Assembly: GCA_016432485.1 (NCBI GenBank) | Contig: CP066691.1 | Location: 516,709 to 580,708 of the forward strand | DNA length: 64,000 nucleotides | Direction: 5' to 3' | Source: Candidatus Niyogibacteria bacterium | Lineage (GTDB): Bacteria > Patescibacteriota > Minisyncoccia > HO2-45-28 | Part shown: piece by piece, positions 1 through 64,000 of the stretch | Layout: each line of letters starts with the position of its first letter | Position numbering within the stretch: the first letter of the stretch is position 1 | The notes under the pieces: model-generated | What the model was told of the DNA's origin: nothing | Seen by the model: only the letters and a program-made list of their open reading frames with translations | The model's database searches: none | Made by a program: the position numbers and the translations under genes

Positions 1-25
1 AATAATCTACTGGCTTTTTATCCTG

Positions 26-97
26 CGCCCTCAAGAGGATTCGAACCCCTATTACAAGCTCCGGAAGCTTGCGTCCTATCCGTTGAACGATGAGGGC
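26..97 (-). tRNA. tRNA-Arg (anticodon CCG)
   Basis: The reverse complement folds as a cloverleaf: acceptor GCCCTCA/TGAGGGC, T-arm GGTTCGAATCC, anticodon loop TTCCGGA with CCG at positions 34-36. No CCA is encoded. Confidence 0.8.
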
Positions 98-99
98 TT

Positions 100-597
100 T
101 TAGGTATAGCGATCCGCGACCACAAAAGCGGCAACCGCTTCGGGCTTTATGACCGCGTCAAATCCGAAACCTTTAGCCATGCCTAAAACGCTTTCTTTGA
201 ATTCTTTGGTCGGACCCACCTCTCCAACATCAATATGCACTGATATTTTATTGTCCCACAAAAAATCTTCGCCCACCCTGTCTTTTAAAACGCTTCTTAC
301 TTCCTGCGCCAAAGTAATTGATTTCATCGCTTCTTTATAAATCCGGTCTCTTAATGTCGGGCATTGCTCCACCCCGGATTTGGTCCAGAAATACCTTCCG
401 CCGTTTCCGATTTTCCAGATGGCAACGGCGCTTACTATTTCGGTTTCATCCGAAGCCCTGGAATCGGAACCGATCATTAACGAATAATTGCGTCTCGGGT
501 CTAACTGGACATAATTTAAAATCTCGTTTATAAGCTCGGTAAAAGAAATAATTTTATCGGCGGAATGAAATTTTAATTGTGAAAGCTCGGGTGTCAT
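100..597 (-). CDS. RNase H-like protein of the YkuK/DUF458 family
   Basis: 165 aa with motifs IGSDSR, HIDVG and a C-terminal VADRYT that I recall from YkuK-like proteins. This is a recalled family resemblance only. Confidence 0.4.
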   Translation of the reverse strand: MTPELSQLKFHSADKIISFTELINEILNYVQLDPRRNYSLMIGSDSRASDETEIVSAVAIWKIGNGGRYFWTKSGVEQCPTLRDRIYKEAMKSITLAQEVRSVLKDRVGEDFLWDNKISVHIDVGEVGPTKEFKESVLGMAKGFGFDAVIKPEAVAAFVVADRYT

Positions 598-599
598 GG

Positions 600-1181
600 T
601 CAGATAAGCGAAAGCTGCGGATTATCTTTGGCGGGAGCCATAGACCAATCCACTTTTAAAGTTTCCGGCTCCGGAGAATAGCGCGAAATAAATTTAACAT
701 AGCCAAACTCTTTTCCGTGCTCGTAAAGTTTTTTTGTAACTTCGACATCCTTTAAACAATAATCCTTAACTTCCTGAATCCGTCCCTGCCTGAACCATTC
801 CAGCGCTTCAAGACCGTCGGCGCTTTTGGCCAAACCAAGCGTGGTCTTGGCCAGATTATCCAAGCTCACGCGAAAACCGGCGGCATTAATCACGCCGTCC
901 ATCATATCAAGTGCCGTAATTTTTTTCAGGTCTGTTTTTACGTATGGCTGCAAGACAGGCAGGTCAAATCCGCGGATATTGAATCCGATAAGTAATCCGG
1001 CATTCCCGAGCATACTCTCAAATTCCGAAAGTTCTTTTTCTTCAAAAATAAAATACTTGTCAGCCGCGTAAGAATAAGCCCCGAGAACCGACACGCCCAA
1101 AAGTTCGGGGTGCTCTCTGCCCCCGACTTCGGCGAACTCTTTTTTTGTCTCCAAATCAAAAATTATTATATCCTTCGCCAT
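600..1181 (-). CDS. DEDD-family 3'-5' exonuclease (RNase H-like fold)
   Basis: The N-terminal IIIFDLET motif is the Exo I motif of DnaQ-like exonucleases. 193 aa. Confidence 0.5.
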   Translation of the reverse strand: MAKDIIIFDLETKKEFAEVGGREHPELLGVSVLGAYSYAADKYFIFEEKELSEFESMLGNAGLLIGFNIRGFDLPVLQPYVKTDLKKITALDMMDGVINAAGFRVSLDNLAKTTLGLAKSADGLEALEWFRQGRIQEVKDYCLKDVEVTKKLYEHGKEFGYVKFISRYSPEPETLKVDWSMAPAKDNPQLSLI

Positions 1182-1779
1182 TTATTACTTTTACCATATT
1201 CCGGTAAAAAATCAAAAGAGTGACGCAAAATTCATTTTTTGCGACCGCGATGTGTTTGCGGCTCGGCGAGATTGCTTTCTCCGACCGGCCGTTCTTTGCC
1301 CCAGCGAGCAAAGCCGGCCTACGTTCTCGGCGCAAAATCGCCCAGCCCTTTTGGTTAATTCCAAAAGGGCTGGGCGAACCATGCTTTTGCGCCTCCGAAA
1401 GTTCTCCGAAAGCAAACATCGCCTCGCCTTACGCAAACCATCGCGGTCTAAATATCCACTCGAAGCGCCGCAAAATTGATTTTCGTTGGCTTGCGGAGGG
1501 ACTTTGAAAATTAAAGAGTTTTGAAGTGAAAAATAGCGAGTAGGAAATTCCTGAGCGTAGCGAAGGAGGAACGATGGAGCGTTATTTTTCGCGAACAAAA
1601 CGACTATAATTTTCAAGACCCGGAGCACCGTCATAAGAAAACAATTTTGTGACGCTTTGAGGGTCTTGCGAGTTAGGAAAAAATGAATCCCGTTAGAAAG
1701 ACATTAAATAATATTTCTAAATAAAAATATGTTAAAGAAAGTTGGACAAAGGGCTTTCTAACGGGATGAATTTTGCGGC

Positions 1780-2181
1780 TTAAAGAGGTAAATCTATGGC
1801 GTAAGCGCCCGCGCCGGTCAAAACCAAAGAAAGGGCCGCGACCAAAAGCATCAAATCAAACTCATAGCCGCCGACAAAACCCTGTTTCGCTTTCACTTTC
1901 CAAATGGCAACCAGCATATCAATCGCGATAAGCAGAGCCGCAAGCTGGGTTGCAAAACCGACGATCAGCGCGATCCCGCCGAAAAATTCAACGACCCCCA
2001 CCACAAAAACCCAGAATTTAGCGGGCTTAATTCCGACGGATTCGAAAAAGCCGACGGTCTGACTGAACCCGCCGAAAAGTTTCGGATATCCGTGAGCGAC
2101 GAAAATCAAACCAACAATTAAGCGCAACAGGAGGGGCGCGAAAAAACCATAATCAAGAAATCCCGGAAATAAATTCAGCAT
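1780..2181 (-). CDS. DoxX family membrane protein
   Basis: 133 aa with four predicted TM helices and a DoxX-like pattern (GLIFVAHGYPKLFG). Confidence 0.6.
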   Translation of the reverse strand: MLNLFPGFLDYGFFAPLLLRLIVGLIFVAHGYPKLFGGFSQTVGFFESVGIKPAKFWVFVVGVVEFFGGIALIVGFATQLAALLIAIDMLVAIWKVKAKQGFVGGYEFDLMLLVAALSLVLTGAGAYAIDLPL

Positions 2182-2211
2182 AATTTAAATTAAAAAAATA
2201 AAAAACGACCT

Positions 2212-2874
2212 TTAATTTATAAATCCCTTAAGCCAGTTTATTATATCATCCATAAGTTCGGAGTGTGCGCTGAATAAATCCGTGCCGTGTCCGCCGACAT
2301 CATAAATTTTAATCTTTTTGCGGCAATTTGCTGTGTCATAAATATTTTGGGACATTTCATCTGCCGCTCCGCCGGAACGAACATCGTCCTTGGCTGCGAT
2401 AAAAAACGCGCCTTGCTCCGGTCTGATTTTTTTTGCCAACGGCAATGTTTCTATCCCTTTATAATTAAGGCCGGCCGAAAGCAATACGGCCGCCGAAACC
2501 CTATCCGATTCCGCTAAATACTGCAAAACCAGATTCGCGCCGATAGAGGCGCCGGCTAAGAAAATTTTGGAATGCTTTTCGGCGGTCATAAAACCAACGG
2601 CCGCGCGGACATCCTCAATGCTTTTTTGATGATCGGCATCAGAAAAATCGCGATAGCCGTCCGGGCCTCCTTCCGATTCTCCGTGCCCTCTTAAATCAAT
2701 GGCCAGCGCGCCGAACCCGGCCTCGTTTAGTTTTTTGGCAAACCCCGCCCAGCTCTTTTTATCCGCCGGCATCATGTGTAGCATCAAAACGCCCGGGCTT
2801 CCCGCTTCGCCCCGATAGTGGTCACCCGCGATATTTACGTCATCGGCTGTTCTTAAATTTATTCTTTCCGGCAT
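2212..2874 (-). CDS. alpha/beta hydrolase (dienelactone hydrolase-like)
   Basis: Nucleophile elbow GASIG and a C-terminal GGHG motif; 220 aa. Confidence 0.55.
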   Translation of the reverse strand: MPERINLRTADDVNIAGDHYRGEAGSPGVLMLHMMPADKKSWAGFAKKLNEAGFGALAIDLRGHGESEGGPDGYRDFSDADHQKSIEDVRAAVGFMTAEKHSKIFLAGASIGANLVLQYLAESDRVSAAVLLSAGLNYKGIETLPLAKKIRPEQGAFFIAAKDDVRSGGAADEMSQNIYDTANCRKKIKIYDVGGHGTDLFSAHSELMDDIINWLKGFIN

Positions 2875-2911
2875 TTTTTTATTTTACCAAAAAAATACTA
2901 TACTTAAAAAT

Positions 2912-3715
2912 ATGGCTAATGTAATCGGAATAATATTGGTTGTAATCCTGGTCGTCATTTTATGGTTCTCCGGCGGGGGGCTTGTTCAGCTGATCGCACC
3001 TCCGAACGGCGGTCAGCAAACCACGCAAACGGAAAACGACATTCCTCTCGTAGAAACTCCGAGCGAAACTAAAAATATAAGAATATACAGCGCGAGCTCC
3101 AGATCTGACGAACCTGAAAATGAATATATCGAAATACAGGCCGACTATTCGAATACAGTGCCGATAAATATAAGCGGATGGAAACTTCAAAATCGCGATG
3201 GAGACATTTTCATCTTACCAACCGGAGCCGGTTTACCTTATTCAGGGCGAGTCAATATAGAAGAAGCTATAAAATTAAACCCTGGCGAAAGGGCAATAAT
3301 TATAACCGGACGTAGCCCGATTGAAGTTAGTTTCAGGCCTAACGCCTGCACCGGCTATTTCAATCGTCTTTATGAATTTAACCCCCGCCTGCCGGAAAAC
3401 TGTCCGGAGCCCAACGAAGAAAAAGGCGTTGACGACCAAAACGACGCTTGTTTTTCATATCTAAAAACCGTTTCCCGATGTAAAACCCCGGTCGCATCCG
3501 ATATGCCGTCGGATGTTGATTTCGCCTGCCGCGAATTTATTGACCAAAGATTAAGCTATGCCGGGTGCGTTGAAAACCACAAAAAAGACGCGAATTTTTT
3601 TTCGGGCGAATGGAGAATATACCTAAAACAGGACAAAGCAATATGGTCTAATGTCCGCGAGAACATAAAACTTTTTGACCAAAATTCCGATTTGGTCGCG
3701 GAAACCTCCATATAG
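2912..3715 (+). CDS. membrane-anchored lamin-tail-domain (LTD) protein with cysteine-rich C-terminus
   Basis: N-terminal TM helix followed by EYIEI...NISGWKL...GDIFILP, which resembles the LTD signature. The C-terminal half has several Cys pairs. Confidence 0.4.
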   Translation: MANVIGIILVVILVVILWFSGGGLVQLIAPPNGGQQTTQTENDIPLVETPSETKNIRIYSASSRSDEPENEYIEIQADYSNTVPINISGWKLQNRDGDIFILPTGAGLPYSGRVNIEEAIKLNPGERAIIITGRSPIEVSFRPNACTGYFNRLYEFNPRLPENCPEPNEEKGVDDQNDACFSYLKTVSRCKTPVASDMPSDVDFACREFIDQRLSYAGCVENHKKDANFFSGEWRIYLKQDKAIWSNVRENIKLFDQNSDLVAETSI

Positions 3716-3719
3716 CCGG

Positions 3720-4511
3720 CTATTTTATCTCAAAAGTTATATTAACCGAACTTGTTATCTCATTCTCTCCGGTCGGAGTGGACGGAACCACCGCGCCCGA
3801 AATGTCTCCACCTTTACCAAATGCTTCTACGGCAAAAATCGGTATGGGAGAGGAAGAAAATTCGTTAAACGAAACTATTTTGCCCAAGCGAACACCGAGC
3901 GAATCTGCCAAAGTCCGCGCTTTTTTCTTCGCTTCAGCTACGGCCTTATCACGAGCTTCTTCTTTTGCTTTATCCGGATCGTCAAGCTTAAAAACCAGCG
4001 AACCAACTTCATTAACTCCAACTTTCGCAAGACCGCTCAAAAACGACCCCGTTTTATTAAGATCCCTGATTTTTAGCTCCATAGTTTGGCGCACCTGATA
4101 ACCCAGGAAAACGCGGCGGCCCTTAGGATAATCATAAACAGAATTGATTGTGTACGAAGTTGTTTTTAAATCTTTATCTTCAACTCCGGAATTCTTGAGA
4201 AACCCCACGGCATCATTGATAACGCGCGCGGAATTCTTTTGGGCGTCAGCCACGCTTGCTTCTTCGGATTCAACGGAAAAAGAAACCAGTCCGATATCCG
4301 GCCGAACAAAAACGCTCCCCTCCGCGCTTATTGAAACGGTCGGGGCGGAAAGCGAGGGGCGCGTGATGTCTTTGACTTCGGCGAAAAATTTAGCGCCGAT
4401 CCAAAAAGTCAAAACAACTGTAAAAACTATTAAAGTGTAACAACCGGCCTCGCAATGAGCCAATAGGTCACCGGACCAAAAAGGTTTTTTCCCGTTAGAC
4501 ATTTTAGTCAT
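3720..4511 (-). CDS. SIMPL/DUF541 family periplasmic protein (YggE-like)
   Basis: Signal anchor followed by a typical SIMPL domain pattern (VSFSVE...AQ...V..L...GV....L.T.SY...P.Y). Confidence 0.6.
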   Translation of the reverse strand: MTKMSNGKKPFWSGDLLAHCEAGCYTLIVFTVVLTFWIGAKFFAEVKDITRPSLSAPTVSISAEGSVFVRPDIGLVSFSVESEEASVADAQKNSARVINDAVGFLKNSGVEDKDLKTTSYTINSVYDYPKGRRVFLGYQVRQTMELKIRDLNKTGSFLSGLAKVGVNEVGSLVFKLDDPDKAKEEARDKAVAEAKKKARTLADSLGVRLGKIVSFNEFSSSPIPIFAVEAFGKGGDISGAVVPSTPTGENEITSSVNITFEIK

Positions 4512-4621
4512 TTTTTAAAATTACTTTAATTGGTAATCAAGCTTAAATAGATTATACAACAATTTCTGAAATTTATTATCCACACTCTGCGCGTTTTAAA
4601 AAAATAGAGCTCGGGGGAGCC

Positions 4622-5023
4622 CTATTCAATATGAAAGATGCCGTGGAGCTTTGTCGGCCGACCCAGAGATAAAAACAAGTTTAAAAAAGATTTCAGATCA
4701 GCCACCGCTTGTTCAAACAAAAATTGCCCCAGAGACGGTGAAGGCATTTTTATTATGGCTATCCGGCTTTCCTGATAATCAAATTCGGTTCCTTCTTCAA
4801 AACTTTGATCGTGAGTCAAAACAAAAACTCTGCTCTCCCTATAATCTTTAGCAGCCATGGTTTCAAAACGTCTGAGAAGTTTTCTATCGGACAGACGATT
4901 AAAATTATCGCCATCATGAACTATTTTCACCAGCGGACTAAAGCCTTCAAGCTCGCGTTTTATTTCCCCGGCGTTGACATCAAGGAAAATCACGATTCGG
5001 TATTGACCCGCCGGTTTCGGCAT
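4622..5023 (-). CDS. hypothetical protein
   Basis: 133-aa ORF with reasonable amino-acid composition. A terminator-like hairpin GGGCTCCCCCGAGCTC plus T-run lies downstream. No family recognised. Confidence 0.35.
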   Translation of the reverse strand: MPKPAGQYRIVIFLDVNAGEIKRELEGFSPLVKIVHDGDNFNRLSDRKLLRRFETMAAKDYRESRVFVLTHDQSFEEGTEFDYQESRIAIIKMPSPSLGQFLFEQAVADLKSFLNLFLSLGRPTKLHGIFHIE

Positions 5024-5117
5024 CGACGCTCCTTTTATGAAAAAACTCTAATTATAGAATACCTTCAAATAAAACAGCACGCAATGCGGGCTGTTTTATT
5101 TGGAGACGCAAAAACAA

Positions 5118-5327
5118 TCAATCAAACCTGTTTTCGTCGGAATGTTTTTTTATCTCGGCGACAAGCATCGCGATATGAGCATCATCGTCATCTTTCATTT
5201 TCTGCCACATTGCGGTGCAGGAATCGCATCCCTCTGCGTTTTTCAAATACTCTTTTTCATATCGCCAGACGGCGTCGTTTTTTTCCGAAAGCGCGTGAAC
5301 TAAATCGTGATTATGGTTTTTTAACAT
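5118..5327 (-). CDS. hypothetical small protein (69 aa)
   Basis: Balanced composition; the overlapping plus-strand ORF is Arg-rich. No SD sequence seen. Confidence 0.3.
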   Translation of the reverse strand: MLKNHNHDLVHALSEKNDAVWRYEKEYLKNAEGCDSCTAMWQKMKDDDDAHIAMLVAEIKKHSDENRFD

Positions 5328-5373
5328 GCCAAAAATTAAGGAATTAATTTATTAACGACTATAATTTTTGAGC

Positions 5374-5437
5374 ACCCTCACACCCATTGTTCAATGCGCG
5401 AAGCGCAAACGAAGTGTTGAATATTGGGTGTGAGGGT
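5374..5437. repeat. palindromic element A1: ~20-bp stem enclosing a short GC mini-hairpin and an A-rich spacer
   Basis: Arms CACCCTCACACCCATTGTTCAA / TTGAATATTGGGTGTGAGGGT with loop GCGCGAAGCGC-AAACGAAG. It is preceded by CGACTATAATTTT. It is related to the element at 26319-26387. Confidence 0.7.
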
Positions 5438-5448
5438 CTCGGCTCGCT

Positions 5449-5631
5449 TTAGCTCGCCTCGACCTTTGTTGAAAGTTTATTGTTTTTATTATACCCCGCC
5501 TCTTTTACCTTTTGGTAGAGCTCCCCGATTTCTTCTTTTTGTTTATCCAAATCCAGAATTCTCCGCCTTATTTTTGCTTTTTCCATGCGGATAAATTTGC
5601 GGATTGATTTCGGCAATCGTTTTCTCGGCAT
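5449..5631 (-). CDS. hypothetical small basic protein (60 aa)
   Basis: Lys/Arg-rich N-terminus and a coiled-coil-like C-terminus. Palindromic element A1 lies immediately downstream and could act as its terminator. Confidence 0.35.
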   Translation of the reverse strand: MPRKRLPKSIRKFIRMEKAKIRRRILDLDKQKEEIGELYQKVKEAGYNKNNKLSTKVEAS

Positions 5632-5720
5632 ATATAGGCCTCATAATACTTTTATCCTCTGACAACCGCAACCCCATTTCCCCAAACCCGTAAAGAAAAA
5701 ACGCACGCAATGCGCGCGCG

Positions 5721-6560
5721 TTATTTTTTAAGCCGGCCGATAACGTCTCCGAAAATCATCACGTCTTCAACGATAATAAGCGTCGGAGTAAGGCAGGCAT
5801 CCGCCCAAATGCGGCCGCGAACCGATTTCTTATCGTCAAAAAGTCCCGCGGGAACATCAATGAAAACAAGCGTGTTCAAATCAAAATCCGCTTTATCTTC
5901 AGCGCGATAATCTGATTTTTCTTTTTCAGTGGCGATATGAATCGTGAAGCGGTCAATTTTCTTGCCTTTATCGCGACCGTACTTTTTTGGAAAAGGAACG
6001 GTGTGTAAAATTATGTCGCGACCGGCTAAAAGCGGCCCGTAAACTCCATTCCTAAGATTATAAAGAGCTGAAAGCAAATCCTCATACCGGCCGATTCCTT
6101 TCGGAATTACCATATCCTCAACAAGCTCAACTGTTCCGTCTATTTCAGAACGCCTCATTATCACGCGCTTTGATTCGTCAAATACAAATCTGGTTGAACG
6201 TTTTGTCGGTGAAAAAAGGCCCCAGATAACGTCCTTTCTGAATTCTATGCTCAACAAATGATTCCCCTCCTCATCAAAACGCATTAAAGAACGATAAGTA
6301 TGTTCGGTACTGCGCAGTAATCCGACAAAACCCCTGGTCTTTGCCTCCAATACCGCCTCGTACCATCGGCTGCTGTCTTTATCGGGCCGTCTATGAATTG
6401 TGAGTACGGCATCGGCAGCACGACTAAATATCAAAAACGAAATGTCGTAAGAGAGCTCTTCATTGAGAACTTCACTATTACATTCAGATGCGGCGGTCGT
6501 CATTGCGGGAAAAACGGAAAACAACAAAAAACACAGAAAAATCCCCGCTGTTTTTATCAC
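5721..6560 (-). CDS. secreted hypothetical protein (DUF3108-like)
   Basis: N-terminal signal peptide (MIKTAGIFLCFLLFSVFPAMTTAAS). The DUF3108 resemblance is recalled and weak. Confidence 0.3.
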   Translation of the reverse strand: MIKTAGIFLCFLLFSVFPAMTTAASECNSEVLNEELSYDISFLIFSRAADAVLTIHRRPDKDSSRWYEAVLEAKTRGFVGLLRSTEHTYRSLMRFDEEGNHLLSIEFRKDVIWGLFSPTKRSTRFVFDESKRVIMRRSEIDGTVELVEDMVIPKGIGRYEDLLSALYNLRNGVYGPLLAGRDIILHTVPFPKKYGRDKGKKIDRFTIHIATEKEKSDYRAEDKADFDLNTLVFIDVPAGLFDDKKSVRGRIWADACLTPTLIIVEDVMIFGDVIGRLKK

Positions 6561-6657
6561 GCGCCCTCTCCAAAAAACGCTCAGACAATCTCAAACCATA
6601 AAAACATAATAAAACTCAAAAAGCAAACCGAGGCCGGTCTAAGTGCCTGCAAAATCG

Positions 6658-8481
6658 TCACTCCGCCTTAATCGGCAGCGTGAAATAGACAGTCGTGCCT
6701 CGCTCCTCCTCGCTTTCCACCCAAATTTTGCCGCCATGGCGTTCAATAATGCTTCGAGCGATAAAAAGACCCAGCCCCGAACCTTCGGTCTGAATACGGA
6801 TTGCGTTTCTTCCTCGAGCAAACTTGTTAAAAATGCGCCCTATGTCGTCTTTTGAAATGCCTATCCCCGTATCGCTAATCCGAATCTCCGCGAGACCGCC
6901 CTTGCCGGATATATATATGTCCACCTTGCCGTTTTCACGATTATATTGAACCGCGTTATCAAGGATATTTGAAAAAGCAAGATTGAATTTTTTGCGGTCA
7001 ATCATCAACGGCTGCAGTTTTTCTTTTGGCATATGGACCATCAATATAATGCCGCGCTCTTTGGCTAAAGCCATAAATTTATCCGCCGTTTCTTTTATGA
7101 TTCCGACCAAATCCTCTTTTTGAAAAACGAAGCCAAGCTGTCCCTCTTCTATGCGCGAAACATCCAGCAAGTCATTAACAAGATTAATCATGCGGTCGTT
7201 AGTCTGATTGGTCCGACTGACCAATTCTTTTTGCTCTGTTTGGAGTTCGCCGGCATCGCCGTCAAGAAGCGCGCGAAAAGCCCATTTTATCGCCGAGAGC
7301 GGTGTACGAAGCTGATGGGCCGCGATGGTGACGAAGTCTGACTTTTCTCGGCTCAAAAGCCGCTCGTGTTCGCGGACTTCCTTTATGCGAACGCGCATCC
7401 GATTAAATTCGTCGGCCAAGTCCTCCAATTCGTCGTTAGTTTTTACCTGAATGGCGTAATCCAGATTATCCAGCCCGATTTGCTCGGCCCCCTTCTGAAG
7501 TTCTTCTATGGGTTTAATTACGCGGCGAGCAAGAAGAATCGCGGCCCCCATTGCCACAGCCAATATGCCGGCAAGAATAATCAAAGAGAAAAAAGTAATT
7601 TCCCTGACCGCGGCCAAGGCGATGGCGGCCGGCAATTCGGCAACGATAAACCAGCGGGTTTTCTCCGCGCTTCCGGAGGCACCCTCAAAAGGAATAACAA
7701 TTCTGGCGCCGGACCCCAAGACCTCTTCTTGAATTTCGTTTTCATAAATATCCGCGAATAACGGTTCGCCGTTATCTTCTATCAAAGATTTTACCACCGG
7801 AATCGCGGAAAAATTTTTTTCGGAAAGTACTTGCGAAATGTCGGGGTGGGCTACGACAATTCCGTTTTTATCCACGATGTAAGCCCGGCCCTCCTCTTTA
7901 GCCACGGAAAGGTCTTTTACCACCGCCTGCATAATTCTGGAGTCAATTTGAGCGAAAACCGAGCCGAAAAATTTTCCGCGAGAATCAAAAATCGCCCGGC
8001 CTATCAGAAAAAAGGGCCTGTTTTTTTCCCAGAAAATATCGCTGATAAACCGACCCTCGTTCTTAGTCGCTATAAATTCTTCGTTTGCAGACCTGTTAAT
8101 AAAGTCCTCCGGGACTACGGTTACGAATTTGCTGACGCGGGCGGTTTCCATGCCATTTTGGTTGACAATTGACACTTCCACGAAACTATCATTGGTAAAT
8201 AGGGTCCTTTCAATGAAAGTTTTCTGAAGATCAGGCTGTTCAATGAGCGAAGGAAAAATGCTTTCCATGGCGGCCAGTTGCCCGAATTGATGGCTGATAA
8301 ATTCGGAAATTTCAAGACTCGCGAGAGCGGCGACATGTTCCGCGTGTCTCACGGCGTTCCTTTTTTGGATGTCCTGCAATTTGACCGTAGCTACGGTCAT
8401 GGCAAAAAAGAAGGGCAGGGAAGCTATGCCGATTAAAACCAGAATAAACTTTAGGCGCAATCTTTTTCTTAAAAATGGCAC
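6658..8481 (-). CDS. sensor histidine kinase with extracellular Cache-like domain, HAMP, HisKA and HATPase_c
   Basis: Two TM helices flank a ~250-aa extracellular domain. H-box IAAHQLRTPLSAI, N-box NLLDNAVQY, G-boxes DTGIGI and GSGLGL are present. Confidence 0.85.
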   Translation of the reverse strand: MPFLRKRLRLKFILVLIGIASLPFFFAMTVATVKLQDIQKRNAVRHAEHVAALASLEISEFISHQFGQLAAMESIFPSLIEQPDLQKTFIERTLFTNDSFVEVSIVNQNGMETARVSKFVTVVPEDFINRSANEEFIATKNEGRFISDIFWEKNRPFFLIGRAIFDSRGKFFGSVFAQIDSRIMQAVVKDLSVAKEEGRAYIVDKNGIVVAHPDISQVLSEKNFSAIPVVKSLIEDNGEPLFADIYENEIQEEVLGSGARIVIPFEGASGSAEKTRWFIVAELPAAIALAAVREITFFSLIILAGILAVAMGAAILLARRVIKPIEELQKGAEQIGLDNLDYAIQVKTNDELEDLADEFNRMRVRIKEVREHERLLSREKSDFVTIAAHQLRTPLSAIKWAFRALLDGDAGELQTEQKELVSRTNQTNDRMINLVNDLLDVSRIEEGQLGFVFQKEDLVGIIKETADKFMALAKERGIILMVHMPKEKLQPLMIDRKKFNLAFSNILDNAVQYNRENGKVDIYISGKGGLAEIRISDTGIGISKDDIGRIFNKFARGRNAIRIQTEGSGLGLFIARSIIERHGGKIWVESEEERGTTVYFTLPIKAE

Positions 8482-8503
8482 AGAGTTGTTTTTTTTATCC
8501 GCT

Positions 8504-9553
8504 TTATTTGCCTATTTTTTCATCGGCTATGGAAAGCATTGATTCCGGAAATGTCAGGCCGTCTTTATCGGCGCGGCCAATATGCAAAATTAGGGAATTT
8601 TTTTGGGTGAATTCTATGGGTATATCGGTTGGTTTTTCGCCCTTGAATATTTTGTCTACCAGTCGGGCCATTTGTTTTCCGGCCGTAAAATAATCGCTTG
8701 AATAAGCAAAATGGCCGCCGGTCGGCAAATCTTCAATTGGAGCGACGTGAGGCACCCCCAAACGATTCGCCAATTCGGCTTCACTTGTTTCCTGCGCGTC
8801 AAAAAAATGTCCGGGAATATGGTAAATGGCGTCTATATCTCCGGCTTTAATTCCGGAAGCGATCTTACGCCAGGCAGATTCAGCGCCGGGAGGAGCGGTA
8901 GTTGTTTTATACTCCACCAATTGAAATCCTAATTTCGGCGCCAGCGCTTTCAACTGGGCGTACATTTCTTCCCCGACATTGGGAATCATAAATCCGTCGC
9001 TAAAGACCCCTATTTTTTTGCCGGCCGGATTTATTTTTTTTATAAATTCCAACTGTTTTCCTATGACATCCGTAAGTTGAGAAGCAATGCCCGTTAAATT
9101 ATTCCCCGAGGATTGGAATGATTGAACGATGCCGTAAGACACCGGGTCATGGAATTGAGCGAGAAATACGACCGGAATGTCGCTTTTCAGCTCCTGCATA
9201 ACGAGCCGAATGTCTTTAGCCGTAATTTCAGACGGAATAAATAATAAATCCACGCCTTCGGCAATCATTTTCCGGACCGCCGCTTGGGCGTCAGCTTGAG
9301 CCGTAGGCCCCAAAGTGAATAACTCTTCTTTATAACTAATCCGTTTATAACCCAAATCTTTTAATCCTCGTTTGACGCCCTCCACCGTTTGAAGCTGTTG
9401 CCTGATGAGAATGGAGCCGATTGTTTTTGGTTCTTTGAGTACTGCCGATTCGGCCGGACCGGAAATACGTATGTCCCTGAATATTCTGAAGAAGCCGAAG
9501 CCGACGACTACAGCAAGAATTACAATTAATAGAATTATTGTTTTTTTAGACAT
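8504..9553 (-). CDS. ABC-transporter-type substrate-binding protein (ABC_sub_bind family), paralog 1
   Basis: N-terminal TM anchor and conserved blocks EYKTTTAPPGAESAW, IKAGDIDAIYHI, EDLPTGGHF. Clearly paralogous to the adjacent gene. Confidence 0.6.
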   Translation of the reverse strand: MSKKTIILLIVILAVVVGFGFFRIFRDIRISGPAESAVLKEPKTIGSILIRQQLQTVEGVKRGLKDLGYKRISYKEELFTLGPTAQADAQAAVRKMIAEGVDLLFIPSEITAKDIRLVMQELKSDIPVVFLAQFHDPVSYGIVQSFQSSGNNLTGIASQLTDVIGKQLEFIKKINPAGKKIGVFSDGFMIPNVGEEMYAQLKALAPKLGFQLVEYKTTTAPPGAESAWRKIASGIKAGDIDAIYHIPGHFFDAQETSEAELANRLGVPHVAPIEDLPTGGHFAYSSDYFTAGKQMARLVDKIFKGEKPTDIPIEFTQKNSLILHIGRADKDGLTFPESMLSIADEKIGK

Positions 9554-9556
9554 GTA

Positions 9557-10609
9557 TTACTTTTCTATTTTAACATTCGCTATTCGCGCCATTGAATCCG
9601 GGAACACGATTCCGTCATCAATCGCCCGTTTTGTATAGAGCACCAGAATATTTTTCTCCTCAAAATCAATCGGGATATCCGAGGGCTTTGCGCCGCCGAA
9701 TATTTTATCGGCTATCCTGGATGCCTGCTCGCCCGAAGCGGTAAGATCTCCGGCGTAACCGAAATGACCTCCGGTTGGCAAGTCCTCCAAAGGAGCCACC
9801 ATCGGAATTCTTAATCTGGAGGCCAGTTCGGTTTCCGCGGTCTCCTGCGCCTCAAAAAAATGACCGGCTATATGATATATGGCGTCAATATCTCCGGCTT
9901 TAATTTTGCTGGCAGTTTGATACCAGGCAGATTCAGCTCCCGGAGGAGCGGCGGTTGTTTTATATTCCACGATATCAAAGCCCTGTTTTTTGCCCTGGTT
10001 TTTTACTTCCTCCAAAAACTTATCTCCAACGTCCGGAACCACAAAACCGCTCCCGAAAACGCCGATTTTTTTAATGGCCGGATTTATCGCTCTTAAAAAT
10101 TCCAGATGTTTTTGCACTACCTCAACCAAATTTATTGAAATTCCGGTCGCGTTATTGCCGGAAGATTTAAAAGATTTTATAACGCCGTACGCCACCGGGT
10201 CATGGAATCTGGATGAAAATACTATCGGGATATCGCTTCCGGTCTCTTTCTCTATTTCCAATGCCGCCAGGGCTATATTTTCTTGAGTCGCGAATATCAA
10301 ATCCACTTTGCCTTGAATCAATTCTCTGGCGGAGTTTTCTATGTCAAGCGGCAAAGTCGGAGAAGAAGTAAAAACCCCTTTGTCCTCAAAAGAAACTTCC
10401 GCGTATCCCATATTCTTAAAACCCTCTTTAAAACCCTGAACGGCTTCTATGTGCTGTCTTGGAAAAATTATCCCTATTCTTTTCGGTTCTTTTAAGTGGG
10501 ACCTATCGGGGGCAAAAAATGGAAAGCCCCTTAATATCTGATAAAGGCCGAAGGCCACCGCCGCGACGATAATCGCCAGAATCAGGATGTTTAATGGTTT
10601 TTTAAACAT
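9557..10609 (-). CDS. ABC-transporter-type substrate-binding protein (ABC_sub_bind family), paralog 2
   Basis: Same architecture and motifs as 8504-9553; the two genes form a tandem pair. Confidence 0.6.
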   Translation of the reverse strand: MFKKPLNILILAIIVAAVAFGLYQILRGFPFFAPDRSHLKEPKRIGIIFPRQHIEAVQGFKEGFKNMGYAEVSFEDKGVFTSSPTLPLDIENSARELIQGKVDLIFATQENIALAALEIEKETGSDIPIVFSSRFHDPVAYGVIKSFKSSGNNATGISINLVEVVQKHLEFLRAINPAIKKIGVFGSGFVVPDVGDKFLEEVKNQGKKQGFDIVEYKTTAAPPGAESAWYQTASKIKAGDIDAIYHIAGHFFEAQETAETELASRLRIPMVAPLEDLPTGGHFGYAGDLTASGEQASRIADKIFGGAKPSDIPIDFEEKNILVLYTKRAIDDGIVFPDSMARIANVKIEK

Positions 10610-10685
10610 AATTTTTTATTGAGATTTTAATAATAAATTAAGGACTCTGCTCTATATTTCATTTTATAACGCGGAGTCCTAAATA

Positions 10686-11939
10686 TCAAAAGTGTGGCTC
10701 TGGTTTTTTTAACCGCAATGCCTCGCGCGCGATTTCGCGGTCATCCCAAGGAATTTTTTGTCCATTTGGACCCATCATCCAGGGTTCGGCGCCCTTGCCG
10801 GTGATGATGACAACATTTCCCTCTTTCGCGTCCGAAATCACCCTTTCAATCGCCTCGCGTCTATCCAAAATTTTTCGGATTTCGGATTTCGGATTTCGGA
10901 TTTGAGAAAACCCAGCCGCAATTTCTTCCAGAATTGCGGCTGGGTTTTCGTCGTAGGGATCCTCATTCGTCAAAATTATTTCATCGCAAAATTCCGCGGC
11001 GATCTTGCCCATTTCCGGCCTCTTCCATTTATCTCTTCCTCCGCCGGCAGAGCCCAAAACGCAAATCAGCTTGTAGCTTGTAGCTTGTAGTTTGTAGTTT
11101 TTTACGGCTTCGTAAACTTTACGGAGCGCGTCTGGGGTGTGAGCGTAGTCCACAATAACCGCGAACGGCTCATGCTGGATGAATTCCATCCGGCCGGGCA
11201 CACCTTCAATTTTTTCGGCCGCGCGTTTAATAACTTCCGCCGGAATACCGAGGACTTCGGCTGTTTTTACGGCGGCTGCCAAATTGTAAAGATTGAATTC
11301 TCCCAAAAGTTTTTCGTTTTTCGGAGCGTCATTTTTTGAATAAGTTATTTTTTTATCGGCGTCGTATTTCAAAAAATGTTCGGCCGAGGGGTCATCTATG
11401 TTTACAATTATTGTTTTTGGCGTATCGGGTTTACGGAATGTTTTTGAAAGCCCGGCAAAAACTTTTTCTTTTGCCGCGCGGTATTTTTCAAATGAACCAT
11501 GGGATTCAATATGTTCGGGCGTGATATTGGTCAAAACCAAAATATCCCAATCAATGTTTTTATGCCGAAATTGCTTTACGCCTTCCGAGGTAATTTCCAA
11601 AACGGCGTGGGTCGCGGCGCTATTAAGCGCGCGACGCAGAAATTTTTGAAGAAAAAACTTTCCGGGCATAGTCATTTTCAGCATATTTTTCTCCATTTCA
11701 TCGCCGATACGGAAATACAGCGACGAGACCGAGGCCGCTTTAATATCCGCTTCCCTCAAAATCTGAAAAATAAATTCAACCGCGCTGGTTTTGCCGTTGG
11801 TGCCGGTAACGCCGATAACTACCATTTTCCGCGACGGCCGGCCGTAAAAAATAACGGCTAAAGCCGAAAACAGCCGGTGATAAAACGGCTGTAAAAAATT
11901 AAAAATCGGCGCGGGAATAATTTTTTTAAAAAATTTCAT
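10686..11939 (-). CDS. Mur ligase family protein, MurE-like (short N-terminus)
   Basis: P-loop VIGVTGTNGKTS, DYAHTPDAL, and GSAGGGRDKWKRPEMG matching the MurE central and C-terminal domains. It contains two in-frame heptamer-repeat insertions. Confidence 0.7.
   Translation of the reverse strand: MKFFKKIIPAPIFNFLQPFYHRLFSALAVIFYGRPSRKMVVIGVTGTNGKTSAVEFIFQILREADIKAASVSSLYFRIGDEMEKNMLKMTMPGKFFLQKFLRRALNSAATHAVLEITSEGVKQFRHKNIDWDILVLTNITPEHIESHGSFEKYRAAKEKVFAGLSKTFRKPDTPKTIIVNIDDPSAEHFLKYDADKKITYSKNDAPKNEKLLGEFNLYNLAAAVKTAEVLGIPAEVIKRAAEKIEGVPGRMEFIQHEPFAVIVDYAHTPDALRKVYEAVKNYKLQATSYKLICVLGSAGGGRDKWKRPEMGKIAAEFCDEIILTNEDPYDENPAAILEEIAAGFSQIRNPKSEIRKILDRREAIERVISDAKEGNVVIITGKGAEPWMMGPNGQKIPWDDREIAREALRLKKPEPHF
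10876..10903. repeat. heptanucleotide tandem repeat (CGGATTT)x4 inside murE
   Basis: Four exact tandem copies encoding SQIRNPKSEIRKI in the murE frame. Confidence 0.9.
11068..11100. repeat. heptanucleotide tandem repeat (AGCTTGT)x3 plus degenerate copies inside murE
   Basis: AGCTTGTAGCTTGTAGCTTGTAGTTTGTAGTTT, encoding KLQATSYKL. The stretch sits between the conserved DYAHTPDAL and GSAGGGRD blocks. Confidence 0.9.
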
Positions 11940-12514
11940 TATTTCCCCCTCCCCAAAATATTAAGCGCGGATTTGATACGGTCGGAAACGCCCTTAACTT
12001 CGGGCGGAACTTTGTTTAGTGCCTCTCGCGCCTCACGTAAAGAATATCCGAGCGAGCGCAAAGCATCTAATGCGTCTTCTTCGTGACGGAATTCGTCAGA
12101 CCCTTCAACCCCCTTGCCCATTTTTTCGCGAAGCTCAATTACTATTTTTTCAGCGGTTTTGCGGCCGATTCCCGAAACTTTGGTCAGGTAAGAAGTTTCG
12201 CCCGCGGCTATCGCCCGTTTCAAAGTATCAACCGGCGCGATGCCCAAAACGCCGAGAGCTGTTCTCGGCCCCACGCCAGGCACATTATTCAGTGTTTCAA
12301 AAAGTTCCATTTCGGCCAAAGTCATAAATCCGTAAAGTTCCATCGCGTCTTCTCTGATGTAAAGAGAAGTGAAAATCTTGATTTTACCTTCGTTTTGTGA
12401 TAATTTTTGAAGCGTTTCGGGTGCGACAAAAACTTTGTAGCCGATACCACCCGCTTCAAGAATGACATAACGCAAACCCTTAAAAGTTATTTTGCCTTCA
12501 AGCGATATAATCAT
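11939..12514 (-). CDS. ruvA: Holliday junction branch migration protein RuvA
   Basis: MIISLEGKI...GIGYKV N-terminal OB domain, HhH motifs (VPGVGPRTA, VSGIGRKTAEKI) and a C-terminal domain III. Confidence 0.9.
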   Translation of the reverse strand: MIISLEGKITFKGLRYVILEAGGIGYKVFVAPETLQKLSQNEGKIKIFTSLYIREDAMELYGFMTLAEMELFETLNNVPGVGPRTALGVLGIAPVDTLKRAIAAGETSYLTKVSGIGRKTAEKIVIELREKMGKGVEGSDEFRHEEDALDALRSLGYSLREAREALNKVPPEVKGVSDRIKSALNILGRGK

Positions 12515-12605
12515 ATGCCAAATTTATACGAACATAAGTGAGTAAATAAATTTGAGCATCCGCCGAAGCTTTATGCGAAGGCGGATATACACATATTATA
12601 CAATT

Positions 12606-14624
12606 ATGGACTTTAAATTACATTCTCCATATAAACCAGCCGGCGACCAACCGCAAGCCATAGAAAAATTGAACGCGGGGATAAACGCCGGAAAAAAATT
12701 CCAGACCCTTATGGGGGTTACCGGCTCCGGCAAAACTTTTACTATGGCGAGCATTATCGCGCGCTTAAATCGGCCGACGCTCGTGATTTCTCACAATAAA
12801 ACCCTGGCGGCGCAACTCTATCAGGAATTCAAAGAATTTTTTCCGGAAAACGCGGTTCATTATTTCGTCTCTTATTACGATTATTACCAGCCGGAGGCCT
12901 ATTTGCCGGCCACCGACACATACATAGAAAAAGACGCCAAAATAAACGATTTCATTGACCGTCTTCGCCACGCCTCAACCGAATCGGCGCTAACTCGGCG
13001 CGACTTCATCATAGTCGCTTCGGTTTCCTGCATTTACGGAATCGGCGACCCCGAAGAATACGCTAAAATCGCGCTGGAACTGAAAATCGGGAGAGTATTT
13101 AAACGGGGGGATTTTTTAAAACGCATGGCTGATATGCAATATGCCAGAAACGACATAGATAAAATACACGGGACTTTTTCGGTCAAGGGTGATGCGGTTG
13201 AAATCGTATCTCCCGATGGAGAGACAATAATACGCGTTGATTTTTTCGGCGACAAAATAGAATCGCTTTCCGAGCGCAAAAACTCTCCATTGTCTAATTC
13301 GCGCGAATTAGACAATAGAAAAATCTTCCCAGCCAAGCATTTCATCACGGAAAAAGAAAAGCTGGGTGTCGCGATAAAAAACATAAAAATCGAACTTGAC
13401 GAACGATTGGAGGAGCTCGGAAAAGCCGGCAAAATACTTGAGGCCGAACGGCTGCGTCAGCGCGTCAACTTTGATATGGAGATGCTGGAACAAACCGGCT
13501 ATGTTTCCGGCATTGAAAATTACTCGCGCCAGCTCTCTTTTCGTAAAGCCGGCTTGCCGCCTCAAACGCTTCTGGATTACCTGCCCAAAGACGCGCTTAT
13601 TTTTATTGACGAATCGCACATGTCCATGCCGCAAATACGCGGGATGTTTGAGGGAGATAAAGCAAGAAAACGGGTGCTCGTGGATTACGGATTTCGTTTG
13701 CCTTCCGCCTTAGACAACAGGCCGCTTAAATTCAATGAATTTGAAGAAAAAATCGGGCAAACCGTTTTTATCTCGGCGACCCCAGCCGATTTTGAAATAA
13801 AAAAATCCGGAGGGGAAATTGTGGAACAACTTATTCGGCCGACGGGACTTTTGGAGCCAAAAATAGAAATACGCCCCGCCTCCGCTTCCGCCTTCGCTAA
13901 AGCTTCGGCGGACAAGAAAGCTACGGCGGGCAAGCCCGCAAAGGGCCAGATAAAAGACGCCGAAGAAGAAATCGCAAAAGCGGCAAAAAATAACGAACGG
14001 GTTTTATTGGTTACGCTGACCAAACGGCTCGCGGAAGAAATAGCGGATTATTTGAGGGAAAAAAATATAAAAGTTGAATACCTTCATTCGGAGATCAAAA
14101 CAATAGAGCGTTCAAAAACATTGCAAAATTTACGCAAGGGCGATTTTGATGTGCTGGTCGGAATAAATCTTCTGCGCGAGGGGCTTGATTTGCCCGAAGT
14201 CGGACTTGTCGCGATATTGGATGCCGATAAAGAAGGTTTTTTAAGAAATTTTACTTCGCTGACGCAAACAATCGGACGCGCGGCGCGTCATCCTAACGGA
14301 AGAGCGATACTTTACGCAGACACATTAACCCTCTCAATTGAACGAACCATCAAAGAAACGGAGCGCCGAAGAAAAATCCAAGAGGACTATAATCGCATCC
14401 ATAAAATCACGCCTCAAGCGATTAAAAAAGAAATAAGGCCTCCGTTTTGGCTGGAAGAAAAAAGCCAAAAAGACGAATTGGCCGAAACCCTAAAACAACT
14501 GCAAAAAGAATTCCGCGACCCGGCGCGCGTAAAAGCCGAGCTTGAACGCCAAATGCTGGAAGCCGCCTCCGAACTTCGTTTTGAAGAAGCGGCTAAATTA
14601 AGAGACCTCTTGAAAATAATTTAA
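12606..14624 (+). CDS. uvrB: excinuclease ABC subunit B
   Basis: [17 protein letters not shown] start, Walker A GVTGSGKT, helicase motifs and a C-terminal UvrB/UvrC interaction region. Start chosen at the internal Met matching the canonical UvrB N-terminus. Confidence 0.93.
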
Positions 14625-14644
14625 GAAGGGCTTATTATCTTTGT

Positions 14645-14914
14645 ATGCCAATAATCAAATCAGCCAAAAAAGCAATAAGGCAGACGGAAAGGCGGAGGCG
14701 CAGAAACATCGCCCGCAAAGACGCCGTAAGCGAAACCGTAAGAAATATCAAAAAACTTGTGGCCGATGGGAAAACGAAAGAGGCCTTAGCACTCTTGCCT
14801 CTGGCCTATAAAGCTCTGGATAAAGCGGCCAAAACAAATGTTATTCACAAAAACGCCGCCAGCCGCAAAAAATCACGCCTGACAAAATTCATAAAAAAAT
14901 CAGGCAAGCTCTAA
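14645..14914 (+). CDS. rpsT: 30S ribosomal protein S20
   Basis: MPIIKSAKKAIRQ... is the canonical S20 N-terminus; 89 aa, basic. Confidence 0.9.
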   Translation: MPIIKSAKKAIRQTERRRRRNIARKDAVSETVRNIKKLVADGKTKEALALLPLAYKALDKAAKTNVIHKNAASRKKSRLTKFIKKSGKL

Positions 14915-15790
14915 AATCAGGCGCTCAAGGCCGGATTCCAGATCCGCGCTTCCTTCTCTTGAGTCCCGCCAAAGGGCGAATAGTTCGTCCCAGATTTTGA
15001 CAAGCTCTTCTTTTGAAAATCGCGAAAGGGCGGATAAACTTTTCTGTATGACAAACGGATGCAAACCTGTGCTCGACTTAATTTGAAAATTATTAAGGCC
15101 TTTTTGCTTTTCGGCCGAAACAGCAAGTAAGGTTTTAATCTGCCACCATAGTTTCCAGAACATTTCTTCGGCCGAAACTCCGCTTGCCAAATCAGCATAA
15201 AAATATTTATAGGCCTCGCGCCTTTTTTTAAGAGTAAACAAGTCCGTCAGACCAAAGGGGTTGTATAAAAATTTACGGACATCAATTTCTCCCCCCAAAC
15301 TTTTAAGCTCAAGGACTTGTGAAATGGTCCAAAGATTTGACTCAAAATCAGAACTTAAAAAACCGATTTCCTGTTCTGACAGAGCCAGCTCCCTGACTTT
15401 TGCCTCATTTATTATCCAGGCCTTTGTTTTGTCGGCCGAAAGCTTGTCCAATTTCAGCGTTTTTTGGGCGAATTTTGATATTTTTTTTACGAGTTTGCTG
15501 TCCGGTTTATTTTCCAAAATAATATAAACATTTTTGGACTCATGCATTTCTTTCGCGCGCTTCGTCAAAAAATCGGCGTGAACTTCCAAAAGCCCGTCAA
15601 AAACGGCGGCTGATTTTCGGCCAAAAAGATTTTGTCCGGCAATCAAGTCGGCTATTTTTTCTTCGTTTGAATTTTCCGGAGTAAGTCGGTGAATCTCCGC
15701 TCCCGGATCGCGGAAAACAAGATTCGCGGTTATTTCACGGACATTTTTTCTAGCCCTATATGAATCCTCTCCGTAAATTAAATACAGCAT
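14900..15790 (-). CDS. holA: DNA polymerase III subunit delta
   Basis: N-terminal LYLIYGEDSY, 296 aa, with a HolA-like domain pattern. Confidence 0.6.
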   Translation of the reverse strand: MLYLIYGEDSYRARKNVREITANLVFRDPGAEIHRLTPENSNEEKIADLIAGQNLFGRKSAAVFDGLLEVHADFLTKRAKEMHESKNVYIILENKPDSKLVKKISKFAQKTLKLDKLSADKTKAWIINEAKVRELALSEQEIGFLSSDFESNLWTISQVLELKSLGGEIDVRKFLYNPFGLTDLFTLKKRREAYKYFYADLASGVSAEEMFWKLWWQIKTLLAVSAEKQKGLNNFQIKSSTGLHPFVIQKSLSALSRFSKEELVKIWDELFALWRDSREGSADLESGLERLILELA

Positions 15791-15801
15791 GCAACAAAAT
15801 T

Positions 15802-15830
15802 TCTAATTTCTAATTTCTAATTTTTCTAAA
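15802..15830. repeat. heptanucleotide tandem repeat (TCTAATT)x3 at the polA 3' end
   Basis: TCTAATTTCTAATTTCTAATTTTTCTAAATT; it encodes the polA C-terminal tail LEKLEIRN. Confidence 0.85.
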
Positions 15831-18154
15831 TTGGCCCAGTTGGGTCCCGCGCTTAGTTCAACCTTTATCGGGACATCCGATTCCAAAACGCCTTCCATAA
15901 TTTCTTTGATTTTTTTGCCCGCGGATTTTAAAATCTCTTCGTCAACTTCAAACAAAAGCTCGTCGTGAATCTGCAAAATCATATTCGCTTTTCCTTTAAA
16001 ATTTTTATCTTTGTTTAACAAATCGTGAATCTTAATCATTGATATTTTAATCATGTCCGCGGCAGTTCCCTGGATAGGCATATTGACGGCCATTCTTTCC
16101 GCCTCGCGCCTGATAAACTCCAAATGCGAATTGATTTCCGGCAAAAGCCGTCTGCGTCCGAAAAAAGTGGAAACAAAACCTTTCTCGCGCGCCTCCTCAA
16201 CGATTTTTTGGGTATAATTCCTGACGCCTTCAAAGTCGCTGAAATATTCATGGATATAAAGCCCGGCTTCTTCCTGACTGATGCCCAAATTTTCAGCTAG
16301 GGCCCGCTTCCCCATGCCGTAAAGTATACCGAAATTTATTATTTTGGCCCGTCTTCTCATTTCGGGCGTAACTTCATTTTCTTTGACATTAAAAATTTCG
16401 CCGGCGGTGGCCGCGTGAATATCCTTTCCGGCCAGAAAAGCGTCTTTAATTTTTTTATCATCCGAAAGAATGGCTGCGATCCTTAATTCTATCTGGGAGT
16501 AATCCGCCGCCAGAAGAACTTTTCCGGCCGGCGCGTAAAATGCCCCCCGCACCTCGCGGCCGAGCTCCGTTCTGGCGGGAATATTCTGAAGATTCGGATC
16601 GCGAGACGCCAAACGGCCGGTTACGGTGCCGGTCTGCAGAAAAGTCGTATGCAGTCGTTTGTCGGAGCCGACCAATTTAGGAAGCGCGTCCACATAAGTT
16701 GATTTTAATTTCGCCAGCTCCCTGTATTTTAGAATTTCATCAATTATGGGATTTGAACCCCTGAGTTTCAAAAGTTCGGAAAATCTGGTTGATTTTTCGC
16801 CTCCTCCGGTTTTTTTAATGCCCCTGGCCTCAAGCCCCAATTTTTCAAAAATGATCCGGCGCAATTCTTTGGTTGAATTTATGTTGAATTTTTCGCCCGC
16901 GATTTTATGTATGGCCTCCGTAAGACGCAGAAGTTCTTTATCATATTTTTTGGAAAGCTCTTTTAAAATTTTAATATCAAGCGCGATGCCGGTTTCGCGC
17001 ATTTCCCACAAAACACCTATCAAGGGCAGTTCAATATCCTGAAAAATCTTGAGAAGTCCGGCCTTTTCCATCTCAAGTTTAAGCGACACGTAGGCTTCGG
17101 ACGCGTCTTTGACGCCCATTGATTTAACTACTTCCTCGGCTGAAACATTCAGACGGCGCGAATCCAAAAGCCAAAAAGCCAATTCTATTTTTGACGCAAG
17201 TTCGGCGTTTATTTTGCCTCTCTCTGTTTCTTCTTCTTTCCCGCCCGTCGCCTGAGAAATGCGTTGGATCAAGCTGGCAAAACCGAGTTCCCGAAAAAGA
17301 TTTTCAATCTCTTTCGGTTTAAATCCTGACCAGCGGGCTTTATCCAGGTCAAATTTAATTTTCGCGTCTTTACGAATAGTCGCCAATGTCTTTGAAAACA
17401 GGGCTTCTTCTTCGTTTTCAGCCAAAAGTTTTATTATCCGGTCTTTGATTCCGGCGGATTTTAATTTTTCCGGTTTATTTTTGGCTAAATCCAAAATATT
17501 TTCAAGGGAGCCGAATTTTTGGATTAAATCCTTGGCCGTTTTTTCGCCGATGCCTTTAACTCCGGGGATATTATCCGACGGGTCGCCGACCAGACCTTTA
17601 TAGTCCGGAACAAATTCCGGGCCGAAGCCGTATCGTTTTTCCACTTCTTTCTGGTTGTAAATAAATTCCTCCTTGCCTTTTTTCAAAGTATAAACTCGAA
17701 CTTTATCCCCGCTGACCAGCTGCAGGGTGTCTAAATCGCCGGAGGCAATCACAATATTTAAATCTTTGGATTTTTTATTTTTTTCGGAAACAGTCCCGAT
17801 TATGTCATCCGCTTCGTATCCGGCTTCTTCATAAACCGGAATGTTGAAAGATTTTAAAATTTCCCGCGAACGATTAAATTGCGGAATCAGTTCATCGTCA
17901 ACTTTGGCTCTCGTGGCTTTGTATTTTTCGAAAGCCAAATGGCGAAAAGTCGGCTCAGCCATATCATAGGCCGCGGCGATATAGTCCGGTTTTAACTCGC
18001 GGATTATTTTTAAAAGCATTGTTGTAAATCCGTAAAGCGCTCCGGTCGGCTCGCCCTTAGGAGAAGTAAAGGGCGGCAAAGCGTGATAAGCCCGATGCAA
18101 AATCGCGTGAGCGTCAAGAATCACAAGCAGTTTTTTGGTTTGTTTTTTGGCCAT
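15803..18154 (-). CDS. polA: DNA polymerase I (5'-3' exonuclease plus polymerase domains)
   Basis: 5'-nuclease N-terminus and polymerase motifs RRRAKIINFGILYGMG and QIHDELLFE. The C-terminal tail is encoded by a heptamer repeat. Confidence 0.93.
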   Translation of the reverse strand: MAKKQTKKLLVILDAHAILHRAYHALPPFTSPKGEPTGALYGFTTMLLKIIRELKPDYIAAAYDMAEPTFRHLAFEKYKATRAKVDDELIPQFNRSREILKSFNIPVYEEAGYEADDIIGTVSEKNKKSKDLNIVIASGDLDTLQLVSGDKVRVYTLKKGKEEFIYNQKEVEKRYGFGPEFVPDYKGLVGDPSDNIPGVKGIGEKTAKDLIQKFGSLENILDLAKNKPEKLKSAGIKDRIIKLLAENEEEALFSKTLATIRKDAKIKFDLDKARWSGFKPKEIENLFRELGFASLIQRISQATGGKEEETERGKINAELASKIELAFWLLDSRRLNVSAEEVVKSMGVKDASEAYVSLKLEMEKAGLLKIFQDIELPLIGVLWEMRETGIALDIKILKELSKKYDKELLRLTEAIHKIAGEKFNINSTKELRRIIFEKLGLEARGIKKTGGGEKSTRFSELLKLRGSNPIIDEILKYRELAKLKSTYVDALPKLVGSDKRLHTTFLQTGTVTGRLASRDPNLQNIPARTELGREVRGAFYAPAGKVLLAADYSQIELRIAAILSDDKKIKDAFLAGKDIHAATAGEIFNVKENEVTPEMRRRAKIINFGILYGMGKRALAENLGISQEEAGLYIHEYFSDFEGVRNYTQKIVEEAREKGFVSTFFGRRRLLPEINSHLEFIRREAERMAVNMPIQGTAADMIKISMIKIHDLLNKDKNFKGKANMILQIHDELLFEVDEEILKSAGKKIKEIMEGVLESDVPIKVELSAGPNWANLEKLEIRN

Positions 18155-18279
18155 TTATTATTTAATTGTAAAGAAAAATAACCCTCTCTACGAGGGGCTT
18201 GACTTTTTAACGGTAAAATGCTACTTATACTGTAGGCGTAAATTACGCAACACACGAACATTCACAAAAGGAGAGAGGC

Positions 18280-18894
18280 GTGAACAACACACAGCTAAAC
18301 AGAACTCTGGATGATTTTATGGCCAAAAAAGTGAAATCAGACCAAGAAAATCTCCGCGTCGAGGAACTTGAAATAGCTTCCGAAGCAAGAAAACGGTGGA
18401 ATATTGAAACCTTTTCGGACGAAGAATTTCTGAACCTTATGATCAAAAAGAGCGTCTCTGTCAGAGATGTTAAATCTATGCTATTTACCGAAAGAAAACT
18501 AAACGCCAAGAACCGCCTTAACCGTGACGAGGAAAAACACTGGTCAAGAATTAATTTTTCAGCCGCCGAAAACGTAAGGAAAAAACTGGTACTCTCGTCC
18601 ATGTCCAAAGCAAATGCTGTCGAATCTTATAAAACATGGCTGCGAGGTTTTTTGGAAAGAGGCGGACGATTAACGAATTCTTACAATTATCCAATGCCAA
18701 GCGTGTTTTTTGTGGCAAAGGAAGATTTCGTAATGATTCCTTTGTATGGCTCGTCTTCCATTAATGTCATAGTCCCGGCCAACATTCATTTTTTGGGCGG
18801 CTCACTTGGACACTCCGGTCTTTTCTTAACGGATAAATTCGAGGTTGTCGGCGGAACCGGGCGGGTCCCGATTTATAGCGATATCAGATTCTAG
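18280..18894 (+). CDS. hypothetical protein (GTG start)
   Basis: Strong SD AAAGGAGAGAGG 5 nt upstream of GTG; 204 aa with no recognised family. Promoter-like TTGACT upstream and a terminator-like GC hairpin plus T-run downstream. Confidence 0.45.
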   Translation: MNNTQLNRTLDDFMAKKVKSDQENLRVEELEIASEARKRWNIETFSDEEFLNLMIKKSVSVRDVKSMLFTERKLNAKNRLNRDEEKHWSRINFSAAENVRKKLVLSSMSKANAVESYKTWLRGFLERGGRLTNSYNYPMPSVFFVAKEDFVMIPLYGSSSINVIVPANIHFLGGSLGHSGLFLTDKFEVVGGTGRVPIYSDIRF

Positions 18895-18953
18895 ATCTTA
18901 GCTCGTTCAATTTGCCCTGCGGCTTTTTCAAGCCCGCGGGGTTTTTGTTTTTT

Positions 18954-19409
18954 TTACTTATTGCCAAACTCTATTCTTCTTTTGTTTTCGGAAATATGTT
19001 GGAAATTTATATCAAAATGGTCTTTGGGCAAAATTTTCGCGATGTGACGCGCCCATTCCACGACAATTATATTTTTTGGATTTTTAACAAGCTCTTTCCA
19101 GCCGAGGACCAAAATGTCTTTCGGTCTTTTGAGGCGATAAGCGTCAATATGCGCGAACAGCTTGTAGCTTTTAGCTGGTAGCTTATAGATTCTCATTATT
19201 AAAAAAGTCGGGCTTTGGATTTTGGAACGAATGCCGAGGCCCCGAGCAAAACCCTGGACGAAAGTCGTTTTCCCGCTACCTAAATCGCCCGAAAGCGCCA
19301 AAATTAAAGCGTGTTTTTGAAGACAAACTTTAATCAATTCGCCGGCCAAAATTTTGGCTATCTTTTGAGTTTCTTTCGCCGAATTTGTTTTAAAAGAAAC
19401 GCTGCTCAT
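18954..19409 (-). CDS. tsaE: tRNA threonylcarbamoyladenosine biosynthesis protein TsaE
   Basis: P-loop LSGDLGSGKTTFVQG and a HIDAYRL motif. An in-frame degenerate heptamer repeat encodes YKLPAKSYKL. Confidence 0.85.
   Translation of the reverse strand: MSSVSFKTNSAKETQKIAKILAGELIKVCLQKHALILALSGDLGSGKTTFVQGFARGLGIRSKIQSPTFLIMRIYKLPAKSYKLFAHIDAYRLKRPKDILVLGWKELVKNPKNIIVVEWARHIAKILPKDHFDINFQHISENKRRIEFGNK
19159..19188. repeat. degenerate heptanucleotide tandem repeat (AGCTTNT)x4 inside tsaE
   Basis: AGCTTGTAGCTTTTAGCTGGTAGCTTATAG. It shares the 13-mer CAGCTTGTAGCTT with the murE repeat. Confidence 0.8.
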
Positions 19410-19440
19410 TAAACCAATTTTATCGAAAATTTAGGCAAAT

Positions 19441-19487
19441 ATAAAATATCCCGCCAAACAGAGCTTACGAGCTCTGTCTAGCGGGAC
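19441..19487 (-). terminator. intrinsic terminator of the lipoprotein gene
   Basis: Hairpin CCCGCC...CAGAGC-TTAC-GAGCTCTG...GCGGG followed on the minus strand by ATATTTTAT. Confidence 0.55.
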
Positions 19488-19491
19488 GTTT

Positions 19492-20019
19492 TCACTTTCC
19501 TGACAAAAGCCGAGACGCGATATGGGCCGCGACCCTGAAAGAACTTAACCAAGCGCCGGCGTAAATCCCGCTATCGCCCCTAAACTCATGTTCTCCAACC
19601 GAAGCGGCAATCACGCGTCCGGCTTGATCAATCACCCGGACAACAATCATAGCCCTGCCTTTATAAAGATACAAGTTCCCAAAGACATTGCTTTTATCCC
19701 GTATCCGCGAGGCGCAAACCAGGGCCTCAAAATCAGGTAGCGCCCAACGCTTGCGCGGCCAACGATCGCGCACGCCCTCAACCACTACGATGGCACCCCG
19801 ATGACGCAAACCCCTCTCAATTATGGGCGCGATAATCGCGACATCCTCGCCGGTTCCGCGGGCATAACATTGCCCAACATTGTAACGAATCAAAACAGTA
19901 CTATTGCGGATTTGAGGAACGGGCCTCCACCTCGGAAGTTTGATGGCCTTTGGACTGGAAGCGCACCCGAAGATAAAAATCGGCATAAACGCACAGAAAA
20001 TCCACAGGATTCTCTTCAC
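19492..20019 (-). CDS. putative lipoprotein (GC-rich, Arg-rich)
   Basis: Signal peptide with lipobox FGCASS; GTG start with SD AAAGGAGG; local GC about 52% against about 45% background. Confidence 0.5.
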   Translation of the reverse strand: MKRILWIFCAFMPIFIFGCASSPKAIKLPRWRPVPQIRNSTVLIRYNVGQCYARGTGEDVAIIAPIIERGLRHRGAIVVVEGVRDRWPRKRWALPDFEALVCASRIRDKSNVFGNLYLYKGRAMIVVRVIDQAGRVIAASVGEHEFRGDSGIYAGAWLSSFRVAAHIASRLLSGK

Positions 20020-20059
20020 TTTTCCGCCTCCTTTAAGAGTTTTTCAACAGGTAATTAAC

Positions 20060-20088
20060 TGCCTATTGGATTATATCACTATTTGTTT
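20060..20088 (-). promoter_or_regulatory. near-consensus sigma70 promoter TTGACT-N17-TATAAT for the lipoprotein gene
   Basis: The minus strand reads TTGACTtgggaaacaaatagtgaTATAAT about 40 nt upstream of the SD. Confidence 0.6.
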
Positions 20089-20159
20089 CCCAAGTCAAAT
20101 AATATATTTACCTAAAACACAAACAATAAAGATTCGAATCTTGCTTCTTTGCGCCGGAA

Positions 20160-21287
20160 ATGATAAGAAATAATAAAGTGACCCAAAATCAAGAAACGTT
20201 AAAAAATCTTATAGACTCAAGCGTCAAAATTTTGCTCGCAAGCGAACCTTCGGCCGACGAAGCAACGAGGCTGGCTATGTTTGCCTTAAAAAATGTGCTG
20301 GAGAGCCTGGGTAAAGAAGTTTTTTTACATCCCGCTCCGGGTGAAAAATTCAAAGAAAAATTCAAAGAAATTCTCCCCGAAAGGTTTGAGAGAGAAATCC
20401 CGCAGAAAATAAAAATAAAAATCCCAAAATCCTCCATAATTGATGAGCTGCGCTACGAAGAAGAAGAAAATTTCTTAAGCGTGGTCGTCTTGCCGAAAGG
20501 AAAAATTGAGCCGGCAACTATTCAAATTGAAAAATCGCCCTATGACATGGACGCGGCTTTTTGCTTTTTTGCGCCACAAGACTCCTCTCTCGGCGAAGAC
20601 TATGAATCCGGATGGCGTAAAATCGCGGCCCCGACGGCAAAACCGCCCGGAGAAAAAATAGTCTACCTCGTTAACGGCGAAAAAACTCTTGCCGGAAAAA
20701 TAAGTGACATTCACGAAGCGATGGACGGCTCTCAGTCTTTGCCCCCACTAACGGCAACTCTTTTGATGGCTTCGCTTGTTTATGAAACCGAGAATTTCCA
20801 AGGACGATGCGGACCGGAAGCATTCAAACTCGCAAATTTATTGCTCGAACTCGGCGCCGATAAAAAGACCTTAGACAAAATATTGCTCTTGGAAAAAGAC
20901 CCTCGATTTGTCCAGATTGTGGGCCGGGCGCTGGCGCGAACGGCGTCTGAAACAGAACTTAAAACCAGCTGGACATACCTCACCAAAAAAGACTTTGAAA
21001 AGACCGAATTGGAATCAACGAAAGAAAATCTGCTTTTTATTTTACGAAAGATTCGGGCCGGCATTATGCCTCACCGGTCCTCAATAATATGTTACGAAAG
21101 CGGCGGCGGAATAGAATCGCTCATTTTTAACGAGGACAGAAAAATTCTAAACGTCATGGCCGCGGTTTTGGGAGCGGAGCCCGAAAGCCTGTATTTTTTT
21201 ACTTCCGGTTTTAAAAATTTTTCGGAAGCCGAAACAAAAATACGCCAATTGTTGAAAGATAACATTTCGGATAGAATGAAAGAATAG
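20160..21287 (+). CDS. DHH/DHHA1-like protein with degenerate catalytic motifs (NrnA-like)
   Basis: Overall NrnA-like layout, but DHH is replaced (DMDAAF) and GGGH is GGGIE. Contains a short 12-nt tandem repeat (AAATTCAAAGAA) encoding EKFKEKFKE. Confidence 0.35.
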   Translation: MIRNNKVTQNQETLKNLIDSSVKILLASEPSADEATRLAMFALKNVLESLGKEVFLHPAPGEKFKEKFKEILPERFEREIPQKIKIKIPKSSIIDELRYEEEENFLSVVVLPKGKIEPATIQIEKSPYDMDAAFCFFAPQDSSLGEDYESGWRKIAAPTAKPPGEKIVYLVNGEKTLAGKISDIHEAMDGSQSLPPLTATLLMASLVYETENFQGRCGPEAFKLANLLLELGADKKTLDKILLLEKDPRFVQIVGRALARTASETELKTSWTYLTKKDFEKTELESTKENLLFILRKIRAGIMPHRSSIICYESGGGIESLIFNEDRKILNVMAAVLGAEPESLYFFTSGFKNFSEAETKIRQLLKDNISDRMKE

Positions 21288-21288
21288 A

Positions 21289-22953
21289 ATGGCAAAAAAT
21301 AACGATATTGAAACGAAACTGGAAGAATTCAGGCAAAGAGAAGCCGAGGATTTGGCGCGGCTCCTTTCTGAAAAACACGGCCTGCCCTACTCGGATTTAT
21401 CCCGAATGACTATTAATCTGGATGCCCTTAAGATTGTTCCCGAAAATGAAGCCAGGGAAGCTAAAATGGCCGTGTTCCAAAAAGTGGCTAAACGTCTGCA
21501 GGTTGCGGCGTTAAATCCGGACCTCATCAAAACCAAAGATATTTTAAAAAGGCTCGCCGATGAAGGTTATACGGTTGAGCTTTTTTTTGTTTCGGAGGCA
21601 AGTCTTAGGCGGGCGTGGTCAAGATATGCCGAAATTCCGGCTTTTGAAGAAATAGAAACGGGCTTGATAGATATATCGCCCCAGCGCCTTGAAGAATTTC
21701 AAAAAGAAGTCAAAAATATTCAAAGCTTGCAAAAACTCATTGAGCCGCATCTTACGGCTCAAAAAATAAGAAAAATATCGGAGACCGTTGAAGTGATTCT
21801 GGCGGGAGCCATGGCTCTGGATGCGTCAGATATCCACTTGGAACCGAGAGAAAAAGAAGCGCGGATACGCTTTCGCCTTGACGGCGTACTAAACGACATT
21901 TCTTCTTTCGGCATAGCATCTTACGGCCCGATTATTTCAAGGCTGAAGCTTTTGTCTGAAATGAAACTGAATATCCACGACCGCGCCCAAGACGGCAGAT
22001 TTACCATAAGAACCAAAAACGCGGACATAGAAGTGCGGTCCTCAATCCTACCCGGGCCCTACGGCGAAACCGCGGTTATGCGAATACTCAACCCGAAAAC
22101 AATATCAATAACTTTGGAGGATTTGGGTATGCATCCGGAATTTCTGAAAGTGATGGAAGAAGAACTCAAAAGGCCCAATGGGATGATTCTGACCACCGGC
22201 CCCACCGGATCCGGAAAAACCACGACCCTCTACGCTTTTATTAAAAATACGGTTCGGCCGGGCATAAATATAGTAACCATAGAAGACCCAATAGAATATC
22301 ACATCACCGGAATCAACCAGACGCAAGTTGACGCGAAAAAAGGATACGATTTCGCAAACGGCCTTCGCTCCATATTGAGACAGGATCCGGACGTAATTCT
22401 GGTCGGAGAAATTCGCGACCTGGAAACGGCTCAAATTGCCATGCACGCTTCGCTGACCGGCCATCTGGTATTTTCAACTCTGCATACCAATAACGCCGCG
22501 GGCACCATACCGCGCCTGATAGACCTCAAAGCCGACCCGACAATCATTGCTCCGGCAATAAACGTAACCATGGCTCAGCGTTTGACGCGAAAATTGTGCC
22601 CAGAATGCCGGAAAAAAGACAAACCAACGGCCGAAGAAGAAAAAATCATTAAAAAATCCCTACAAGAAACTCCGGCAAAATATAAAAAAACCGCGCCGAA
22701 AAACTTAGTTTTGTGGCGCGCCGTCGGATGTGAAAAATGCAATAATATCGGCTACAAAGGACGAATCGGCATATTTGAAGCTTTTTTGGTAGATGATGAG
22801 GTTGAAAAAATGATTTTAAAAAAACCGGCCGAGGCCGATCTGAAAGCGGCTATGAAAAAACAAGATATGATGACGATGTTTAATGACGGGGTGTTAAAAG
22901 TTTTATCCGGCGCCACATCACTTGAAGAATTAAAGCGGGTGGCATCCGAATAA
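21289..22953 (+). CDS. PilB/GspE-family secretion ATPase (type IV pilus / type II secretion)
   Basis: Walker A TGPTGSGKTT, Asp box, His box, a C-terminal CxxC...CxxC zinc motif and an N-terminal GSPII_E_N-like domain; 554 aa. Confidence 0.85.
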   Translation: MAKNNDIETKLEEFRQREAEDLARLLSEKHGLPYSDLSRMTINLDALKIVPENEAREAKMAVFQKVAKRLQVAALNPDLIKTKDILKRLADEGYTVELFFVSEASLRRAWSRYAEIPAFEEIETGLIDISPQRLEEFQKEVKNIQSLQKLIEPHLTAQKIRKISETVEVILAGAMALDASDIHLEPREKEARIRFRLDGVLNDISSFGIASYGPIISRLKLLSEMKLNIHDRAQDGRFTIRTKNADIEVRSSILPGPYGETAVMRILNPKTISITLEDLGMHPEFLKVMEEELKRPNGMILTTGPTGSGKTTTLYAFIKNTVRPGINIVTIEDPIEYHITGINQTQVDAKKGYDFANGLRSILRQDPDVILVGEIRDLETAQIAMHASLTGHLVFSTLHTNNAAGTIPRLIDLKADPTIIAPAINVTMAQRLTRKLCPECRKKDKPTAEEEKIIKKSLQETPAKYKKTAPKNLVLWRAVGCEKCNNIGYKGRIGIFEAFLVDDEVEKMILKKPAEADLKAAMKKQDMMTMFNDGVLKVLSGATSLEELKRVASE

Positions 22954-22963
22954 CATGCCTCAA

Positions 22964-23102
22964 GGTCTCTAGGCAGGAGCTCGCAGTATGGGGAACCACA
23001 AGCCAAGGATTTGCCGATGAAACGGCCAAGCTTTGACCTCAACAAGGAGGCGGCCAAGCCGCCCTAGCGGTCAAAACCAAAATATAAAGTTGCCTAGAGA
23101 CC
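22964..23102. other. structured GC-rich intergenic element closed by a 12-bp inverted repeat (candidate small RNA)
   Basis: GGTCTCTAGGCA ... TGCCTAGAGACC enclose ~115 nt containing GCCAAG repeats and the hairpin GGCGG-CCAAG-CCGCC. No convincing ORF. Confidence 0.3.
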
Positions 23103-23154
23103 CTGGGGCACGTGAAAATAGCTTTCGGAAGAAGTATAGCAAATAAAATATGAT

Positions 23155-24177
23155 TTGTCAAGTATAAAAATGATAAACCCGTCTTTCAATAATAAAAATG
23201 AAGATTCCGGTTTGGAACAAACCCTGCGTCCCGCAAGGTGGGATGATTATGTCGGACAAGAGCCGATTAAAAAAAATCTGAAAATACTGATGCAGGCGGC
23301 GCACGAAAGAAACGAGGCGCTGGAACATATACTGCTTCACGGCCCGGCTGGCCTTGGCAAAACCAGTCTGGCTCATTTGATAGCCAAAGAAATGTCCAGC
23401 CAGATAAAAATCACTTCGGGCCCGGCTATAGAAAGAGTCGGAGACCTTGCTTCCATCCTGACCAATTTGTCCGACGGCGATGTTTTGTTTATTGACGAGG
23501 TACACAGGCTGAATAAAACAATAGAAGAAGTGCTTTATCCGGCAATGGAATCGGGGAATCTTGACATTATTATCGGCAAAGGACCCGGAGCGCGTTCAAT
23601 CCAGATAGACCTCCCGCCTTTTACTCTCATCGCCGCAACCACGCGCATAGCTCTTCTTTCAAATCCTTTGCGCTCGCGATTTTCCGGAGGAACTTTTAAA
23701 TTGGATTATTATTCAACGGATGAACTAATTAAAATAATAAAGCGTTCTGCCGAAATACTGAAAACCGAGGTCGCCGCCGGAGCCGCCGAACTAATCGCTT
23801 TACGTTCCCGTTTTACTCCGCGCATAGCCAACCGCCTCTTAAAACGCGCCAGGGATTACGCCCAAGTGCATAAAATTTCAACAATAAACGAAAACGCCGT
23901 AACCAAAACGCTTGAACTTTTAGGCATTGACCACAAAGGCCTGGAAGAAACCGATCGGCAAATCCTAAAAGTTTTAATAAATAAATTCAGCGGAGGCCCG
24001 GTGGGTCTCAATACTTTAGCCGCGGCAACCTCCGAAGACCCGGCTACGGTTGAAGAAGTCTACGAGCCGTTTTTACTGCGCCTCGGCTTTATTGAGCGCA
24101 CTCCGCGAGGCCGCATGGCCACTCCGAGCGCCTACAAACATCTGGACATTAAAGCGCCTCAGGCAAAATTGATTTAA
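23155..24177 (+). CDS. ruvB: Holliday junction DNA helicase RuvB
   Basis: Walker A GPAGLGKTSLA, Walker B LFIDEVHRL, sensor motifs and a C-terminal winged helix. Confidence 0.93.
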   Translation: MSSIKMINPSFNNKNEDSGLEQTLRPARWDDYVGQEPIKKNLKILMQAAHERNEALEHILLHGPAGLGKTSLAHLIAKEMSSQIKITSGPAIERVGDLASILTNLSDGDVLFIDEVHRLNKTIEEVLYPAMESGNLDIIIGKGPGARSIQIDLPPFTLIAATTRIALLSNPLRSRFSGGTFKLDYYSTDELIKIIKRSAEILKTEVAAGAAELIALRSRFTPRIANRLLKRARDYAQVHKISTINENAVTKTLELLGIDHKGLEETDRQILKVLINKFSGGPVGLNTLAAATSEDPATVEEVYEPFLLRLGFIERTPRGRMATPSAYKHLDIKAPQAKLI

Positions 24178-24191
24178 AGTATAATAAAACA

Positions 24192-24422
24192 GTGCAAGGA
24201 AATATAAAAATAATCATAATTCTGGGACATTTTGCTTTTTTGCTGGTATATGCCACGCTCGTGGCCGCGCTCCTTTGGCATTACCAAAAATACAGTTTGC
24301 CCCGCGACCGGGCGCGCTGGATTATCGGGTTATTTTTAACAATCGCTTCTATCTTGGCCGTCATTTCCACGATTTTAATATTTTCCGTGCCGTGGGAAAA
24401 AATCGCGAATTTAAAAGTTTAA
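24192..24422 (+). CDS. small membrane protein (2 TM)
   Basis: 76 aa with two hydrophobic helices; reads as an operon with the next gene. Confidence 0.4.
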   Translation: MQGNIKIIIILGHFAFLLVYATLVAALLWHYQKYSLPRDRARWIIGLFLTIASILAVISTILIFSVPWEKIANLKV

Positions 24423-24437
24423 ATAAAATCTGAAATC

Positions 24438-24962
24438 GTGCTTGAACTGCAAAAAGAAGAAAAAGTCATAATCGCCTTTCACCGCCATTGGATAGTGGTG
24501 GCAAATAAACTGACTTTTGCCGCTCTCGCTTTAATCCCGCCGATTGTCGTGCTTATTCTTATGCCGACTTTTCAAATCGGGGCGGAATTAAATCTTTTGA
24601 TCATCTACGCCGTGATCGTGTATCTTTTGGCGTCTCTTATGGCCGCCTTCGTCATTTGGTTTGATTATTATCTTGATGTCTGGATCGTAACCGATAGGAG
24701 AATAATTGATGTGGAACAAATAGGCATGTTTCGCCGTCAAACCTCGGAATTTATGCTTTCCCGCGTTCAAGACGTCACTGTGGAAATTCCCGGCTTTATC
24801 GCCACCTTGCTCCATTACGGAAACATTCGTGTGCAAACGGCGGGGGAACAAGGTTTTGAAGCCAGCGATATCCCCAACGCGGATAAAATCAAAGACATAA
24901 TTCTTGAGGAGGCCAGAAAGACCAACGGACATAGACCCGAGGAGACAACCAATCACTTATGA
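24438..24962 (+). CDS. YdbT-like membrane protein with bacterial PH domain (bPH_2/DUF304)
   Basis: Two N-terminal TM helices and a C-terminal domain, VWIVTDRRIIDVEQ...VQTAGE, which I take to be a bacterial PH fold. Confidence 0.5.
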   Translation: MLELQKEEKVIIAFHRHWIVVANKLTFAALALIPPIVVLILMPTFQIGAELNLLIIYAVIVYLLASLMAAFVIWFDYYLDVWIVTDRRIIDVEQIGMFRRQTSEFMLSRVQDVTVEIPGFIATLLHYGNIRVQTAGEQGFEASDIPNADKIKDIILEEARKTNGHRPEETTNHL

Positions 24963-25498
24963 GCGGACATTCCAAGTGGTCTCAAATCAAACATAAAAAG
25001 GCTCTGACTGACGCCAGAAAAAGTAAAGAGTTCGCGAAACTGGCGAAACAAATAACCGTTGCCGCGCGCGAAAAGGGGCCTGATCCGGCGTCAAACCCGT
25101 CTTTAAGGGCGGCCGTGGAAAAAGCCCGCTCTTTCAACATGCCCTCCGACAACATTGAGCGGGCGATAAAGCGCGCGACTTCGAAAGACGAAAACGCTCT
25201 GGAGGAAGTTTTGTTTGAGGCCTACGGGCCCGGGGGCAGCGCGATATTGATTGCCGGAATTACAGACAATAAAAATCGCACGACGCAAGAAATAAAGCAT
25301 CTTCTTTCCGAAAACGGCGCGAAGCTCGCCTCTCCCGGATCCGCAAAATTTTTATTCCAAAAAACCGAAGACGGCTGGCAGCCGATCGCGAACATAACAG
25401 TTGACGAAAAAACAAAAGAGGCGCTCTCAAAAATTTTTGAAGCGCTTGATGAAAACGACGACATAAACGACATATATACCAACGCAGATTTTACTTAA
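24959..25498 (+). CDS. yebC: YebC/PmpR family DNA-binding regulator (shortened)
   Basis: MSGHSKWSQIKHKKA... plus ANPSLRAAVEKA and EAYGPGGSAILI are canonical YebC blocks. 179 aa, so the C-terminal domain is shortened. Confidence 0.8.
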   Translation: MSGHSKWSQIKHKKALTDARKSKEFAKLAKQITVAAREKGPDPASNPSLRAAVEKARSFNMPSDNIERAIKRATSKDENALEEVLFEAYGPGGSAILIAGITDNKNRTTQEIKHLLSENGAKLASPGSAKFLFQKTEDGWQPIANITVDEKTKEALSKIFEALDENDDINDIYTNADFT

Positions 25499-25522
25499 TC
25501 AATGTCCTTATTTGAATTAAAA

Positions 25523-25552
25523 CAGCCCACGACAGCAAAGCCGTCGTGGGCC
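25523..25552 (-). terminator. intrinsic terminator of the GC-rich inserted gene
   Basis: GCCCACGAC-GGCTTTGCT-GTCGTGGGC followed by TGTTTTAATT on the minus strand. Confidence 0.7.
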
Positions 25553-25581
25553 GAGGGTCAAGGATTCAATAATCCAAGTCC

Positions 25582-26151
25582 CTACTTGCGGGAAACGACG
25601 CGAGAGCCGGCACTCCACCCGAACGGGTGCTTGACCGAGCGGGCCGCAACGTCCCAGTAGCGATCGACGGAGAACCAGCACGCGCGCACAGCCCAGAGCT
25701 TTCCTTTCTTGTCCCTGATGTAGGCGATGCACCACCCGCCATTTTGGTTCTTGAGGAAATTCAGAAAGTGAACAAGGTGGATTTCTTCCTTGTCTCCCAG
25801 CTCTTTCCGGATAGGCTGGTCCACGGACGGTTTCTTGAGCTTGTGGATGTTCAGCTCCGTAGCCGAGACGTTCTCCTCGACCTTACCCTTGAACAGGCGA
25901 TCGAAGTTGGAGCCCGTCCATCCGACATTGGCCTTTTTCAGGGCCTCGTCGTCGCAGACAAACCTTTCCGCGCCGTCCACTCGAACCGTGCCGACGAACT
26001 TGAGGAGGTCGAATTCCGGACTGAGACCGCGAAGGTACTCCTGGAGCCCCTGCGGGTCGTCAATCCATCTCTGCATGGCCTCCTTGTTCATTTCCGGCAG
26101 GTTTTCTGCGATTCGAGAAATGAACTTTCCTGTCTGTTTCTGTCTGTCCAT
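25582..26151 (-). CDS. hypothetical protein in a GC-rich (~56%) islet between yebC and ruvC
   Basis: Start placed at the internal Met with a perfect SD AAAGGAGGAAAAATCGCC-ATG. Lys-rich N-terminus, no recognised family. The overlapping plus-strand ORFs look like antisense artefacts of the high GC. Confidence 0.5.
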   Translation of the reverse strand: MDRQKQTGKFISRIAENLPEMNKEAMQRWIDDPQGLQEYLRGLSPEFDLLKFVGTVRVDGAERFVCDDEALKKANVGWTGSNFDRLFKGKVEENVSATELNIHKLKKPSVDQPIRKELGDKEEIHLVHFLNFLKNQNGGWCIAYIRDKKGKLWAVRACWFSVDRYWDVAARSVKHPFGWSAGSRVVSRK

Positions 26152-26290
26152 GGCGATTTTTCCTCCTTTGGGTTTTCGCCATTTTCGTTTGCCAGAGGGC
26201 CGTCCCAATGACAGCCATAGCCAGAAAATCTTAATTTTTAAGGCCTTTTGGCTATGGCCGCCGGTAAAAAATTTTAAGAACTATGCGTGC

Positions 26291-26319
26291 ATTATACACC
26301 CACCCTATTCGTTTGTCCC
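26291..26319 (-). promoter_or_regulatory. sigma70-like promoter GGGACA-N17-TATAAT for the GC-rich gene
   Basis: The minus strand reads GGGACAaacgaatagggtgggtgTATAAT, directly abutting palindromic element A2. Confidence 0.45.
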
Positions 26320-26387
26320 CCCCCACACCTATTGAGCAATAGCGCCTGAAGGCGCGAAAAAACAAAATTGCTCAATAGGTGTGGGGG
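26319..26387. repeat. palindromic element A2 (perfect 20-bp stem, GC mini-hairpin and A-rich spacer in the loop)
   Basis: CCCCCACACCTATTGAGCAAT / ATTGCTCAATAGGTGTGGGGG with loop AGCGCCTGAAGGCGC-GAAAAAACAAA. The arm sequence is related to A1 (CACACCYATTG...CAAT). Confidence 0.75.
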
Positions 26388-26429
26388 TCAACCCCTTCTT
26401 TTTGGGCTGAATCGTGTCAAAATTAAGTA

Positions 26430-26882
26430 ATGGGCAGAAAAATTTTAGGAATAGACCCCGGATACGGACGATTGGGATACGCCGTTTTGGAAAACGGCGC
26501 GCTTTCGGATGCGGGCTGTCTTGAAACGCCCAAGGAGATGGCACACGAGGAGCGGCTGAGGGTTGTGGGCAAGCATTTCAAAGAATTAATCCGCGCTCAC
26601 AAGCCAGAGGTCCTCGCGATGGAAAAATTATTTCTAAACACCAATCAAAAAACCGCCATGCGCGTGGCGGAAGCCAGAGGAACCATGCTCTACCTTGCCG
26701 ACGGCCTCGAAATACGGGAATTTTCGCCGCCGGAGATCAAGTTGGCCGTATGCGGATACGGCCGGGCAGACAAAAAACAGGTAGAACGGATGATCCGTAT
26801 GATTTTCAAAACCCGCGAGGCACTAAATGACGACGCGATTGACGCTGTGGCGGTAGCGTTTACCGCGTCCGGACGGATTTAA
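26430..26882 (+). CDS. ruvC: crossover junction endodeoxyribonuclease RuvC
   Basis: ILGIDPGYGRLGYAVLE N-terminus, catalytic Asp/Glu pattern, 150 aa. Confidence 0.9.
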   Translation: MGRKILGIDPGYGRLGYAVLENGALSDAGCLETPKEMAHEERLRVVGKHFKELIRAHKPEVLAMEKLFLNTNQKTAMRVAEARGTMLYLADGLEIREFSPPEIKLAVCGYGRADKKQVERMIRMIFKTREALNDDAIDAVAVAFTASGRI

Positions 26883-27153
26883 AGTTTTCCACAGCCCATT
26901 ATTTAACTACTTTACAAGCCCAAACATAATTGATAAAAATGAATCCAGCCCCCCGATACTCATCGGAGGGCGGTCGCATAAATCTTTATAAGCAAATTCT
27001 AAAGAACCATGCGTTATCAAGACGAAATCTTGGGACTTTACGCGCAGGATGAAGACGCAGACGCCGGAGAAGTAGAAGGGGTAGAAAACGAATTGCCCGT
27101 AGAGGAAACCACGGAGGAAGAGGAAAATCTTGAATAATAATAGGATATAAAAA

Positions 27154-27187
27154 CCAAAAACCCCGCTTCGACGGGGTTTTTGGTTTA
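27154..27187. terminator. bidirectional intrinsic terminator (tyrS and the region downstream of ruvC)
   Basis: AAAAACCCCG-CTTCGA-CGGGGTTTTTGGTTT, with an A-run before and a T-run after. Confidence 0.7.
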
Positions 27188-27192
27188 TCGAT

Positions 27193-28389
27193 TTAAACTA
27201 TTTTTATTTTAACAAAGCGTTTCTTGCCCGCGCGCATTATCCCGCCCCGCTCAAATTTGGCGCCGATATCTTTCACAATCGCGCCGTCAATTTCAACCGC
27301 TCCGGCTTTTATCAGCCGGGAGGCCTCGGATTTGGAAGAAACTAATCCCGAGCGCGCGAGAACATCTTTTATCATTTCGCCTTTCTTAACGATAACGGTC
27401 GTTGCGTCCTGCGGAAGATTCTTTTTCTGGAATGTTTCAACGAAAAAATTTTTAGCGTCCTTCGACTCATCAGCTGAATGGTATTTCAAAACCACTGCTT
27501 CAGCCAGCTCCATTTTAGCATCTTTAGGGTTGATTTTTTTACCTTGCAGACCGCGCTCTATTTCTCTGATGCGGACAAGAGCCGTGTCGCTATAAACTTC
27601 AAAATATTGAATTATCAGGTCATCCGGAATGCTCATTATTTTTCCAAACTTCTCGCGAGCCGAATCCAAAAGCCCTATATAATTGCCGAGGCTTTTAGAC
27701 TGTTTTTCGCCGCCGCGTATTCCGGGAGTAATTTTAGTGGTAATAATGACCTGGGGAGATTGCCCGAATTTTTGCTGCAAATCCCGCCCCATCATTTCAT
27801 TAAAAAGCTGGTCCGATCCGATTACGGTTAAATCCGACTCAAGCATAATCGAATCGTAGCCCTGCAAAATTGGATAGATAAGTTCGTTTTCAAAAATGTC
27901 CTTGCCTTCCTTTATTCTTTTCTGAAACATATCGCGCTTAATCAGTTGGGCGTTGGTAACCAGCGACATAAGTTCAAGCAGTTTTTCGGTTTTCATTTTG
28001 GAATACCACTCCGAATTTTTACGGATTTCAAAGACTTTTTTGTCAGTCAAAAGAATCCTGGAAACTTGCTTAATAAATTCTTTCGCTCCCCTTTTTATGT
28101 CGGCTTCGGAAATTTTCGGCCGCTTTTCGTTTCTGCCGGTGGGGTCGCCTATGCGAGTGGTAAAATCGCCCACCAAAAAAACAATTTTGTGTCCTTCTTC
28201 CTGAAAAGCGCGCATCAGCCACAAATTAACCGCGTGCCCCAAATGCAAAAATGGAGATGTAACATCAACCCCGTATTTTATGCGGAGTTTTTGCCCGGAT
28301 TTCAACCGTCCTTCCAGTTCTTTTTCGGTGATTATTTCCTCCGAAAGACGCGATATTTTTTCATTTAATTTAGAACTTGGGCTTGTCAT
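27193..28389 (-). CDS. tyrS: tyrosine--tRNA ligase
   Basis: HIGH motif HLGHAV, KMSKS-like KQSKS and a C-terminal S4 RNA-binding domain. Confidence 0.9.
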   Translation of the reverse strand: MTSPSSKLNEKISRLSEEIITEKELEGRLKSGQKLRIKYGVDVTSPFLHLGHAVNLWLMRAFQEEGHKIVFLVGDFTTRIGDPTGRNEKRPKISEADIKRGAKEFIKQVSRILLTDKKVFEIRKNSEWYSKMKTEKLLELMSLVTNAQLIKRDMFQKRIKEGKDIFENELIYPILQGYDSIMLESDLTVIGSDQLFNEMMGRDLQQKFGQSPQVIITTKITPGIRGGEKQSKSLGNYIGLLDSAREKFGKIMSIPDDLIIQYFEVYSDTALVRIREIERGLQGKKINPKDAKMELAEAVVLKYHSADESKDAKNFFVETFQKKNLPQDATTVIVKKGEMIKDVLARSGLVSSKSEASRLIKAGAVEIDGAIVKDIGAKFERGGIMRAGKKRFVKIKIV

Positions 28390-28467
28390 TTTTAAAGAAT
28401 AGCATAAACGCAGCGGTTTTTCATAATCATTGAAAAAGCGCTGAAAACAAGATATTATAAAATCTTA

Positions 28468-31032
28468 ATGGCAGGAAAAAGAAACCTCCTCAAAAAGACA
28501 AAAAAGATATTCTTTTACGGAATAGCCGCGGCGGTTTTGTTCGTTGGCTCTCTTTCCGTGTGGGCTTTAACTTTGGACATTCCGGACTTTGAGGCCTTTG
28601 ACCAGCGCAAAGTCGTGCAGTCAACAAAAATTTACGACCGCTCGGGCGATATTCTTTTATATGACATACATAATGACATACGAAGAACCGTGGTCGCTTT
28701 TGGCGAAATACCGCCCGGCGTCAAAAACGCGACCGTGGCCATGGAAGATTCTAATTTTTACAACCACTACGGCATAAGCTTTCTCGCGATTATGCGCGCG
28801 GCTTTTGTTGACGTGATTTACGGCGGCGTGCACCAGGGCGGATCAACCATAACCCAACAGCTGGTCAAAAAAGCTCTTCTGACCGACGAACAAACCATAA
28901 CCCGCAAACTCAAAGAATTGGTGTTGGCACTCAAGGTGGAACGCGCTTTCAGCAAAGAACAAATCCTGGGTTTTTATCTCAATGAAATACCCTACGGATC
29001 TTCGGCCTACGGAATCGCGGCGGCCGCCGAAACTTTTTTCGGCAAAAAACTGCGGGACATAACTTTAGCCGAATCGACCTATCTTGCTTCTCTCCCCAAC
29101 GCGCCGACTTTTTATTCGCCGTACGGCCCGCACCAAAAAGAACTTAATGAAAGAAAAAATCTGGTTCTTAAAAGAATGTTGGACCTCGGCTTCATAACCC
29201 AAGACGAGGCCGATAAAGCCGAGAGGGAGGAAGTTAAATTCATACCGCGCGGCAATGAAACGTTGAAAGCGCCGCATTTTATATTCTACGTCCGAGATTA
29301 CCTCACTGAAAAATACGGGGAAGAGGCCGTGGAATCTGGCGGACTTAAAGTGGTAACGACTCTTGATTGGAATCTTCAGCAAAAAGCCGAGGACTTAACG
29401 GAAAAATTTGTTGAGGATGAAGAAGAAAAATTTAATGTTTATAATGCCGGCCTTATCGCTACCGACCCTCAAACGGGCCAAATACTGGTAATGGTCGGCT
29501 CAAAAGATTGGTTTTCTGAGCCCAAACCCGAAGGATGTTCGCCGGGCTTAAACTGCAAATTTGAACCGCACGTAAATGTGACCGCTTACGCCTCGGGCCG
29601 CCAGCCCGGCTCGGCTTTCAAACCATTTGTTTATGCGACTGCTTTTCAAAAGGGCTTTACTCCCGAAACCGCGGTCTTTGATTTGCCGACCGAGTTTAAT
29701 CCGTCTTGCGACCCGGACGCGGCCAAGGCCCTTGCCCGAGAAGAAGAACAAAACGAAGAAAAAAAAGATAATTGCTATCACCCGAGAAACTATGACGGCG
29801 TCTTTCGCGGGCCGATAATTCTGCGGGAAGCGCTGGCTCAATCCATCAACCTGCCGGCAGTCAAAACTCTTTACCTTGCCGGCCTTTCGGAATCGCTTAA
29901 AACCGCGAAAAAACTGGGCATTACAACCCTTAATGATCCCGACCGTTATGGATTAACTCTGGTTTTAGGCGGAGGAGAAGTTAAATTGCTGGAAATGGTC
30001 GGAGCATACGGGGTCTTCGCTAACGATGGGGTACGTAATCCCTTAACATCAATCCTTAAAGTGGAGGACGCGAAAGGGAACATTCTTGAAGAATTCCAGC
30101 CAAAACCCGAAGAAGTTCTTGATAAGCAAACCGCCCGTCTTATAAACGATGTGCTCTCGGATAATGAAGCCCGAACTCCGGCTTTTGGCGCGGCCTCTCC
30201 CTTATATTTTCCGGGCTGGGATGTCGCGGCTAAAACCGGAACCACCAATGATTCCAGAGATGCCTGGGTGGTGGGCTATACTCCCAATCTGGCCTGGGGA
30301 GTGTGGTTTGGCAATAACGACAACTCGGAGATGGTCAAAAGTATTGCCGGATTTATCGCAGCACCATTGTGGAATGCTTTTTTTCAGGAAGCATCGCGTA
30401 CCCTTGAGAAAAAAGAATTTATTTCTCCGGCACCGACCGAACCTAAAAAGGCGGTGCTTAACGGCGGGTGGCGCGGAAGCCGAACTTACACCATTGATAA
30501 GATTTCAAAAAAATTAGCGACTGCTTTTACGCCGCAGCAGTATAAGGAAGAAAAACCGCTGATTCAGATACATTCAATTCTTTACTGGCTGGATAAAAAT
30601 AATCCGGACGGGCCCATCCCTCAAAATCCATCAGACGACTCCCAATTTTCTTTATGGGAATATCCCGTAAGAAAGTGGGCCGAATCAAAAAATCTCCGCG
30701 AAGAGAGCGAAAGCGACATTCCGACGCAATATGATGACGTTCATCTTCCTCAGTACGCGCCGGAGATTTCGTTTGTTGTTTCGCCTCCGGATGAGTCCAC
30801 GTATTCCGGTTCGATATCATTCACATTGTCGGCTAGTTCCCGCTATCCCATAAGTCAGATGGACGTTATCTTTGGCAACAGATTTATCGGCTCCATTAAA
30901 AACGCGCCGTACTCGTTTTCCATTGATCTTGCAAAAATAAAAGACCTGCGTCCCGAAGAAACTCTGGTCATAAATGTTTACGACAGCGTCGGTAACAGTT
31001 CTTCACTTGAAAAAACCATCCGTTTGAGATAG
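28468..31032 (+). CDS. class A penicillin-binding protein (glycosyltransferase plus transpeptidase) with C-terminal extension
   Basis: GT51 motifs (EDSNFYNHYGIS, RKxxE), transpeptidase SAFKP (SxxK), SxN and KTG triad; 854 aa. Confidence 0.9.
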   Translation: MAGKRNLLKKTKKIFFYGIAAAVLFVGSLSVWALTLDIPDFEAFDQRKVVQSTKIYDRSGDILLYDIHNDIRRTVVAFGEIPPGVKNATVAMEDSNFYNHYGISFLAIMRAAFVDVIYGGVHQGGSTITQQLVKKALLTDEQTITRKLKELVLALKVERAFSKEQILGFYLNEIPYGSSAYGIAAAAETFFGKKLRDITLAESTYLASLPNAPTFYSPYGPHQKELNERKNLVLKRMLDLGFITQDEADKAEREEVKFIPRGNETLKAPHFIFYVRDYLTEKYGEEAVESGGLKVVTTLDWNLQQKAEDLTEKFVEDEEEKFNVYNAGLIATDPQTGQILVMVGSKDWFSEPKPEGCSPGLNCKFEPHVNVTAYASGRQPGSAFKPFVYATAFQKGFTPETAVFDLPTEFNPSCDPDAAKALAREEEQNEEKKDNCYHPRNYDGVFRGPIILREALAQSINLPAVKTLYLAGLSESLKTAKKLGITTLNDPDRYGLTLVLGGGEVKLLEMVGAYGVFANDGVRNPLTSILKVEDAKGNILEEFQPKPEEVLDKQTARLINDVLSDNEARTPAFGAASPLYFPGWDVAAKTGTTNDSRDAWVVGYTPNLAWGVWFGNNDNSEMVKSIAGFIAAPLWNAFFQEASRTLEKKEFISPAPTEPKKAVLNGGWRGSRTYTIDKISKKLATAFTPQQYKEEKPLIQIHSILYWLDKNNPDGPIPQNPSDDSQFSLWEYPVRKWAESKNLREESESDIPTQYDDVHLPQYAPEISFVVSPPDESTYSGSISFTLSASSRYPISQMDVIFGNRFIGSIKNAPYSFSIDLAKIKDLRPEETLVINVYDSVGNSSSLEKTIRLR

Positions 31033-31033
31033 T
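31008..31033. repeat. 26-bp direct repeat, left copy (3' end of the PBP gene)
   Basis: TGAAAAAACCATCCGTTTGAGATAGT is identical at 32693-32718. Confidence 0.9.
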
Positions 31034-31821
31034 CATTCGGATGTCGTATTTTTAAGTTTTTCTTCCTCCTCCCTGTCATATCTCTCTGCCCTTTCCCAGG
31101 CCAGTTCGTAAAGTTTTTTCATGGCCTCGGCAATTTCGCGGCCTTCAATAACTACTCCGAATTTTTCAGCTAAAGACATAAAAACGACCTTGTTATCATA
31201 GATGTATATTTCGGGCGATATGCTGAATTTTTCATGAGGTACCAAAAGCGCGGTGCGCAAAAACTTTTCTCCGACGCGTTTTAAATGAAGGCCGTATTTT
31301 TCCGTGGGAATAATGGTGCGAATTGGTATTCCTTTTTCAGTGCGGCGGCGGAAATAGTTCTCGGCGTATGAGCCAAGCACTTTTTTAATGTCATGTGTTG
31401 AGCTGTAGCTTAAAATCGTTTCGGAGCTTGTCAAACTGTCTTCATAAAGCGAGGTAACGCCGTCAAACCCCTCATAATAACGCACTTGGGGTTTGTCTTT
31501 GCGCAAACTATGAATGGAGAGAAGTTGGGGCAAAAGTTTTTTAGCCGCTTCTAACCGCTTTTTGTTCTTACTCAGGTCGTCTTCAAGCCGGTCCACCAAA
31601 ATGTACGGGTCTTCGGCGGCATAAATCTTCCTCCCTCTTCTGTCTTGGGATTGACTGACCAGCTTCTTTGCCACCAAACCCTCCAAAACGTTATAGCCAC
31701 TAGTGCGATTTATACCTGCTTTTCGAGCAATATCAGCCACAGCTGATGACCCCAGCTCTAAATTTGCCGCATAAACTCGGGCTTCATTTTCAGAAAAACC
31801 CAATTCTTCCAACTCACGCAT
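31033..31821 (-). CDS. TrmB-family transcriptional regulator
   Basis: N-terminal wHTH (ELEELGFSENEARVYAANLELG...IARKAGINRTSGY) and a C-terminal TrmB-type domain. Start taken at the Met preceded by GGAGGT. Confidence 0.7.
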   Translation of the reverse strand: MRELEELGFSENEARVYAANLELGSSAVADIARKAGINRTSGYNVLEGLVAKKLVSQSQDRRGRKIYAAEDPYILVDRLEDDLSKNKKRLEAAKKLLPQLLSIHSLRKDKPQVRYYEGFDGVTSLYEDSLTSSETILSYSSTHDIKKVLGSYAENYFRRRTEKGIPIRTIIPTEKYGLHLKRVGEKFLRTALLVPHEKFSISPEIYIYDNKVVFMSLAEKFGVVIEGREIAEAMKKLYELAWERAERYDREEEEKLKNTTSE

Positions 31822-31830
31822 TATACCTCC

Positions 31831-31862
31831 ATTATACACCTACAGTATTTTGTGTCAAGACT
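31831..31862 (-). promoter_or_regulatory. perfect-consensus sigma70 promoter TTGACA-N16-TATAAT for the TrmB gene
   Basis: The minus strand reads TTGACAcaaaatactgtaggtgTATAAT-GGAGG-tataATG. A second TTGACA and a CAAGACTCTTG palindrome lie just upstream and are candidate operators. Confidence 0.65.
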
Positions 31863-31918
31863 CTTGCACAGTTTGTCAAGAGCAGTATGTTTTACAACAA
31901 TTTTCTTGTCCCTACTAC

Positions 31919-31946
31919 TTGACAAGGTGTCTGTTTGATGTATAAT
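31919..31946 (+). promoter_or_regulatory. perfect-consensus sigma70 promoter TTGACA-N16-TATAAT for the membrane protein gene
   Basis: cTTGACAaggtgtctgtttgatgTATAAT; the -35 lies inside the palindromic CTTGACAAG motif that is shared with the divergent promoter. Confidence 0.65.
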
Positions 31947-32010
31947 GGGGACAGGAAGTCAGTAGTTTCCTTGAAACATAAACCAGTACAAACAGAAAGG
32001 GAGAAGAAAA

Positions 32011-32585
32011 TGTATACCTGGATTGGCGTGCCGGCTTTGGTATTCGTGTTTATATGTTTGGGCGTGTGGCTCAACGAAAAAACCAACTGGAATCTAAGAG
32101 ATATCCTAAAAGCAATGGCTGCTGCAGCATTGATTACACCGTTCATTGGGGCCTGCGTTGCAGCGGTCGCTGACGTCATAGCGTCTCATGTATCCGAAAG
32201 CCGCTTGGTTCTTGCGGAGACAAAGCCTTTAGTCCGGACACAAAACAAGGGATTGGTCACAGTATGGTTCGTCACAGAAAATGCCAGCGCCTTGGTCAAC
32301 GATCCGCAGGAACGTGCCTATCTCGTCTTTTTCACCAGAGAAAGCGGCGGCAATACGACGCTCAATAAACTCCCTTTGCGTCTGGGCCGTAACGTGGAGA
32401 TCGTGGAGGAAAAACGCGCAGGTGGGATTTTAGAACTCTATGAGTGGCGGTTTGTAAACCCTGCTACAGCCATAAGATGGACGCTCATTTCGGGGGCTGC
32501 AGCATTTTCAGGCCCAAAGTGGGTTCTCCGTATTCCAGAAGGATCAATCGAAACGAGCCGGAATCCACGGCTAAAAACAAAATAA
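32011..32585 (+). CDS. hypothetical membrane protein (2 TM) of atypical composition
   Basis: SD AGGGAG upstream of ATG; 191 aa; ~50% GC; followed by a strong terminator. Confidence 0.5.
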
Positions 32586-32605
32586 CCCGAGAAGCGACAA
32601 GTAAA

Positions 32606-32640
32606 AAACCGCCGGGAGGCAAGCTCCTTCCGGTGGTTTT
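32606..32640 (+). terminator. intrinsic terminator
   Basis: 13-bp stem AACCGCCGGGAGG / CCTTCCGGTGGTT with loop CAAGC, followed by TTTTTAATT. Confidence 0.75.
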
Positions 32641-32644
32641 TAAT

Positions 32645-32689
32645 TATTTAAGAACTCTTCATCGGCATTACCAGATAAAGATACGAAAC
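32645..32689. repeat. degenerate duplicate of the dnaN 3' end (encodes DVSYLYLVMPMKSS-stop on the minus strand)
   Basis: About 85% identical to 33002-33042, the true dnaN terminus. Confidence 0.7.
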
Positions 32690-32692
32690 ATC

Positions 32693-32718
32693 TGAAAAAA
32701 CCATCCGTTTGAGATAGT
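32693..32718. repeat. 26-bp direct repeat, right copy
   Basis: Identical to 31008-31033; in frame it would encode EKTIRLR-stop, the PBP C-terminus. Confidence 0.9.
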
Positions 32719-32990
32719 TATTTAAATAAAATTTTTTGGGGGGCTCTATTTCCGAATTTTTTTCTTAATTCGTCGAGCAAAGAATTCTGCGAAGTAAATA
32801 TAAAGGTTTTAACCGCCATGTTCTTCGTAGAAATTATTATATTAGGCTGGCGAACTTTAATTTCCAGGTCATTCCCGCTTAAATTGTTTTTTTTAAAACA
32901 CCACTCCAAAATATCTTTTTCAACTATCTGGCTATGTGATTTTAATCCGTCAAATTTTTTTAGGAATTCAAAAATCTGCTTAAAAGGCAT
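32718..32990 (-). CDS. small protein downstream of dnaN, possibly DUF721/DciA-like
   Basis: 90 aa immediately 3' of dnaN. The DUF721 assignment rests only on genomic position and a loose recalled pattern resemblance. Confidence 0.3.
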   Translation of the reverse strand: MPFKQIFEFLKKFDGLKSHSQIVEKDILEWCFKKNNLSGNDLEIKVRQPNIIISTKNMAVKTFIFTSQNSLLDELRKKFGNRAPQKILFK

Positions 32991-33001
32991 ACCAAATTCC
33001 T

Positions 33002-34111
33002 TTAGCTTTTCATCGGCATAACCAAATAAAGATATGAAACGTCGCGCGGGTTTTGGATTAGAAGAGGTTTGCTTGCTCCCGAAAAACGCAAAATAACGTC
33101 TTCGGAATTTACGGGCTCCAACCCCTCAAGCAAATATCTCTGATTAAAAGACGCTTCAAGATTTTCTCCGGTAATCTGAGCCTTAAGCTGACCGTTGTGC
33201 TCGCCGAGCTCGCTGTCACTGGTGGTTATCTCAAAAATATTGTCCCCGGCGTAAGCGCGCAATTTTACTTCTTTCAGGCGGCCGGAAAAAACGCCGGCTA
33301 ATTTAAGGTTGTCCGTAAGTTCTTTTTTATTCAGAGTAACTTCGGTGCTGAATGCCGACGGAATTATTTGCTCGTAATCGGGGAAGTTTCCCTCAATCAA
33401 TCTGGTAAAATACGAAAAAGAGGGGTGAAGCGCGAAAAGATGCTGGCGGTCAAACTCCAATTCTACGTCTCCTTCAAAATTCTCAATTATTTTTATGAAA
33501 TCAAGGGCTGATTTTCCGGGAAAGAGAAAAGAGTCTATTTTTTCAGTTTTTGAATCAAAGGATTTTTCAGCCAGACGGAAAGAATCGGTGGCCGCCATTT
33601 TAAAAAATGAGCCCGGATTGTTTTTGCTGCCGGAGGAAAAGAAAACGCTTGATATTTCCGGTTTGATATCGGATTCGGAAGCGGCGAAAATCACGCTTTT
33701 CATGTTTGAAAACAATTTTTCCGCGTTGAAAACCAATTTTTGCCCGTTTTTTATTTTAGGCAGTTTCGGAAAGTCTTCCTGATCATAAGCTTTTATTGTG
33801 GTGGAGGTATTTTTAGTAGTCAGATTAATGTTGTTATTTTTTGATTCTAAAAATATTTTTTCGTCGTTTACTGACGATAAAAGAGAAATAATGGGTTTAG
33901 CCTGAATAACCAGTGTTCCTTCTTTTTTTACTTGAGCCGGTATTTTTGTCTCAAAACCGCTGTATAAATCGGTTGACCTGATAAGCAGATGATTTTTTTC
34001 GGCTTTTAAAAATATTCCGTTTAAAACCGGATTGGCGTTTCTCTGATTGGTTTGCCTTTCGGCCAATTGAATACTTTTTTGGAAATGAGTTTTAAAGCAA
34101 GACAACTCCAT
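33002..34111 (-). CDS. dnaN: DNA polymerase III beta sliding clamp
   Basis: 369 aa with a three-domain layout and MELSCFKTHF...N-terminus. Lies immediately downstream of dnaA. Confidence 0.85.
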   Translation of the reverse strand: MELSCFKTHFQKSIQLAERQTNQRNANPVLNGIFLKAEKNHLLIRSTDLYSGFETKIPAQVKKEGTLVIQAKPIISLLSSVNDEKIFLESKNNNINLTTKNTSTTIKAYDQEDFPKLPKIKNGQKLVFNAEKLFSNMKSVIFAASESDIKPEISSVFFSSGSKNNPGSFFKMAATDSFRLAEKSFDSKTEKIDSFLFPGKSALDFIKIIENFEGDVELEFDRQHLFALHPSFSYFTRLIEGNFPDYEQIIPSAFSTEVTLNKKELTDNLKLAGVFSGRLKEVKLRAYAGDNIFEITTSDSELGEHNGQLKAQITGENLEASFNQRYLLEGLEPVNSEDVILRFSGASKPLLIQNPRDVSYLYLVMPMKS

Positions 34112-34319
34112 AATAATAAATTTAATTAATTAAACTGTAGTTGTAGATGTTAGCGTGCATAAGTGTAAAAACCATTTATGTGTTTAGTTTAAACCCTTTT
34201 TAACTATAAAACTGTTTATTTTCTTGTTGATAAATCGTGGAAATGATTTTGATAATTTTCAGTCCGAATTCTTTTTTATAAATCATCAACATTTTTTCAA
34301 CATAATTTTCATAAGATAC
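34112..34319. other. AT-rich dnaA-dnaN intergenic region with DnaA-box-like motifs (candidate oriC part)
   Basis: TGTTGATAA (= TTATCAACA), TTTTGATAA and TCATCAACA are present in a >75% AT region. Confidence 0.4.
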
Positions 34320-35684
34320 TCACTGTTTTTCTTCCTCATATAATTGGGCCCGGATTGTTTTTATTTCTTCTTTGAGGCGGTCGTCTCTTTTAATCTCGTT
34401 GGTTATTTTAGTATAGGCGTGAATGGCGGTTGTATGGTCTCGGCCGCCGAATTTTTGTCCGATATAAGGAAAAGAGCCGTTAAAATCTTCTCTTAGAAGG
34501 TACATCGCTACTTGTCTCGGCTTGACTACCTCCTTCCTTCTGGTTTTCTCAAAAAGAAATTTTTCCTGAATGTCGTAAAATTGCGCGATCTTTCTTATTA
34601 TCTGCTGAGCGCTTAGAACTTTCCTCGGTTTTTCGTTTTTGGTCAGTATTTCTTTTACCTCGGACAAATCCAGAGGCCGCTTTTTCATTTTTGAGCGCAC
34701 GATCACGGAATTAAGCGAACCCTCCATCTCCCTGATATTGGATTGGACGGCTGATGCTATGTATTCCAGTATTTCAAGCGAGGGCTGGTATTCTTGGTTT
34801 GGAGCTGTTTTGGACTGCAGTATTGCCAGCCTGGTTTCGTAGTCCGGTTCTACTATGTCGGCTATCGTGCCTCCCTCAAAACGCGATCTAAGGCGGTCTT
34901 CAATGTTTGGTATTAATTTGGGAGGCCTGTCGGAAGAGAAGATTATTTGTTTATTCGCCTGATGCATGGAGTTGAAAGTGTGAAAAATTTCTTCCTGGGT
35001 AGCGGCTCCGCGGCTGGCAATGAACTGGATATCGTCAATTATCAAAACGTCAAAAGAGCGGTACTTATCTTTAAAAAAGACGGTTTCGTTATTGCGGATT
35101 GCCGCGACCAATTCGTTGGCAAAACGTTCCGCGCTGACGTAATAAACTTTTTTATCGGGATAGTCGGCTTTCATTTTATTTCCTATTGCCTGCATTAAGT
35201 GGGTTTTTCCCAGCCCGACTCCGCCATAAATAAAAAGAGGGTTGTAGAGAACGCCCGGGTTTTTTATTACCGATAGAGCGGAGGCATGAGCCAGCTCATT
35301 GAATATCCCTACGATAAAATTATCCAGAGTATATTTAGGATTGAGGTTTGTTTCGCGGTCGGTGTATATATCGCGAAAATCCATTTGTTCTTCCGTTGAT
35401 TTAGGCTCTGCTTTTTTCTCCTGGACCGTGCCGAACGTCGCTATCTTGAATTCGATTGAACGCACTTCGGGCGAGCGAGCCCGGAGGCATTTTAAAATAT
35501 GTTTTTGGTATTTATCCTCCAGCCACTCTTTAATAAAAGCCGAGGGGGTCCCTATGATTATTTTCCCTTCGTCCTGGTCGGCTATGAACGTATTTTGAAA
35601 CCAAGTCGCGAAATTGGCTTTCGAAACGGTTAATTCTAATTCTCTCAAAATCTCCTTCCAGAGCTCTTCTTTAATCATAATCAT
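34320..35684 (-). CDS. dnaA: chromosomal replication initiator DnaA
   Basis: AAA+ Walker A GGVGLGKTHL, Walker B LIIDDIQF, a C-terminal DnaA-box-binding HTH and an N-terminal domain I. Confidence 0.93.
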   Translation of the reverse strand: MIMIKEELWKEILRELELTVSKANFATWFQNTFIADQDEGKIIIGTPSAFIKEWLEDKYQKHILKCLRARSPEVRSIEFKIATFGTVQEKKAEPKSTEEQMDFRDIYTDRETNLNPKYTLDNFIVGIFNELAHASALSVIKNPGVLYNPLFIYGGVGLGKTHLMQAIGNKMKADYPDKKVYYVSAERFANELVAAIRNNETVFFKDKYRSFDVLIIDDIQFIASRGAATQEEIFHTFNSMHQANKQIIFSSDRPPKLIPNIEDRLRSRFEGGTIADIVEPDYETRLAILQSKTAPNQEYQPSLEILEYIASAVQSNIREMEGSLNSVIVRSKMKKRPLDLSEVKEILTKNEKPRKVLSAQQIIRKIAQFYDIQEKFLFEKTRRKEVVKPRQVAMYLLREDFNGSFPYIGQKFGGRDHTTAIHAYTKITNEIKRDDRLKEEIKTIRAQLYEEEKQ

Positions 35685-35833
35685 CTAAGTTTTTTAAACG
35701 ATTTCTATATTATATCTTTAATGTTTTTTATTTACGAACCACCAAAATTTTACTAAACCCTACTCTGATGTTAATAAGCTGTGGATGATTTGTGAATATT
35801 GTTTAAATTAAAAATATGTGTAAGAATAATCAT
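35685..35833. other. AT-rich region upstream of dnaA / rpmH with DnaA-box-like motifs (candidate oriC part)
   Basis: TGTGGATGA and TGTGAATAT are near-matches to the TGTGGATAA box; the flanking genes are divergently oriented. Confidence 0.4.
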
Positions 35834-35974
35834 ATGTCGCCAAAAAGAACTTATCAGCCCAAAAAACGCAAAAGGAAAAAGACTCACGGTTTCCGAAAAC
35901 GCTCCAGAAGCGCCGGGGGCAAGCGTATTTTGAAGGGCCGGCGCCGGAAAGGCCGCAAGAAGCTTACGGTTTGA
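35834..35974 (+). CDS. rpmH: 50S ribosomal protein L34
   Basis: [23 protein letters not shown]... is the canonical L34 sequence. At 46 aa it falls below the 60-aa cutoff of the ORF track. Confidence 0.9.
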
Positions 35975-36324
35975 TGGCCGCTTTTAAGCGCAGCCGGCGG
36001 CTTTACGATAAAAAAGCGATTAGTCAAGTTTTGCGCCGCGGCCGAAGGATTGAGCGCGGTGGCCTCGTTGTCTATTTTCAAAGTTCTGATAATTCCGCAT
36101 CGCGTCTCGCAGTGGTCGTTTCAAAGAGCGTTGATAAAAGAGCGGTGAGGCGCAATAAAATTAGGCGGCAGATAAGTGAGATAATGCGGGGGCTCATTTT
36201 CGGAATAAAAAAACCCTTGCGTATAATCGTAAGGGTTTTGCCCGAAGCTTCCAAGGCGGACTTTGGGCGGCTGAAAAACGCGCTGGAAGAAATATTCGTA
36301 AATATAAACAATCTAAAAATTTAA
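35974..36324 (+). CDS. rnpA: ribonuclease P protein component
   Basis: Basic ~115-aa protein directly after rpmH, with a KRAVRRNKIRRQI motif. Confidence 0.85.
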   Translation: MAAFKRSRRLYDKKAISQVLRRGRRIERGGLVVYFQSSDNSASRLAVVVSKSVDKRAVRRNKIRRQISEIMRGLIFGIKKPLRIIVRVLPEASKADFGRLKNALEEIFVNINNLKI

Positions 36325-36334
36325 GAATCTTATA

Positions 36335-37111
36335 ATGGCCTGGCTATTAGTAATTTTTAACGAGATTTTTTATCGCCCGCTTTTAAATGCTCTGGTGTGG
36401 CTCACCGGTTTTTTGCCGTTCAATGATTTGGGACTTGCGGTTATTGTTTTGACCGTAGTGGTTAGAATCGTGCTTTTTCCTTTGACCCACCGTTCAATTA
36501 AAACCCAGAACAAAATGAAGCAGATTGAGCCCGAGCTTAAAAAAATAAAAGATAATTTTAAAGATCGCCAGGAACAAGCGCGCCGCACTATGGAACTCTA
36601 TCGCGCTCACGGTATCAATCCCCTTTCCGGAATCCTTTTGCTTTTTTTACAGCTTCCGATTCTTATTGCTCTTTATTTGGTTTTCCGAGAGAGCGTTAAC
36701 ATAGATGCCGCCTATTTATACGGTTTTATCGCCGTTCCGGAGCATGTCAATACGATGTTTTTGGGTTTATTTGACCTTAGTCAGGGGAGCATGATACTTG
36801 CGGCCGCGGCCGCTTTATCGCAGTTTATGCAGATAAAACTTGCTAAGCTGCCTTCCATCGCCCGCAGTTCCTCCCCCGGCGCGAAATCAATGGATTTTGG
36901 CAAGATGATGTCCTGGCAGATGACTTATTTCATGCCGCTTTTGATATTTTTTATAGCCATGCGTTTTCCGTCAGCAGTCAGTCTTTATTGGACAACGCTC
37001 AATATTTTTGCTACAGTGCACGAAGGGATAGTAAGAAAAAAAGCCCAAAAAATTTATGCCGTCGAAGGAAACAGTTCAAAGGATACAAATTCTGATTCAA
37101 AACCTTCTTGA
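36335..37111 (+). CDS. yidC: membrane protein insertase YidC (short form)
   Basis: YidC/Oxa1 core helices (PLTHRSIKTQNKMKQIEPELKKIK, LQLPILIALY). Confidence 0.88.
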   Translation: MAWLLVIFNEIFYRPLLNALVWLTGFLPFNDLGLAVIVLTVVVRIVLFPLTHRSIKTQNKMKQIEPELKKIKDNFKDRQEQARRTMELYRAHGINPLSGILLLFLQLPILIALYLVFRESVNIDAAYLYGFIAVPEHVNTMFLGLFDLSQGSMILAAAAALSQFMQIKLAKLPSIARSSSPGAKSMDFGKMMSWQMTYFMPLLIFFIAMRFPSAVSLYWTTLNIFATVHEGIVRKKAQKIYAVEGNSSKDTNSDSKPS

Positions 37112-37520
37112 AAGAATGGGGTGTTCCGGCTCTGTTGATTTTATTGAGTACCCCGAAAATTTATTTTTCAGCGTGCATACTTCCGACGGCGGAATTTTGA
37201 TAGGAGAGTCTGGTGAAAGACTGAAAGCCATCAATCACATTATTCATAAAATGGCAGAGCGCGAATTCCCCGCGGACTACCCTAGTTTGAAGTTTTTTGT
37301 TGACGTTAACGATTATCAAAAGCAAAAAATAGAAGAACTAAAGGACTTGGCGCGGCTTTCCGCCCAGCGCGTGCGTTATTTTAAAAAAGAAATTGAAATG
37401 CAGCCGATGACCTCTTATGAGCGTCGCATTATTCACGCCACGCTTACCGAGTATCCGGATATTTCCACCCAGAGCACGGGCGTCGGCGAAGAAAGAAGAG
37501 TGGTAATTAAACCTCTTTAA
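37056..37520 (+). CDS. jag: Jag/KhpB-type RNA-binding protein (KH plus R3H)
   Basis: C-terminal R3H motif (SYERRIIHATL). The true start may be the internal ATG at 37116, which would remove the overlap with yidC. Confidence 0.75.
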   Translation: MPSKETVQRIQILIQNLLERMGCSGSVDFIEYPENLFFSVHTSDGGILIGESGERLKAINHIIHKMAEREFPADYPSLKFFVDVNDYQKQKIEELKDLARLSAQRVRYFKKEIEMQPMTSYERRIIHATLTEYPDISTQSTGVGEERRVVIKPL

Positions 37521-37527
37521 AAAATCT

Positions 37528-38691
37528 CTAATTTATAATTTCTAAACTCCAAAGTGAGCCGCTGTTTTTATCTATGAAGAATAGAAAGACGCCGTCGTAT
37601 GATACGGTTATTTGTTTTATGTTGAACGGCAAGGTTTCGTCAAGCAGACGTTTTTGTCCGGTTTCAAAATTTATTTCCCATAATGTATCGCTGGTTGAAA
37701 TAGAGCCTTGCAGCCATTCATCGGGGTAAACAGCCGCTTGCAGACCCTGATCTAGGCCGCAATAAACAAGACCGGCGTTTTTTCGGGTAAAAGAGCATTT
37801 TTCAGCCAGGCCATCGGTTTGGATATCGACAGCCGTTTTTTTGTTCAGGTCGTAAATGAAAAGCCGAGGTTTTTCCGAGGCGGCGTCGTAGACGGAGTAA
37901 ATGACTTTCTGGCCGTCATCTGAAAATTTTATCTGCAGTCCTGCCAGGTCTCCCAAAATTTTGTTAAGAGTCCCCCGCTGGAGGTCGTATTTAAACAGAA
38001 ATCCTTCGGCAACTCCGGACGGACGGCTTAACAGATAAACGGAATTTTTTTCGGGCCAATAAATATCAAAATCTCCGAAAGGAAAAGACGCGACATCAGT
38101 CTGTCTGGAATTATCGGGGTCGGCGGCAATAAGACGCGAGCCGTTCGGCGTCGGTACGAGATAGAGGAGGCGTTCTCTATCCGGCGCGAACGCGAATGAA
38201 ATTATATTTTGGGGCAGAACCGTCGCCCTTGTTGAGGTCGCTATAAATTCGGCCGAAACTGTCCGGATATTGTCATTCTCAATATATTTAAAAATTATTT
38301 TTGAGGCATTTTGGGACCACGATGTTTCAAATATTTTCGGTATGGTCGTGTTTGAAACTCGAGTTTGGTCTTCTCCACGCGGCCCGATGTCCATTATATG
38401 TCCGTCTTGTTTCAAGAGGTAGCGCAGACCGGTTTCTTTTATTGAAAAACTTTCAACCGGACCCTGGTCAAGCATTAAAAGCGCCAGTTCTTCCGCAATC
38501 GGCGCGGGCGCGGTTTCGGGTGAAGGCTGAGCTGGCTCCCCTCCTCCGAAAAGACCGAAAGGAAATCTTTGTAAAAATCCGCGCTCCGCTTCTTCAGCTA
38601 ACGGCGCCGGTCTGACCGCAAGCCAAATCGCCCCGGCGGCGATTACGAGGATGAAAAATATGATTAATCCTATAGCTAATGGTTTATTCAT
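37528..38691 (-). CDS. membrane-anchored beta-propeller (TolB/PD40-like) protein; last gene of the T4SS-like block
   Basis: N-terminal TM helix followed by a repetitive beta-strand-rich sequence with PD40-like patterns. Confidence 0.35.
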   Translation of the reverse strand: MNKPLAIGLIIFFILVIAAGAIWLAVRPAPLAEEAERGFLQRFPFGLFGGGEPAQPSPETAPAPIAEELALLMLDQGPVESFSIKETGLRYLLKQDGHIMDIGPRGEDQTRVSNTTIPKIFETSWSQNASKIIFKYIENDNIRTVSAEFIATSTRATVLPQNIISFAFAPDRERLLYLVPTPNGSRLIAADPDNSRQTDVASFPFGDFDIYWPEKNSVYLLSRPSGVAEGFLFKYDLQRGTLNKILGDLAGLQIKFSDDGQKVIYSVYDAASEKPRLFIYDLNKKTAVDIQTDGLAEKCSFTRKNAGLVYCGLDQGLQAAVYPDEWLQGSISTSDTLWEINFETGQKRLLDETLPFNIKQITVSYDGVFLFFIDKNSGSLWSLEIIN

Positions 38692-38699
38692 AATTTATT

Positions 38700-39542
38700 T
38701 TAACAATTTGTGCCTAACCATGAACATAAAAATCCTTTGGATTGTTGAGACGATTGTTGCTGGGTTGTCTGTTGCTGTGTTTTGGCGGAGCCTACGCAAA
38801 CATAATATCTGGCAGCGCCACTTATATTGCCGCTTCCGGGGAATTGCGACAGGAGACCGAACTCGCCGCCCGCCCCCGAGCATTTTTGCTCCATATTTTC
38901 TATGGCTTTTCTTCTTTCATTGATGTCGTTTGTGCCGAAACTCATCAAATCAATAAATTCTTCAATTTTTAACTTTTTACCGTAAACAGACAGTTTTTGA
39001 TTGATGTTTTCCACGGTTTTAGCCGTATCTCCCGGTATATTAGGACTGGGCGGTATAACTTTTTTCGTTGCGTTCTTTACGATTTCTTGTGTTGATGGTT
39101 CGACTCCGAATAACACATCTTTCCAATCCGGACATTTTCCCTCCGGACATTCTGATGTAAAGGCGCTTGGCGTTTTCGGATTCACAAAAACCGGATTTAT
39201 GGTGTTTAAAGTTATCCATGAAAGAAGAGCCACTGCTAATCCTAGAACAGACGCGGCAATGCGGTTTTTGGCCGCTTCAACCTGCGGAGGGGAGATTGCC
39301 CCTGCCATCCACTGAAAACCCGCGAATATAATGGAAAGAGTAGCGATGACGGCAGCTGAGGCAATCATCAGAGGGAAAAGCCATTTTAAAAAACCGATAA
39401 AACCGTCCCGGGTTTGATTCCATGTGGTGAACTGCTGGGCTGCCTGTTTATCTATCGTGTAATCAGCCGCCTCCGTTGTTATTGCGGCAAACGATATAAA
39501 AAGCGCGATTATTATTGATATGTAAATAATTTTATAAAACAT
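38700..39542 (-). CDS. secreted membrane protein with VirB2/TrbC-like hydrophobic hairpin (candidate pilin) and Q-rich C-terminal extension
   Basis: Signal peptide followed by two long hydrophobic helices (LFPLMIASAAVIATLSIIFAGF / AASVLGLAVALLSWITL), then a ~150-aa soluble tail. Confidence 0.3.
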   Translation of the reverse strand: MFYKIIYISIIIALFISFAAITTEAADYTIDKQAAQQFTTWNQTRDGFIGFLKWLFPLMIASAAVIATLSIIFAGFQWMAGAISPPQVEAAKNRIAASVLGLAVALLSWITLNTINPVFVNPKTPSAFTSECPEGKCPDWKDVLFGVEPSTQEIVKNATKKVIPPSPNIPGDTAKTVENINQKLSVYGKKLKIEEFIDLMSFGTNDINERRKAIENMEQKCSGAGGEFGLLSQFPGSGNISGAARYYVCVGSAKTQQQTTQQQSSQQSKGFLCSWLGTNC

Positions 39543-40536
39543 TTATCGTAAAAGTTTGCCTGGCTTCTTGTAAGATGTTGGAGGTGTTTTTAATTAAAAT
39601 TTCCACCACCGAACTGCCGCCGGCATCGGCCGCGGCCCCGAGGTTTAAAATGTTTTGCGGAGCTTCCTGGCCGGCTCTTCGGCCGTCCACCGACCAGACG
39701 TATTCAAGGTTTTCGCGGCCGCGATCCAGCGAGAAAAAGAACGGATGAGCTATAAAAGATTTTTTCTCTCCGGCAAAAATTACATCATTCCTTCGGTCTT
39801 GAAAAGCGAAATCGTTTTTGGGTCCCGAGAGCGCGTCGTTTTCGTAAACTAGAATAGAAGGATTTAAGACGCCGATATCTATTGATTTTTTGGCAGTGAT
39901 GTTTCCGTCCAGATTTGAAACTTCAAGGTTAACGATATGCGTGAGGTCGGAAGAAAATCCCGCGCCGAAAGTGAAAGTATTTCTGCCCGCGCCTGATTGC
40001 GCCTGTTTGAAATCATTGTCAAGCGTCCAGCGATAAATCAGGCCGGATGCCGGAATTTTTCTGCCGCCGGAAACCAGGTTTGGGAAAGCGCTTGCGGTTA
40101 TTGCTGATTTCGGCGAAGCCAGAGCTTTTCCTTTGTACCAAAAAGGAATTGATGTCGCGGCCCGCCATAAGATGTCAACATCGGCTATGACCAGCGAGAA
40201 TTCTGTTTCGTGGCGTATGCCGTTTACGTCTATTGCGACGACGGTTAATATTTCTGATTTTCCGACATCTCCGGTTGTGAATCCGTATTCTTTAAGGCCG
40301 GTTCCGCGGAGCGCGACCGCGCCGTTATGAATCCATGTAATTTGTGAGCTGTTTAATTCAAAAGAAAACGCCGAAACGCGGGCGATAATGTTTTGATTGG
40401 GACCCGGAGCATCGGTTGGGATCAGCTCTATAAAAAAGTTTTCCGTTCCCGTTCCCAAATCAATCTGGGCTCCGGCAGGAAAAATCGTCAGAAAAGCCAG
40501 AAATAAAACCGTTGTTAATAAAAATTTATTTCGCAT
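39532..40536 (-). CDS. secreted hypothetical protein
   Basis: Cleavable signal peptide (LFLAFLTIFPAGAQ) and a beta-rich sequence; 334 aa. Confidence 0.4.
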   Translation of the reverse strand: MRNKFLLTTVLFLAFLTIFPAGAQIDLGTGTENFFIELIPTDAPGPNQNIIARVSAFSFELNSSQITWIHNGAVALRGTGLKEYGFTTGDVGKSEILTVVAIDVNGIRHETEFSLVIADVDILWRAATSIPFWYKGKALASPKSAITASAFPNLVSGGRKIPASGLIYRWTLDNDFKQAQSGAGRNTFTFGAGFSSDLTHIVNLEVSNLDGNITAKKSIDIGVLNPSILVYENDALSGPKNDFAFQDRRNDVIFAGEKKSFIAHPFFFSLDRGRENLEYVWSVDGRRAGQEAPQNILNLGAAADAGGSSVVEILIKNTSNILQEARQTFTINVL

Positions 40537-40540
40537 ATTA

Positions 40541-40924
40541 TTATTCTCCGAAAAACGTCCTAAATTGCGGACTCTTATTGTAAAAGTATAGAAACACCAC
40601 CATTCCGGTATAAGCCGGCAGAAAAGGTATGAATCCCGAAGCCCCGCTTAGGTGAAAGGCCCACGGTTTTTTAAGTTCGCGGGCTTGTGTCCACGCGAAT
40701 ATAGTAAACCAAGCTATACCGTCTATTATAAAACCGACAAGGGGTACTTGGCTAATTAAGTCGCAAAACGAAGCAAAACCAATCATCATTCCGAACTCGG
40801 ACTTGCTTACCATGGGACCGGCCACGGCGGCCGCTTTTTGCGTCGCCAGGCCTTCATTTTTACGGGATTCCTGAAGTTTCAAGTTTCGTTCGCCTTCCTC
40901 GGTTGTAATATTTTCATCAGCCAT
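40541..40924 (-). CDS. small membrane protein
   Basis: 127 aa with 2-3 hydrophobic helices. Confidence 0.4.
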   Translation of the reverse strand: MADENITTEEGERNLKLQESRKNEGLATQKAAAVAGPMVSKSEFGMMIGFASFCDLISQVPLVGFIIDGIAWFTIFAWTQARELKKPWAFHLSGASGFIPFLPAYTGMVVFLYFYNKSPQFRTFFGE

Positions 40925-40932
40925 GTTTTAAA

Positions 40933-42750
40933 TTATTTTTCCTGCGCTATTCCCTGCTTCGCCTTTTTAATCGCTAATAATTGCTGGGGGTCGGAAGTTA
41001 TAATTTGGTCTTCGGTGTAAGACGATATTATTTTGATGGCCACATGTTTGAGGCCGGCGAAAAACAACCCTTCGCCGATATCGGACTCCAGTATCAGGAA
41101 TTTTTCTTCGTCGGTCAGGTTGAAAGTTTTTTGGAGAAGATCAATGGTCGCGGGCGACTGTTTTAAAAGAATCTGGATTGAAGAGTTTGTAATGATGGGC
41201 ACGCCGTAAGGGGAGCGCAAAAAATCGCCCACGTCTTGAGTAATCGTCGCCACTCCCAAAAAATATTTTCTCGCGCGCTTGGCTATGCCGAATAAGAATG
41301 AGGCGCCCTGTTCTTCTTTCATAATCCACCAGGCTTCGTCTATGACCAGAATTCTCTTTTTTAAATTTTTTCGGACAGCGTTCCAGATATGGTGGGTTAT
41401 CAAATACATTGCCACCGGACGCAGTTCGTCCTCCATGTCTCTTACCGAAAAAACCACCAGCTTTTTATTTATATCAACATTTGTAGGCTGGTTGATGAAG
41501 CCGGCCCAAGTGCCCTGGGTGTATTTGCGCATGCGCTGGGCCAATCCTTCGCCGCCTTCCATATTGGCTAAAATCAATTCAAGATCCGAAAGTATCGGCG
41601 GAATTTTTGAAGAAAAATCAGATTCCGGAGTAATGTCGCGCGAAGCGTAAGTTTCGGTGATGGCCCGGTCTAAAATGGAATCCTCTTCCGGCGTAAGTCC
41701 GCCGAGCATTATGCGGAAAAGTCCGACTAAGTTTATGATGTTAGACCTTAAAATATCCGAGGGGTCTTCGTCTTCGCGGGGTTTGGGCAGGTCAAAAGGA
41801 TTAATATGATGCTGGGAAGAAAGAGAGATGTTGAAATATCGGCCGTCAACGGCCTCCGACAGAAATTCATATTCGCGTTCGGGGTCAATCACTATGACAT
41901 CGGTGTCAAACATTAAAGAGCGAAGTATTTCAAGTTTCGTGGCATAACTTTTTCCCGCTCCGGCTTTGGCGAAAATGACCGAATTGTAGTTTTCAAGCGA
42001 GAATCTGTCAAAAAGAACCAGGCTGTTATTATGGCGATTTACGCCGTAAAGAATGCCTCGGTTGGAAGTGAGGTCAAATGAAACAAAAGGGAAAAGACTT
42101 GATATCGGCGAGGAATTAAGTTTGTTGTTGACTCCCAGAATGTCCCGTCCCAGGGGGAAAACAGTCAGGAGGCCGTCATCCTGCTGGAAAAGAGCGGGTT
42201 TGGCGTAAACCAGACGGGATTCAAGCATTGACCTTATTTCCGTTTCGTCCCGGTTGAGTTCTTCCAGAGTGTCGGCATAGATTGTCATATAAAGGCCGAA
42301 AGAAAAAAGTTTTTCCTGCGCCTGTTGCAGTTTGTCGCGCAGTTCCTCCAGGTTTTGATAAGCGGCATCCAGCATCGGGTCCCTAACCAGGCCTTTTTCT
42401 TCGCGCATGTGGATTTGAGACTGGACTTCGGCGACCTTTTTCTGGAGCTGGCGTAAAACTCCGGCCGTATCCATCGGATGGATGTAAATAGATATGTCAA
42501 AAACCTTGTCGAGATTTATGATTGAGCTGAACCAGTTCACGGCCAGATATTTGGGATAGGAGAAAATAAAAATGGTGCGGGCTATTTTTTCCCCGATTTT
42601 TACGTAATTTGAATTTACTTCCAAAGCTGACGGCGCGATGATGTCTTTCAATTCCAAAACCGCGGCCTCGTAAATCTGTTCGGGCTGAATCGCGATTATC
42701 TCGTCGTTTGCCCCCACCTCCTTCTTTTTGAATAAGTCTCCTAAAGCCAT
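40933..42750 (-). CDS. VirB4/TrbE/CagE-family type IV secretion ATPase (C-terminal ATPase part)
   Basis: Walker A FAKAGAGKSYATK, the VirB4-type Walker B LVIDEAWWIM and downstream motifs; 605 aa. Confidence 0.7.
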   Translation of the reverse strand: MALGDLFKKKEVGANDEIIAIQPEQIYEAAVLELKDIIAPSALEVNSNYVKIGEKIARTIFIFSYPKYLAVNWFSSIINLDKVFDISIYIHPMDTAGVLRQLQKKVAEVQSQIHMREEKGLVRDPMLDAAYQNLEELRDKLQQAQEKLFSFGLYMTIYADTLEELNRDETEIRSMLESRLVYAKPALFQQDDGLLTVFPLGRDILGVNNKLNSSPISSLFPFVSFDLTSNRGILYGVNRHNNSLVLFDRFSLENYNSVIFAKAGAGKSYATKLEILRSLMFDTDVIVIDPEREYEFLSEAVDGRYFNISLSSQHHINPFDLPKPREDEDPSDILRSNIINLVGLFRIMLGGLTPEEDSILDRAITETYASRDITPESDFSSKIPPILSDLELILANMEGGEGLAQRMRKYTQGTWAGFINQPTNVDINKKLVVFSVRDMEDELRPVAMYLITHHIWNAVRKNLKKRILVIDEAWWIMKEEQGASFLFGIAKRARKYFLGVATITQDVGDFLRSPYGVPIITNSSIQILLKQSPATIDLLQKTFNLTDEEKFLILESDIGEGLFFAGLKHVAIKIISSYTEDQIITSDPQQLLAIKKAKQGIAQEK

Positions 42751-42761
42751 AATGTTAAAGT

Positions 42762-43415
42762 TTAAGTTCTAATTTGCGGCGCGTGTCCTTTTTCCAATTC
42801 CCCCGGGTTGAATAATCCGTAGAAGAGTTCAACCGCCTCTTCGGTGTTTAGGGGCGCGGTTCGCGTTCCGGTTGAAGCAATGGCTCCCGAAACCGTTTCG
42901 GCTCTTTGCCAGAGTTGATTTTTATGTTCCTCAAATTTTTCATCGCTTAGTTGTTTGTCTTCTTTTTTTACGCCGAAAAGCCCTTTGAATATCCCGCCCA
43001 GTCCGTTTTTTTTGCCGATCTCAATTAAGGGAGGGGCAAAAGAGACGACGATGTAGAAATTTTTGGTCACGATTTTTGTGGTTTCAACAAAAGTTCTGAT
43101 GAATTCAATGTATTCGCGTGTCTGTATTTTCAATAATTCATTAGTCTGGTCGCGTTCTGTTTCGCGCAGAGTTTCAAGGTAGGGTTCAATATTGAGCCTG
43201 CGTGACTGGATCACGATTTGCACCGAGAAATCCAGCGCGTTTAAAAAGTTTTGATATTGCGCGGTAATGGCCTCTTGCTCCTCGTTTGACCTTAAGGCGA
43301 AATTCAAAGACGAAGCCATCAAAACCATATGTAGGCTTTTATCTTCGGTGATTATTATGCCGTCGCGTATTTCTCTTATCGGCACGAATTCCTGCGCTGA
43401 TAGTGGTTTTGCCAT
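42762..43415 (-). CDS. probable N-terminal domain of VirB4 encoded as a separate ORF
   Basis: 217 aa ending 11 nt before the ATPase ORF. Combined length of 822 aa equals a typical VirB4. Confidence 0.4.
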   Translation of the reverse strand: MAKPLSAQEFVPIREIRDGIIITEDKSLHMVLMASSLNFALRSNEEQEAITAQYQNFLNALDFSVQIVIQSRRLNIEPYLETLRETERDQTNELLKIQTREYIEFIRTFVETTKIVTKNFYIVVSFAPPLIEIGKKNGLGGIFKGLFGVKKEDKQLSDEKFEEHKNQLWQRAETVSGAIASTGTRTAPLNTEEAVELFYGLFNPGELEKGHAPQIRT

Positions 43416-43820
43416 TTACTTAATTTTCTCTTTAACATCTAAAGACCAAGCCAGGTCCTTTAATTTGCTTTCGGTGGTTTTAGGTAAAACGAATTCTTGT
43501 TTGGGAGCCGAAATTTTTTGGGCTTTGGGTTTTTTGGTCTCGCTTCTTTTCCAGATATAAAGTTTTGATTTGGTGTAATATGATACGGCGTTGGCCATTA
43601 CGTTTATGAAAGGCTGATTATGCACTTTATAAAATGCCAAAGCCAAAGCCAGCCCGGCGACCGGCAAACCCAGAAGCACTGTCAGAAAAAAGGGCAGAAA
43701 AACATATATTATGAAAACCGTAGCGACGCCCCCCAGAAGATAGATAAACTGCTTCAGGGTCAGCGGCCCGAAAATTTTGTCTTCAACCTCTATGAATTGC
43801 GGAACGCTAAATTGTCTCAT
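43416..43820 (-). CDS. VirB3/PrgI-like small 2-TM protein
   Basis: 134 aa with two TM helices, located immediately upstream of VirB4, which is the conserved VirB3 position. Confidence 0.4.
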   Translation of the reverse strand: MRQFSVPQFIEVEDKIFGPLTLKQFIYLLGGVATVFIIYVFLPFFLTVLLGLPVAGLALALAFYKVHNQPFINVMANAVSYYTKSKLYIWKRSETKKPKAQKISAPKQEFVLPKTTESKLKDLAWSLDVKEKIK

Positions 43821-43822
43821 AT

Positions 43823-44452
43823 TTATTTTGGGGGCTCTTTATAAGGGTCGGCTTTATCCGGATAACGATTTTCTTTTCGGGCTTGCTCTGTTTCTTCGGA
43901 CAATGATTCCCCGGGCATAAAAACTTTTTCTTCAAGCCTGGTTTCAAACGGCGAAGTTTTTAAACTTTTAAACTCTTCTGTCCCCTTTATTTCACGATTC
44001 GGAGTTTGCGTCTCGGTTTCAACTGATTTTTCGGGAGGAACGGCAGGAACATGGGAAATAGGAGCAACAGGAGAAACGGGTGGGACAAAAGGAGTGGGCG
44101 CGGTCGGCGTTTCGGAAATAACTTCCTCACCAACCGCGTGTATTTTTTTCAGAGATTCTTTGACTTTTGAAAAAATCTGCGCGTTTATCTCCTGCGCGAT
44201 TTTTTTAGTCGTTTCCGGATCGGTTCCGAGACGTCCGGTTAAATTAGAAATGAAATCGCGCGGATGCGTGACTCCAAGCATCAGAAGTCCGGTTTCATCG
44301 TCCAGTTCTCCCATTTTGTCAATTTGGAGGCCGTATTTTTTGCCAATCGCCTGAACAATATCAGCTGTATCTATGCTGGTGATGGCATTTTGCAGTTCTT
44401 TCGGCAGGCCTTTATATTTTTCAAAAATTTGTTCGTTAGTTAGTTGAGACAT
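43823..44452 (-). CDS. hypothetical soluble protein with Pro-rich linker
   Basis: 209 aa; the stop overlaps the next gene's start; contains PTAPTPFVPPVSPVAP. Confidence 0.4.
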   Translation of the reverse strand: MSQLTNEQIFEKYKGLPKELQNAITSIDTADIVQAIGKKYGLQIDKMGELDDETGLLMLGVTHPRDFISNLTGRLGTDPETTKKIAQEINAQIFSKVKESLKKIHAVGEEVISETPTAPTPFVPPVSPVAPISHVPAVPPEKSVETETQTPNREIKGTEEFKSLKTSPFETRLEEKVFMPGESLSEETEQARKENRYPDKADPYKEPPK

Positions 44453-46140
44453 TATTTATTCTTTTTTTCTTTATCTGATTCGGCCTTTTGCTTAGACATT
44501 TTTTCTACTTCCTCCAGACTTTCGTTCATGGCATTTATTTTTTCCCCGACAGTAGCCTTGGGATTATTTAAAATTGCCGCTCTTTTTGCCTTCCTGCTTC
44601 TTTCGTCCAAAACTTTTTCAATTGCTTCTCGTCGCGCTCTATTCAGGAATTGCAGCCTAGAGGTCTTTAAGTTTTTAAGGGTGTCTGTGCTGTAAGAAGA
44701 GTATTGTTGCGTGTAGCGTTTTATTTCGGGTTGATCGAGCGTTGATGCTTTAGTTATGCCGCGCCCGACAAATGGCATGGAGCGCACAAACTTCGCGGCG
44801 CGCGTTTCACTTTCAGCAATAGTTTTGGCGATAGGCGCGGTGTATCTTTTGCCGACCGTTCCGGCATATCCGACAGCCCACTTGCGGGCGGATTTTACTC
44901 CTTTTTCGGCCCATTCGGCGGCTTTGCCGCCCATTTGTTTGGCCACAAGAACGCTTGCCATAAGCATTATGATTAAAAGAAGGTAGTAAGCAATCATTGA
45001 AAAACTGGTAACAAAGGCCGTGCTTTCGGCTTGCCCGCCTTTTATTCCCGTCAGCAGGTCTTTGGCTTTGCCCGAAGCAATCATTTCAACCGTAACGCCA
45101 AAAAGGAAGAAAAACGCCGGCGCGAAAAATGCCTGTTTGAGCAAAGTTGACCACCATTGTCTGGCATAAGAATCCAATCCCGGGATTGCGTAGAATAGAA
45201 ACGCGACGGGAGAAAGAATCATTAAAAACCATAAAATTACCACCCGGATTAAAAGCGATAGTCCGGCAAAAGCTAGCGCAAATATGGCGACAAGAATAAA
45301 AACCGTTACGCCGAGCATTGCCACTGTCATCTGAATCAGAGTATTAGGCAGGTCTTTTTGCGCGGTTTCAAGCTTTTTTCGCAGGCTTTCTTCCTCACTG
45401 AGGAGTTTTTTTATTCCGGGATCTTCCGGAGCGCTCTCGCCGACAATAAGCTTTTCCGTCACGCTCGCCAATTGTTCCTGTATTTTCGATATGTCGCTGA
45501 ATCCGAACTTGGCGCTTTTAAACATCTGATTCGGATTTAATCCGGCAAGAAATTTGACCGAGAGGGACGCCGAACTTTTTCCCTGCGCCCCCCCCGGCAG
45601 AAAAAATCCGGTCATAAGATTTGAAGAAAAGACAACGTATTGCGTAAGCAAAAACGAAAAGTTGATGAAGAGGGCGGCTATTATCAGGCGGGGCAGAAGT
45701 TTTTTGACTCCGAACGTATCTACCTGCAGGATGGTCGCGATGGCGATGGTTAAAAGTATAAAAATGAAAAAGAGGTTCGCGCTGTCGCGGGCTATGGTCC
45801 ACCCCTTGTAGATGGCGTCAAGATTATAGGTTGCCGGATCAAGCGTGAATGCAGTTACCAGGTCAAAGATAATTCCGAAAACCTGAAACATTGCTGATAC
45901 GAACATGAGTGCCGCGAATACCATCCAGCTTACTGCGGTAAGAATTGGGCAGCCGAGAAACCAGCCGACCCCTGACAAATCAGCACAAGATGCTTTTGAA
46001 AGTTCGGCGGCAACGCCGGTGTTTTGAGCGTAAGCGGCTGCGGGCTGCAAATACAGAATTGAGATTATCAGCATTAAAATCGCTACCGTTATTAAAGCGG
46101 CCGATTTCTTACTTTTTAATTTCTTTTTTAAAAAATTCAT
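44452..46140 (-). CDS. polytopic membrane protein, VirB6/TrbL-like
   Basis: Signal peptide then at least 8 TM helices over ~400 aa and a ~130-aa charged C-terminal tail; sits in the T4SS context. Confidence 0.35.
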   Translation of the reverse strand: MNFLKKKLKSKKSAALITVAILMLIISILYLQPAAAYAQNTGVAAELSKASCADLSGVGWFLGCPILTAVSWMVFAALMFVSAMFQVFGIIFDLVTAFTLDPATYNLDAIYKGWTIARDSANLFFIFILLTIAIATILQVDTFGVKKLLPRLIIAALFINFSFLLTQYVVFSSNLMTGFFLPGGAQGKSSASLSVKFLAGLNPNQMFKSAKFGFSDISKIQEQLASVTEKLIVGESAPEDPGIKKLLSEEESLRKKLETAQKDLPNTLIQMTVAMLGVTVFILVAIFALAFAGLSLLIRVVILWFLMILSPVAFLFYAIPGLDSYARQWWSTLLKQAFFAPAFFFLFGVTVEMIASGKAKDLLTGIKGGQAESTAFVTSFSMIAYYLLLIIMLMASVLVAKQMGGKAAEWAEKGVKSARKWAVGYAGTVGKRYTAPIAKTIAESETRAAKFVRSMPFVGRGITKASTLDQPEIKRYTQQYSSYSTDTLKNLKTSRLQFLNRARREAIEKVLDERSRKAKRAAILNNPKATVGEKINAMNESLEEVEKMSKQKAESDKEKKNK

Positions 46141-46163
46141 TTATGGCGAAATTTTTATGATTT

Positions 46164-47507
46164 TTATGACCCCGGACACGCCTGAAGTTCTGAAAGAAGC
46201 GAATCAAGTTTTTCCTGGAATTCGTCTGCTTGTTGGTTGGCCGCGTCTATATCGTCTTGCGATGCCGATTGGTTTGCCGAATCAACCGCCTGCGTCCCGA
46301 CATCGCTTAATTCCTGGGGACTGTTTGTCGTTTCCGCTTTTACTCGCGAGTTTTCGTAGTCGCTAAGCGCGGCGCGAGCCGATTTAAGTTCGCTTTTTAT
46401 GTCATCAAGGTTTTTTTGCGCTTCGGCAATTTCTTCGTTTCGCGGTTGCGTCCCGCAGCTATGTAATTTGTTAAGCGTCTGAATTGTTTGAGTCAGTGTA
46501 TTTGATGACCGCTCTTTTGCTTTTATGTAGCCGTTCGTTAGGTTTATGGCATCAGTTAAGAGGGGGGTTATTCCCTTTCGGCTGTTATTGAGAAGTCCGG
46601 AATAGTCCGGATTGGATGACCCGCCCGAAGACAGTATGCCGTCTCTGCCGGTGCCGCTTAGGGCGCTATTTAAAAGTTGTACTACGACCGTTGAGATAAG
46701 TTCGTTTATTTCATCCGACACTGCTGTTTTGATAGCTGTGTATTCGTCCGGAAGTTCAAGTTTTTTAGCCACATAACTTCCCGGCGTTACGGTTTCTTCC
46801 CTTAAGCAGGGTTTGTCAGTGCCCGCGGCTTCGCTAAAAGCGATTTCTTTGGAATACTCCGCGCATCTTTTCCAGCTGAGAAATCCTCCGGACGCTTGAG
46901 ATTCAAGTTTCAGGCCGGTTACCTTTTCAAGTATGGCCCGCTGCGTCTGGTCCATTTGGATTAGAATGGAGCCGAAAGCGTTGTTGGCCACATTAGCGGT
47001 GGTAATTGAAATAAAGCCGGTCCAGCCGTAGGTTTCAAAGGTGTTATAGAGCGCGTCCACATTGGCAATAAACCTATCAAGAGTACAGACTGCTTGTTGT
47101 CTTTGAGCCGAGACCAAACCCAGAACAATGTCTATTCTAAAAGGACTGCAGATATTCGGCGCGCCATTAGCGATAAGGCCATCAACAAAAATACCAAAGG
47201 CTTCGTTTCCGGCTTTTCTTAAATATCCTTCCCAGTCGGTTACGAAAAGAGGTTTGCCGTTAAAGCCGTTTCGTATCCAGCTTTTTATGTTGTCGGACAT
47301 AGTCCTGATTAGAGCGACTCCTATAGCGTTGACCAACGGATCAAGGACATAATCTTTGACCGCCTCTGATCCAGCCGGCAGCTCTATTGTAAAAAATGTT
47401 ACAGCCTCGGCTTTTGGCGGCGAAAAAGGAAATAGTGTAGCGAGCAGAATCGCGACAATAACCGGGACAATATATTTTTGAAATCGGACGCTTCGCTTAA
47501 AAATCAT
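46164..47507 (-). CDS. secreted protein with C-terminal coiled coil
   Basis: N-terminal signal/TM and a C-terminal ~120 aa with heptad-like Q/E/K-rich sequence. Confidence 0.4.
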   Translation of the reverse strand: MIFKRSVRFQKYIVPVIVAILLATLFPFSPPKAEAVTFFTIELPAGSEAVKDYVLDPLVNAIGVALIRTMSDNIKSWIRNGFNGKPLFVTDWEGYLRKAGNEAFGIFVDGLIANGAPNICSPFRIDIVLGLVSAQRQQAVCTLDRFIANVDALYNTFETYGWTGFISITTANVANNAFGSILIQMDQTQRAILEKVTGLKLESQASGGFLSWKRCAEYSKEIAFSEAAGTDKPCLREETVTPGSYVAKKLELPDEYTAIKTAVSDEINELISTVVVQLLNSALSGTGRDGILSSGGSSNPDYSGLLNNSRKGITPLLTDAINLTNGYIKAKERSSNTLTQTIQTLNKLHSCGTQPRNEEIAEAQKNLDDIKSELKSARAALSDYENSRVKAETTNSPQELSDVGTQAVDSANQSASQDDIDAANQQADEFQEKLDSLLSELQACPGS

Positions 47508-48532
47508 TGCAGAGCGATTATTAAATTAATTAACGCGAAGCCGGCTTCACTCGGCTTAAAGACCAGATTGTCTTTTTGAATTAAAACGCCCGCCGTCAAA
47601 AGCGCGTTTTTGACATTTTTAGATTCATTCAGGTATTGCTGCACGGCGCCAAGTCCGGTTACTGGGTCGGACATAAATTGTGAAAACGCTTTATTTATTT
47701 TCGCGAGATTGTTTAAGGCGTTTAAATATTTTAAATGCGCGGAAATGTAAGTTTGCGGCACCATCAGTTTTGATATTTCAAGTGCCGCGTCTTCGTATGC
47801 CCGGGCGTAAATTTTAAATTCGTCAAACGAATTGAAATTGTCTTCGGAGTTTGACTGCTGGATTAAACGCGTCAGCAAATCCAGTTCATTTTCTTTTATC
47901 TGCCCGCTGTATTTGTCGGATATTTCCGCTAAGCCATTTATATAAGCTTTGGCGTTTTCCGGAGAGGCGCTTGTTACGCGCGCGTTATTGAGCGAGAAAT
48001 CATTTTTGAAAACCGCGGCGGGATTGTCGTTTAAAAGAGCGTCCACGACTTGACTCGCGGTTTCTTTGGGGTCAAGGCCGGCATTTCTTTGCTGGATGTA
48101 CGAGGCAAAAAGGTCTCGGGTTATTCTTTGGGTCGGGTTATAGGGTTCGCCGGCAGGCGCGCCATCGGACATTTGATTTTCGTCATTACTGGACGCGCTT
48201 GACGAATTCAATAAATCATCCGGGCCTTTTTTCAAAGGGTCGCGCCCCAATTTTATTTCTTCTCCGTCGGGCGCTTGGTCGCCGTCGGTGTCAGGATTTA
48301 GCGGGTCAGTACCCCAAAGTTTTTCTTCCCAGTCCTTTAAGCCGTCACCGTCAGAATCCGGAGATTCAATGGCCGTTTTTTCTCCGGAAATCGGCGTTAT
48401 ATTTACTCCGGAAGCCATTTTTTTGACATCGGGTTTTTTGGAAATCCAAAAAGCGCCCGCAGCTATGGCTAGCGCGAGAATTATTGCGAATATTGTTCTT
48501 TTATTTCCTAAAAATGCCAAAATCGCAGGCAA
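47504..48532 (-). CDS. membrane-anchored protein with calcium-binding-like DxDxDG repeats (TTG start)
   Basis: TM helix, then DSDGDGLKDWEE...DPLNPDTDGDQAPDGEE, which resembles thrombospondin type 3 repeats. TATAAT and AAGGCG lie upstream. Confidence 0.4.
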   Translation of the reverse strand: MPAILAFLGNKRTIFAIILALAIAAGAFWISKKPDVKKMASGVNITPISGEKTAIESPDSDGDGLKDWEEKLWGTDPLNPDTDGDQAPDGEEIKLGRDPLKKGPDDLLNSSSASSNDENQMSDGAPAGEPYNPTQRITRDLFASYIQQRNAGLDPKETASQVVDALLNDNPAAVFKNDFSLNNARVTSASPENAKAYINGLAEISDKYSGQIKENELDLLTRLIQQSNSEDNFNSFDEFKIYARAYEDAALEISKLMVPQTYISAHLKYLNALNNLAKINKAFSQFMSDPVTGLGAVQQYLNESKNVKNALLTAGVLIQKDNLVFKPSEAGFALINLIIALQ

Positions 48533-48581
48533 TACGCCTTACAATAATTATAGCATTTTACTTTTTCTATTGATTTTTATT

Positions 48582-49445
48582 TTATTTTCTGCTGTGGATA
48601 TCTGTTCTTTTTGTCAGACATGCCCAATTTTTAAGGGAAAGTTCCTCTGCGCGCGCATTCTTGGCTATTTTGCATTTTTTGAAACTTGAGACCTGAAACT
48701 TGAAATTTTTTAAGTTATTTTTTAAAAGCTTGCGCGGGTGGCGGAATCCGGTTTTAACCAGTTTAAAAAATGCTTTTTGGCCGATTTTATGCTGACGAAA
48801 AAAATCAACCCCCCGTTTTTTAAATATAACTACAGCCGAATCAACTTTCGGCTGGGGCCAAAAATTGCCTTTTTTAACCAAAAAGGCAATTTTTGGCTTT
48901 ACGAAAACTTGCACCGAAATAGCCAGCAAGTTCATTTTAAATCCGAACTCGGTTCGGACCCGAACCGAGTTCGGATTTAAACTTGAACATATCCGTTTTG
49001 CTACCTCTTTTTGAAGCATTATTACCAACAACTTTGTCTTAAGCAGACCACGAGATACTTGGGGCAAGATGAGGCGCAGAAGCTGGCCGGTAAGATAATA
49101 AGGGATATTGGCTACAACCTTGTTTATTCCGATTCCGAACTCGGTTCGGATTCGGACGCCGAACCGAGTTCGGAATCGGACAATGTCGCGGATGTCAGCG
49201 TTGAGCAAAACCAGCCGTCCGGCATCTATAAAAACCCTGAATTTAGAAGTCAAAATGTTGAAAAGCTTAATATCTTTTTCAACTGCGATTACCTTCGCGC
49301 CCGTTTTTAAAAGTTCTTCGGTCAAAATTCCCTTACCGGGCCCGATTTCCAAAATAGTATCCTTTGGCCCGACTTCGGCCGCAAGGACCATTTTGCGGGT
49401 GATATTTTTTGAAGTTAGAAAGTTTTGTCCGAGTTTTGTCGGCAT
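48582..49445 (-). CDS. ksgA: 16S rRNA (adenine1518/1519-N6)-dimethyltransferase KsgA/RsmA carrying three in-frame palindromic insertions
   Basis: LGQNFL start, SAM motif EIGPGKGILT, NIPYY and PKVDSAVV. Three palindromic DNA elements add extra residues within its loops. Confidence 0.8.
   Translation of the reverse strand: MPTKLGQNFLTSKNITRKMVLAAEVGPKDTILEIGPGKGILTEELLKTGAKVIAVEKDIKLFNILTSKFRVFIDAGRLVLLNADIRDIVRFRTRFGVRIRTEFGIGINKVVANIPYYLTGQLLRLILPQVSRGLLKTKLLVIMLQKEVAKRICSSLNPNSVRVRTEFGFKMNLLAISVQVFVKPKIAFLVKKGNFWPQPKVDSAVVIFKKRGVDFFRQHKIGQKAFFKLVKTGFRHPRKLLKNNLKNFKFQVSSFKKCKIAKNARAEELSLKNWACLTKRTDIHSRK
48857..48897. repeat. perfect 18-19-bp hairpin inside ksgA
   Basis: GCCAAAAATTGCCTTTTTT-AACC-AAAAAGGCAATTTTTGGC; it encodes LVKKGNFW, inserted in the conserved PKVDSAVV neighbourhood. 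Confidence 0.85.
48940..48977. repeat. TCCGAAC-family palindromic element (38 nt) inside ksgA
   Basis: AATCCGAACTCGGTTCGGACCCGAACCGAGTTCGGATT; it encodes SVRVRTEFGF. Confidence 0.9.
49129..49178. repeat. TCCGAAC-family palindromic element (50 nt) inside ksgA
   Basis: CCGATTCCGAACTCGGTTCGG-ATTCGGACG-CCGAACCGAGTTCGGAATCGG; it encodes RFRTRFGVRIRTEFGIGI. Confidence 0.9.
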
Positions 49446-49446
49446 A

Positions 49447-51396
49447 TTATATTTCTATGATTTTTTCTTCGTCTGCGTTCTCCATCAGTTCTGGTGGAAT
49501 ATCCGAAAGAAAACGGGAGGGCATATTGGCTTGTTTTTCACCGAATATTGTTCTGAAAAAAGCCATTGAAAGAAAAACTTTTTTTCGGGCGCGGGTTAAG
49601 GCGACGTAAAAAAGCCGGCGTTCTTCCTCCAGCCTTAATTTTTCGTCTTCGCTTGCGATGGTAGTGTGGGGAAAAAGTCCGTCTTCAAGCCCGGATATGA
49701 AAACATAATCAAATTCAAGCCCTTTGGCCGCGTGAACCGTAGTCAGAGGAATGCCGTCTTTTCTGCTGCCGATGGCATCCTGGTCGGACATTAAACTTGC
49801 CTCTTCCAGCATATTCATCAGGCCGTCCGGCGGCTTTATTTTATCAAATCTGACGGCAAGACTTACCAATTCTTTGATATTTGCCAAGCGCATAACGCCT
49901 TCTTCGGTTCCGGCAGATTCAAACAGGTCAAGATACCCGCTTTCTTTGAGCGTCGCGGCAACCGCGCGCGACGCCGGAAGATTTTCAGCGGCGGACTTTA
50001 TTTTATTAAGCGTTTTTTCAAAAATTGATATTTTTTCAGCTTCTCCCGATTTCAATCCGACTGCCGCGAAGTATTTGGCAAGGGTTACTTTGCCTATGCC
50101 GCGCGCGGGCTGGTTGATTATTCTTTTTTTGCTCAAAAGATCATTTGAGTTGAGGGAGGCGCGGATATAGGCCAGAATATCTTTTATTTCTTTGCGGTTG
50201 TAAAACTTTACGCCGACCACGTAATGCGGCAGTGTGTATTCCAAAAATTTTTCCTCCAGAACTCTTGATTGGGAGTTGGTGCGGAAAAGCACGGCTATTT
50301 CTTCGGGTTTGGCTCCGCCGGCAATGAGACTTTGGGACTCGGCCGCTACGAAATACGCTTCGTCGTTTTCCGTTTCCGCGGCGTATATTTCCAGTTTTTC
50401 GCCGCCCTTTTTTCTGGTAAAAAGATTTTTTGGCAGACGTTCTTTATTTTTGGCTATCACGGCGTTGGCCGCCTCCAGTATCTGTTCGGTTGAACGGTAA
50501 TTTTCTTCAAGCGTTACGATTTTGGTTTCGGGATAGGTTGCCTCAAATTCCAGGATGTTTCTGAAATCAGCTCCGCGGAAGCCGTATATTGATTGGTCTA
50601 GGTCGCCGACCACGCAGATATTCTTGTGAAGGGCGGCAAGTTGCTGGCTTAAGCGGCTCTGGACATGGTCGGTGTCTTGATATTCGTCTATCAAAATGTA
50701 TTGCCAGAGGGATTGGTATTTGGCAAGAATTTCCGGATGCGATGAAAAAAGAACAACAGTTTTCACCAAAAGATCGTCAAAATCCAGACTGTTTGAAGAT
50801 TTCAATTTTTGCTCGTACAAGCTCCAGATTGAGGCCAATTTTTTTGAAAAATAATTTTCGTCTTCGGACAAAAAATCGTCGGCGTTTGCCAGATCGCATT
50901 TTTTCCCGGAGATTATCTTTCTGATTTTTGATGGCTGGAACTGTTTGGGGTCTATTTCCAGCTCTTTAATTGATTCTTTGATTAAAGATAAAGCATCTTC
51001 TTCATCTATGATTGAAAAATTCTTTTTAAAGCCAAGCGCCGCGGCTTCGCGGGGCGCGGCCTTGCGTCCCGCTTCACGTCTTAAAATCCAGGCGCCAAGA
51101 GAGTGAAAGGTGCCGACCCAAGGAGAAGCGTTTGAATCGTGCGGGCGCGGCGGCTGAACATTTTGAACAAGTTTTGCGATGCGTTCTTTCATTTCGTTTG
51201 CGGCTTTGTTGGTGAATGTTATTGCCAGAATTTTTTCCGGTCGGACGCCGGTCGAGATCAGATGAGATACGCGATGAGTCAGAACTTTGGTTTTGCCCGA
51301 CCCCGCGCCGGCCACAACCAAAATAGGGCCGTTTATATGCAAAACCGCATCAATTTGAGCCGTATTCAGGCCGGAGAGATGACTTGGGTTTGACAT
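49447..51396 (-). CDS. ATP-dependent DNA helicase UvrD/PcrA family
   Basis: Walker A GAGSGKT and superfamily 1 helicase motifs I-VI; 649 aa. Confidence 0.9.
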   Translation of the reverse strand: MSNPSHLSGLNTAQIDAVLHINGPILVVAGAGSGKTKVLTHRVSHLISTGVRPEKILAITFTNKAANEMKERIAKLVQNVQPPRPHDSNASPWVGTFHSLGAWILRREAGRKAAPREAAALGFKKNFSIIDEEDALSLIKESIKELEIDPKQFQPSKIRKIISGKKCDLANADDFLSEDENYFSKKLASIWSLYEQKLKSSNSLDFDDLLVKTVVLFSSHPEILAKYQSLWQYILIDEYQDTDHVQSRLSQQLAALHKNICVVGDLDQSIYGFRGADFRNILEFEATYPETKIVTLEENYRSTEQILEAANAVIAKNKERLPKNLFTRKKGGEKLEIYAAETENDEAYFVAAESQSLIAGGAKPEEIAVLFRTNSQSRVLEEKFLEYTLPHYVVGVKFYNRKEIKDILAYIRASLNSNDLLSKKRIINQPARGIGKVTLAKYFAAVGLKSGEAEKISIFEKTLNKIKSAAENLPASRAVAATLKESGYLDLFESAGTEEGVMRLANIKELVSLAVRFDKIKPPDGLMNMLEEASLMSDQDAIGSRKDGIPLTTVHAAKGLEFDYVFISGLEDGLFPHTTIASEDEKLRLEEERRLFYVALTRARKKVFLSMAFFRTIFGEKQANMPSRFLSDIPPELMENADEEKIIEI

Positions 51397-51693
51397 TATA
51401 GAGCGATTTTAGCATTTTTTATGGTTGTGGACAGGGTAGTAGGTCTGCGCGGCGCGACTGCTGCCCTGTGGATAAATATGTTCGCCAGGTTGACTTTCGG
51501 TTGCCGCGGGTATATTATTAAGGATGTTCCGGTATGCGTTACCGGATTTGTTGTTGAAAGGCCGTCTATCTGTTTTTCCCCTTAATTTAAGCCTATTTTA
51601 GAGCCTAATCAAAGGAAAACCTCTTTTAAAATCCCTTCGGGACTCAAGGGCTTTTTAGCCGTTTTAGCCGTCTCGGCTCTATTTTTTACCGGC

Positions 51694-52650
51694 TTGGACA
51701 GGGCAGATGCCGGTTTTTTTGATGTTTTGAAAAGTATTTTCGGCGCCGGAGACTCTGCCGGACAGACCGCGGCGTTAAATTCCCAGAATATGCCGCTTCT
51801 TATGGCTCCGAATAATACTGACCCTTTGGCCGGAACCGGCGGCGGGGATATTACCATAGTTCAAAACAGCGCCCTACTTTCTGTTTCTGGGCCGTTGGGT
51901 AGTTTGGCTGATGTAGAGGTTGAGTCGCGAAAAAGCGATCAAATTTCCATTTATATCGTCCGCGAGGGAGATAATCTTTCAAGTATTGCTAAAATGTTTG
52001 GCGTTTCAGTCAATACCATTCGGTGGGCCAACGATCTGACAACTTCAACCGTCATAAAGCCCGGGCAGACCTTAATAGTGTTGCCTATAAATAGCATTCA
52101 GCACACGGTGGCTAAAGGTGAAACGCTTAAAGGGATTGTTAAAAAATACGGCGGCGACCTCAATGAGACCCTGGCTTTTAACGAATGGCCGGCCGGTTAT
52201 GAGCCGGAAGTCGGGATGATTGTTATTGTTCCGGACGGGGAAGGCGAGCCATTGGTAAATTACGGCAGCAAGACAGTTCGGGGCACGGGCGGCCCGGTTT
52301 ATGCCGGATATTATATCCGTCCGATAAACGGCGGAAGAATATCCCAGGGTTTGCACGGGCTTAATGCCAAGGATTTCGCGACTTACTGTGGCGCCCCGAT
52401 TTTTGCCTCCGCCCGGGGAACGGTTATCATTGCGCGTTCGGGCGGTTGGTTCAGCGGTTACGGTTCATACGCGGTTATCGCGCATCCGAACGGGACCCAG
52501 ACGCTCTATTCCCATATGAGCAGGATTGCCGTAACACCCGGATGGAATGTGGTTCAGGGACAGGTGATCGGCTATGTGGGTTCTACCGGCAATTCCACGG
52601 GATGCCATGTGCATCTTGAAATCCGGGGAGCCGCGTTTCCCAATATCTAA
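51694..52650 (+). CDS. LysM-domain M23 metallopeptidase (TTG start; possible N-terminal extension)
   Basis: Two LysM repeats and an M23 HxH motif (CHVHLEIR). An in-frame upstream signal-peptide-like segment has no ATG, GTG or TTG. Confidence 0.7.
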   Translation: MDRADAGFFDVLKSIFGAGDSAGQTAALNSQNMPLLMAPNNTDPLAGTGGGDITIVQNSALLSVSGPLGSLADVEVESRKSDQISIYIVREGDNLSSIAKMFGVSVNTIRWANDLTTSTVIKPGQTLIVLPINSIQHTVAKGETLKGIVKKYGGDLNETLAFNEWPAGYEPEVGMIVIVPDGEGEPLVNYGSKTVRGTGGPVYAGYYIRPINGGRISQGLHGLNAKDFATYCGAPIFASARGTVIIARSGGWFSGYGSYAVIAHPNGTQTLYSHMSRIAVTPGWNVVQGQVIGYVGSTGNSTGCHVHLEIRGAAFPNI

Positions 52651-52656
52651 CCCATT

Positions 52657-54174
52657 TTAGAAATTGCTTTTTGGCCTATATTGGAGGGCTTCCAGAATAT
52701 GGCTCTGTTTTATTTCGTCCTCGTTTTCAAGGTCGGCTATGGTCCGGCTTATTTTTATCACCCGATGATAAGCTCTTGGCGATAAATCCATTTGTTTAGC
52801 CGAAATATTAAGGATGTTTCTGGCATCGGGCGATAGGGGCGCGAAATTTTCAAGGTTGCGCACCCCCAGTTCGCTATTGGAAACTAGGCCCAGCTTTTTG
52901 AATCTGCGCTTCTGGCGGTCGCGCGCGGCGATTACTTTTTTACGTATATCAGCCGATGTTTCCAGCGCGTCTTTTTTTGAAAGTTCTTCATGGTCAATGT
53001 TAGAAACCTCCATCCAGAGATCAATACGGTCGGCTATGGGTCCGGAAACCTTTCTTTGATAGCGGAAAAGCGAAGAGGGGGTGCAAAGACACATTTTGTT
53101 TTTGGAGCCGAGATTTCCGCAGGGGCACGGGTTCATTGCCGCGACCAGCATGAATCTGGCAGGAAACCTAACAGTGCCCCTGGAGCGGGCAACGGTTATT
53201 ATTCCGTCTTCAAGCGGTTGGCGAAGCGATTCAATGACTCGGCGTTCAAACTCGGGAAACTCGTCGCAAAACAGCACTCCGCGATGGGCCAGCGTTATTT
53301 CGCCCGGTCTTGGCCACACGCCCCCGCCGACCATAGCGACATAAGACGCGGTATGATGGGGAGACCTGAAGGGCCTGTATCTGGCAAAAGAGCCGTCAAG
53401 AGAGCCGGCAATGCTGTGGATGGCGGTCACTTCAAGCGCCTCTTCTTTTGAAAGGGGAGGAAGAATTGACGGCAGAGCTTTAGCCAGAAGGGTCTTGCCG
53501 GTTCCGGGCGGACCCGACATTAAAATATTATGGTTGCCGGAGGCGGCAATCATTAAGGCCCGTTTTGCGGTTTCTTGGCCCCGTATGTCCGATAGGTCGT
53601 GGCTCGCCGCCTCTGTTTGCGGCGAAAGTTTTGTTTTGGGCAGGATTTCAAGCGCGGTTTCTCCTTTAAGATGCAGAAGAACTTGATTCAGATTTTCGAC
53701 TTCCCGCGCGGATATGTTTTCAATTAAGGCCGCCTCTTCTCCGTTGCCTTTGGGCACATATATTTCTTTAAAGCCCGCTAAAGACGCTTTTTGCGCAAGC
53801 GCCAGAACTCCTTTAATCGGACGCAATGTTCCGTCTAAAGCCAATTCGCCCAAAAATATTTTATCTTTTGTTTCAAATTCGGCTTGATGTGAAGCCAGAA
53901 TATATCCAAGAGCGATGGCCAAATCAAAAGCCGACCCCTCTTTTTTAAGGTCAGCCGGCGCGAGTGACACGATCACTTTTTGGTTTTGTTTGTGCGGGGG
54001 CTTGAGCCCGATATTTTTAATGGCGTAAGATATTCTTTCTTTGGCTTCATCCACGGCTTTATCCGCAAGCCCGACAATGGTAAAAGACCGCAAACCCTTT
54101 GAATAATCAACTTCAACGTCAATTATTTCGCCGTCAAGTCCCATTATTTCGGCCGCGTGCAATTTTACCGACAT
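52657..54174 (-). CDS. YifB/ComM family Mg-chelatase-like ATPase
   Basis: Lon-like N-terminal domain, AAA+ Walker A GPPGTGKT, and a C-terminal Mg-chelatase domain. Confidence 0.88.
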   Translation of the reverse strand: MSVKLHAAEIMGLDGEIIDVEVDYSKGLRSFTIVGLADKAVDEAKERISYAIKNIGLKPPHKQNQKVIVSLAPADLKKEGSAFDLAIALGYILASHQAEFETKDKIFLGELALDGTLRPIKGVLALAQKASLAGFKEIYVPKGNGEEAALIENISAREVENLNQVLLHLKGETALEILPKTKLSPQTEAASHDLSDIRGQETAKRALMIAASGNHNILMSGPPGTGKTLLAKALPSILPPLSKEEALEVTAIHSIAGSLDGSFARYRPFRSPHHTASYVAMVGGGVWPRPGEITLAHRGVLFCDEFPEFERRVIESLRQPLEDGIITVARSRGTVRFPARFMLVAAMNPCPCGNLGSKNKMCLCTPSSLFRYQRKVSGPIADRIDLWMEVSNIDHEELSKKDALETSADIRKKVIAARDRQKRRFKKLGLVSNSELGVRNLENFAPLSPDARNILNISAKQMDLSPRAYHRVIKISRTIADLENEDEIKQSHILEALQYRPKSNF

Positions 54175-54197
54175 AATGGCTAGATTCTAGCGCATCT

Positions 54198-54243
54198 TTA
54201 ATAAAAAGAAAATCCCACCCTCTCCCCGAAAGGAGAAGGTGGG
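54198..54243 (-). terminator. intrinsic terminator of the small GC-rich gene
   Basis: CCCACCTTCTCC-TTTCGG-GGAGAGGGTGGG followed by ATTTTCTTTTTATT on the minus strand. Confidence 0.7.
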
Positions 54244-54260
54244 CGGCTTGCCCGTGTTGT

Positions 54261-54467
54261 TCAACGCTTCTTGAGGTCCTCCAGGGTCTTGACGATTTTG
54301 TCGGTGGCCTCTTTGATCTCGTCGATGAAGGGTTGGAACACAAGGGCCATCATGATGATGAAGAGGCCGAAGAACGCCACCGCCAGGAAAACCCCGATTG
54401 AGTTGCTGGCGACCGACGCGAAAAAGGTGGAGACAGTGAGACAGACAGCGGCCAGAGGTAGCCTCAT
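54261..54467 (-). CDS. small hydrophobic membrane protein (68 aa) in a GC-rich islet
   Basis: SD AAAAGGAG 7 nt from ATG; perfect consensus promoter upstream and terminator downstream; local GC about 55%. Confidence 0.5.
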   Translation of the reverse strand: MRLPLAAVCLTVSTFFASVASNSIGVFLAVAFFGLFIIMMALVFQPFIDEIKEATDKIVKTLEDLKKR

Positions 54468-54556
54468 GTGAATTCTCCTTTTCTGTTGGGGGTTTCAGAA
54501 GCGCCTGCTTCATAGTCCTGAAGCAGGAAAACACCTGTTTTTAACTTACTCCCTTC

Positions 54557-54585
54557 ATTATATCAAATAAGAATATGCTTGTCAA
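54557..54585 (-). promoter_or_regulatory. perfect-consensus sigma70 promoter TTGACA-N17-TATAAT
   Basis: The minus strand reads TTGACAagcatattcttatttgaTATAAT. The 5' UTR contains the hairpin CCTGCTTCA-GGACTAT-GAAGCAGG. Confidence 0.65.
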
Positions 54586-54618
54586 TACCTTCGTAATGGT
54601 TCAACAGTGTGTAAAATT

Positions 54619-54981
54619 CTATTTCCCGGCGTGCTCCACGCAGGTTTTTGCCGCGGGGTTGGCTTCAAGGCGCCTTGGGTCAATAGGTTTTTGGTCGATC
54701 GCGCAAAGGCCGTAGGTCCCCTTTTCAATACGCTCAAGCGCAGAATTTATTTCATTGAGTCTTGTCTCCAGTTCAACTTCGCGCGCGGCGCGATTTCCCA
54801 TTTCTTCAAACAAGTCGGCCATTTCGCTTTGCTCTGACGCCTGGGTATTTAAATCCGGCGGAGTCGGCTGCCAATCCTTGGGGTTGTCCGGCGATATTTT
54901 GGCAATAGTCTGGAGCTCGCCTTCCACACGCAGGCGTTCTTCGTCAAGTTTTTTTCTGAAATAATTTAGGTCTAAAGACAT
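54619..54981 (-). CDS. DksA/TraR-family protein (possibly zinc-less variant)
   Basis: Coiled-coil N-terminus and a C-terminal region with only two Cys (GLCAIDQKPID...KTCVEH). Confidence 0.45.
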   Translation of the reverse strand: MSLDLNYFRKKLDEERLRVEGELQTIAKISPDNPKDWQPTPPDLNTQASEQSEMADLFEEMGNRAAREVELETRLNEINSALERIEKGTYGLCAIDQKPIDPRRLEANPAAKTCVEHAGK

Positions 54982-55030
54982 GTTTGCATATTAGCATTAT
55001 TTTTTATCTGCCCAAACTGTCCGACTCCAA

Positions 55031-55066
55031 GTCCGAACCGAGTTCGGATCCGAACTCGGTTCGGAC
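55031..55066. repeat. TCCGAAC-family perfect 36-nt palindrome (intergenic)
   Basis: GTCCGAACCGAGTTCGGATCCGAACTCGGTTCGGAC, abutting the stop codon of the gene at 55066-55932. Confidence 0.9.
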
Positions 55067-55932
55067 TATTGCGGGGGCAGGGTGCTCATTATTCTGATAA
55101 TCGCTCCGACGGCTTGTTCTGATTGGGCGATTATGAGAAATTGTTTATTGAATATGGAATATCCGATTATGGGTTTTCCGGTGCGGTTTCGCAGAAAACG
55201 AGCGTCGTTATTTTCCACGACCGAATCCAGAAAGACGTTTTCTCCGCGATCGTACGACAAATCCGGTTTAAGAAGTTTCGCGAAGTCCGCGGTCATTTTT
55301 TCTTCCCATTGAAGCAGGCCGGCGAAAGCCGAAGAATACAAATTGATTTCAATTATAAAAACGGGTTCGTTCCCCAAAGCAGTGTCTATGATTCCGAAAG
55401 TTGAACGCGGCCCCATTCCGTTTTCAAATAAAGGCGGCGGCGTAATTTCGACCAGATTAAAAATATCTTTCGCGTCCAAAAATTCATTTTGGCTCTGGTC
55501 AAAAGTTTTCACATAAATAAATTCTCGCGGCCGAAGCTGGGAGTCCAGAAATTTCTGCCATAAATCCAAAAATGTTTTTTGGTTCCGCGTTTCCAGCTCT
55601 ATGGCAACTTCGCGGTCCGCGCGGATTATGGGCGGCGGGGATTCTGCCGCCGTCCCCGCGCTGGGCCCCTGAATTGTTCTTTTGAGCCAAAATGCCCCGA
55701 AAGCCGCGACAATTATTATAAGCAAAGCGATAAAAACATAAATGGCCGGCCTTATCTTTGACATTGGAGATTCAAATGCGGCCGCGGTTTTTCTTTCCTG
55801 CTTCGCGCTGACGAGTTCACCCAGGGAGAATTTTTTTCCGCTGGCATATTCCCGGACGTCCGAAATCATGGTTCTTATGCCGGGCTTTTTAGGCTCGTTT
55901 TTTTCAGGAACATTTTGACTGCCGCCGTTCAT
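55066..55932 (-). CDS. hypothetical single-pass membrane protein
   Basis: 288 aa with a TM helix near residue 70; no recognised family. Confidence 0.4.
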   Translation of the reverse strand: MNGGSQNVPEKNEPKKPGIRTMISDVREYASGKKFSLGELVSAKQERKTAAAFESPMSKIRPAIYVFIALLIIIVAAFGAFWLKRTIQGPSAGTAAESPPPIIRADREVAIELETRNQKTFLDLWQKFLDSQLRPREFIYVKTFDQSQNEFLDAKDIFNLVEITPPPLFENGMGPRSTFGIIDTALGNEPVFIIEINLYSSAFAGLLQWEEKMTADFAKLLKPDLSYDRGENVFLDSVVENNDARFLRNRTGKPIIGYSIFNKQFLIIAQSEQAVGAIIRIMSTLPPQ

Positions 55933-55941
55933 TTTTATTTT

Positions 55942-58044
55942 TTATTTTGTTTTTTCGCGGTATTGGGAAGATTGTTTGATTGAAAGATTGACTCTGCCGA
56001 GCTCGTCAATGCTGATTATTTTCACCGGCACTTCGTCGCCGATGTTGACTATATCGCGCACTTTGTTGACCCGATACGGCGCGAGCTCCGAAATATGCAC
56101 CAGTCCTTCCTGTTTCGGTCCGATTTCAACCATGGCTCCGAATTCAAATATGCGGCTGACTTTACCCATAAATTCCTCGCCCACTTCGTATTCACGAGTC
56201 AGATTTCTGATGGCTTCGGCTGCCCTTTCGGCCGATTCCTGATTTTTGCCGGTAATGAATATCTCGCCAGTCTGTTCAATGTCTATCTCGGCTCCGGTTT
56301 CGTCAATTATTTTATTTATGGTCTTTCCTCCCGGACCGACCACGTCTCTTATTTTGTCGGGATTTATGTTGATGGTTATGATTTTCGGAGCGTGGGGCGA
56401 AATGTTTTCGCGCGGTTTGGGCAGGACTTTAAGCATCACTTCCATTATTCTGATTCTTGCCTCCCTCGCGTCTTCAAGGGCTTTTTTAAGCATCTCAAGC
56501 GTTACTCCATCCACTTTGACGTCCATTTGAATCGCGGTTATTCCATTTTTAGTGCCCGCGGCTTTGAAATCCATATCGCCGTGATGGTCTTCGGGACCCT
56601 GAATATCGGTCAGAACTTTGAAGCGGCCGTCACTGTCCATCATTAAGCCCATGGCAATTCCGGCGACAGGCTCTTTAATCGGCACGCCCGCGTCCATCAA
56701 AGACAGGGTTGAAGCACACACCGATCCCATTGAGGTTGAGCCGTTTGAAGACATTGTTTCCGAAACCAGACGAATGGTGTAGGGGAAAATTTCTTTTGGA
56801 GGAATGACGGCTTCCAGCGCGCGCTCGGCCAAAGCGCCATGTCCGATTTCTCTTCGGCCGGGCGAGCCCATTCTCCCTGTTTCACCGGATGAAAAAGGCG
56901 GAAAGTTGTAATGATGCATAAAGCGTTTTTTGGTTTGCGTTTCCATTCCTTCTATCAGCTGAACATCTCCGGGAGCTCCGAGCGTTGTGACGGATAAGAT
57001 ATGGGTTTCCCCTCTGAAAAATAAAGATGAGCCGTGATTGCGTTTAAGCAAACCGATCTCGGCGTATAAAGAGCGTATTTCATTGAGTTTGCGGTGGTCC
57101 GGCCTTTTTTCGCGTTCAAGTATGTTTTTATGGACTATTTCGTCAATTGCTTTTTCATAAAGGTCGTCGGCTTCGTTTACAAGGCCGCTGAATTGTTCCT
57201 GAACCGCGTCCATCCATTCTTTTTTGAGCTCTCCCAGTCGCGTGTTGCGCACGGGCTTTTCGGTTATATATATGTAATCTTCAAGGCGCGGCTTGATGTG
57301 GCTGGTAAAAAGTTCCAGAAATTCCGCCGGCTCTTCCGGAAATTCAAGTTTCATTTTTTCTTTGCCGACCTCCGCGATTATATCCCTCTGGAATTTTTCA
57401 ATTTTCGCGAATTCCGGCAGAGCGCTCTTGAGAGCCTGCATTATTTTTTCTTCAGGAATTTCTTTGGCCCCTGCTTCAATCATATTTATTTTTCCATTTC
57501 TGGCACAGGCGACAAGATCCAATCCCGATTCTTCTTTTTCGGCGTAAGTCGGGTTGAAAATAATTTCGTTGTTTTTAATGCCCAGTCTTAACGGGCTGAC
57601 CGGACCGTCCCAGGGGATGTCCGAGGTTGCCACAGCCAAAGAGGCCGCGAGTATTCCGGGAACATCGGGGTCATTTTCGCCGTCTATTGAAAGAGCCATA
57701 ATCACCACGTGTATTTCGTTTCGCGATTTTTTATTGAAAAGCGGGCGGAGGGTTCGGTCAATCAGCCGGCCGTTAAGCACTGCTTCATCAGACGGCCGGC
57801 CCTCTCTGCGAACAAAGCGGGAACCCAGAATTTGCCCTGCGGCGTAGAATTTTTCTTCGTAGTCAACCGAAAGCGGGAAAAAATTTATTCCGGTTCGCGG
57901 GCTTTTGGCCATTGTAGCCGTGGCGAAAACAGTGGTTTCGCCGTAACGCACCAGAACCGAGCCGTTAGCCTGGGCAGCCAAATCCGAAAACTCCACTTCC
58001 AATTTGCGTCCGGCTATATCGGTTGAGTATTTTTTGCCCTGCAT
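55942..58044 (-). CDS. pnp: polyribonucleotide nucleotidyltransferase
   Basis: Two RNase PH domains, a KH domain and a C-terminal S1 domain. Start set at MQGKKYS to avoid overlap with the upstream gene. Confidence 0.93.
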   Translation of the reverse strand: MQGKKYSTDIAGRKLEVEFSDLAAQANGSVLVRYGETTVFATATMAKSPRTGINFFPLSVDYEEKFYAAGQILGSRFVRREGRPSDEAVLNGRLIDRTLRPLFNKKSRNEIHVVIMALSIDGENDPDVPGILAASLAVATSDIPWDGPVSPLRLGIKNNEIIFNPTYAEKEESGLDLVACARNGKINMIEAGAKEIPEEKIMQALKSALPEFAKIEKFQRDIIAEVGKEKMKLEFPEEPAEFLELFTSHIKPRLEDYIYITEKPVRNTRLGELKKEWMDAVQEQFSGLVNEADDLYEKAIDEIVHKNILEREKRPDHRKLNEIRSLYAEIGLLKRNHGSSLFFRGETHILSVTTLGAPGDVQLIEGMETQTKKRFMHHYNFPPFSSGETGRMGSPGRREIGHGALAERALEAVIPPKEIFPYTIRLVSETMSSNGSTSMGSVCASTLSLMDAGVPIKEPVAGIAMGLMMDSDGRFKVLTDIQGPEDHHGDMDFKAAGTKNGITAIQMDVKVDGVTLEMLKKALEDAREARIRIMEVMLKVLPKPRENISPHAPKIITININPDKIRDVVGPGGKTINKIIDETGAEIDIEQTGEIFITGKNQESAERAAEAIRNLTREYEVGEEFMGKVSRIFEFGAMVEIGPKQEGLVHISELAPYRVNKVRDIVNIGDEVPVKIISIDELGRVNLSIKQSSQYREKTK

Positions 58045-58048
58045 TTTA

Positions 58049-58573
58049 TTATTTTGTTGATTTATGCGGAAGATCCAATAAAAATTTTGACGATTCTCCC
58101 AGGTCAGTAAATTCATCGGCTTCCTCCTTGAGTTTTCCTGAAGCCGAGCGGCCAAAGGCCATGATTTCGACTCGCATGCCGTACGTTCCTTTTAAATAAT
58201 CAACAAGCGGCATGAAGTCTCCGTCTCCGGTTATTAAAACTACGGCGTCTACGCTCGGGGCGAGACATACGGCGTCAATGGTTAGTCCGACATCCCAGTC
58301 GGCTTTTTTCATTCCGCCGGCGAAAATCTGCAAGTCTTTGAATTTCGGCTCAATTCCTATTTTTTCCAGCGCTTCAAAGAAGGCCGATTCCTCTCCGGAT
58401 TCCGTTTTTATAACATAGCCGATAGCGCGCACCAGCTTTCTGCCGGCAACGGCCGCTTTCAGGACCTCTTTAAAATTGACGCGCTTGCCAAAGAGGTTGC
58501 GCGCCGAGTGATACATGTTTTGAACGTCAATTAAAATCGCCACTCGCTGTTCGCGATGTTTTATCACTGCCAT
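58049..58573 (-). CDS. NYN/LabA-like domain protein
   Basis: VAILIDVQN ... VLITGDGDF are the Asp-bearing NYN motifs; 174 aa. Confidence 0.6.
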   Translation of the reverse strand: MAVIKHREQRVAILIDVQNMYHSARNLFGKRVNFKEVLKAAVAGRKLVRAIGYVIKTESGEESAFFEALEKIGIEPKFKDLQIFAGGMKKADWDVGLTIDAVCLAPSVDAVVLITGDGDFMPLVDYLKGTYGMRVEIMAFGRSASGKLKEEADEFTDLGESSKFLLDLPHKSTK

Positions 58574-58579
58574 GTTCTT

Positions 58580-58849
58580 TTATTTTTTTAAACCTATTTT
58601 TTTAATAATATTTGAATAGCGCTTCTCGTCTTCTTTTGAGAGGTAGTCCAATAGGGATTTTCTCTTTGAGACCATTTTTAAAAGCCCGCGCCTTGAATGA
58701 ATATCTTTGGGGTGGTCTTTTAAATGCTGGGTCAGGCGTTTTATTTCTTCGGTCAAAAGCGCGATTTGGACCTCCGAAGACCCGGTGTCCTTTTCGTGCA
58801 GTTTATATTTTTCCACCACTTTTTGTTTAGTCTTTACAGCTAACATCAC
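58580..58849 (-). CDS. rpsO: 30S ribosomal protein S15
   Basis: 89 aa with [32 protein letters not shown]; lies in the classic rpsO-pnp arrangement. Confidence 0.9.
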
Positions 58850-58937
58850 CTACATCCTAGCATATATCTGTTTTTTATTCAAGCGCTTCTTTACAAGACA
58901 AAGAAGGCGTGTTAATTTTTAAAACTAACCATTAATT

Positions 58938-60065
58938 ATGGATGTTCAAATTAAAAAATTGCCGAAATCAGAAATTGAAATATCCGGAGAAATTCCCGCG
59001 GACGAATTTGAGGCGCATTACCAAAGCGCTCTTAAAGAACTGAACGAAAAATCATCCGTTGCGGGGTTCAGGCCCGGGCATATTCCGGAAAATATGCTTG
59101 TTGAAAAAATAGGCGAAGATTCGGTTTTGGAACACGCGGCCGAACACGCGCTTGAGGAGGCATATCCGAAAATACTTGAAGAAAATAAAATTGATGCCTT
59201 GGGACAACCGCGAATAACCATAACTAAAATAGCGCGTCAAAACCCCCTGGGTTTTAAGATTCAGACCGCGGTTTTGCCCGAAATAAAACTTCCCGACTAT
59301 AAAAATATCGCCGCAGGCATTAGCGCCCGCATAGATGAGATAAAAGTGGAAGAAAAAGAAATTGAAGAGGCACTTAACTTTTTAAGAAAATCCAAATCCA
59401 AAAACACCGAGAACACCGAGTCGCAAAACACCGAGTCACATGATTCGGACGGCCGTCCGAATCAGATTACTGGGACGAATCAGATTACCGAGACGAAAAA
59501 ACCGGAGGGATTGTCGGAGGGATTGTCGGAGGGGCCGGAAAGCGACGATGAATTCGCAAAAAGTTTCGGACAACAGGACCTTAATGGTTTAAAAAAACTT
59601 CTTGAAGAAAACATAAGACAGGATAAAACAACTAAAGCGCGAGAGTCGCGTAGAATGGAAATAATGGATAAAATTTCGTCCTTAGTCGTTGCGGAAATTC
59701 CCCAGATTTTAATTGATTCAGAAAAAGAAAAAATGTCAGCCGAACTTCGTTCCTCAATTGAAAATATGGGTATGAAATGGGAGGACTATTTGAATCACAT
59801 TAAAAAAACAGAAGAAGAATTAAAGAAAGATTGGGCGGGCGAAGCCGAAAAACGCGCCCGTTACGCTCTGATTTTAAGAGAGATCGCGAATGCCGAAAGC
59901 ATCGCGCCGTCAGACGAAGAATTAAACGGTTTTGTCGTAAGTTCTCTCGCACAATATCCCGCGCCCGAGCGCGCCAAAATTGACAAAGAGCGTTTTAAGG
60001 ACTATGCTTACGGTATATTAAGAAACGAAAAGGTTTTTAATTTTTTGGAATCCAAAACTAAATAA
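58938..60065 (+). CDS. tig: trigger factor (with internal low-complexity repeat insertion, short C-terminus)
   Basis: N-terminal ribosome-binding domain (GFRPGHIPE). The central region contains tandem-repeat-encoded [11 protein letters not shown] and GLSEGLSEG plus a palindrome. Confidence 0.75.
59398..59535. repeat. cluster of short tandem repeats and a 22-nt perfect palindrome inside tig
   Basis: (AACACCGAG)x3, (GAATCAGATTAC)x2, (GGAGGGATTGTC)x2, and GATTCGGACGGCCGTCCGAATC, which is related to the TCCGAAC family. Confidence 0.85.
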
Positions 60066-60067
60066 AA

Positions 60068-60676
60068 ATGGACGAAGAATACTATAATTATTTAATTCCG
60101 ACCGTAATTGAAAAATCGCAATTCGGCGAGCGGGCTTACGATATTTATTCCAGACTTTTGAAAGAAAGGATTGTTTTTGTTTCGGGGCCGATTGCCGACC
60201 CGATTGCCAATACCGTAATAGCCCAGCTTTTATTTTTGGAATCGCAAGACCCCAAAAAAGATATTTCTCTTTACATAAATTCTCCCGGGGGTTCGGTTTC
60301 GGCGACCTTAGCTATTTATGACACTATGCAGCATATTAAGCCGGATGTTTCAACCATCTGCGTCGGATTTGCCGCATCGGGCGCGGCCATTCTTTTAGCC
60401 GCGGGCGCCAAAGGCAAGCGTTTTTCCCTGCCAAATTCGGAAATAATGATTCATCAGGTTATAGGCGCGGCCGAAGGGCAGGCGACCGAAATTGAAATAT
60501 CCGCGCGCCACATTTTGCGAGTCAAAGAAAAGTTAAATAAAATTCTGGCCGAGCATACTAACCAGCCATTGGATAAAATAGAAAAAGACACTGACCGCGA
60601 CTTTTTTATGGATGCCGATGAAGCCAAAAAATACGGCATTCTGGACAAAATTGTAAGGTCAAAAAACGGAAAATAA
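60068..60676 (+). CDS. clpP: ATP-dependent Clp protease proteolytic subunit
   Basis: Catalytic Ser in GFAASGAA, His in MIHQ, and Asp; 202 aa; in the tig-clpP arrangement. Confidence 0.92.
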
Positions 60677-60685
60677 AAAATAAAG

Positions 60686-60738
60686 CCCCCTCCAGCATGC
60701 GTCTGCTGGAGGGGGTGCCCCCCCATTGGGGGGTTTTG
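60686..60738 (+). terminator. tandem intrinsic terminator after clpP
   Basis: CCCCCTCCAGCA-TGCG-TCTGCTGGAGGGGG followed by CCCCCCATTGGGGGG and TTTT. Confidence 0.7.
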
Positions 60739-60970
60739 GGCGGCCCACTCTAGTCGTGCAGCACGGGTTCACCTTCTCTCTCACAAGGATCGAGAAGCTG
60801 TGAGATCCCGAGGGCCACAGACAGTTGTGGACGGCCCGATGGTATACTACGCCTGGCCAGCCGCAACGCGATTTAGCCAGGGAAGAGCGGGTGACCGGCA
60901 GACCTTGATTTGACTCTGGTCTACGCGACCTTGTTTACAAGGTCTGCCGGTTCCCCCCGCGGCGCCGTGG

Positions 60971-61057
60971 TCAGGCGGCGGTCATGCCGTCGTGGACGAG
61001 GGCGGTCATCTTGGGGTAAATGGTGCCCTTGGCACCGGTGGGTGATCGTGACTGCAT
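60971..61057 (-). CDS. candidate 28-aa mini-ORF (MQSRSPTGAKGTIYPKMTALVHDGMTAA) inside a GC-rich structured locus
   Basis: Perfect SD AAAGGAGGAAAAATG; a consensus promoter lies 120 nt upstream. No homology is assessable, so it could equally be part of a non-coding RNA. Confidence 0.25.
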   Translation of the reverse strand: MQSRSPTGAKGTIYPKMTALVHDGMTAA

Positions 61058-61181
61058 TTTTCCTCCTTTTCTCCCCCCGGATTTCTCCTCTTTATAGGGG
61101 GATTAGACGGCGTATGGGCCTACTTTCCCTCGCGCAAGGCCTGTCCTTGCGGGGGGTGCTTCATTCCAAGGTACATCATCC

Positions 61182-61210
61182 ATTATACTCCCGGGCTTTT
61201 AATATGTCAA
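61182..61210 (-). promoter_or_regulatory. perfect-consensus sigma70 promoter TTGACA-N17-TATAAT overlapping the gpmI stop codon
   Basis: The minus strand reads TTGACAtattaaaagcccgggagTATAAT and points into the GC-rich non-coding region at 60720-61180. Confidence 0.6.
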
Positions 61211-62797
61211 GTCCTTGATATTTTCCATTTTATCCGCTAAAGAAATGCCGGTCATCTCCGCGGGTTTTGCCAGACCCAAAAGTTCAAGCGCGGTTGGCGC
61301 GACATCGGTCAAAGTCCCTTTTACCTCATTATATTTTTTCAAAATTTCTTCGTTTGAACGCTCTTTTTTGGATTCAAAATCTTTTATCGCGATAAAAAAC
61401 GGCACGGGATTTGACGTATGTTTGGTTCTTTTTTCTCCGGTTATCCGGTATTGTTTTTCTTCCGCGTTGCCGTGATCTCCGGTCACAATAACCGCTCCTC
61501 TAAGTTCCAAAACGCGCGGAATGATTTTTCCAAGCGCTTCATCCAGCGTTTCAACCGCCTTTACGGTCGCCTCAAAGTCTCCGGTGTGGCCGACCATATC
61601 GGCATTGGCGAAATTAACCAAAATGAAATCGTATTTTTCAAGAGATTCCAGAACTTTGTCGGTTACGGCCTCGGCCGACATTCGCGGGAATTCGTCAAAG
61701 TGGGCGGTTAAAACCGAAGGAATTAAAATTCGGTCTTCTCCCGGAAAAGCTTTTTCCCGGCCGCCGTTGAAAAAATAAGTAACATGCGCGTATTTTTCCG
61801 TTTCGGCTATATGAACCTGCTTTAATCCGGCGTCAGCAATGATTTTAGCCAGCGAGAGTCTGATATCGAGCGGAGAAAAAGCAACCTCGGCTTTAAAAGC
61901 CGGATCGTATTGGGTCATTGTTACAAAAAAAAGATTGTTTATTTTCGTCCTCGGAAATTTGTCAAACCCGTCGGCGATAAAGGCGCCGGTCAGTTCCCGC
62001 GCGCTGTCTTCGCGGTAGTTGAAAAATACGGCGGCGTCATTATCCTGAATTCTGCCCGCGGGCCTTCCGGCTTCAGCTAAAAACCCGGGCTCAATGAATT
62101 CATCGGTGAGGCCCTCTTTGTAGCTTTTTTCTATGTAGAGAGGCGCGTTTTCATAAGGCCGGCCTTTGTCCAAAGCCAAGAGATTATATGTTTTTTCAAT
62201 AAGTTCCCATTGGTTGTCGCGGTCCATCGCGAATCTCCGGCCGATAACTGAAGCGATTTTGGCCTCGGGATAATTCTGAGCCAATCTGGATTCCAGAAAC
62301 GCAAAAAGTTTTGAGGCTTCCTGCGGCGGAGCGTCTCGGCCGTCAGTAAAAAGATGGAGATATAGCTCATCCAGTCCGTTCTTTCGGGCCAGCTCCAGGA
62401 GGGCATAAACATGGTCAATATAGGCGTGCACTGAACCCGAAGAAAAAAGCCCGATCAGATGCAGGCGCGAATTATTTTTTTTGACGTGACTTACGGCTTT
62501 TTTAAAAGAGGGATTTTCAAAAAAACTTCCGTCGCGAATTGCCATTATGATGCGCGGGAGATGAGTGTAAATAACGCGGCCGGCCCCGATGGTCAAATGT
62601 CCAACTTCAGAATTGCCTTCTTCACCCCACGGAAGTCCGACGGCGGCACCCGAGGCCTGCAGGGTGGTGAAAGGGTAAAATTTTTCAAGATGTTCAAAAT
62701 TAGGCCGCTTTGCCAGACGTAAAGGCGACTCGGAAGTTTTGGCGTTCACGCCGTAGCCGTCAAGTATTATAAGTACGACGGGCTTATAGGTCATCAT
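61199..62797 (-). CDS. gpmI: 2,3-bisphosphoglycerate-independent phosphoglycerate mutase
   Basis: VVLIILDGYG start, metal-binding Asp/His/Ser motifs of iPGM, 532 aa. Confidence 0.92.
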   Translation of the reverse strand: MMTYKPVVLIILDGYGVNAKTSESPLRLAKRPNFEHLEKFYPFTTLQASGAAVGLPWGEEGNSEVGHLTIGAGRVIYTHLPRIIMAIRDGSFFENPSFKKAVSHVKKNNSRLHLIGLFSSGSVHAYIDHVYALLELARKNGLDELYLHLFTDGRDAPPQEASKLFAFLESRLAQNYPEAKIASVIGRRFAMDRDNQWELIEKTYNLLALDKGRPYENAPLYIEKSYKEGLTDEFIEPGFLAEAGRPAGRIQDNDAAVFFNYREDSARELTGAFIADGFDKFPRTKINNLFFVTMTQYDPAFKAEVAFSPLDIRLSLAKIIADAGLKQVHIAETEKYAHVTYFFNGGREKAFPGEDRILIPSVLTAHFDEFPRMSAEAVTDKVLESLEKYDFILVNFANADMVGHTGDFEATVKAVETLDEALGKIIPRVLELRGAVIVTGDHGNAEEKQYRITGEKRTKHTSNPVPFFIAIKDFESKKERSNEEILKKYNEVKGTLTDVAPTALELLGLAKPAEMTGISLADKMENIKDLTY

Positions 62798-62896
62798 TTA
62801 ATTTTAACGGGGCGCTGGACAAATTCAAAGGACTTTGATATATTGTAAGTATTCTTTATAAGCCCATGGTTTTAGAGCCAAAAACAAAAAATTATT

Positions 62897-64000
62897 ATGA
62901 TTTTACCTTCAACAGCGCTTATCGCGCTGGCGGCAGGAGCGTTCGGTCTTGTGGCCGGATACGTTTTACGCCAGATTATCGCCCAACAGCGCCGAAACTC
63001 AATAGAGTTAAAAATTAAACAGATACTTCTTGACGCCAAATCCGAAGCCCAAAAAACATTAGACGAAGCGAAACTTAAAGCCGATTCCGTACTTGAATCG
63101 GTAAAACGCGAAGAAAAAGAAAGGGAAACGGCGCTGCGCAGGCTGGAAGAAAGGATCGGCCAAAAAGAAGAGTCGGTTGAAAAAAGGAGAGCCGACATAG
63201 AACGCGAAACAAAAGATGTCGTCAAGCAGAAAGAAGACCTCAAGCGCCGCTATGAGTCGCTGGAGTCGGTTGAAACCGAGCGTCGGAAAGAATTGGAAAA
63301 ATTATCAGGGTTATCGGAAGAAGAAGCAAAGTCTGCTCTGATGACGAGCGTTGAAAAAAAATACGAATCGGACATTTTGACCCGTATGCAAAAACTTGAA
63401 AATTTCGGACAGGAAAAGCTTGAGCAGCGCGCCCGTGAAACCATTGCCTCGGTCATTCAGCGACTGGCGTCTTCAACCGCATCCGAAATAACCACGACCT
63501 CGGTCGCGATACCGTCGGACGACATCAAAGGAAAAATAATCGGAAAAGAAGGCCGTAATATCCGCGCGCTTGAAAAAGCGGCAGGAGTTGAGGTGATTGT
63601 TGATGATACTCCGGGTTCAATCATCATTTCAAGTTTTGATCCGGTCCGGCGCCACGTTGCCAAAGTAGCTCTTGAGAATTTAATTCTTGACGGCCGGATT
63701 CAGCCGACCAGAATTGAGGAAATGGTTGAGAAAGCGCGGGCCGAAGTTGAAAAGATAATGAAAGAAGCGGGCGAAGCGGCCATCTACGAAGTCGGCGTTT
63801 TTGATATTGATGCAAGACTGGTTAATCTTCTCGGCCGCCTGCGTTTCCGCACAAGTTTTGGGCAGAATGTTTTACAGCATTCAATTGAAATGACGCATCT
63901 TGCCGGAATGCTCGCATCCGAACTGGGCGCGGACGTTCAAATATCCAAAAAGGGCGCCTTGTTTCACGATATAGGCAAGGCGATGGACCATGAAATACAG
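62897..64000 (+). CDS. rny: ribonuclease Y (3' truncated by the window edge)
   Basis: N-terminal TM helix, coiled coil, KH motif IGKEGRNIRALE and the HD domain start (FHDIGKA). The ORF is open to the end of the window. Confidence 0.88.
   Translation, partial: MILPSTALIALAAGAFGLVAGYVLRQIIAQQRRNSIELKIKQILLDAKSEAQKTLDEAKLKADSVLESVKREEKERETALRRLEERIGQKEESVEKRRADIERETKDVVKQKEDLKRRYESLESVETERRKELEKLSGLSEEEAKSALMTSVEKKYESDILTRMQKLENFGQEKLEQRARETIASVIQRLASSTASEITTTSVAIPSDDIKGKIIGKEGRNIRALEKAAGVEVIVDDTPGSIIISSFDPVRRHVAKVALENLILDGRIQPTRIEEMVEKARAEVEKIMKEAGEAAIYEVGVFDIDARLVNLLGRLRFRTSFGQNVLQHSIEMTHLAGMLASELGADVQISKKGALFHDIGKAMDHEIQ

Follow-up and report, generated by a model that had tools for sequence, protein, structure and literature searches.

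The 64,000-nucleotide stretch analysed here (the window), from a metagenome-assembled genome of Candidatus Niyogibacteria (CPR), contains two long palindromes, A1 and A2, and the question they raise is what kind of element they represent. The initial annotation grouped them with a weaker third copy at 1604–1668 as hairpins that follow a TATAAT box, and suggested small structured RNAs, unusual terminators, or insulators or boundaries of inserted cassettes. We find that A1 and A2 probably belong to a MITE-like family of mobile palindromes in Parcubacteria, which are small (~64–92 bp) and do not encode protein.

A1 and A2 are real, related hairpins of one family, and the single architecture proposed for them is borne out by the stem base, the inner mini-hairpin, the A-rich spacer, the folds and a covariance model. 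A1 (5374–5437, no strand assigned) is a 64-bp copy recognised by the covariance model (56 bits), its fold and its 21-nt arms (5374–5394 and 5417–5437), whose complementarity of 90% is interrupted by a T-T and a G-T mismatch. A2 (26318–26386, no strand assigned) is a 69-bp copy of the form C7ACACC...GGTGTG4, with 21-nt arms (26320–26340 and 26367–26387) that are 100% complementary. The two have in common the CACACCYATTG sequence, the A-rich spacer and the inner GC mini-hairpin (GCGCGAAGCGC and GCGCCTGAAGGCGC), and in both the stem base CCCCACACCTA / TAGGTGTGGGG is conserved beneath a covarying distal stem. These termini are inverted repeats, present as CCCCACACCTA / TAGGTGTGGGG in A2, in the copies h1, h2 and h3 at locus L009, and at L011, with A1 carrying the variant CCCTCACACCCA. 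Inward of them the arms extend as a perfect, copy-specific palindrome enclosing one or two mini-hairpins, and the interiors vary between copies. The inner mini-hairpin GCGAAGC is a very stable DNA mini-hairpin. With lengths of 64–92 bp the elements are filled by their own hairpins, leaving no room for a gene, and no open reading frame was found within them.

A covariance model, R1, was built from eight family members and used to search the window, including at E<=10 with filters off. The only matches are A1 and A2 (67.9 bits), such that the copy number in 64 kb is two. Both fold far better than shuffled sequence, with z = -7.9 for A1 and z = -9.7 for A2 and none of 200 shuffles as good. The stem alignment is 93.8% paired over 20 pairs, 11 of which are changed on both sides, and this was matched by none of 500 shuffles. 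G-T is found in just 5 of 160 pair cells, the remainder being almost purely Watson-Crick, and because the stems are nearly free of G-U pairs both strands fold. These stem statistics are the signature of a DNA palindrome. A covariance check of the three proposed copies had a divided outcome: the stems covary and further copies are present in Nealsonbacteria, but the third hairpin is unmatched.

The third hairpin (1614–1670, + strand) is a real fold (z = -5.1), but it is not a member of the family according to the eight-member model, which gives no match at 1604–1668 even at E<=10 with filters off. What it has in common with the A1 locus is confined to flank and edge sequence, namely a 15-mer, the edge 9-mer AGACCCTCA (two matches in the window against 0.12 expected) and GGTGCTC, and it probably represents an A1-type segment, either paralogous or decayed. 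The 13-mer CGACTATAATTTT that was noted in front of A1 and again at 1601–1613 does recur without mismatch, its only occurrences being at 1601 and 5356, and is part of a longer match, the 15-mer AACGACTATAATTTT (1599–1613 and 5354–5368, no strand assigned). On the minus strand the first copy reads AAAATTATAGTCGTT and contains a -10-like TATAGT; at the second, the minus-strand TATAGT is 31 nt upstream of the ATG of a conserved 69-aa gene. In relatives, TATAAT is found upstream of this gene and the hairpin is absent. Most simply, the TATAAT/TATAGT 15-mer beside A1 would be the promoter of the adjacent minus-strand 69-aa gene and would lie outside the element.

A1 itself is located between the stop of a 60-aa ORF (5449, minus strand), from which it is separated by 11 nt, and the start of the 69-aa gene (5327, minus strand). 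This is a synteny breakpoint, with the conserved 69-aa gene on one side and, on the other, genes for an ABC-binding protein and a kinase that form a lineage-specific block. No copy of the hairpin is present upstream of the 69-aa gene in relatives (L029–L035). A1 is an older or decayed copy, and no flanking direct repeat is present.

A2 provides the decisive evidence. A relative (L042/L043, with RuvC 68% identical) shares the promoter, the leader and the intergenic region beside ruvC but not A2, and can be aligned over the whole divergent intergenic region, the sole large difference being a clean 72-nt gap exactly at A2. The trinucleotide GTC is present on both sides of A2 in the window (26315–26317 and 26387–26389, no strand assigned, as placed by alignment to the empty site) versus a single GTC in the relative. 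Compared with this empty orthologous site, A2 is a discrete insertion that carries a 3-bp duplication. As had been proposed, it abuts a promoter, which lies on the minus strand and belongs to a 189-aa gene (26291–26319; GGGACA-17-TATAAT, 26319->26291). The -35 box of this promoter is TTGACA in both L027/L028 and L042/L043 and GGGACA in the window, and A2 landed within the -35 hexamer of this pre-existing promoter, converting TTGACA to GGGACA. Because these two outgroups keep the intact TTGACA, the event was an insertion in the window lineage and not a deletion elsewhere, and the TATAAT near A2 is most simply a promoter older than the insertion. All population contigs carry an identical A2, with no polymorphism seen within the population. 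A 3-bp repeat around an indel is also expected from microhomology-mediated deletion, against which the outgroups argue at A2.

The A2 promoter bears on the idea that the elements follow a TATAAT box, which does not hold as a property of the family: the TATAAT beside A2 lies on the other strand and is directed away from the hairpin, and copies in other genomes are inconsistent, having no fixed position relative to a -10 box. We likewise rejected a small RNA transcribed from the TATAAT box as a family feature, given the strand of the A2 box and the reading of the 15-mer as a TATAGT -10 element of the 69-aa gene, homologues of which carry TATAAT without a hairpin.

A2 is part of a lineage-specific block (25499–26438, no strand assigned) inserted between yebC and ruvC, genes that overlap in a closer relative. 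The block contains a terminator hairpin, the 189-aa gene, a leader hairpin (26214–26258), the promoter, A2 and a new ruvC start. The suggestion that the hairpins mark cassette boundaries is upheld insofar as both A1 and A2 are at junctions of lineage-specific DNA, but A2 is not a cassette end; it is a separate ~70-bp insertion inside the junction, because the L042/L043 relative has the same promoter and leader module beside ruvC without it. The 189-aa protein is a homologue of DGR variable proteins, and its homologues adjoin RVT_1 and bAvd genes with VR/TR pairs; no RT, Avd or TR was found in the window. A DGR connection of A2 was considered and set aside as positional only, homologous cassettes of the 189-aa gene also being without the hairpin.

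Copies beyond the window were found with a hairpin pattern, which matched two Candidatus Nealsonbacteria genomes, with about four chance matches expected in the genome collection by our own estimate. The Nealsonbacteria locus L009 has a cluster of three to four copies in 1.2 kb, including two that the pattern did not pick up and a chimeric, decayed one at 4634–4706; the copies score 56–70 bits with the covariance model. At L009 h1, h2 and h3, 3-bp direct repeats (TTT, AAA and TTG, respectively) abut the maximal palindrome; the background rate of such abutting repeats is about 2.5%, and they were seen at none of 13 other hairpins in the window. Direct repeats are also present at L011 (4–8 bp), L019 (5 bp) and L015 (2–6 bp), with boundaries blurred by C/G runs. 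L015, which comes from a phage-like contig (phrog_1745), could be a match by chance. The covariance model detected no family copies in ~110 kb of relatives' loci, three hairpin patterns gave no matches to viral contigs, and BLAST comparison with phages and plasmids returned nothing meaningful. No neighbouring proteins are common to the different hairpin loci, and full-text literature searches returned no account of such CPR repeats.

A plausible mechanism is that a transposase acting in trans recognises the ~11-bp repeats at the ends of the element and inserts it through a 3-bp staggered cut; a DDE enzyme is probable because a target duplication is made. Effects on the host would then be by-products, with promoter strength altered (TTGACA to GGGACA) and a stable hairpin added to neighbouring transcripts. 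In the window and the loci examined we detected neither a transposase nor a full-length element or cognate IS that shares these termini. In being small, non-coding and intergenic, with terminal inverted repeats, an apparent short target-site duplication and presence/absence between relatives, the CPR element resembles the hairpin-folding MITEs, Correia/CREE of Neisseria, RUP of Streptococcus pneumoniae and ERIC/IRU of enterobacteria, which likewise can create or damage promoters and put hairpins in transcripts. It differs from them in its termini (CCCCACACCTA), its shorter length (64–92 bp), its apparently low copy number, its CPR host and a palindrome with copy-specific arms that spans nearly the whole element, and its duplication, at A2 and L009 h1–h3, is 3 bp, whereas that of Correia and RUP is TA. 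The palindrome continues far past the conserved termini, as is typical of hairpin-recognised elements more than of classical MITEs with terminal inverted repeats only, and this speaks against the MITE reading.

We consider it unlikely, on balance, that the elements are instead hairpin-recognised single-stranded DNA elements moved by a Y1/HUH transposase, as are REP/REPIN-RAYT or the IS200/IS605-derived PATEs. The near-perfect palindrome over the whole element, the covariation of the arms past the conserved termini and the very stable GCGAAGC mini-hairpin would all suit such an enzyme, and a RAYT-like Y1 transposase is encoded in a close relative (NF047646, 39.7 bits; PF01797). REP sequences are also extragenic palindromes arranged in clusters and hairpin doublets, and are selfish and non-autonomous. 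However, the RAYT-like gene of the relative (L037) is bordered by its own unrelated hairpins (TTACAGGATATC/GATGTCTTGTAA), no Y1 gene was found in the window, and the CPR element has no associated RAYT and is not high-copy in the sequence examined. It also lacks the GTAG/CGTC tag, the flanks of all eight copies having no common tetranucleotide, and Y1 transposition makes no target duplication, yet 3-bp duplications are present here.

A functional structured RNA is distinctly improbable, whether as a hairpin that stabilises a 5' UTR or directs its processing, or as a small RNA made from the adjacent TATAAT box. The folds are very stable with compensatory changes in the stem, a TATAAT box precedes A1 by 8 nt and the third hairpin by 3 nt, a consensus TTGACA-17-TATAAT promoter is upstream of L009 h2, and four hairpins lie 42–46 nt upstream of start codons (A2 and ruvC, A1 on the minus strand and the 69-aa gene, L009 h1 and h2). 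However, the orientation to the downstream gene is opposite in A1 and A2, there is no credible + strand promoter for A2, no consistent promoter or terminator accompanies the elements, and they are missing from orthologous sites of relatives. Almost no G-U pairing, folding of both strands and variable interiors also weigh against an RNA. The proposed Rfam scan gave no family: across the window a tRNA-Arg alone passes the gathering threshold, and at the three loci permissive scans returned only sub-threshold matches to miRNA hairpin models.

Equally doubtful is a more elaborate form of mobility, in which the element is more than selfish DNA, being a mobile regulatory CPR module that targets promoter regions and re-tunes or insulates divergent promoters at hot spots for the exchange of accessory genes such as those for DGR-type variable proteins, or in which a novel enzyme that recognises hairpins mobilises it while still making 3-bp duplications. 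The promoter-targeting version has its basis in the location of A2 in a -35 box and of A1 9 nt from a -10 box.

It is very unlikely that the hairpins are protein-binding or insulating palindromes, or recombination sites marking gene-cassette exchange. Both copies are at synteny breakpoints, A2 in the yebC–ruvC block and A1 beside the 69-aa gene, and each is immediately upstream of a leftward promoter, but the cassette-type junction of L042 has no hairpin, the half-sites are 40–70 bp apart with variable spacing, and no recombinase or integrase is encoded among the neighbouring proteins scanned. Integron attC sites are similarly imperfect palindromes of ~60–140 bp with a variable centre beside variable genes, but the CPR element lacks the RYYYAAC/GTTRRRY core sites (R-box motifs) at its stem base (CCCCACACCTA/TAGGTGTGGGG) and has no integrase or cassette array; it is at the 5' (promoter) side of a gene, and it inserts alone, with a duplication. 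An unusual intrinsic terminator is likewise very unlikely, since even with A1 beginning 11 nt past the 60-aa ORF stop and a small terminator-like site (GGGGGTCAACCCC plus a T-run, 26383–26396) overlapping the end of A2, neither large hairpin has a U-tract behind it on either strand, the terminator scan reports the small site but not A1 or A2, the genes on the two sides of A2 are divergent, and ordinary hairpin and T-run terminators are used elsewhere in this genome.

The interpretation of A1 and A2 as copies of a MITE-like mobile element removes a false lead, as neither an sRNA gene nor a terminator is a likely identity for these hairpins. The conserved 11-bp termini, together with model R1, would provide a marker for finding the transposase and for tracing strain-level variation. 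The genomes of CPR/Parcubacteria are very small, and the usual description is that they contain little mobile DNA. A MITE-like hairpin family common to Niyogibacteria and Nealsonbacteria, one copy of which has split a -35 box, would suggest that small non-autonomous elements do remodel regulation in these streamlined genomes.

Arm mapping bore out the positions of both main hairpins reported in the initial annotation, with 21 nt arms at 5374–5394 and 5417–5437 for A1 (90% complementary), and at 26320–26340 and 26367–26387 for A2 (100% complementary). The proposed common architecture also holds, with CACACC[C/T]ATTG, an A-rich spacer, and an inner GC mini-hairpin beside the 5' arm. Both form much stabler folds than dinucleotide shuffles on both strands (z = -7.2 to -9.7), and the mismatches in the A1 arms are consistent with A1 being an older copy. 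No Rfam family was found for A1, A2, or the third-hairpin locus, and neither A1 nor A2 was flagged in a terminator scan of the window. The window comes from an 836,981 bp contig of a Candidatus Niyogibacteria MAG (CPR, Parcubacteria), in which A1 is flanked by two minus-strand genes, a 60-aa ORF and a gene for a 69-aa protein conserved across many CPR genomes. A2 sits in the intergenic space between two divergent genes, ruvC and a GC-rich 189-aa minus-strand gene. The TATAAT box described as preceding A2 is in fact on the minus strand (GGGACA-17-TATAAT, 26319 to 26291) and points away from the hairpin; this promoter drives the 189-aa gene.

The A2 site could be compared with its counterparts in relatives. 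Loci L036–L039 of one relative (RuvC 75% identical) have the same gene order as the window but with yebC and ruvC overlapping, so that 25499–26438 is lineage-specific DNA. For the 189-aa gene, the promoter and 5' leader hairpin (26214–26258) share about 90% identity with their counterparts in L027/L028, and homology ends precisely at the A2 edge, where TTGACA becomes GGGACA. In L042/L043 (RuvC 68% identical) the same promoter/leader module lies beside ruvC with the same ruvC-proximal sequence, and in the intergenic alignment the hairpin is absent from the A2-orthologous site, producing a single clean 72-nt gap. The junction in the window reads ...GTTT GTC [C7ACACC...GGTGTG4] GTC AACC... and the empty junction of the relative reads ...GTTTT GTC AAG.... 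The clean gap, with GTC on both sides of A2 as opposed to a single GTC, shows that A2 is a discrete ~69 bp insertion with a 3 bp duplication, positioned inside the -35 hexamer. Because TTGACA is intact in two outgroups, the event appears to be an insertion in the window lineage rather than a deletion in the relative. A2 is identical in every population contig of this organism. The yebC–ruvC insertion has also replaced the ruvC start (window 26430–26440 versus L036 1634–1680): in L036 ruvC starts within yebC (MKYTPTLKLKSSKILGID...), and the window product starts MGRKILGID... from a new ATG 42 nt past A2.

The promoter and leader hairpin module (window 26195–26300, minus strand; L027 262–345; L042 335–415) is about 90% identical in DNA across genomes, versus 68% identity for RuvC or 57% for the downstream protein, and in L042 it sits before an unrelated gene. 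On the transcribed strand the stem includes G-U pairs, with a single compensatory change from U-A to C-G, and the module resembles a leader RNA element that is both conserved and portable. The GC-rich 189-aa gene (25582–26151, minus strand) is homologous to genes for the variable (target) proteins found in diversity-generating retroelements (DGRs), and its homologues adjoin an RVT_1 reverse transcriptase (RT) and bAvd, with a 117-nt VR/TR repeat pair. As RT, Avd, and TR are all absent from the window, the gene is predicted to be an orphan or remote DGR target. Its cassette lies between yebC and ruvC in the window, and between holA and rpsT in L027.

Genome and metagenome collections were searched for the exact pattern CACACCYATTG-N25-55-CAATRGGTGTG, with matches at seven genome loci and ten metagenome loci. 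Most of these are probably unrelated palindromes, because by our own estimate about four chance matches are expected in the genome set; the L015 match, on a phage-like contig, may be one such chance match. Two matches are in Candidatus Nealsonbacteria, a different Parcubacteria lineage, and the L009 locus of this group contains two extra hairpins, missed by the pattern, with the family stem base (CCCCACACCTATTC... and CCCCACACCTAATA...). All L009 copies, including a decayed chimeric one, are inside 1.2 kb surrounding a type IV pilin gene. The chimeric copy (4634–4706) adjoins hairpin h2, and has a 5' arm identical to that of h3 (CCCCACACCTAATAAGGAC), an interior holding the h3 mini-hairpin as its reverse complement, and a degenerate h2-type 3' arm, a mosaic suggesting that clustered copies recombine and decay. 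Relative to each other, h1 and h2 carry the loop of the inner hairpin in flipped orientation (GTGAAAC vs GTTTCAC). The L019 interior sequence GCAATGCGC is common to A1 and A2. In L011 a family hairpin (5478–5576) adjoins the tRNA-Ala 5' end and overlaps its first bases, and a repeat of the first 7–8 nt of the tRNA (GGGGCCTG) immediately precedes the hairpin, an arrangement that resembles an insertion of the element at the tRNA-Ala 5' boundary.

Covariation analysis of eight aligned copies showed that the stems are conserved, the property on which the proposed family depended. Pairing across the outer stem of 20 pairs reaches 93.8%, with double-sided changes at 11 pairs, a number equalled by none of 500 shuffles; when each 3' partner was moved by 1–3 columns, pairing dropped to 41–48%. 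Only the outermost 11 bp of each arm are conserved, and the inner arms diverge from copy to copy, yet retain complementarity inside each copy. A DNA palindrome fits better than an old RNA structure, because just 5 of 160 pair cells are G-T. The covariance model of eight members (R1), run on the window with filters off, matched A1 and A2 only, and it had no match across the loci of relatives, about 110 kb in all.

The three L009 hairpins h1–h3 have 3 bp direct repeats touching the maximal palindrome (TTT, AAA, TTG). Such abutting repeats have a background rate of about 2.5%, and were seen in 0 of 13 other window hairpins. The repeats at L019, L015, and L011 are longer or ambiguous, and A1 has no flanking direct repeat. 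Relatives have a TATAAT-type -10 box in front of their 69-aa gene homologues and no hairpin there, and the neighbouring genes differ from those in the window. In L029/L030 a Mur ligase gene is followed by the 69-aa gene, with or without an intervening TrpR-like gene; by comparison, about 5 kb is inserted between the two in the window (5449–10609), encoding two ABC substrate-binding proteins, a Cache/HAMP histidine kinase, a 279-aa secreted protein, and the 60-aa ORF. A1 is positioned at the junction of this block.

The 13-mer CGACTATAATTTT is present in exact copies at 1601 and 5356, as first described, and the match extends to a 15-mer, whose minus strand contains TATAGT. At A1 this hexamer is 31 nt upstream of the 69-aa gene ATG, and at the third hairpin it is upstream of a 390-nt strongly structured stretch without an ORF. 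The third hairpin itself (about 1614–1670) is real on the plus strand (z = -5.1) and weak on the minus strand, but its proposed membership of the family did not hold up, with no R1 match even at E<=10 with filters off. It is nonetheless probably paralogous to the A1 locus, though its interior differs, because the two have in common the 15-mer, the edge 9-mer AGACCCTCA (two matches vs 0.12 expected), and GGTGCTC. From these two instances, the third hairpin may represent an A1-type copy, now decayed, that was duplicated along with the promoter, or the promoter-bearing flank may belong to a longer A1-type unit.

The adjacent minus-strand stretch (1215–1600, about 390 nt) has no credible ORF, the 140-aa ORF there being an R-rich junk translation without a Pfam match. 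Its RNA fold is very stable (MFE -159.7, z = -7.4), is closed by a long stem, and includes a perfect 17 bp hairpin (1338–1377) and a terminator-like hairpin with T-run at 1243–1224; Rfam gave no family match. The stretch may encode a structured ncRNA, missing from the annotation, with the minus-strand TATAGT at 1609–1604 as its promoter. Directly 3' of the DoxX gene is a large hairpin (1680–1774) with 26-nt arms, 85% complementary, and T-runs at both flanks, which is probably a bidirectional terminator. A second palindromic family, unrelated to A1 and A2, is located at 48936–48981, 49128–49180, and 55030–55067. Its 15-mer CCGAACCGAGTTCGG, itself a small palindrome, occurs six times (0.2 expected) as three inverted doublets of REPIN-like architecture, two of the three being inside a predicted 287-aa ORF. 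Finally, the motif AAGGTCGNNGATTAG, absent from the window, precedes the start codons of unrelated genes by about 45 nt in each of two CPR lineages, the genes being the Nealsonbacteria pilin gene (L009 4803–4817) and the 69-aa gene homologues (L030 1961–1975; L031–L035).

[quoted passage not shown] A trans-acting transposase, probably of DDE type, would mobilise the element by recognising the ~11 bp termini, although no cognate transposase or full-length element with matching termini was found in the 64 kb window and the loci searched. We retain as an alternative that a hairpin-recognising Y1/HUH mechanism moves the element, as the palindrome runs beyond the conserved termini; however, Y1 transposition leaves no duplications, whereas these are present here, and the sole Y1 gene seen is in a relative, bordered by its own unrelated hairpins. 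That gene, in the close relative's locus L037, is RAYT-like (PF01797; NF047646 below cut-off), and together with the related small palindromes on its borders (TTACAGGATATC/GATGTCTTGTAA; 2518–2554 and 3236–3264) it may form a REP-RAYT unit of a CPR genome. The sRNA, terminator, and operator or recombination-site readings each met at least one contrary test result. Small palindromic mobile elements are already known as a kind, and the A1/A2 family, as a MITE-like element, adds a CPR example; its main point is the CPR host, together with a copy found splitting a promoter.

Follow-up and report, generated by a model that had tools for sequence, protein, structure and literature searches.

In heptanucleotide contingency loci, for example HMW1A of Haemophilus or neuO of E. 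coli, the repeats are long and vary within populations, and they are located in surface or accessory genes. They share with the tracts described here a unit that is not divisible by three, placed in or next to genes, so that slippage by a single unit shifts the frame, but the present tracts are short, invariant between strains and located in housekeeping genes. The heptanucleotide repeats of cyanobacteria known as STRRs reportedly occur also inside the RNase P RNA gene and are dispersed heptamers tolerated at a permissive position of an essential gene. STRRs have few fixed units, are found in heterocystous cyanobacteria, are mostly non-coding and have no link to reading-frame quanta. The tracts studied here are not STRRs, the host being a member of the Niyogibacteria and the units AAATCCG, AAGCTAC, AAATTAG and AAGTTTC not those of that group.

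An excess of heptamers in prokaryotes was reported in 2007, heptanucleotides being the most abundant class of long-unit simple sequence repeats (LSSRs) in many genomes, and a polymerase-contact hypothesis, or slippage preference for 7 nt, was proposed (Mrazek 2007, as related in PMC4679880 and PMC4692102). According to those two papers, 7-nt units are over-represented relative to others of 5 to 11 nt and the arrays are short, as here; the published characterization is almost only of intergenic DNA, and coding units are expected to be divisible by three, whereas here 70% of tracts lie in open frames, essential genes included, and vary in three-unit quanta. The GGGAATC and GGGGA(T/C)T repeats of Xanthomonas and Nostoc (Rehm et al. 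2015, PMC4692102) are also heptamers, with about four units preferred and positions conserved between related genomes. The present tracts differ from these in being rich in A and poor in G, in the diversity of their units and in their stability from one close strain to another. Given this composition, the shared four-unit preference cannot come from G-quadruplexes here, which argues that the preference reported elsewhere is not specific to such structures. The TAACTGA direct repeats of marine Beggiatoaceae, cyanobacteria and Bacteroidetes (MacGregor 2015, PMC4679880) occur in 2 to 6 copies, their stop content limits their placement, and some copies sit immediately before a start codon or across the end of a gene; they differ in having one favoured heptamer, in being almost wholly intergenic and in their suspected horizontal spread. 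Borg repeats (PMC9879509) resemble the present tracts as perfect, A-biased local tandem repeats that add low-complexity loops and are partly seeded by flanking sequence. [quoted passage not shown]

No description of heptamer repeats in Patescibacteria was found in the literature. With heptamer over-representation in prokaryotes already described, the present tracts constitute a further case inside essential genes. New are the dominance of the heptamer class among the tandem repeats of an uncultured, genome-reduced phylum, its operation within essential genes, and the use of the reading frame as a filter that exposes both the three-unit step size and the tolerant sites.

The window, the whole stretch of 64,000 nt analysed here, contained three exact period-7 runs, where 200 shuffles that preserved the dinucleotides had a mean of 0.01; at no other period from 4 to 11 did the window contain an exact run. 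Among periods 4 to 15 except 7, no tract in the window had three or more perfect copies. An earlier note on this DNA had proposed a genome-wide count of this kind, naming equal frequency in shuffled controls as grounds for dismissal; chance does not explain the window tracts. For comparison, 1.28 Mb from 83 related Patescibacteria loci was surveyed. In this sample, exact matching gave 39 runs for period 7 and 0 to 4 for each other period, and TRF gave 64 tracts for period 7 and 1 to 7 for each other period, while a 100-kb E. coli control contained no period-7 tracts. Homologous tracts were present in dozens of other genomes. Among tandem repeats, those with a 7-nt unit dominate in this Niyogibacteria genome and in related Patescibacteria. 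At least 30 different units were represented among the 64 tracts, with a sense-strand composition that was A-rich (A, 44%; G, 11%). Long open frames contained 45 of the 64 tracts (∼70%); since such frames make up 90% of the bases, the density per base was ∼3.8 times higher outside them. Tracts deep in open frames clustered at 30 to 34 nt, whereas non-coding (AAGCTAC)n arrays reached 126 nt; the density and the lengths both point to selection. Two-copy heptamer duplications were not enriched: lag 7 gave 77, compared with 63 for lag 6 and 71 for lag 8.

Table 1. Heptanucleotide tracts in the window and the genes that carry or adjoin them
Feature	Position	Strand	Description
Tract (TTTCGGA)x4.4	10873-10903	-	murE site 2; 100% perfect; sense (AAATCCG)x4.4; peptide QIRNPKSEIR
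Tract (AGCTTGT)x4.3	11068-11097	-	murE site 1; one mismatch; sense (CTACAAG)x4.3, two of the units being G>A variants
Tract (AATTTCT)x3.7	15798-15823	-	polA stop; 100% perfect; sense (AAATTAG)x3.7; peptide EKLEIRN, then stop
Degenerate tract (AGCTTGT)x4.3	19159-19188	-	tsaE beta-hairpin; 78% matches; peptide YKLPAKSYKL
Weak sixth tract (TTAGAAA/TTATAAA/TTAGAGA)	37522-37556	-	3' end of ORF 37528-38691; protein end ..SLEIIN, then stop
Fifth tract, sense (AAGTTTC)x3.9	48679-48705	-	ksgA/rsmA variable region; 80% matches; peptide NFKFQVSSFKK
Mur ligase gene, 417 aa	10686-11939	-	Pfam M and C domains; identical protein named MurE at NCBI; hosts two tracts
holA (DNA polymerase III delta subunit)	14900-15790	-	Pfam; start codon 8 nt downstream of the polA-end tract
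polA, 783 aa	15803-18154	-	Pfam; 3' end and stop codon within a tract
tsaE, 151 aa	18954-19409	-	Pfam; hosts the degenerate tract

The scan of the window bore out the four tracts of the earlier note, two in murE, one in tsaE and one at the polA tail, as real, perfect or near-perfect period-7 repeats of 3.7 to 4.4 copies each, and Pfam confirmed the genes (Table 1). All four lie on the antisense strand of minus-strand genes. The tracts in ksgA and at 37522-37556 are additional finds beyond the region that the note had described, the latter having units of the same family as the polA-end tract; in all, the six window tracts fall into four different unit families. The 13-mer CAGCTTGTAGCTT, said to be common to murE and tsaE, was found in both, and the SYKL peptides attributed to these genes are indeed encoded, as NYKLQATSYKL at MurE site 1 and YKLPAKSYKL in TsaE.

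Site 1 of MurE is the loop before LICVLG, the last unit of the tract running into the conserved K-L codons, and site 2 is the loop before KILDR. The site-1 loop measured 17 to 18 aa in most orthologs without periodicity, and 24 to 25 aa, in one case 32 aa, in 11/11 orthologs with a strong lag-7 signal. Similarly, site-2 loops with a strong lag-7 signal were mostly 24 to 30 aa long against a baseline of 19 to 23 aa. Tract-bearing loops were thus longer by 7 (or 14) residues, equivalent to 3 (or 6) units, and alignment to orthologs, as the earlier note had suggested, delimited the inserts in MurE accordingly. At the codon level, site 1 of the window reads AA CTACAAA CTACAAG CTACAAG CTACAAG CTG where the distant relative L005 has AA TAACAAT CTT, a difference of exactly +3 units. 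The unit incorporates AAG-CT of the conserved K-L in KLICVL, and the site-1 unit of another ortholog (L009), TCAAGAC, includes AGA-CT of R-L. In the AF2 model of MurE, which was confident (mean pLDDT, 89.6), the tract residues fell in coil or low-pLDDT segments: site 1 covered a helix end and coil (283-290), where the internal pLDDT reached its minimum (68), and site 2 ran from the end of helix 333-346 through coil 347-352 into the first part of strand 353-356.

Heptamer tracts were carried at site 2 in many orthologs, and in several clades of a rough NJ tree taxa with a tract adjoined sisters that had none. Such a pattern suggests recurrent gains or losses of tracts, and the two MurE sites and the TsaE hairpin are recurrent hot spots. 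These loops, across hundreds of genomes, offer a natural data set for the birth, homogenization and decay of arrays.

The TsaE tract reads CTATAAG CTACCAG CTAAAAG CTACAAG CTG in the sense direction, with a lag-7 match of 0.59. Here the description of repeats inserted between conserved motifs, which held for MurE, did not apply, as alignment showed a hairpin of 17 aa, as in most orthologs, whose length was the same with and without periodicity. Since the length is constant, homogenization or replacement is needed rather than insertion. Residue covariation among orthologs followed the 7-nt register. The pairings fit AGCT versus AACT units (A-S, 12; T-N, 9; A-N, 4; T-S, 0), and a further D-R pairing in 8 cases matched the unit AGATTTA. 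Alternatively, selection could have favoured the repeated peptides themselves, for instance beta-hairpins of the form YKL...YKL, and the periodicity of the DNA would have followed from it. The conserved hairpin length would agree with this, as would the two arms sharing an aromatic residue more often than not (Y/Y, 40; F/F, 32; mixed, 20). However, units are identical in nucleotides, synonymous positions included, the A-S/T-N and D-R pairings are predicted by the shared nucleotide and not by structure, a 7-residue peptide repeat needs no 7-nt DNA period, and some tracts are intergenic or span a stop codon. Such selection is therefore considered very improbable as the source of the periodicity.

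At the polA-holA junction the tract does encode the last residues of PolA, as proposed, but it also supplies the TAG stop and continues 5 nt beyond it. The tract was 25/28 nt conserved in L005, whose HolA is 49% identical, against ∼66% identity in the upstream flank, and in a further genome (L002) a (CAAACTA)x5 array ends 4 nt before the holA ATG. These two observations, together with the A-richness of the sense strand, would suit a functional cis-element in a 7-nt register, either a site for a protein that binds single strands heptamer by heptamer or an A-rich stretch free of structure that would serve as a spacer in translation initiation or coupling, with selection acting on some tracts, especially intergenic ones. 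There is precedent in the Beggiatoaceae heptamer repeats directly upstream of start codons and in the binding of heptamer repeats by CspB (PMC4679880). On the other hand, most HolA loci lack an upstream tract, a search of Rfam gave no match, units vary widely inside one genome, most tracts lie in coding loops, many of them visibly decaying, and concerted evolution alone can hold arrays near-perfect. A role as cis-element is accordingly judged unlikely.

The earlier note had reasoned that copy-number slippage would toggle the frame of essential genes. In simulations a change of ±1 unit did truncate MurE to 288 to 364 aa and TsaE to 90 to 111 aa, while +3 units added 7 aa. The polA tract does not belong in that list: it has stop codons on both strands, and ±1 unit changed the protein length by 0 or +6 residues, so that it cannot toggle an essential frame. 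Nor was toggling seen in the other genes. A strain at 97% identity (L001) spans all four tracts with the copy numbers of the window; seven contigs of ∼100% identity that came from other samples include tsaE, and two of the seven include polA as well, with the same copy numbers, and two further contigs cover MurE site 1, again without change. The polA-end tract was identical in L001, L086 and L087, and at consensus level L001 has identical tracts, as do L084-L090, L213 and L214 wherever they cover one, the murE tracts of L001 being an identical one at site 2 and a perfect version of equal length at site 1. A copy-number difference was sought in all other assemblies spanning a tract at 97 to 100% identity, and none was found. 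With the same copy number in every spanning assembly, phase variation was not in evidence.

Phase-variable contingency loci, in which slippage would turn essential genes on and off, are known to use heptanucleotide switches elsewhere, as in Haemophilus and E. coli, and the simulated truncations of MurE and TsaE would fit such a switch. In addition to the invariance between the 97% identical strain and contigs from other samples, however, the hosts (murE, tsaE, polA and ksgA) are essential housekeeping genes and not accessory or surface genes, the tracts are short at 4 to 5 copies, ortholog differences come in multiples of three units, and the polA tract is robust to frame. The chance that these are contingency loci is hence regarded as very slight. 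Adjacent units change together: the window and L001 differed in the site-1 tract by two G/A differences exactly 7 nt apart, which, like the residue pairings in TsaE, suggests concerted evolution.

The tracts are heptanucleotide microsatellites, which were probably amplified locally, filtered by the reading frame and kept as stable, ordinary loop residues and not as frame switches. The starting point would be a 7-nt seed that was already part of the gene, presumably amplified in tandem through slipped-strand or reiterative copying that intrinsically favours a 7-nt register. In essential genes a tract would persist only if the net change is three units (21 nt, 7 codons) and only at a surface loop, hairpin or C-terminus. 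Since 7 and 3 are coprime, translation of an array passes through each of the three phases and yields one cyclic 7-residue peptide, whichever frame is used; units carrying a stop, such as AAATTAG, would survive only between genes and at gene ends. In an established tract the units would change together in a conversion-like manner, and the tract would in the end disappear, either eroded by point mutations or through losses of 21 nt at a time. Between strains the tracts are stable, copy numbers being invariant at 97 to 100% identity, and they are translated as ordinary loop residues; orthologs differ by 3 or 6 units.

Several observations run counter to parts of this account. A single classical slip from a seed of 1.x copies cannot add three units, and the +7 and +14 nt intermediates are frameshifts in essential genes. 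The absence of enrichment of two-copy duplications indicates that the birth step is not ordinary stepwise microsatellite growth. Unrelated sites share units, AAGCTAC being present in murE as well as tsaE and units of the AAATTAG type at two gene ends. Distant lineages share units too: at the MurE sites where the window has its tracts, AAATCCG is found in L038 and L079 and AAACTAC in L038, though not in their sisters. Pure local seeding does not obviously predict such recurrence of units across sites or lineages.

The same recurrence would be expected of a mobile or dispersed short sequence, in which preformed heptamer arrays of ∼30 nt are copied by recombination, ectopic-template repair or an unknown element and tolerated in permissive loops. 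One unit family is present at unrelated sites of one species (AAGCTAC in murE and tsaE; AAGCTAT in a spacer of L001), AAATTAG-type units are shared by the polA end and 37522-37556, L038 and L079 have the units named above at the MurE sites of the window although their sisters lack them, (AAGCTAC)3 was found in >120 metagenome stretches in a scan run without a control pattern, and the missing enrichment of two-copy intermediates points the same way. Against copying stand the large number of units in the census (≥30) and the four families among six window tracts, the merging of each MurE site-1 unit into the ancestral flanking codons, and the unchanged length of TsaE. Direct reading of the tracts and their flanks revealed no terminal inverted repeats, palindrome, target duplications or constant flanks. 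An in-frame insertion element of the RPE or MITE type likewise does not describe the tracts, which lack a sequence common to all sites as well as the terminal repeats and target duplication of such elements. The only case of presence and absence between close strains, the rpsT-uvrB spacer of L001 with its related AAGCTAT tract, was not a clean indel. Dispersal of this kind is judged quite unlikely. Between the two origins that the earlier note had left open, tolerated insertions of a short mobile sequence or a slippage-prone mechanism, the ancestral codons within units and the steps of 3 or 6 units favour a slippage-type origin, and the mobile one fits poorly.

A broader form of local amplification is conceivable, though tentative and less probable than not. 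In Parcubacteria-type Patescibacteria, a lineage-wide process in a 7-nt register, arising from the reduced replisome or repair machinery, might write 21-nt (7-codon) blocks into permissive loops, those of essential genes included, in what is nearly one step and homogenize them at constant length. Some stop-containing arrays (polA-holA and the gene end at 37522) might then have been recruited to terminate translation in all frames or as spacers for its initiation. If so, this writing process would be a systematic generator of lineage-specific loop insertions in proteins. The heptamer tracts themselves provide a concrete source for many small lineage-specific insertions in Patescibacteria proteins.

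An artefact of assembly or sequencing has a negligible probability. Logan contigs were found to end inside the perfect 31-nt tract at murE site 2, but tracts recur in independent assemblies from different samples and projects, stay in frame and have homologs in dozens of genomes. The contig ends are presumably breaks in the k-mer graph, the perfect repeat being about as long as the assembler k-mer. Perfect tracts of 31 nt can thus break k-mer assemblies, and the odd low-complexity peptides that the tracts encode, such as QATSYKL, KSEIRNP and NFKFQVS, should be recognized by annotators.

The four heptanucleotide tracts that an earlier note had reported in murE, tsaE and the end of polA were recovered both by Tandem Repeats Finder (TRF) and by a scan for exact runs, and the 13-mer common to murE and tsaE was confirmed in the sequence. 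The units listed for these four tracts are those of the antisense strand, the host genes all lying on the minus strand. On the sense strand, the MurE units AAATCCG and CTACAAG give the peptides QIRNPKSEIR and NYKLQATSYKL, the TsaE unit CTAYMAG gives YKLPAKSYKL, and AAATTAG at the PolA end gives ..EKLEIRN. The product of the ORF with the sixth tract ends in ..SLEIIN-stop, and its unit family is that of the polA end. The MurE and TsaE proteins each matched, at 100% identity, a protein of a Candidatus Niyogibacteria MAG with a contig of 837 kb, and an Rfam gathering scan of positions 10000-20500 returned no match.

Coordinates of tracts, host genes and other repeats in the window
Feature	Position	Gene or context (strand)	Remarks
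(TTTCGGA)x4.4, perfect	10873-10903	murE (-), site 2	TRF and exact-run scan
(AGCTTGT)x4.3, one mismatch	11068-11097	murE (-), site 1	TRF and exact-run scan
(AATTTCT)x3.7, perfect	15798-15823	polA end (-)	TRF and exact-run scan
(AGCTTGT)x4.3, degenerate	19159-19188	tsaE (-)	TRF and exact-run scan
Fifth tract	48679-48705	ksgA	product NFKFQVSSFKK; seen at lower thresholds
Sixth tract, weak		3' end of ORF 37528-38691	seen at lower thresholds
Mur ligase gene	10686-11939	(-)	Pfam; identical protein named MurE at NCBI
PolA gene	15803-18154	(-)	Pfam
TsaE gene	18954-19409	(-)	Pfam
ksgA	48582-49445	(-)	
uvrB	12552-14624	(+)	
6-, 12- and 18-nt repeats	13872-13934	uvrB (+)	
Palindromic pair CCGAACTCGGTTCGG / CCGAACCGAGTTCGG	48943-48974	ksgA (-)	
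Palindromic pair CCGAACTCGGTTCGG / CCGAACCGAGTTCGG	49135-49173	ksgA (-)	
Palindromic pair CCGAACTCGGTTCGG / CCGAACCGAGTTCGG	55033-55064	intergenic	
Adjacent short tandem repeats	59388-59533		periods 6, 9, 18, 12

Among periods 4 to 15, three or more perfect copies were found in the 64-kb window at period 7 only. Chance did not account for the tracts, with three exact period-7 runs in the window versus a mean of 0.01 in dinucleotide-preserving shuffles. A census covered 1.28 Mb, made up of the window, L001, L002 and 80 MurE loci of distinct Patescibacteria genomes, the majority of Parcubacteria/Paceibacteria types. It contained 39 exact tandem runs of period 7 and between 0 and 4 for any other period in the range 4 to 15; with TRF (at least 3 copies, at least 80% matches), 64 period-7 tracts were detected versus 1 to 7 at any other period. 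Period-7 tracts were present in 36/83 loci and were 21 to 41 nt long, with a mode of 30 to 33 nt (4.3 to 4.7 copies) and at most 5.9 copies. The same analysis gave none in 100 kb of E. coli K-12. Identical units recurred both at sites unrelated to one another and between distant lineages, and the phenomenon is lineage-wide in the Patescibacteria loci sampled. When runs were counted by lag, short runs of up to ~2 copies were as frequent at lag 7 as at lags 5 to 10, and runs of 11 to 34 matched positions formed a separate population at lag 7 that was absent at other lags. Stepwise growth from 1.x to 4.x copies would need frameshifted intermediates, and two-copy states were not enriched at lag 7.

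The best-supported reading of these tracts is local amplification followed by filtering, concerted evolution and decay. A resident 7-mer would be amplified in place and in 7-nt register, probably by a slippage-type mechanism; the amplified tracts would be filtered by reading frame, stop-codon content and structural tolerance, and would then evolve in concert and later decay.

In MurE, alignment of orthologs delimited the insert that had been proposed at site 1, the loop before LICVLG. This loop had 17 to 18 residues in most orthologs without periodicity and 24 to 25 residues, in one case 32, in 11/11 orthologs with a strong lag-7 signal (a match of the sequence with itself shifted 7 nt). Tract-bearing loops are longer by 7 or 14 residues, and therefore by 3 or 6 units. 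In codon view, site 1 of the window reads AA CTACAAA CTACAAG CTACAAG CTACAAG CTG, and that of L005, the nearest tract-less relative of the window clade in the tree, reads AA TAACAAT CTT. Unit and flank are continuous: the last unit in the window fuses with the conserved K-L codons, and the unit TCAAGAC of another locus (L009) contains the AGA-CT of R-L, which tract-less orthologs carry at the same position. The site is a recurrent hot spot with units that vary by clade (CTACAAG, CTACAAA, TCAAGAC, AAATTTC, AAGCGAC, AACAACT, AAGTTCC). Taxa with a tract have sisters without one in several clades of a rough NJ tree, suggesting independent gains. Several 25-residue site-1 loops lack periodicity, and we read these as old, decayed tracts. 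At site 2, the loop before KILDR, the baseline of 19 to 23 residues rose mostly to 24 to 30 with a strong lag-7 signal, and the units are mutually related (AAATCCG, AAATTCG, AAATCCT, AAACCCT, AATTTCC, AAATGTC, AAAGTTC). In the AlphaFold model of MurE (mean pLDDT 89.6, confident), the tract residues were located in loops, those of site 1 at a helix end and coil 283-290, with the lowest internal pLDDT of 68, and those of site 2 around coil 347-352.

Long open frames held ~90% of the census bases but 45/64 tracts, and tract density per base was ~3.8x higher outside open frames. The coding tracts were stop-free, with 44% A and 11% G on the sense strand. Because 7 and 3 are coprime, all three phases are read every 21 nt, so that a heptamer array gives one cyclic heptapeptide in any frame, and a stop triplet in the unit is therefore fatal inside a gene. 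Both strands of the unit AAATTAG contain stops, and tracts of its type were found in the window at gene ends only. The argument that copy-number changes would shift the frame held for murE and tsaE, where a simulated change of ±1 unit left truncated products of 288-364 aa for MurE and 90-111 aa for TsaE, and a gain of 3 units added 7 residues. The same ±1 unit in the polA tract gave a PolA of 783 or 789 aa.

Copy number was constant among close strains. L001, another assembly with ~97% nucleotide identity, spans the whole tract region, and its AAATCCG, AAATTAG and tsaE tracts were identical to those of the window. Its murE site-1 tract has the same length as that of the window but is perfect; the difference consists of two G-to-A changes in the window, spaced by exactly 7 nt and at equal positions in adjacent units. 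The tsaE tract was identical in 7 contigs from other samples (99.9-100% identity), as were the polA-end tract in both of those contigs that reach the polA end and the site-1 tract in 2 further contigs from other samples. No copy-number variation was observed between the consensus sequences of any assemblies compared. The 3' ends of two contigs from other samples (L213 and L214) fall inside the perfect 31-nt murE site-2 tract. Polymorphism was rejected as the cause, as a graph break at a perfect repeat of about the assembler k-mer length fits better, and k-mer assemblies of these genomes seem to be broken up by perfect heptamer tracts. Only one tract was a candidate for a clean indel, present in one close strain and absent from another. 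This (ATAGCTT)x4.6 tract lies in the rpsT-uvrB spacer of L001 (L001:7306-7337), where the window has a shorter, unrelated sequence (14605-14644); it was discarded, the spacer being diverged throughout and the boundaries unclear. Also in L001, uvrB was called as two ORFs and polA contained a run of N, probably reflecting assembly quality.

The insert that had likewise been proposed in TsaE was not borne out, since the lengths were constant in tract-less orthologs too. The SPTF-to-YRL segment had 28 residues in ~100/120 of the closest orthologs, and the hairpin had 17 residues in loci with and without DNA periodicity; the tract in the window TsaE is therefore not a length insertion. A phylum-wide periodicity at the DNA level was also rejected, with only some of 24 loci periodic, one of them with period 8. 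In that locus, a Nealsonbacteria TsaE (L024:386-817), the hairpin carries a period-8 tract, (CAATTTAA)x4, rather than a period-7 one, a rare non-7 period at a hot-spot site. The hairpin of many orthologs reads xYKLxxKxYKL or xFKIxxxxFKN. If a nucleotide is shared between units, AGCT is predicted to pair S with A, and AACT to pair N with T. The predicted pairs were in excess, the counts being A-S (12), T-N (9), A-N (4) and T-S (0) (Fisher p = 4.6e-4, orthologs treated as independent), and a further pair, D-R (8 cases), fits the unit AGATTTA. These pairs, like the two G/A differences that separate the window from L001, point to concerted evolution, in which units would be homogenised without change of length.

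At the polA-holA junction, the AAATTAG tract includes the polA stop codon, and 8 nt separate the end of the tract from the holA ATG. The tract is retained in L005 despite only 49% HolA identity, with 25/28 nt identical to the window in the tract and ~66% identity over the 38 nt upstream, and in L002 the end of a (CAAACTA)x5 tract lies 4 nt from the downstream holA ATG. On this evidence some intergenic tracts may act in cis, although most holA loci have no tract. The PolA C-terminus is ..LEIKN-stop in L005 and ..LEIRN-stop in the window, and other orthologs stop a few residues earlier. The window PolA is only 783 aa long; Pfam matched DNA_pol_A and both 5'-3' exonuclease domains (N and C) and gave no hit for a 3'-5' exonuclease domain, and a polymerase of this composition may bear on repeat instability.

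By definition, the tracts are heptanucleotide SSRs. According to Mrazek et al. 2007, as cited in PMC4679880 and PMC4692102, heptanucleotides are the commonest long-unit SSR class in most genomes, 7 nt was proposed to be the DNA segment touched by the polymerase, favouring slippage, and coding repeats tend toward units divisible by three. Four units are preferred in the GGGAATC repeats of Xanthomonas and Nostoc (PMC4692102), and the TAACTGA repeats of Beggiatoaceae have 2-6 copies (PMC4679880). In these cases and in the cyanobacterial STRRs, the repeats lie mostly between genes, and a genome has a single unit. Unlike published heptanucleotide SSRs, the tracts described here comprise many units per genome, are mostly coding, with essential genes included, change in three-unit quanta and are constant between close strains. 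Borg in-gene tandem repeats have units divisible by three (PMC9879509), whereas the units here are of 7 nt. The tracts failed the tests for contingency loci, STRRs, Borg-type repeats and mobile elements, the last being the earlier note's alternative to slippage. In the literature searched, no account was found of heptanucleotide or 7-bp repeats from Patescibacteria, CPR or Parcubacteria.

A metagenome scan with the single pattern (AAGCTAC)3 gave at least 120 stretches on contigs with a GC content of 0.27-0.66; as one pattern without a control, it was not taken as a sign of a favoured or mobile unit. Among the 80 (AAGCTAC)n loci listed, the copy-number mode was again 4.3-4.6. Tracts deep in open frames were mostly 30-34 nt long, and non-coding arrays reached 126 nt (18 copies), a difference that fits frame selection on coding arrays. 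Arrays of 12-18 copies were present in L104, L127, L133, L141, L148 and L157, several at contig ends. The GC content of the contigs with these long arrays reaches 0.66, and the heptamer therefore builds long arrays outside Patescibacteria too.

Repeats of other kinds were also found in the window. The 15-mers CCGAACTCGGTTCGG and CCGAACCGAGTTCGG occur 6 times versus 0.2 expected. Both pairs in ksgA are in frame, with products ..RFRTRFGVRIRTEFGI.. and ..NSVRVRTEFGF.., and both segments are missing from B. subtilis KsgA in the alignment. The pair resembles a small palindromic element whose in-frame insertion is tolerated, and the ksgA insertions look like a second kind of in-gene insertion, distinct from the heptamer tracts. 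The uvrB repeats encode a low-complexity stretch inside UvrB, and their periods are divisible by three, whereas the heptamer period is not. The units of the adjacent short tandem repeats are AAATCC, AACACCGAG, CGAATCAGATTACCGAGA and CGGAGGGATTGT. Cumulative GC skew has its minimum, with a sign change, at about 30000-32000, which may mark a replication origin or terminus inside the window.

Follow-up and report, generated by a model that had tools for sequence, protein, structure and literature searches.

A probable solo target module of a CPR-type DGR at the yebC-ruvC junction of a Candidatus Niyogibacteria genome

What is the GC-rich gene that separates yebC from ruvC, on the opposite strand, in this genome of Candidatus Niyogibacteria? 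In the stretch of DNA analysed here (64 kb, hereafter the window), 931 nt lie between the stop codon of yebC and the start codon of ruvC, whereas in two relatives, L032 and L034, whose RuvC proteins are 75% and 71% identical to that of the window, the yebC stop codon abuts or overlaps the ruvC start codon. Compared with these close relatives, the window carries the segment as an insertion. A preliminary description of this DNA read it as a horizontally acquired single-gene cassette encoding a protein of unknown family. Our analysis indicates that the segment is very probably a solo target module of a diversity-generating retroelement (DGR) of the CPR type (Patescibacteria). In the module, a sigma-70-like promoter and a structured 5' leader RNA precede the gene of a small cytoplasmic protein, and two 3' hairpins follow it. 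The last ~36 residues of the protein would present a hypervariable surface for binding, held by an unchanging scaffold of Trp, Ala, Val and Gly.

Organization of the inserted segment

The elements of the segment are as follows:

25499..26429, no strand: 931-nt insert, from just past the yebC stop codon to just before the ruvC start codon
26388..26429, plus strand: junction before the ruvC ATG, CGTGTCAAAATTAAGTAATG, with sequence common to the relative L033
26320..26387, no strand: 68-nt palindromic element A2, with perfect 21-nt arms at 26320-26340 and 26367-26387
26291..26319, minus strand: sigma-70-like promoter GGGACA-N17-TATAAT, matching at 10 of 12 positions, with a shared -10 context, GGGTGTATAAT
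26210..26262, minus strand: conserved leader hairpin, with core TAGCCAAAAG-N17-TTTTCTGGCTA at 26218-26254
26150..26182, minus strand: predicted stem AUGGCGA...UCGCCAU, which holds the Shine-Dalgarno sequence in its loop, takes in the first two bases of the AUG and is conserved in L018, L020 and L007
26162-26166, minus strand: Shine-Dalgarno sequence GGAGG, 10 nt before the ATG
25582..26151, minus strand: 189-aa ORF with an ATG start, equal to GenBank QQG45918.1 (HYY55_02970, Candidatus Niyogibacteria)
25588..25695, minus strand: variable-repeat-like region (VR), codons W153 to R188, with a conserved scaffold and an adenine footprint
25554..25583, minus strand: first small 3' hairpin, with a GGATT-ATTG-AATCC core followed by the conserved linker CCTTGACCCTCGGCCC, a layout common to L018 and L020
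25523..25553, minus strand: GC-rich hairpin with a 14-bp stem (10 G-C pairs) and a 3-nt loop, followed by the T-run TTTTAATT

The descriptive features reported for this DNA are all borne out by these elements: a minus-strand gene splits two genes that are otherwise adjacent, and the promoter, the Shine-Dalgarno sequence and the terminator-type hairpin are where they had been placed. The 189-aa product is rich in Lys (10.1%) and Trp (3.7%), as previously noted, and contains no hydrophobic segment. That the ORF is coding is backed by its homologues, by an intact conserved scaffold and by a structure model with a pLDDT of 86. The ~56% GC reported for the segment also holds, with a GC content of 0.567 for the gene versus a window mean of 0.452. 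The contrast is sharpest at third codon positions, because yebC and ruvC themselves already reach 0.48 to 0.53 GC; the GC3 of the gene is 0.758, versus 0.47 to 0.60 in ruvB, yebC, ruvC, tyrS and the PBP gene.

In related genomes the edges of the unit are clean and run from the -35 box to just beyond the terminator, and its description as a self-contained unit, promoter through terminator, is supported. The related genome L018 carries a homologous unit with 73% nucleotide identity at another chromosomal site, beside rpsT; the matching empty site in the window lies at about 14896-14905. A third relative, L033, has the same promoter and leader at the yebC-ruvC site but a different ORF behind them, and the locus is therefore shared, older and plastic rather than a one-off acquisition. 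Since ruvC is uncoupled from yebC here, it presumably needs a promoter of its own.

Two promoter-like sites are found in the region, versus 0.4 expected from shuffled sequences. In relatives the -35 box reads TTGACA, and the GGGACA of the window copy was produced by the A2 insertion. The palindrome had been placed at one edge of the cassette; its perfect arms are indeed there, but it does not mark the boundary. As judged from the sequence, A2 is a secondary insertion inside the -35 box of the cassette, and it is missing at the homologous promoter position in both L033 and L018. The trinucleotide GAC borders it on either side, possibly as a target-site duplication. A second, related copy is present at 5374-5437, and because only two copies occur in the 64 kb the assignment of A2 to a MITE/REP-like palindromic repeat is tentative. 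As the insertion degraded the -35 box, expression of the gene may be reduced.

The leader hairpin has an apical part of variable length and an outer stem of 7 bp that covaries across 68 sequences. It matches once in the window and not at all in shuffled sequences, and at least 120 metagenome contigs carry it ahead of a DGR target gene, with several classes of such genes represented. Viral contigs contain no match to it, consistent with a cellular family. The stem contains G-U wobble pairs on the sense strand, which favors an RNA over a DNA structure. A cmscan of 25400-26500 against Rfam 15, with E values up to 10, retrieved only sub-threshold noise of the miRNA type, and the hairpin is probably an undescribed RNA. 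It may control expression of the hypervariable protein, or it may couple the target to the retroelement machinery. Whichever applies, the hairpin provides a cheap and highly specific marker for such modules and is a candidate new cis-acting RNA.

The encoded protein and its variable-repeat-like region

Scans of the 189-aa protein against Pfam, PHROGs, PADLOC and NCBIfam gave no match, and a Pfam scan of 64 family members retrieved no family. Contrary to what had been stated, the family is nonetheless not unknown: by homology search, the protein is placed in a large family of DGR variable proteins comprising 2,923 cluster representatives, none of which has a Pfam model. Its closest homologue is P0002 (60% identity), from a locus with a template repeat (TR) and the accessory variability determinant Avd (L020); the L018 protein is 57% identical to it and P0005 of locus L010 46%.

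The DGR parts are found in the homologous loci. P0004 is encoded directly upstream of an RVT_1 protein with the motifs LGNLTSQ and YADD, and P0005 adjoins bAvd. A retron reading of the reverse transcriptase (RT) beside P0004 is ruled out by the LGNLTSQ motif, the TR/VR pairs and the Avd in sister loci. TR/VR pairs of 109 to 136 nt are present in six homologous loci (L010, L020, L025, L026, L028 and L029), whose proteins are 41 to 60% identical to the window protein. TR adenines account for 104 of the 108 mismatches within these pairs, and in L010, the locus of P0005, all 22 mismatches fall at adenines. The loci share a common architecture, with the target on the plus strand, the TR on the same strand at an offset of +420 to +500, Avd on the minus strand and the RT on the plus strand; in complete relatives, the TR follows about 330 nt after the target module, then the opposite-strand Avd, then the DGR reverse transcriptase. 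A profile search also retrieved at least 8,000 near-equivalent RTs from CPR bacteria. In complete systems, the RT copies the TR RNA while misincorporating opposite adenines, and the VR is then replaced by the cDNA, so that AAY codons are rewritten.

The window copy carries the footprint of this process. Its C-terminal 36 codons contain the VR scaffold of the family, W-A-V-x-A-x-W-x-S...W-x-V-x-A-x-S-V-x-x-P-x-x-W-x-x-G, in which every invariant column is kept. All ten sites that are AAY in the TR consensus are occupied by NNY codons (CGC, TGC, TTC, GAT, GAC, CGC, CAC, TTC, AGT and TCT), and none encodes Asn; given that NNY makes up 51% of the codons in the rest of the gene, the probability of this pattern is about 1e-3. 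Adenine accounts for 6.5% of the VR versus 28.5% of the remainder of the gene, and the 7 adenines per 108 nt approximate the prediction from 25% retention of ~30 template adenines. These features indicate that the VR was very probably written by TR copying with adenine misincorporation. The 3' end of the VR, TCCCGCAAGTAGG, is identical to that of the TR-bearing locus L020 and also common to L018.

A GC-rich, IMH-like VR end followed by hairpins is thus present in the window copy. The sequence of the two hairpins (25523-25583) covaries in L018 and L020, and the RNA fold of the 3' region has an energy of -37.9 kcal/mol (z = -3.4). The hairpin at 25523..25553 is predicted to be an intrinsic terminator, the hairpin/cruciform that trails DGR variable repeats, or both; a hairpin/cruciform after the VR serves target recognition (Guo et al. 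2011, PMC3240598).

The AF2 model of the protein has a pLDDT of 86 overall and above 92 over residues 50 to 189. Foldseek retrieved no convincing relative of this model, and no C-type lectin fold of the kind that carries the VR in DGR variable proteins such as Mtd, TvpA, AvpA and TaqVP, with a best E value of 0.43 against the PDB, where the lone lectin match was DCIR (E = 3, TM 0.29/0.39), and of 0.15 against BFVD; a profile search against PDB sequences gave no match. The alternating pattern of the variable positions on predicted beta-strands suggests that they could form a binding surface, through which the protein may bind a ligand.

Solo modules and the weighing of alternative explanations

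The window was searched for the remaining DGR parts. No TR was found in the 64 kb by blastn, by an adenine-rule scan, by a degenerate {X or A} pattern or by a class-specific TR motif, and the defining TR/VR pair is thus not found for the window copy within this stretch. No RT was found either; tblastn with the L007 RT gave only a spurious 45-aa match inside a UvrD-like helicase gene, for which reason the possible RT remnant at 50755-50883 was rejected. A tblastn search with the L010 Avd (bAvd, PF22296) returned nothing below E = 0.2. Since none of these three parts was found in the 64 kb, the gene is read as a solo target that is either served in trans or orphaned. The target module alone is inserted at the once-overlapping yebC-ruvC junction; a DGR at another place in the 837-kb genome (836,981 bp) may still rewrite it in trans, or it may be a frozen but intact orphan that expresses a single fixed variant. 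Eleven contigs, obtained in several sequencing runs, encode the protein P0001 without any difference, and its 90% cluster holds no variants. This is weak evidence against diversification, because P0005, which has a perfect TR and served as a positive control for the variant search, likewise shows an invariant VR. P0008 and P0160 differ at four residues, all inside the VR.

Solo modules are common. Among 26 leader-bearing loci whose downstream sequence extends for 1.8 kb or more, 11 (~40%) have no TR, RT or Avd, and these keep the exact leader core. Loss of parts is also seen: in L010 and L011 the RT has shrunk to a 60-aa remnant, and in L007 the TR and Avd are deleted. These cases, together with the TR, Avd and RT not found in the window, the -35 box disrupted by the palindrome and the 11 contigs devoid of variants, would fit a decaying relic whose TR-Avd-RT half was deleted, leaving a functionless gene on its way to loss. 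We consider this unlikely, since the ORF is intact, with all invariant scaffold residues and a confident predicted fold, and the leader core motif, Shine-Dalgarno sequence, IMH-like end and both 3' hairpins are preserved. The frequency of solo modules with an exact leader core argues for a maintained function. The solo copy in L018 also speaks against a relic: its leader hairpin core is identical to that of the window copy even though the two cassettes share only 73% of their nucleotides and 57% of their protein residues.

A generic single-gene cassette, acquired recently from a GC-richer donor and with no link to retroelements, would account for the insert missing from L032 and L034, for the GC and GC3 well above those of the neighboring genes, for the homologous unit at another site in L018 and for the silence of the four domain and defense databases. 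Insertion and self-containment are the parts of the cassette description that stand; the composition does not show that the transfer was recent. The GC content of genes behind the shared leader has a median of 0.54 versus 0.39 for host DNA (38 loci), and 35 of 38 hosts show the excess. An excess so constant across hosts is a family trait and cannot date a transfer. Moreover, the family is tied to DGR parts across many loci, the window copy carries the VR footprint, and the L033 leader at the same site indicates that the locus predates this genome. As to the identity of the segment, this explanation is largely refuted, and overall it is highly improbable. It is also quite improbable, if slightly less so, that the promoter-leader-gene-hairpin unit is a DGR-independent mobile element or integron-like exchangeable cassette with the leader hairpin as its recombination site. 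Related genomes do carry the unit at different sites with clean boundaries, L033 has another ORF behind the same leader, and insertions occur within conserved operons (yebC-ruvC here, mraY-murD in L012). However, the cassette ends show no recombinase, transposase, terminal inverted repeats or target-site duplication, the wobble pairs of the leader stem point to RNA, and viral contigs give no match.

The solo target module of a CPR-type DGR is thus the preferred reading of the segment. A bolder extension of it, which is possible but doubtful, is that the unit of promoter, leader, gene and hairpins constitutes a "DGR target module" that is both dispersed and autonomous, that its leader represents a class of structured RNA not described so far and reserved for DGR target genes of several VR classes in CPR bacteria, and that solo copies are live trans-targets. 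As part of this extension, the protein would display its variable residues on a beta-sheet scaffold other than the C-type lectin fold. If solo modules are live, CPR genomes would diversify several scattered genes from one RT, and if they are served in trans, current estimates of how far DGRs reach in CPR bacteria would be too low; contig-based DGR surveys miss solo modules of this sort by design, as is explicitly stated (Roux et al. 2021, PMC8144416). Target modules can stand alone within housekeeping operons, and the product annotated as a "hypothetical protein" in a curated CPR genome can be recognized as a DGR variable protein. The locus also cautions that a GC anomaly and broken synteny alone do not imply recent horizontal transfer. 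RT genes from the same cassettes are AT-rich (median GC of 0.35), and the steady GC excess of the target genes beside them is a regularity that might be connected with gene maintenance.

Comparison with known DGRs and RT-associated RNAs

The structured RNAs RT-1 to RT-19 are associated with RTs, and RT-10 is located between TR and RT in Bordetella phage BPP-1 (Weinberg et al. 2017, PMC5737381). Like these, the leader is a covariation-supported structure specific to DGR cassettes. In contrast to them, it precedes the target gene and is not found next to the RT or TR; it is retained in solo modules and has no matching family in Rfam 15.

The arrangement at the end of the VR resembles the IMH and hairpin/cruciform of BPP-1 Mtd (PMC3240598), in that a GC-rich VR end is followed by inverted repeats that conserve the stem structure and not the sequence. 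The window copy differs in having two hairpins, the strong one of which, about 30 nt beyond the stop codon, would double as terminator. In addition, the element is cellular and not phage-borne, and the protein, unlike Mtd, has no C-type lectin fold detectable by Foldseek.

DGRs of CPR bacteria form a cellular clade whose targets have no recognizable domains (Roux et al. 2021, PMC8144416). The window copy was compared with the CPR/Patescibacteria targets of "DGR clade 2" (Roux et al. 2021, PMC8144416) and with the "CPR set" and its unclassified VR classes UVR1-6 (Wu et al. 2018, PMC5758913). It departs from them in that none of the three parts TR, Avd and RT is present in the 64 kb. It agrees with them in its C-terminal VR with AAY-rich template codons, in a small protein that lacks a transmembrane segment, a signal peptide and any known domain, in homologues whose loci include a TR, Avd and a [ILV]GxxxSQ-type RT, and in its host, a cellular CPR bacterium from groundwater. 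Remote targets, such as the seven of the Treponema denticola DGR, have a VR and 3' recognition elements at a distance from the RT, and 45 of 372 DGRs have non-adjacent targets (Wu et al. 2018, PMC5758913). The window gene resembles these remote targets, and as a candidate trans-target it would likewise be served by an RT encoded elsewhere.

Anatomy and neighborhood of the segment

The segment between yebC and ruvC is, in its identity and its history, very probably a solo target module of a CPR-type diversity-generating retroelement (DGR), that is, a promoter, leader, target gene, and 3′ hairpins without the template repeat (TR), accessory variability determinant (Avd), and reverse transcriptase (RT). 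The host is a CPR/Patescibacteria genome (Candidatus Niyogibacteria), and the product of the flagged open reading frame (ORF) is identical to QQG45918.1 (HYY55_02970), encoded on a contig of 836,981 bp. Around the segment, the genes run in the order ruvB, a small membrane ORF, a bPH_2 protein, yebC, the flagged ORF, ruvC, tyrS, and a PBP gene. The promoter, Shine-Dalgarno (SD) sequence, Lys/Trp-rich ORF, terminator, and palindrome of the preliminary description were all found.

Features of the segment (window coordinates)
24959-25498, plus strand: yebC
25553..25523, minus strand: 14-bp GC-rich hairpin with T-run
25582-26151, minus strand: flagged ORF, 189 aa
25588-25695, minus strand: variable repeat (VR)-like region, last 36 codons of the flagged ORF
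26162-26166, minus strand: GGAGG (SD), 10 nt upstream of the ATG
26210-26262, minus strand: long leader hairpin (predicted RNA fold)
26319..26291, minus strand: promoter-like site GGGACA-17-TATAAT
26320-26387: palindrome with perfect 21-nt arms
26430-26882, plus strand: ruvC

The product contains 10.1% Lys and 3.7% Trp and has no hydrophobic segment. Gene spacing bears out the proposed insertion: yebC and ruvC lie 931 nt apart in the window, and the yebC stop adjoins or overlaps the start of the ruvC coding sequence in two relatives that keep the same neighborhood, L032 and L034 (RuvC identity to the window of 75% and 71%, respectively). In these relatives, where the yebC 3′ end overlaps the ruvC start, and in the window, YebC is short (179 to 184 aa); against the TACO1/YebC second-and-third-domain model, which has 160 positions, only positions 1 to 55 are matched.

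Locus L018 carries a homologous unit (73% nucleotide identity) between rpsT and the gene equivalent to window 14906-15130, with flanking genes 74 to 88% identical at the nucleotide level to window 13584-15130; the matching empty site is present in the window at ~14896-14905. Between the units, homology covers window ~26316 to ~25513, from the −35 box to ~10 nt beyond the terminator hairpin, and no terminal repeats or duplications were seen at its ends. L033 (RuvC identity, 68%) also has the promoter and leader of the window, with 86% identity to window 26198-26298; they lie ahead of ruvC and are oriented opposite to it, and the junction leading up to the ruvC start, CGTGTCAAAATwAArTAATG, is common to both. 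The L033 leader is followed by a different ORF, of which 84 codons precede the contig end; this ORF (L033 1-500) is GC-rich (MKYDVYVGKVSVEAVFNRLGG…) and preceded by a second SD and one additional hairpin. This arrangement suggests that the gene was replaced while the leader stayed in place, and the yebC-ruvC locus is thus older than the window genome, with plastic content.

Both L033 and L018 have TTGACA at −35 and lack the palindrome. The 68-nt palindrome of the window sits exactly within this hexamer, the minus strand reading TTGAC, element, GGGACAAAC, with GAC on either side, so the GGGACA −35 is a by-product of palindrome insertion into TTGACA. A related copy lies at 5374-5437, the two being ~65 to 70 nt long with arms CCCyCACACCyATTGwkCAAT. 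A second palindromic repeat family, with the core TCCGAACCGAGTTCGGA, occurs at 48936-48981, 49128-49180, and 55030-55067. Two of its copies are read through in frame (…RFRTRFGVRIRTEFGIGI…, …NPNSVRVRTEFGFK…) within an rsmA/ksgA-like ORF (48582-49445, minus strand), recalling the palindromic elements of Rickettsia, whose insertion sites include coding genes.

The target family and the variable repeat

The flagged protein matched nothing in four domain libraries, a word-indexed search retrieved only seven relatives, and none of 64 family members scanned gave a Pfam match. An exhaustive profile search recovered 2,923 cluster representatives at an E value of ≤1e-3, 292 of them at 1e-30, and this search together with genomic context replaces the former “unknown family” label by a large DGR target family. 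The context consists of homologue P0004, immediately upstream of a 331-aa RVT_1 protein with LGNLTSQ and YADD, and homologue P0005, which adjoins bAvd; on these grounds the family is identified as DGR targets. LGNLTSQ is the form that the QGxxxSP motif takes in DGR-type RTs. The clade to which this RT belongs is conserved and very large, with at least 8,000 proteins in many CPR lineages; the best 120 of these, apart from the query RT itself, are 61 to 72% identical. One member, P0009 (926 aa), carries the family core domain in five tandem copies.

Each locus was scanned for a second copy of the gene 3′ end differing only at adenines of the copy. Such TRs were found in L010, L011, L020, L025, L026, L028, and L029; over their full length, the TR/VR pairs span 109 to 136 nt with 13 to 24 mismatches apiece, and 104 of 108 mismatches in six loci fall at TR adenines. 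The shared architecture is target (+), hairpin(s), ~330-nt spacer, TR (+), Avd (−), and RT (+). TR and Avd are both present in L020, the locus with the closest homologue (60% identity). In L010 and L011 they are intact and the RT is cut to a ~60-aa remnant, while in L007 the RT follows immediately on the target 3′ hairpin, so that TR and Avd are deleted. These three loci are partly decayed DGRs, that is, decay intermediates (L007 6713-6800; L010 5088-5141 and 5989-6168).

The window copy retains all family scaffold residues (W153, A154, V155, A157, W159, W166, V168, A170, W179, G182, and S187). Its VR was aligned to six same-class TRs with the consensus WAVNANWNSxNxYWNV(E/N)ANSVENPN(R/E)WNxGNQ(V/I)LSR. 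At the 10 consensus AAY sites, the window has CGC, TGC, TTC, GAT, GAC, CGC, CAC, TTC, AGT, and TCT: none encodes Asn and all are NNY (P ~1e-3, as only 51% of codons elsewhere in the gene have a pyrimidine at the third position). Adenine makes up 7 of the 108 VR nucleotides (6.5%) versus 28.5% of the remainder of the gene, a count near that expected from 25% retention of the 27 to 34 template adenines in relatives' TRs. TR-bearing L020 matches the window in the VR end and stop-codon context, TCCCGCAAGTAGG, as well as in the two hairpins that follow. In the AlphaFold model (pLDDT of 86 overall and >92 at residues 50 to 189), the first 45 residues fold into three helices predicted weakly, and the VR lies on three or four predicted beta-strands (152-160, 165-172, 184-188) along which variable and fixed residues alternate. 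We infer from this model that the VR would form a variable face on a beta-sheet.

A conserved leader RNA

L018, L020, L007, and L033 all conserve the sequence preceding the ATG, the hairpin core being identical in L018 and nearly identical in L033. The predicted fold of this leader (−45.9 kcal/mol, z = −3.4) consists of the long hairpin and, after it, a stem with the SD in its loop and the first AUG bases paired. The core TAGCCAAAAG-N(4-34)-TTTTCTGGCTA occurs once in the window (0 expected) and in at least 120 metagenome contigs; viral contigs gave no match, and no Rfam 15 family matches the leader. In 80 metagenome loci (L035 to L114), it almost always precedes a GC-rich ORF of about 190 to 230 aa, with at least five or six C-terminal VR classes (motifs …GFAFAVSQVSS, …WVFxRPRK, …WWFAGVRK, …PAAxSQVS, and …LSRDS). 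Some other-class members still match the family profile (E values of 1e-6 to 1e-12), which means that part of the protein is common to the classes. Adenine-rule TRs lie 440 to 540 nt downstream in many leader-bearing loci.

Covariation was assessed at seven base pairs outside the searched core in 68 distinct sequences. All seven show compensatory changes, with 81 double-change cells versus 24.8 ± 3.6 after shuffling (0 of 500 shuffles reach 81) and no more than 23 with the partner column shifted; pairing holds in 96.6% of cells. Sense-strand G-U wobbles point to an RNA rather than a DNA structure. In many loci the leader 3′ arm could, by prediction, pair alternatively with a downstream GGCAGT segment, which might act as a switch. 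A segment just upstream of the TR is conserved in L010 (~5330-5395) and L020 (~1900-1975) (…GATACAGCyCCGAGA…CAArGGGCAGTGGyAyAGA…); it resembles the leader hairpin 5′ arm and is possibly a structured 5′ part of the TR RNA.

Solo modules, composition, and known systems

In 26 leader-bearing loci, the ~200-aa ORF is complete and is followed by 1.8 kb or more of sequence. A TR is present in 11 of these, an RT in 15, and an Avd in 13; 11 (~40%) contain none of the three, and the solo arrangement of the window is therefore common. P0008, also of this family, interrupts the conserved cell-division/cell-wall (dcw) cluster of another CPR genome between mraY and murD (L012 8001-8690), with TR, Avd, and RT absent nearby; all four of its residue differences from its cluster-mate P0160 fall in the VR.

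The flagged gene is indeed GC-rich (0.567 versus a window mean of 0.452; GC3 of 0.758 versus 0.47 to 0.60 in five neighboring genes), which had been read as a signature of transfer. Among 38 leader-bearing loci with enough background sequence, the median GC is 0.54 for target genes versus 0.394 for the remaining contig, and the target exceeds background by more than 5 points in 35; the RT median is 0.352 (nine loci with full RT). The excess is a property of target genes generally and cannot date acquisition. Of the earlier interpretation as a whole, the insertion stands, and the family label and the compositional inference do not.

The module could be a live target served in trans or an intact orphan. 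In the 64-kb window, blastn, the adenine-rule scan, a degenerate pattern, and the class motif revealed no TR, and neither RT nor Avd was found; the single weak RT match falls within a UvrD-like helicase gene. Eleven contigs from several runs carry the protein unchanged, and its cluster contains no variants, but this says little about activity because a control with a perfect TR is equally invariant. The two states are about equally probable.

The RT clade agrees with DGR clade 2, described as CPR restricted and cellular, with targets typically lacking transmembrane or other recognizable domains (Roux et al. 2021, PMC8144416). In phage BPP-1, target recognition involves a GC-rich VR end and a hairpin/cruciform whose stem structure is important (Guo 2011, PMC3240598); the VR end of the window is likewise followed by hairpins, which by analogy may serve in recognition. 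What may be new is the leader RNA and how often modules stand alone. Weinberg et al. 2017 (PMC5737381) described RT-associated motifs that adjoin RT genes, RT-10 lying between TR and RT, whereas the leader lies upstream of the target gene.
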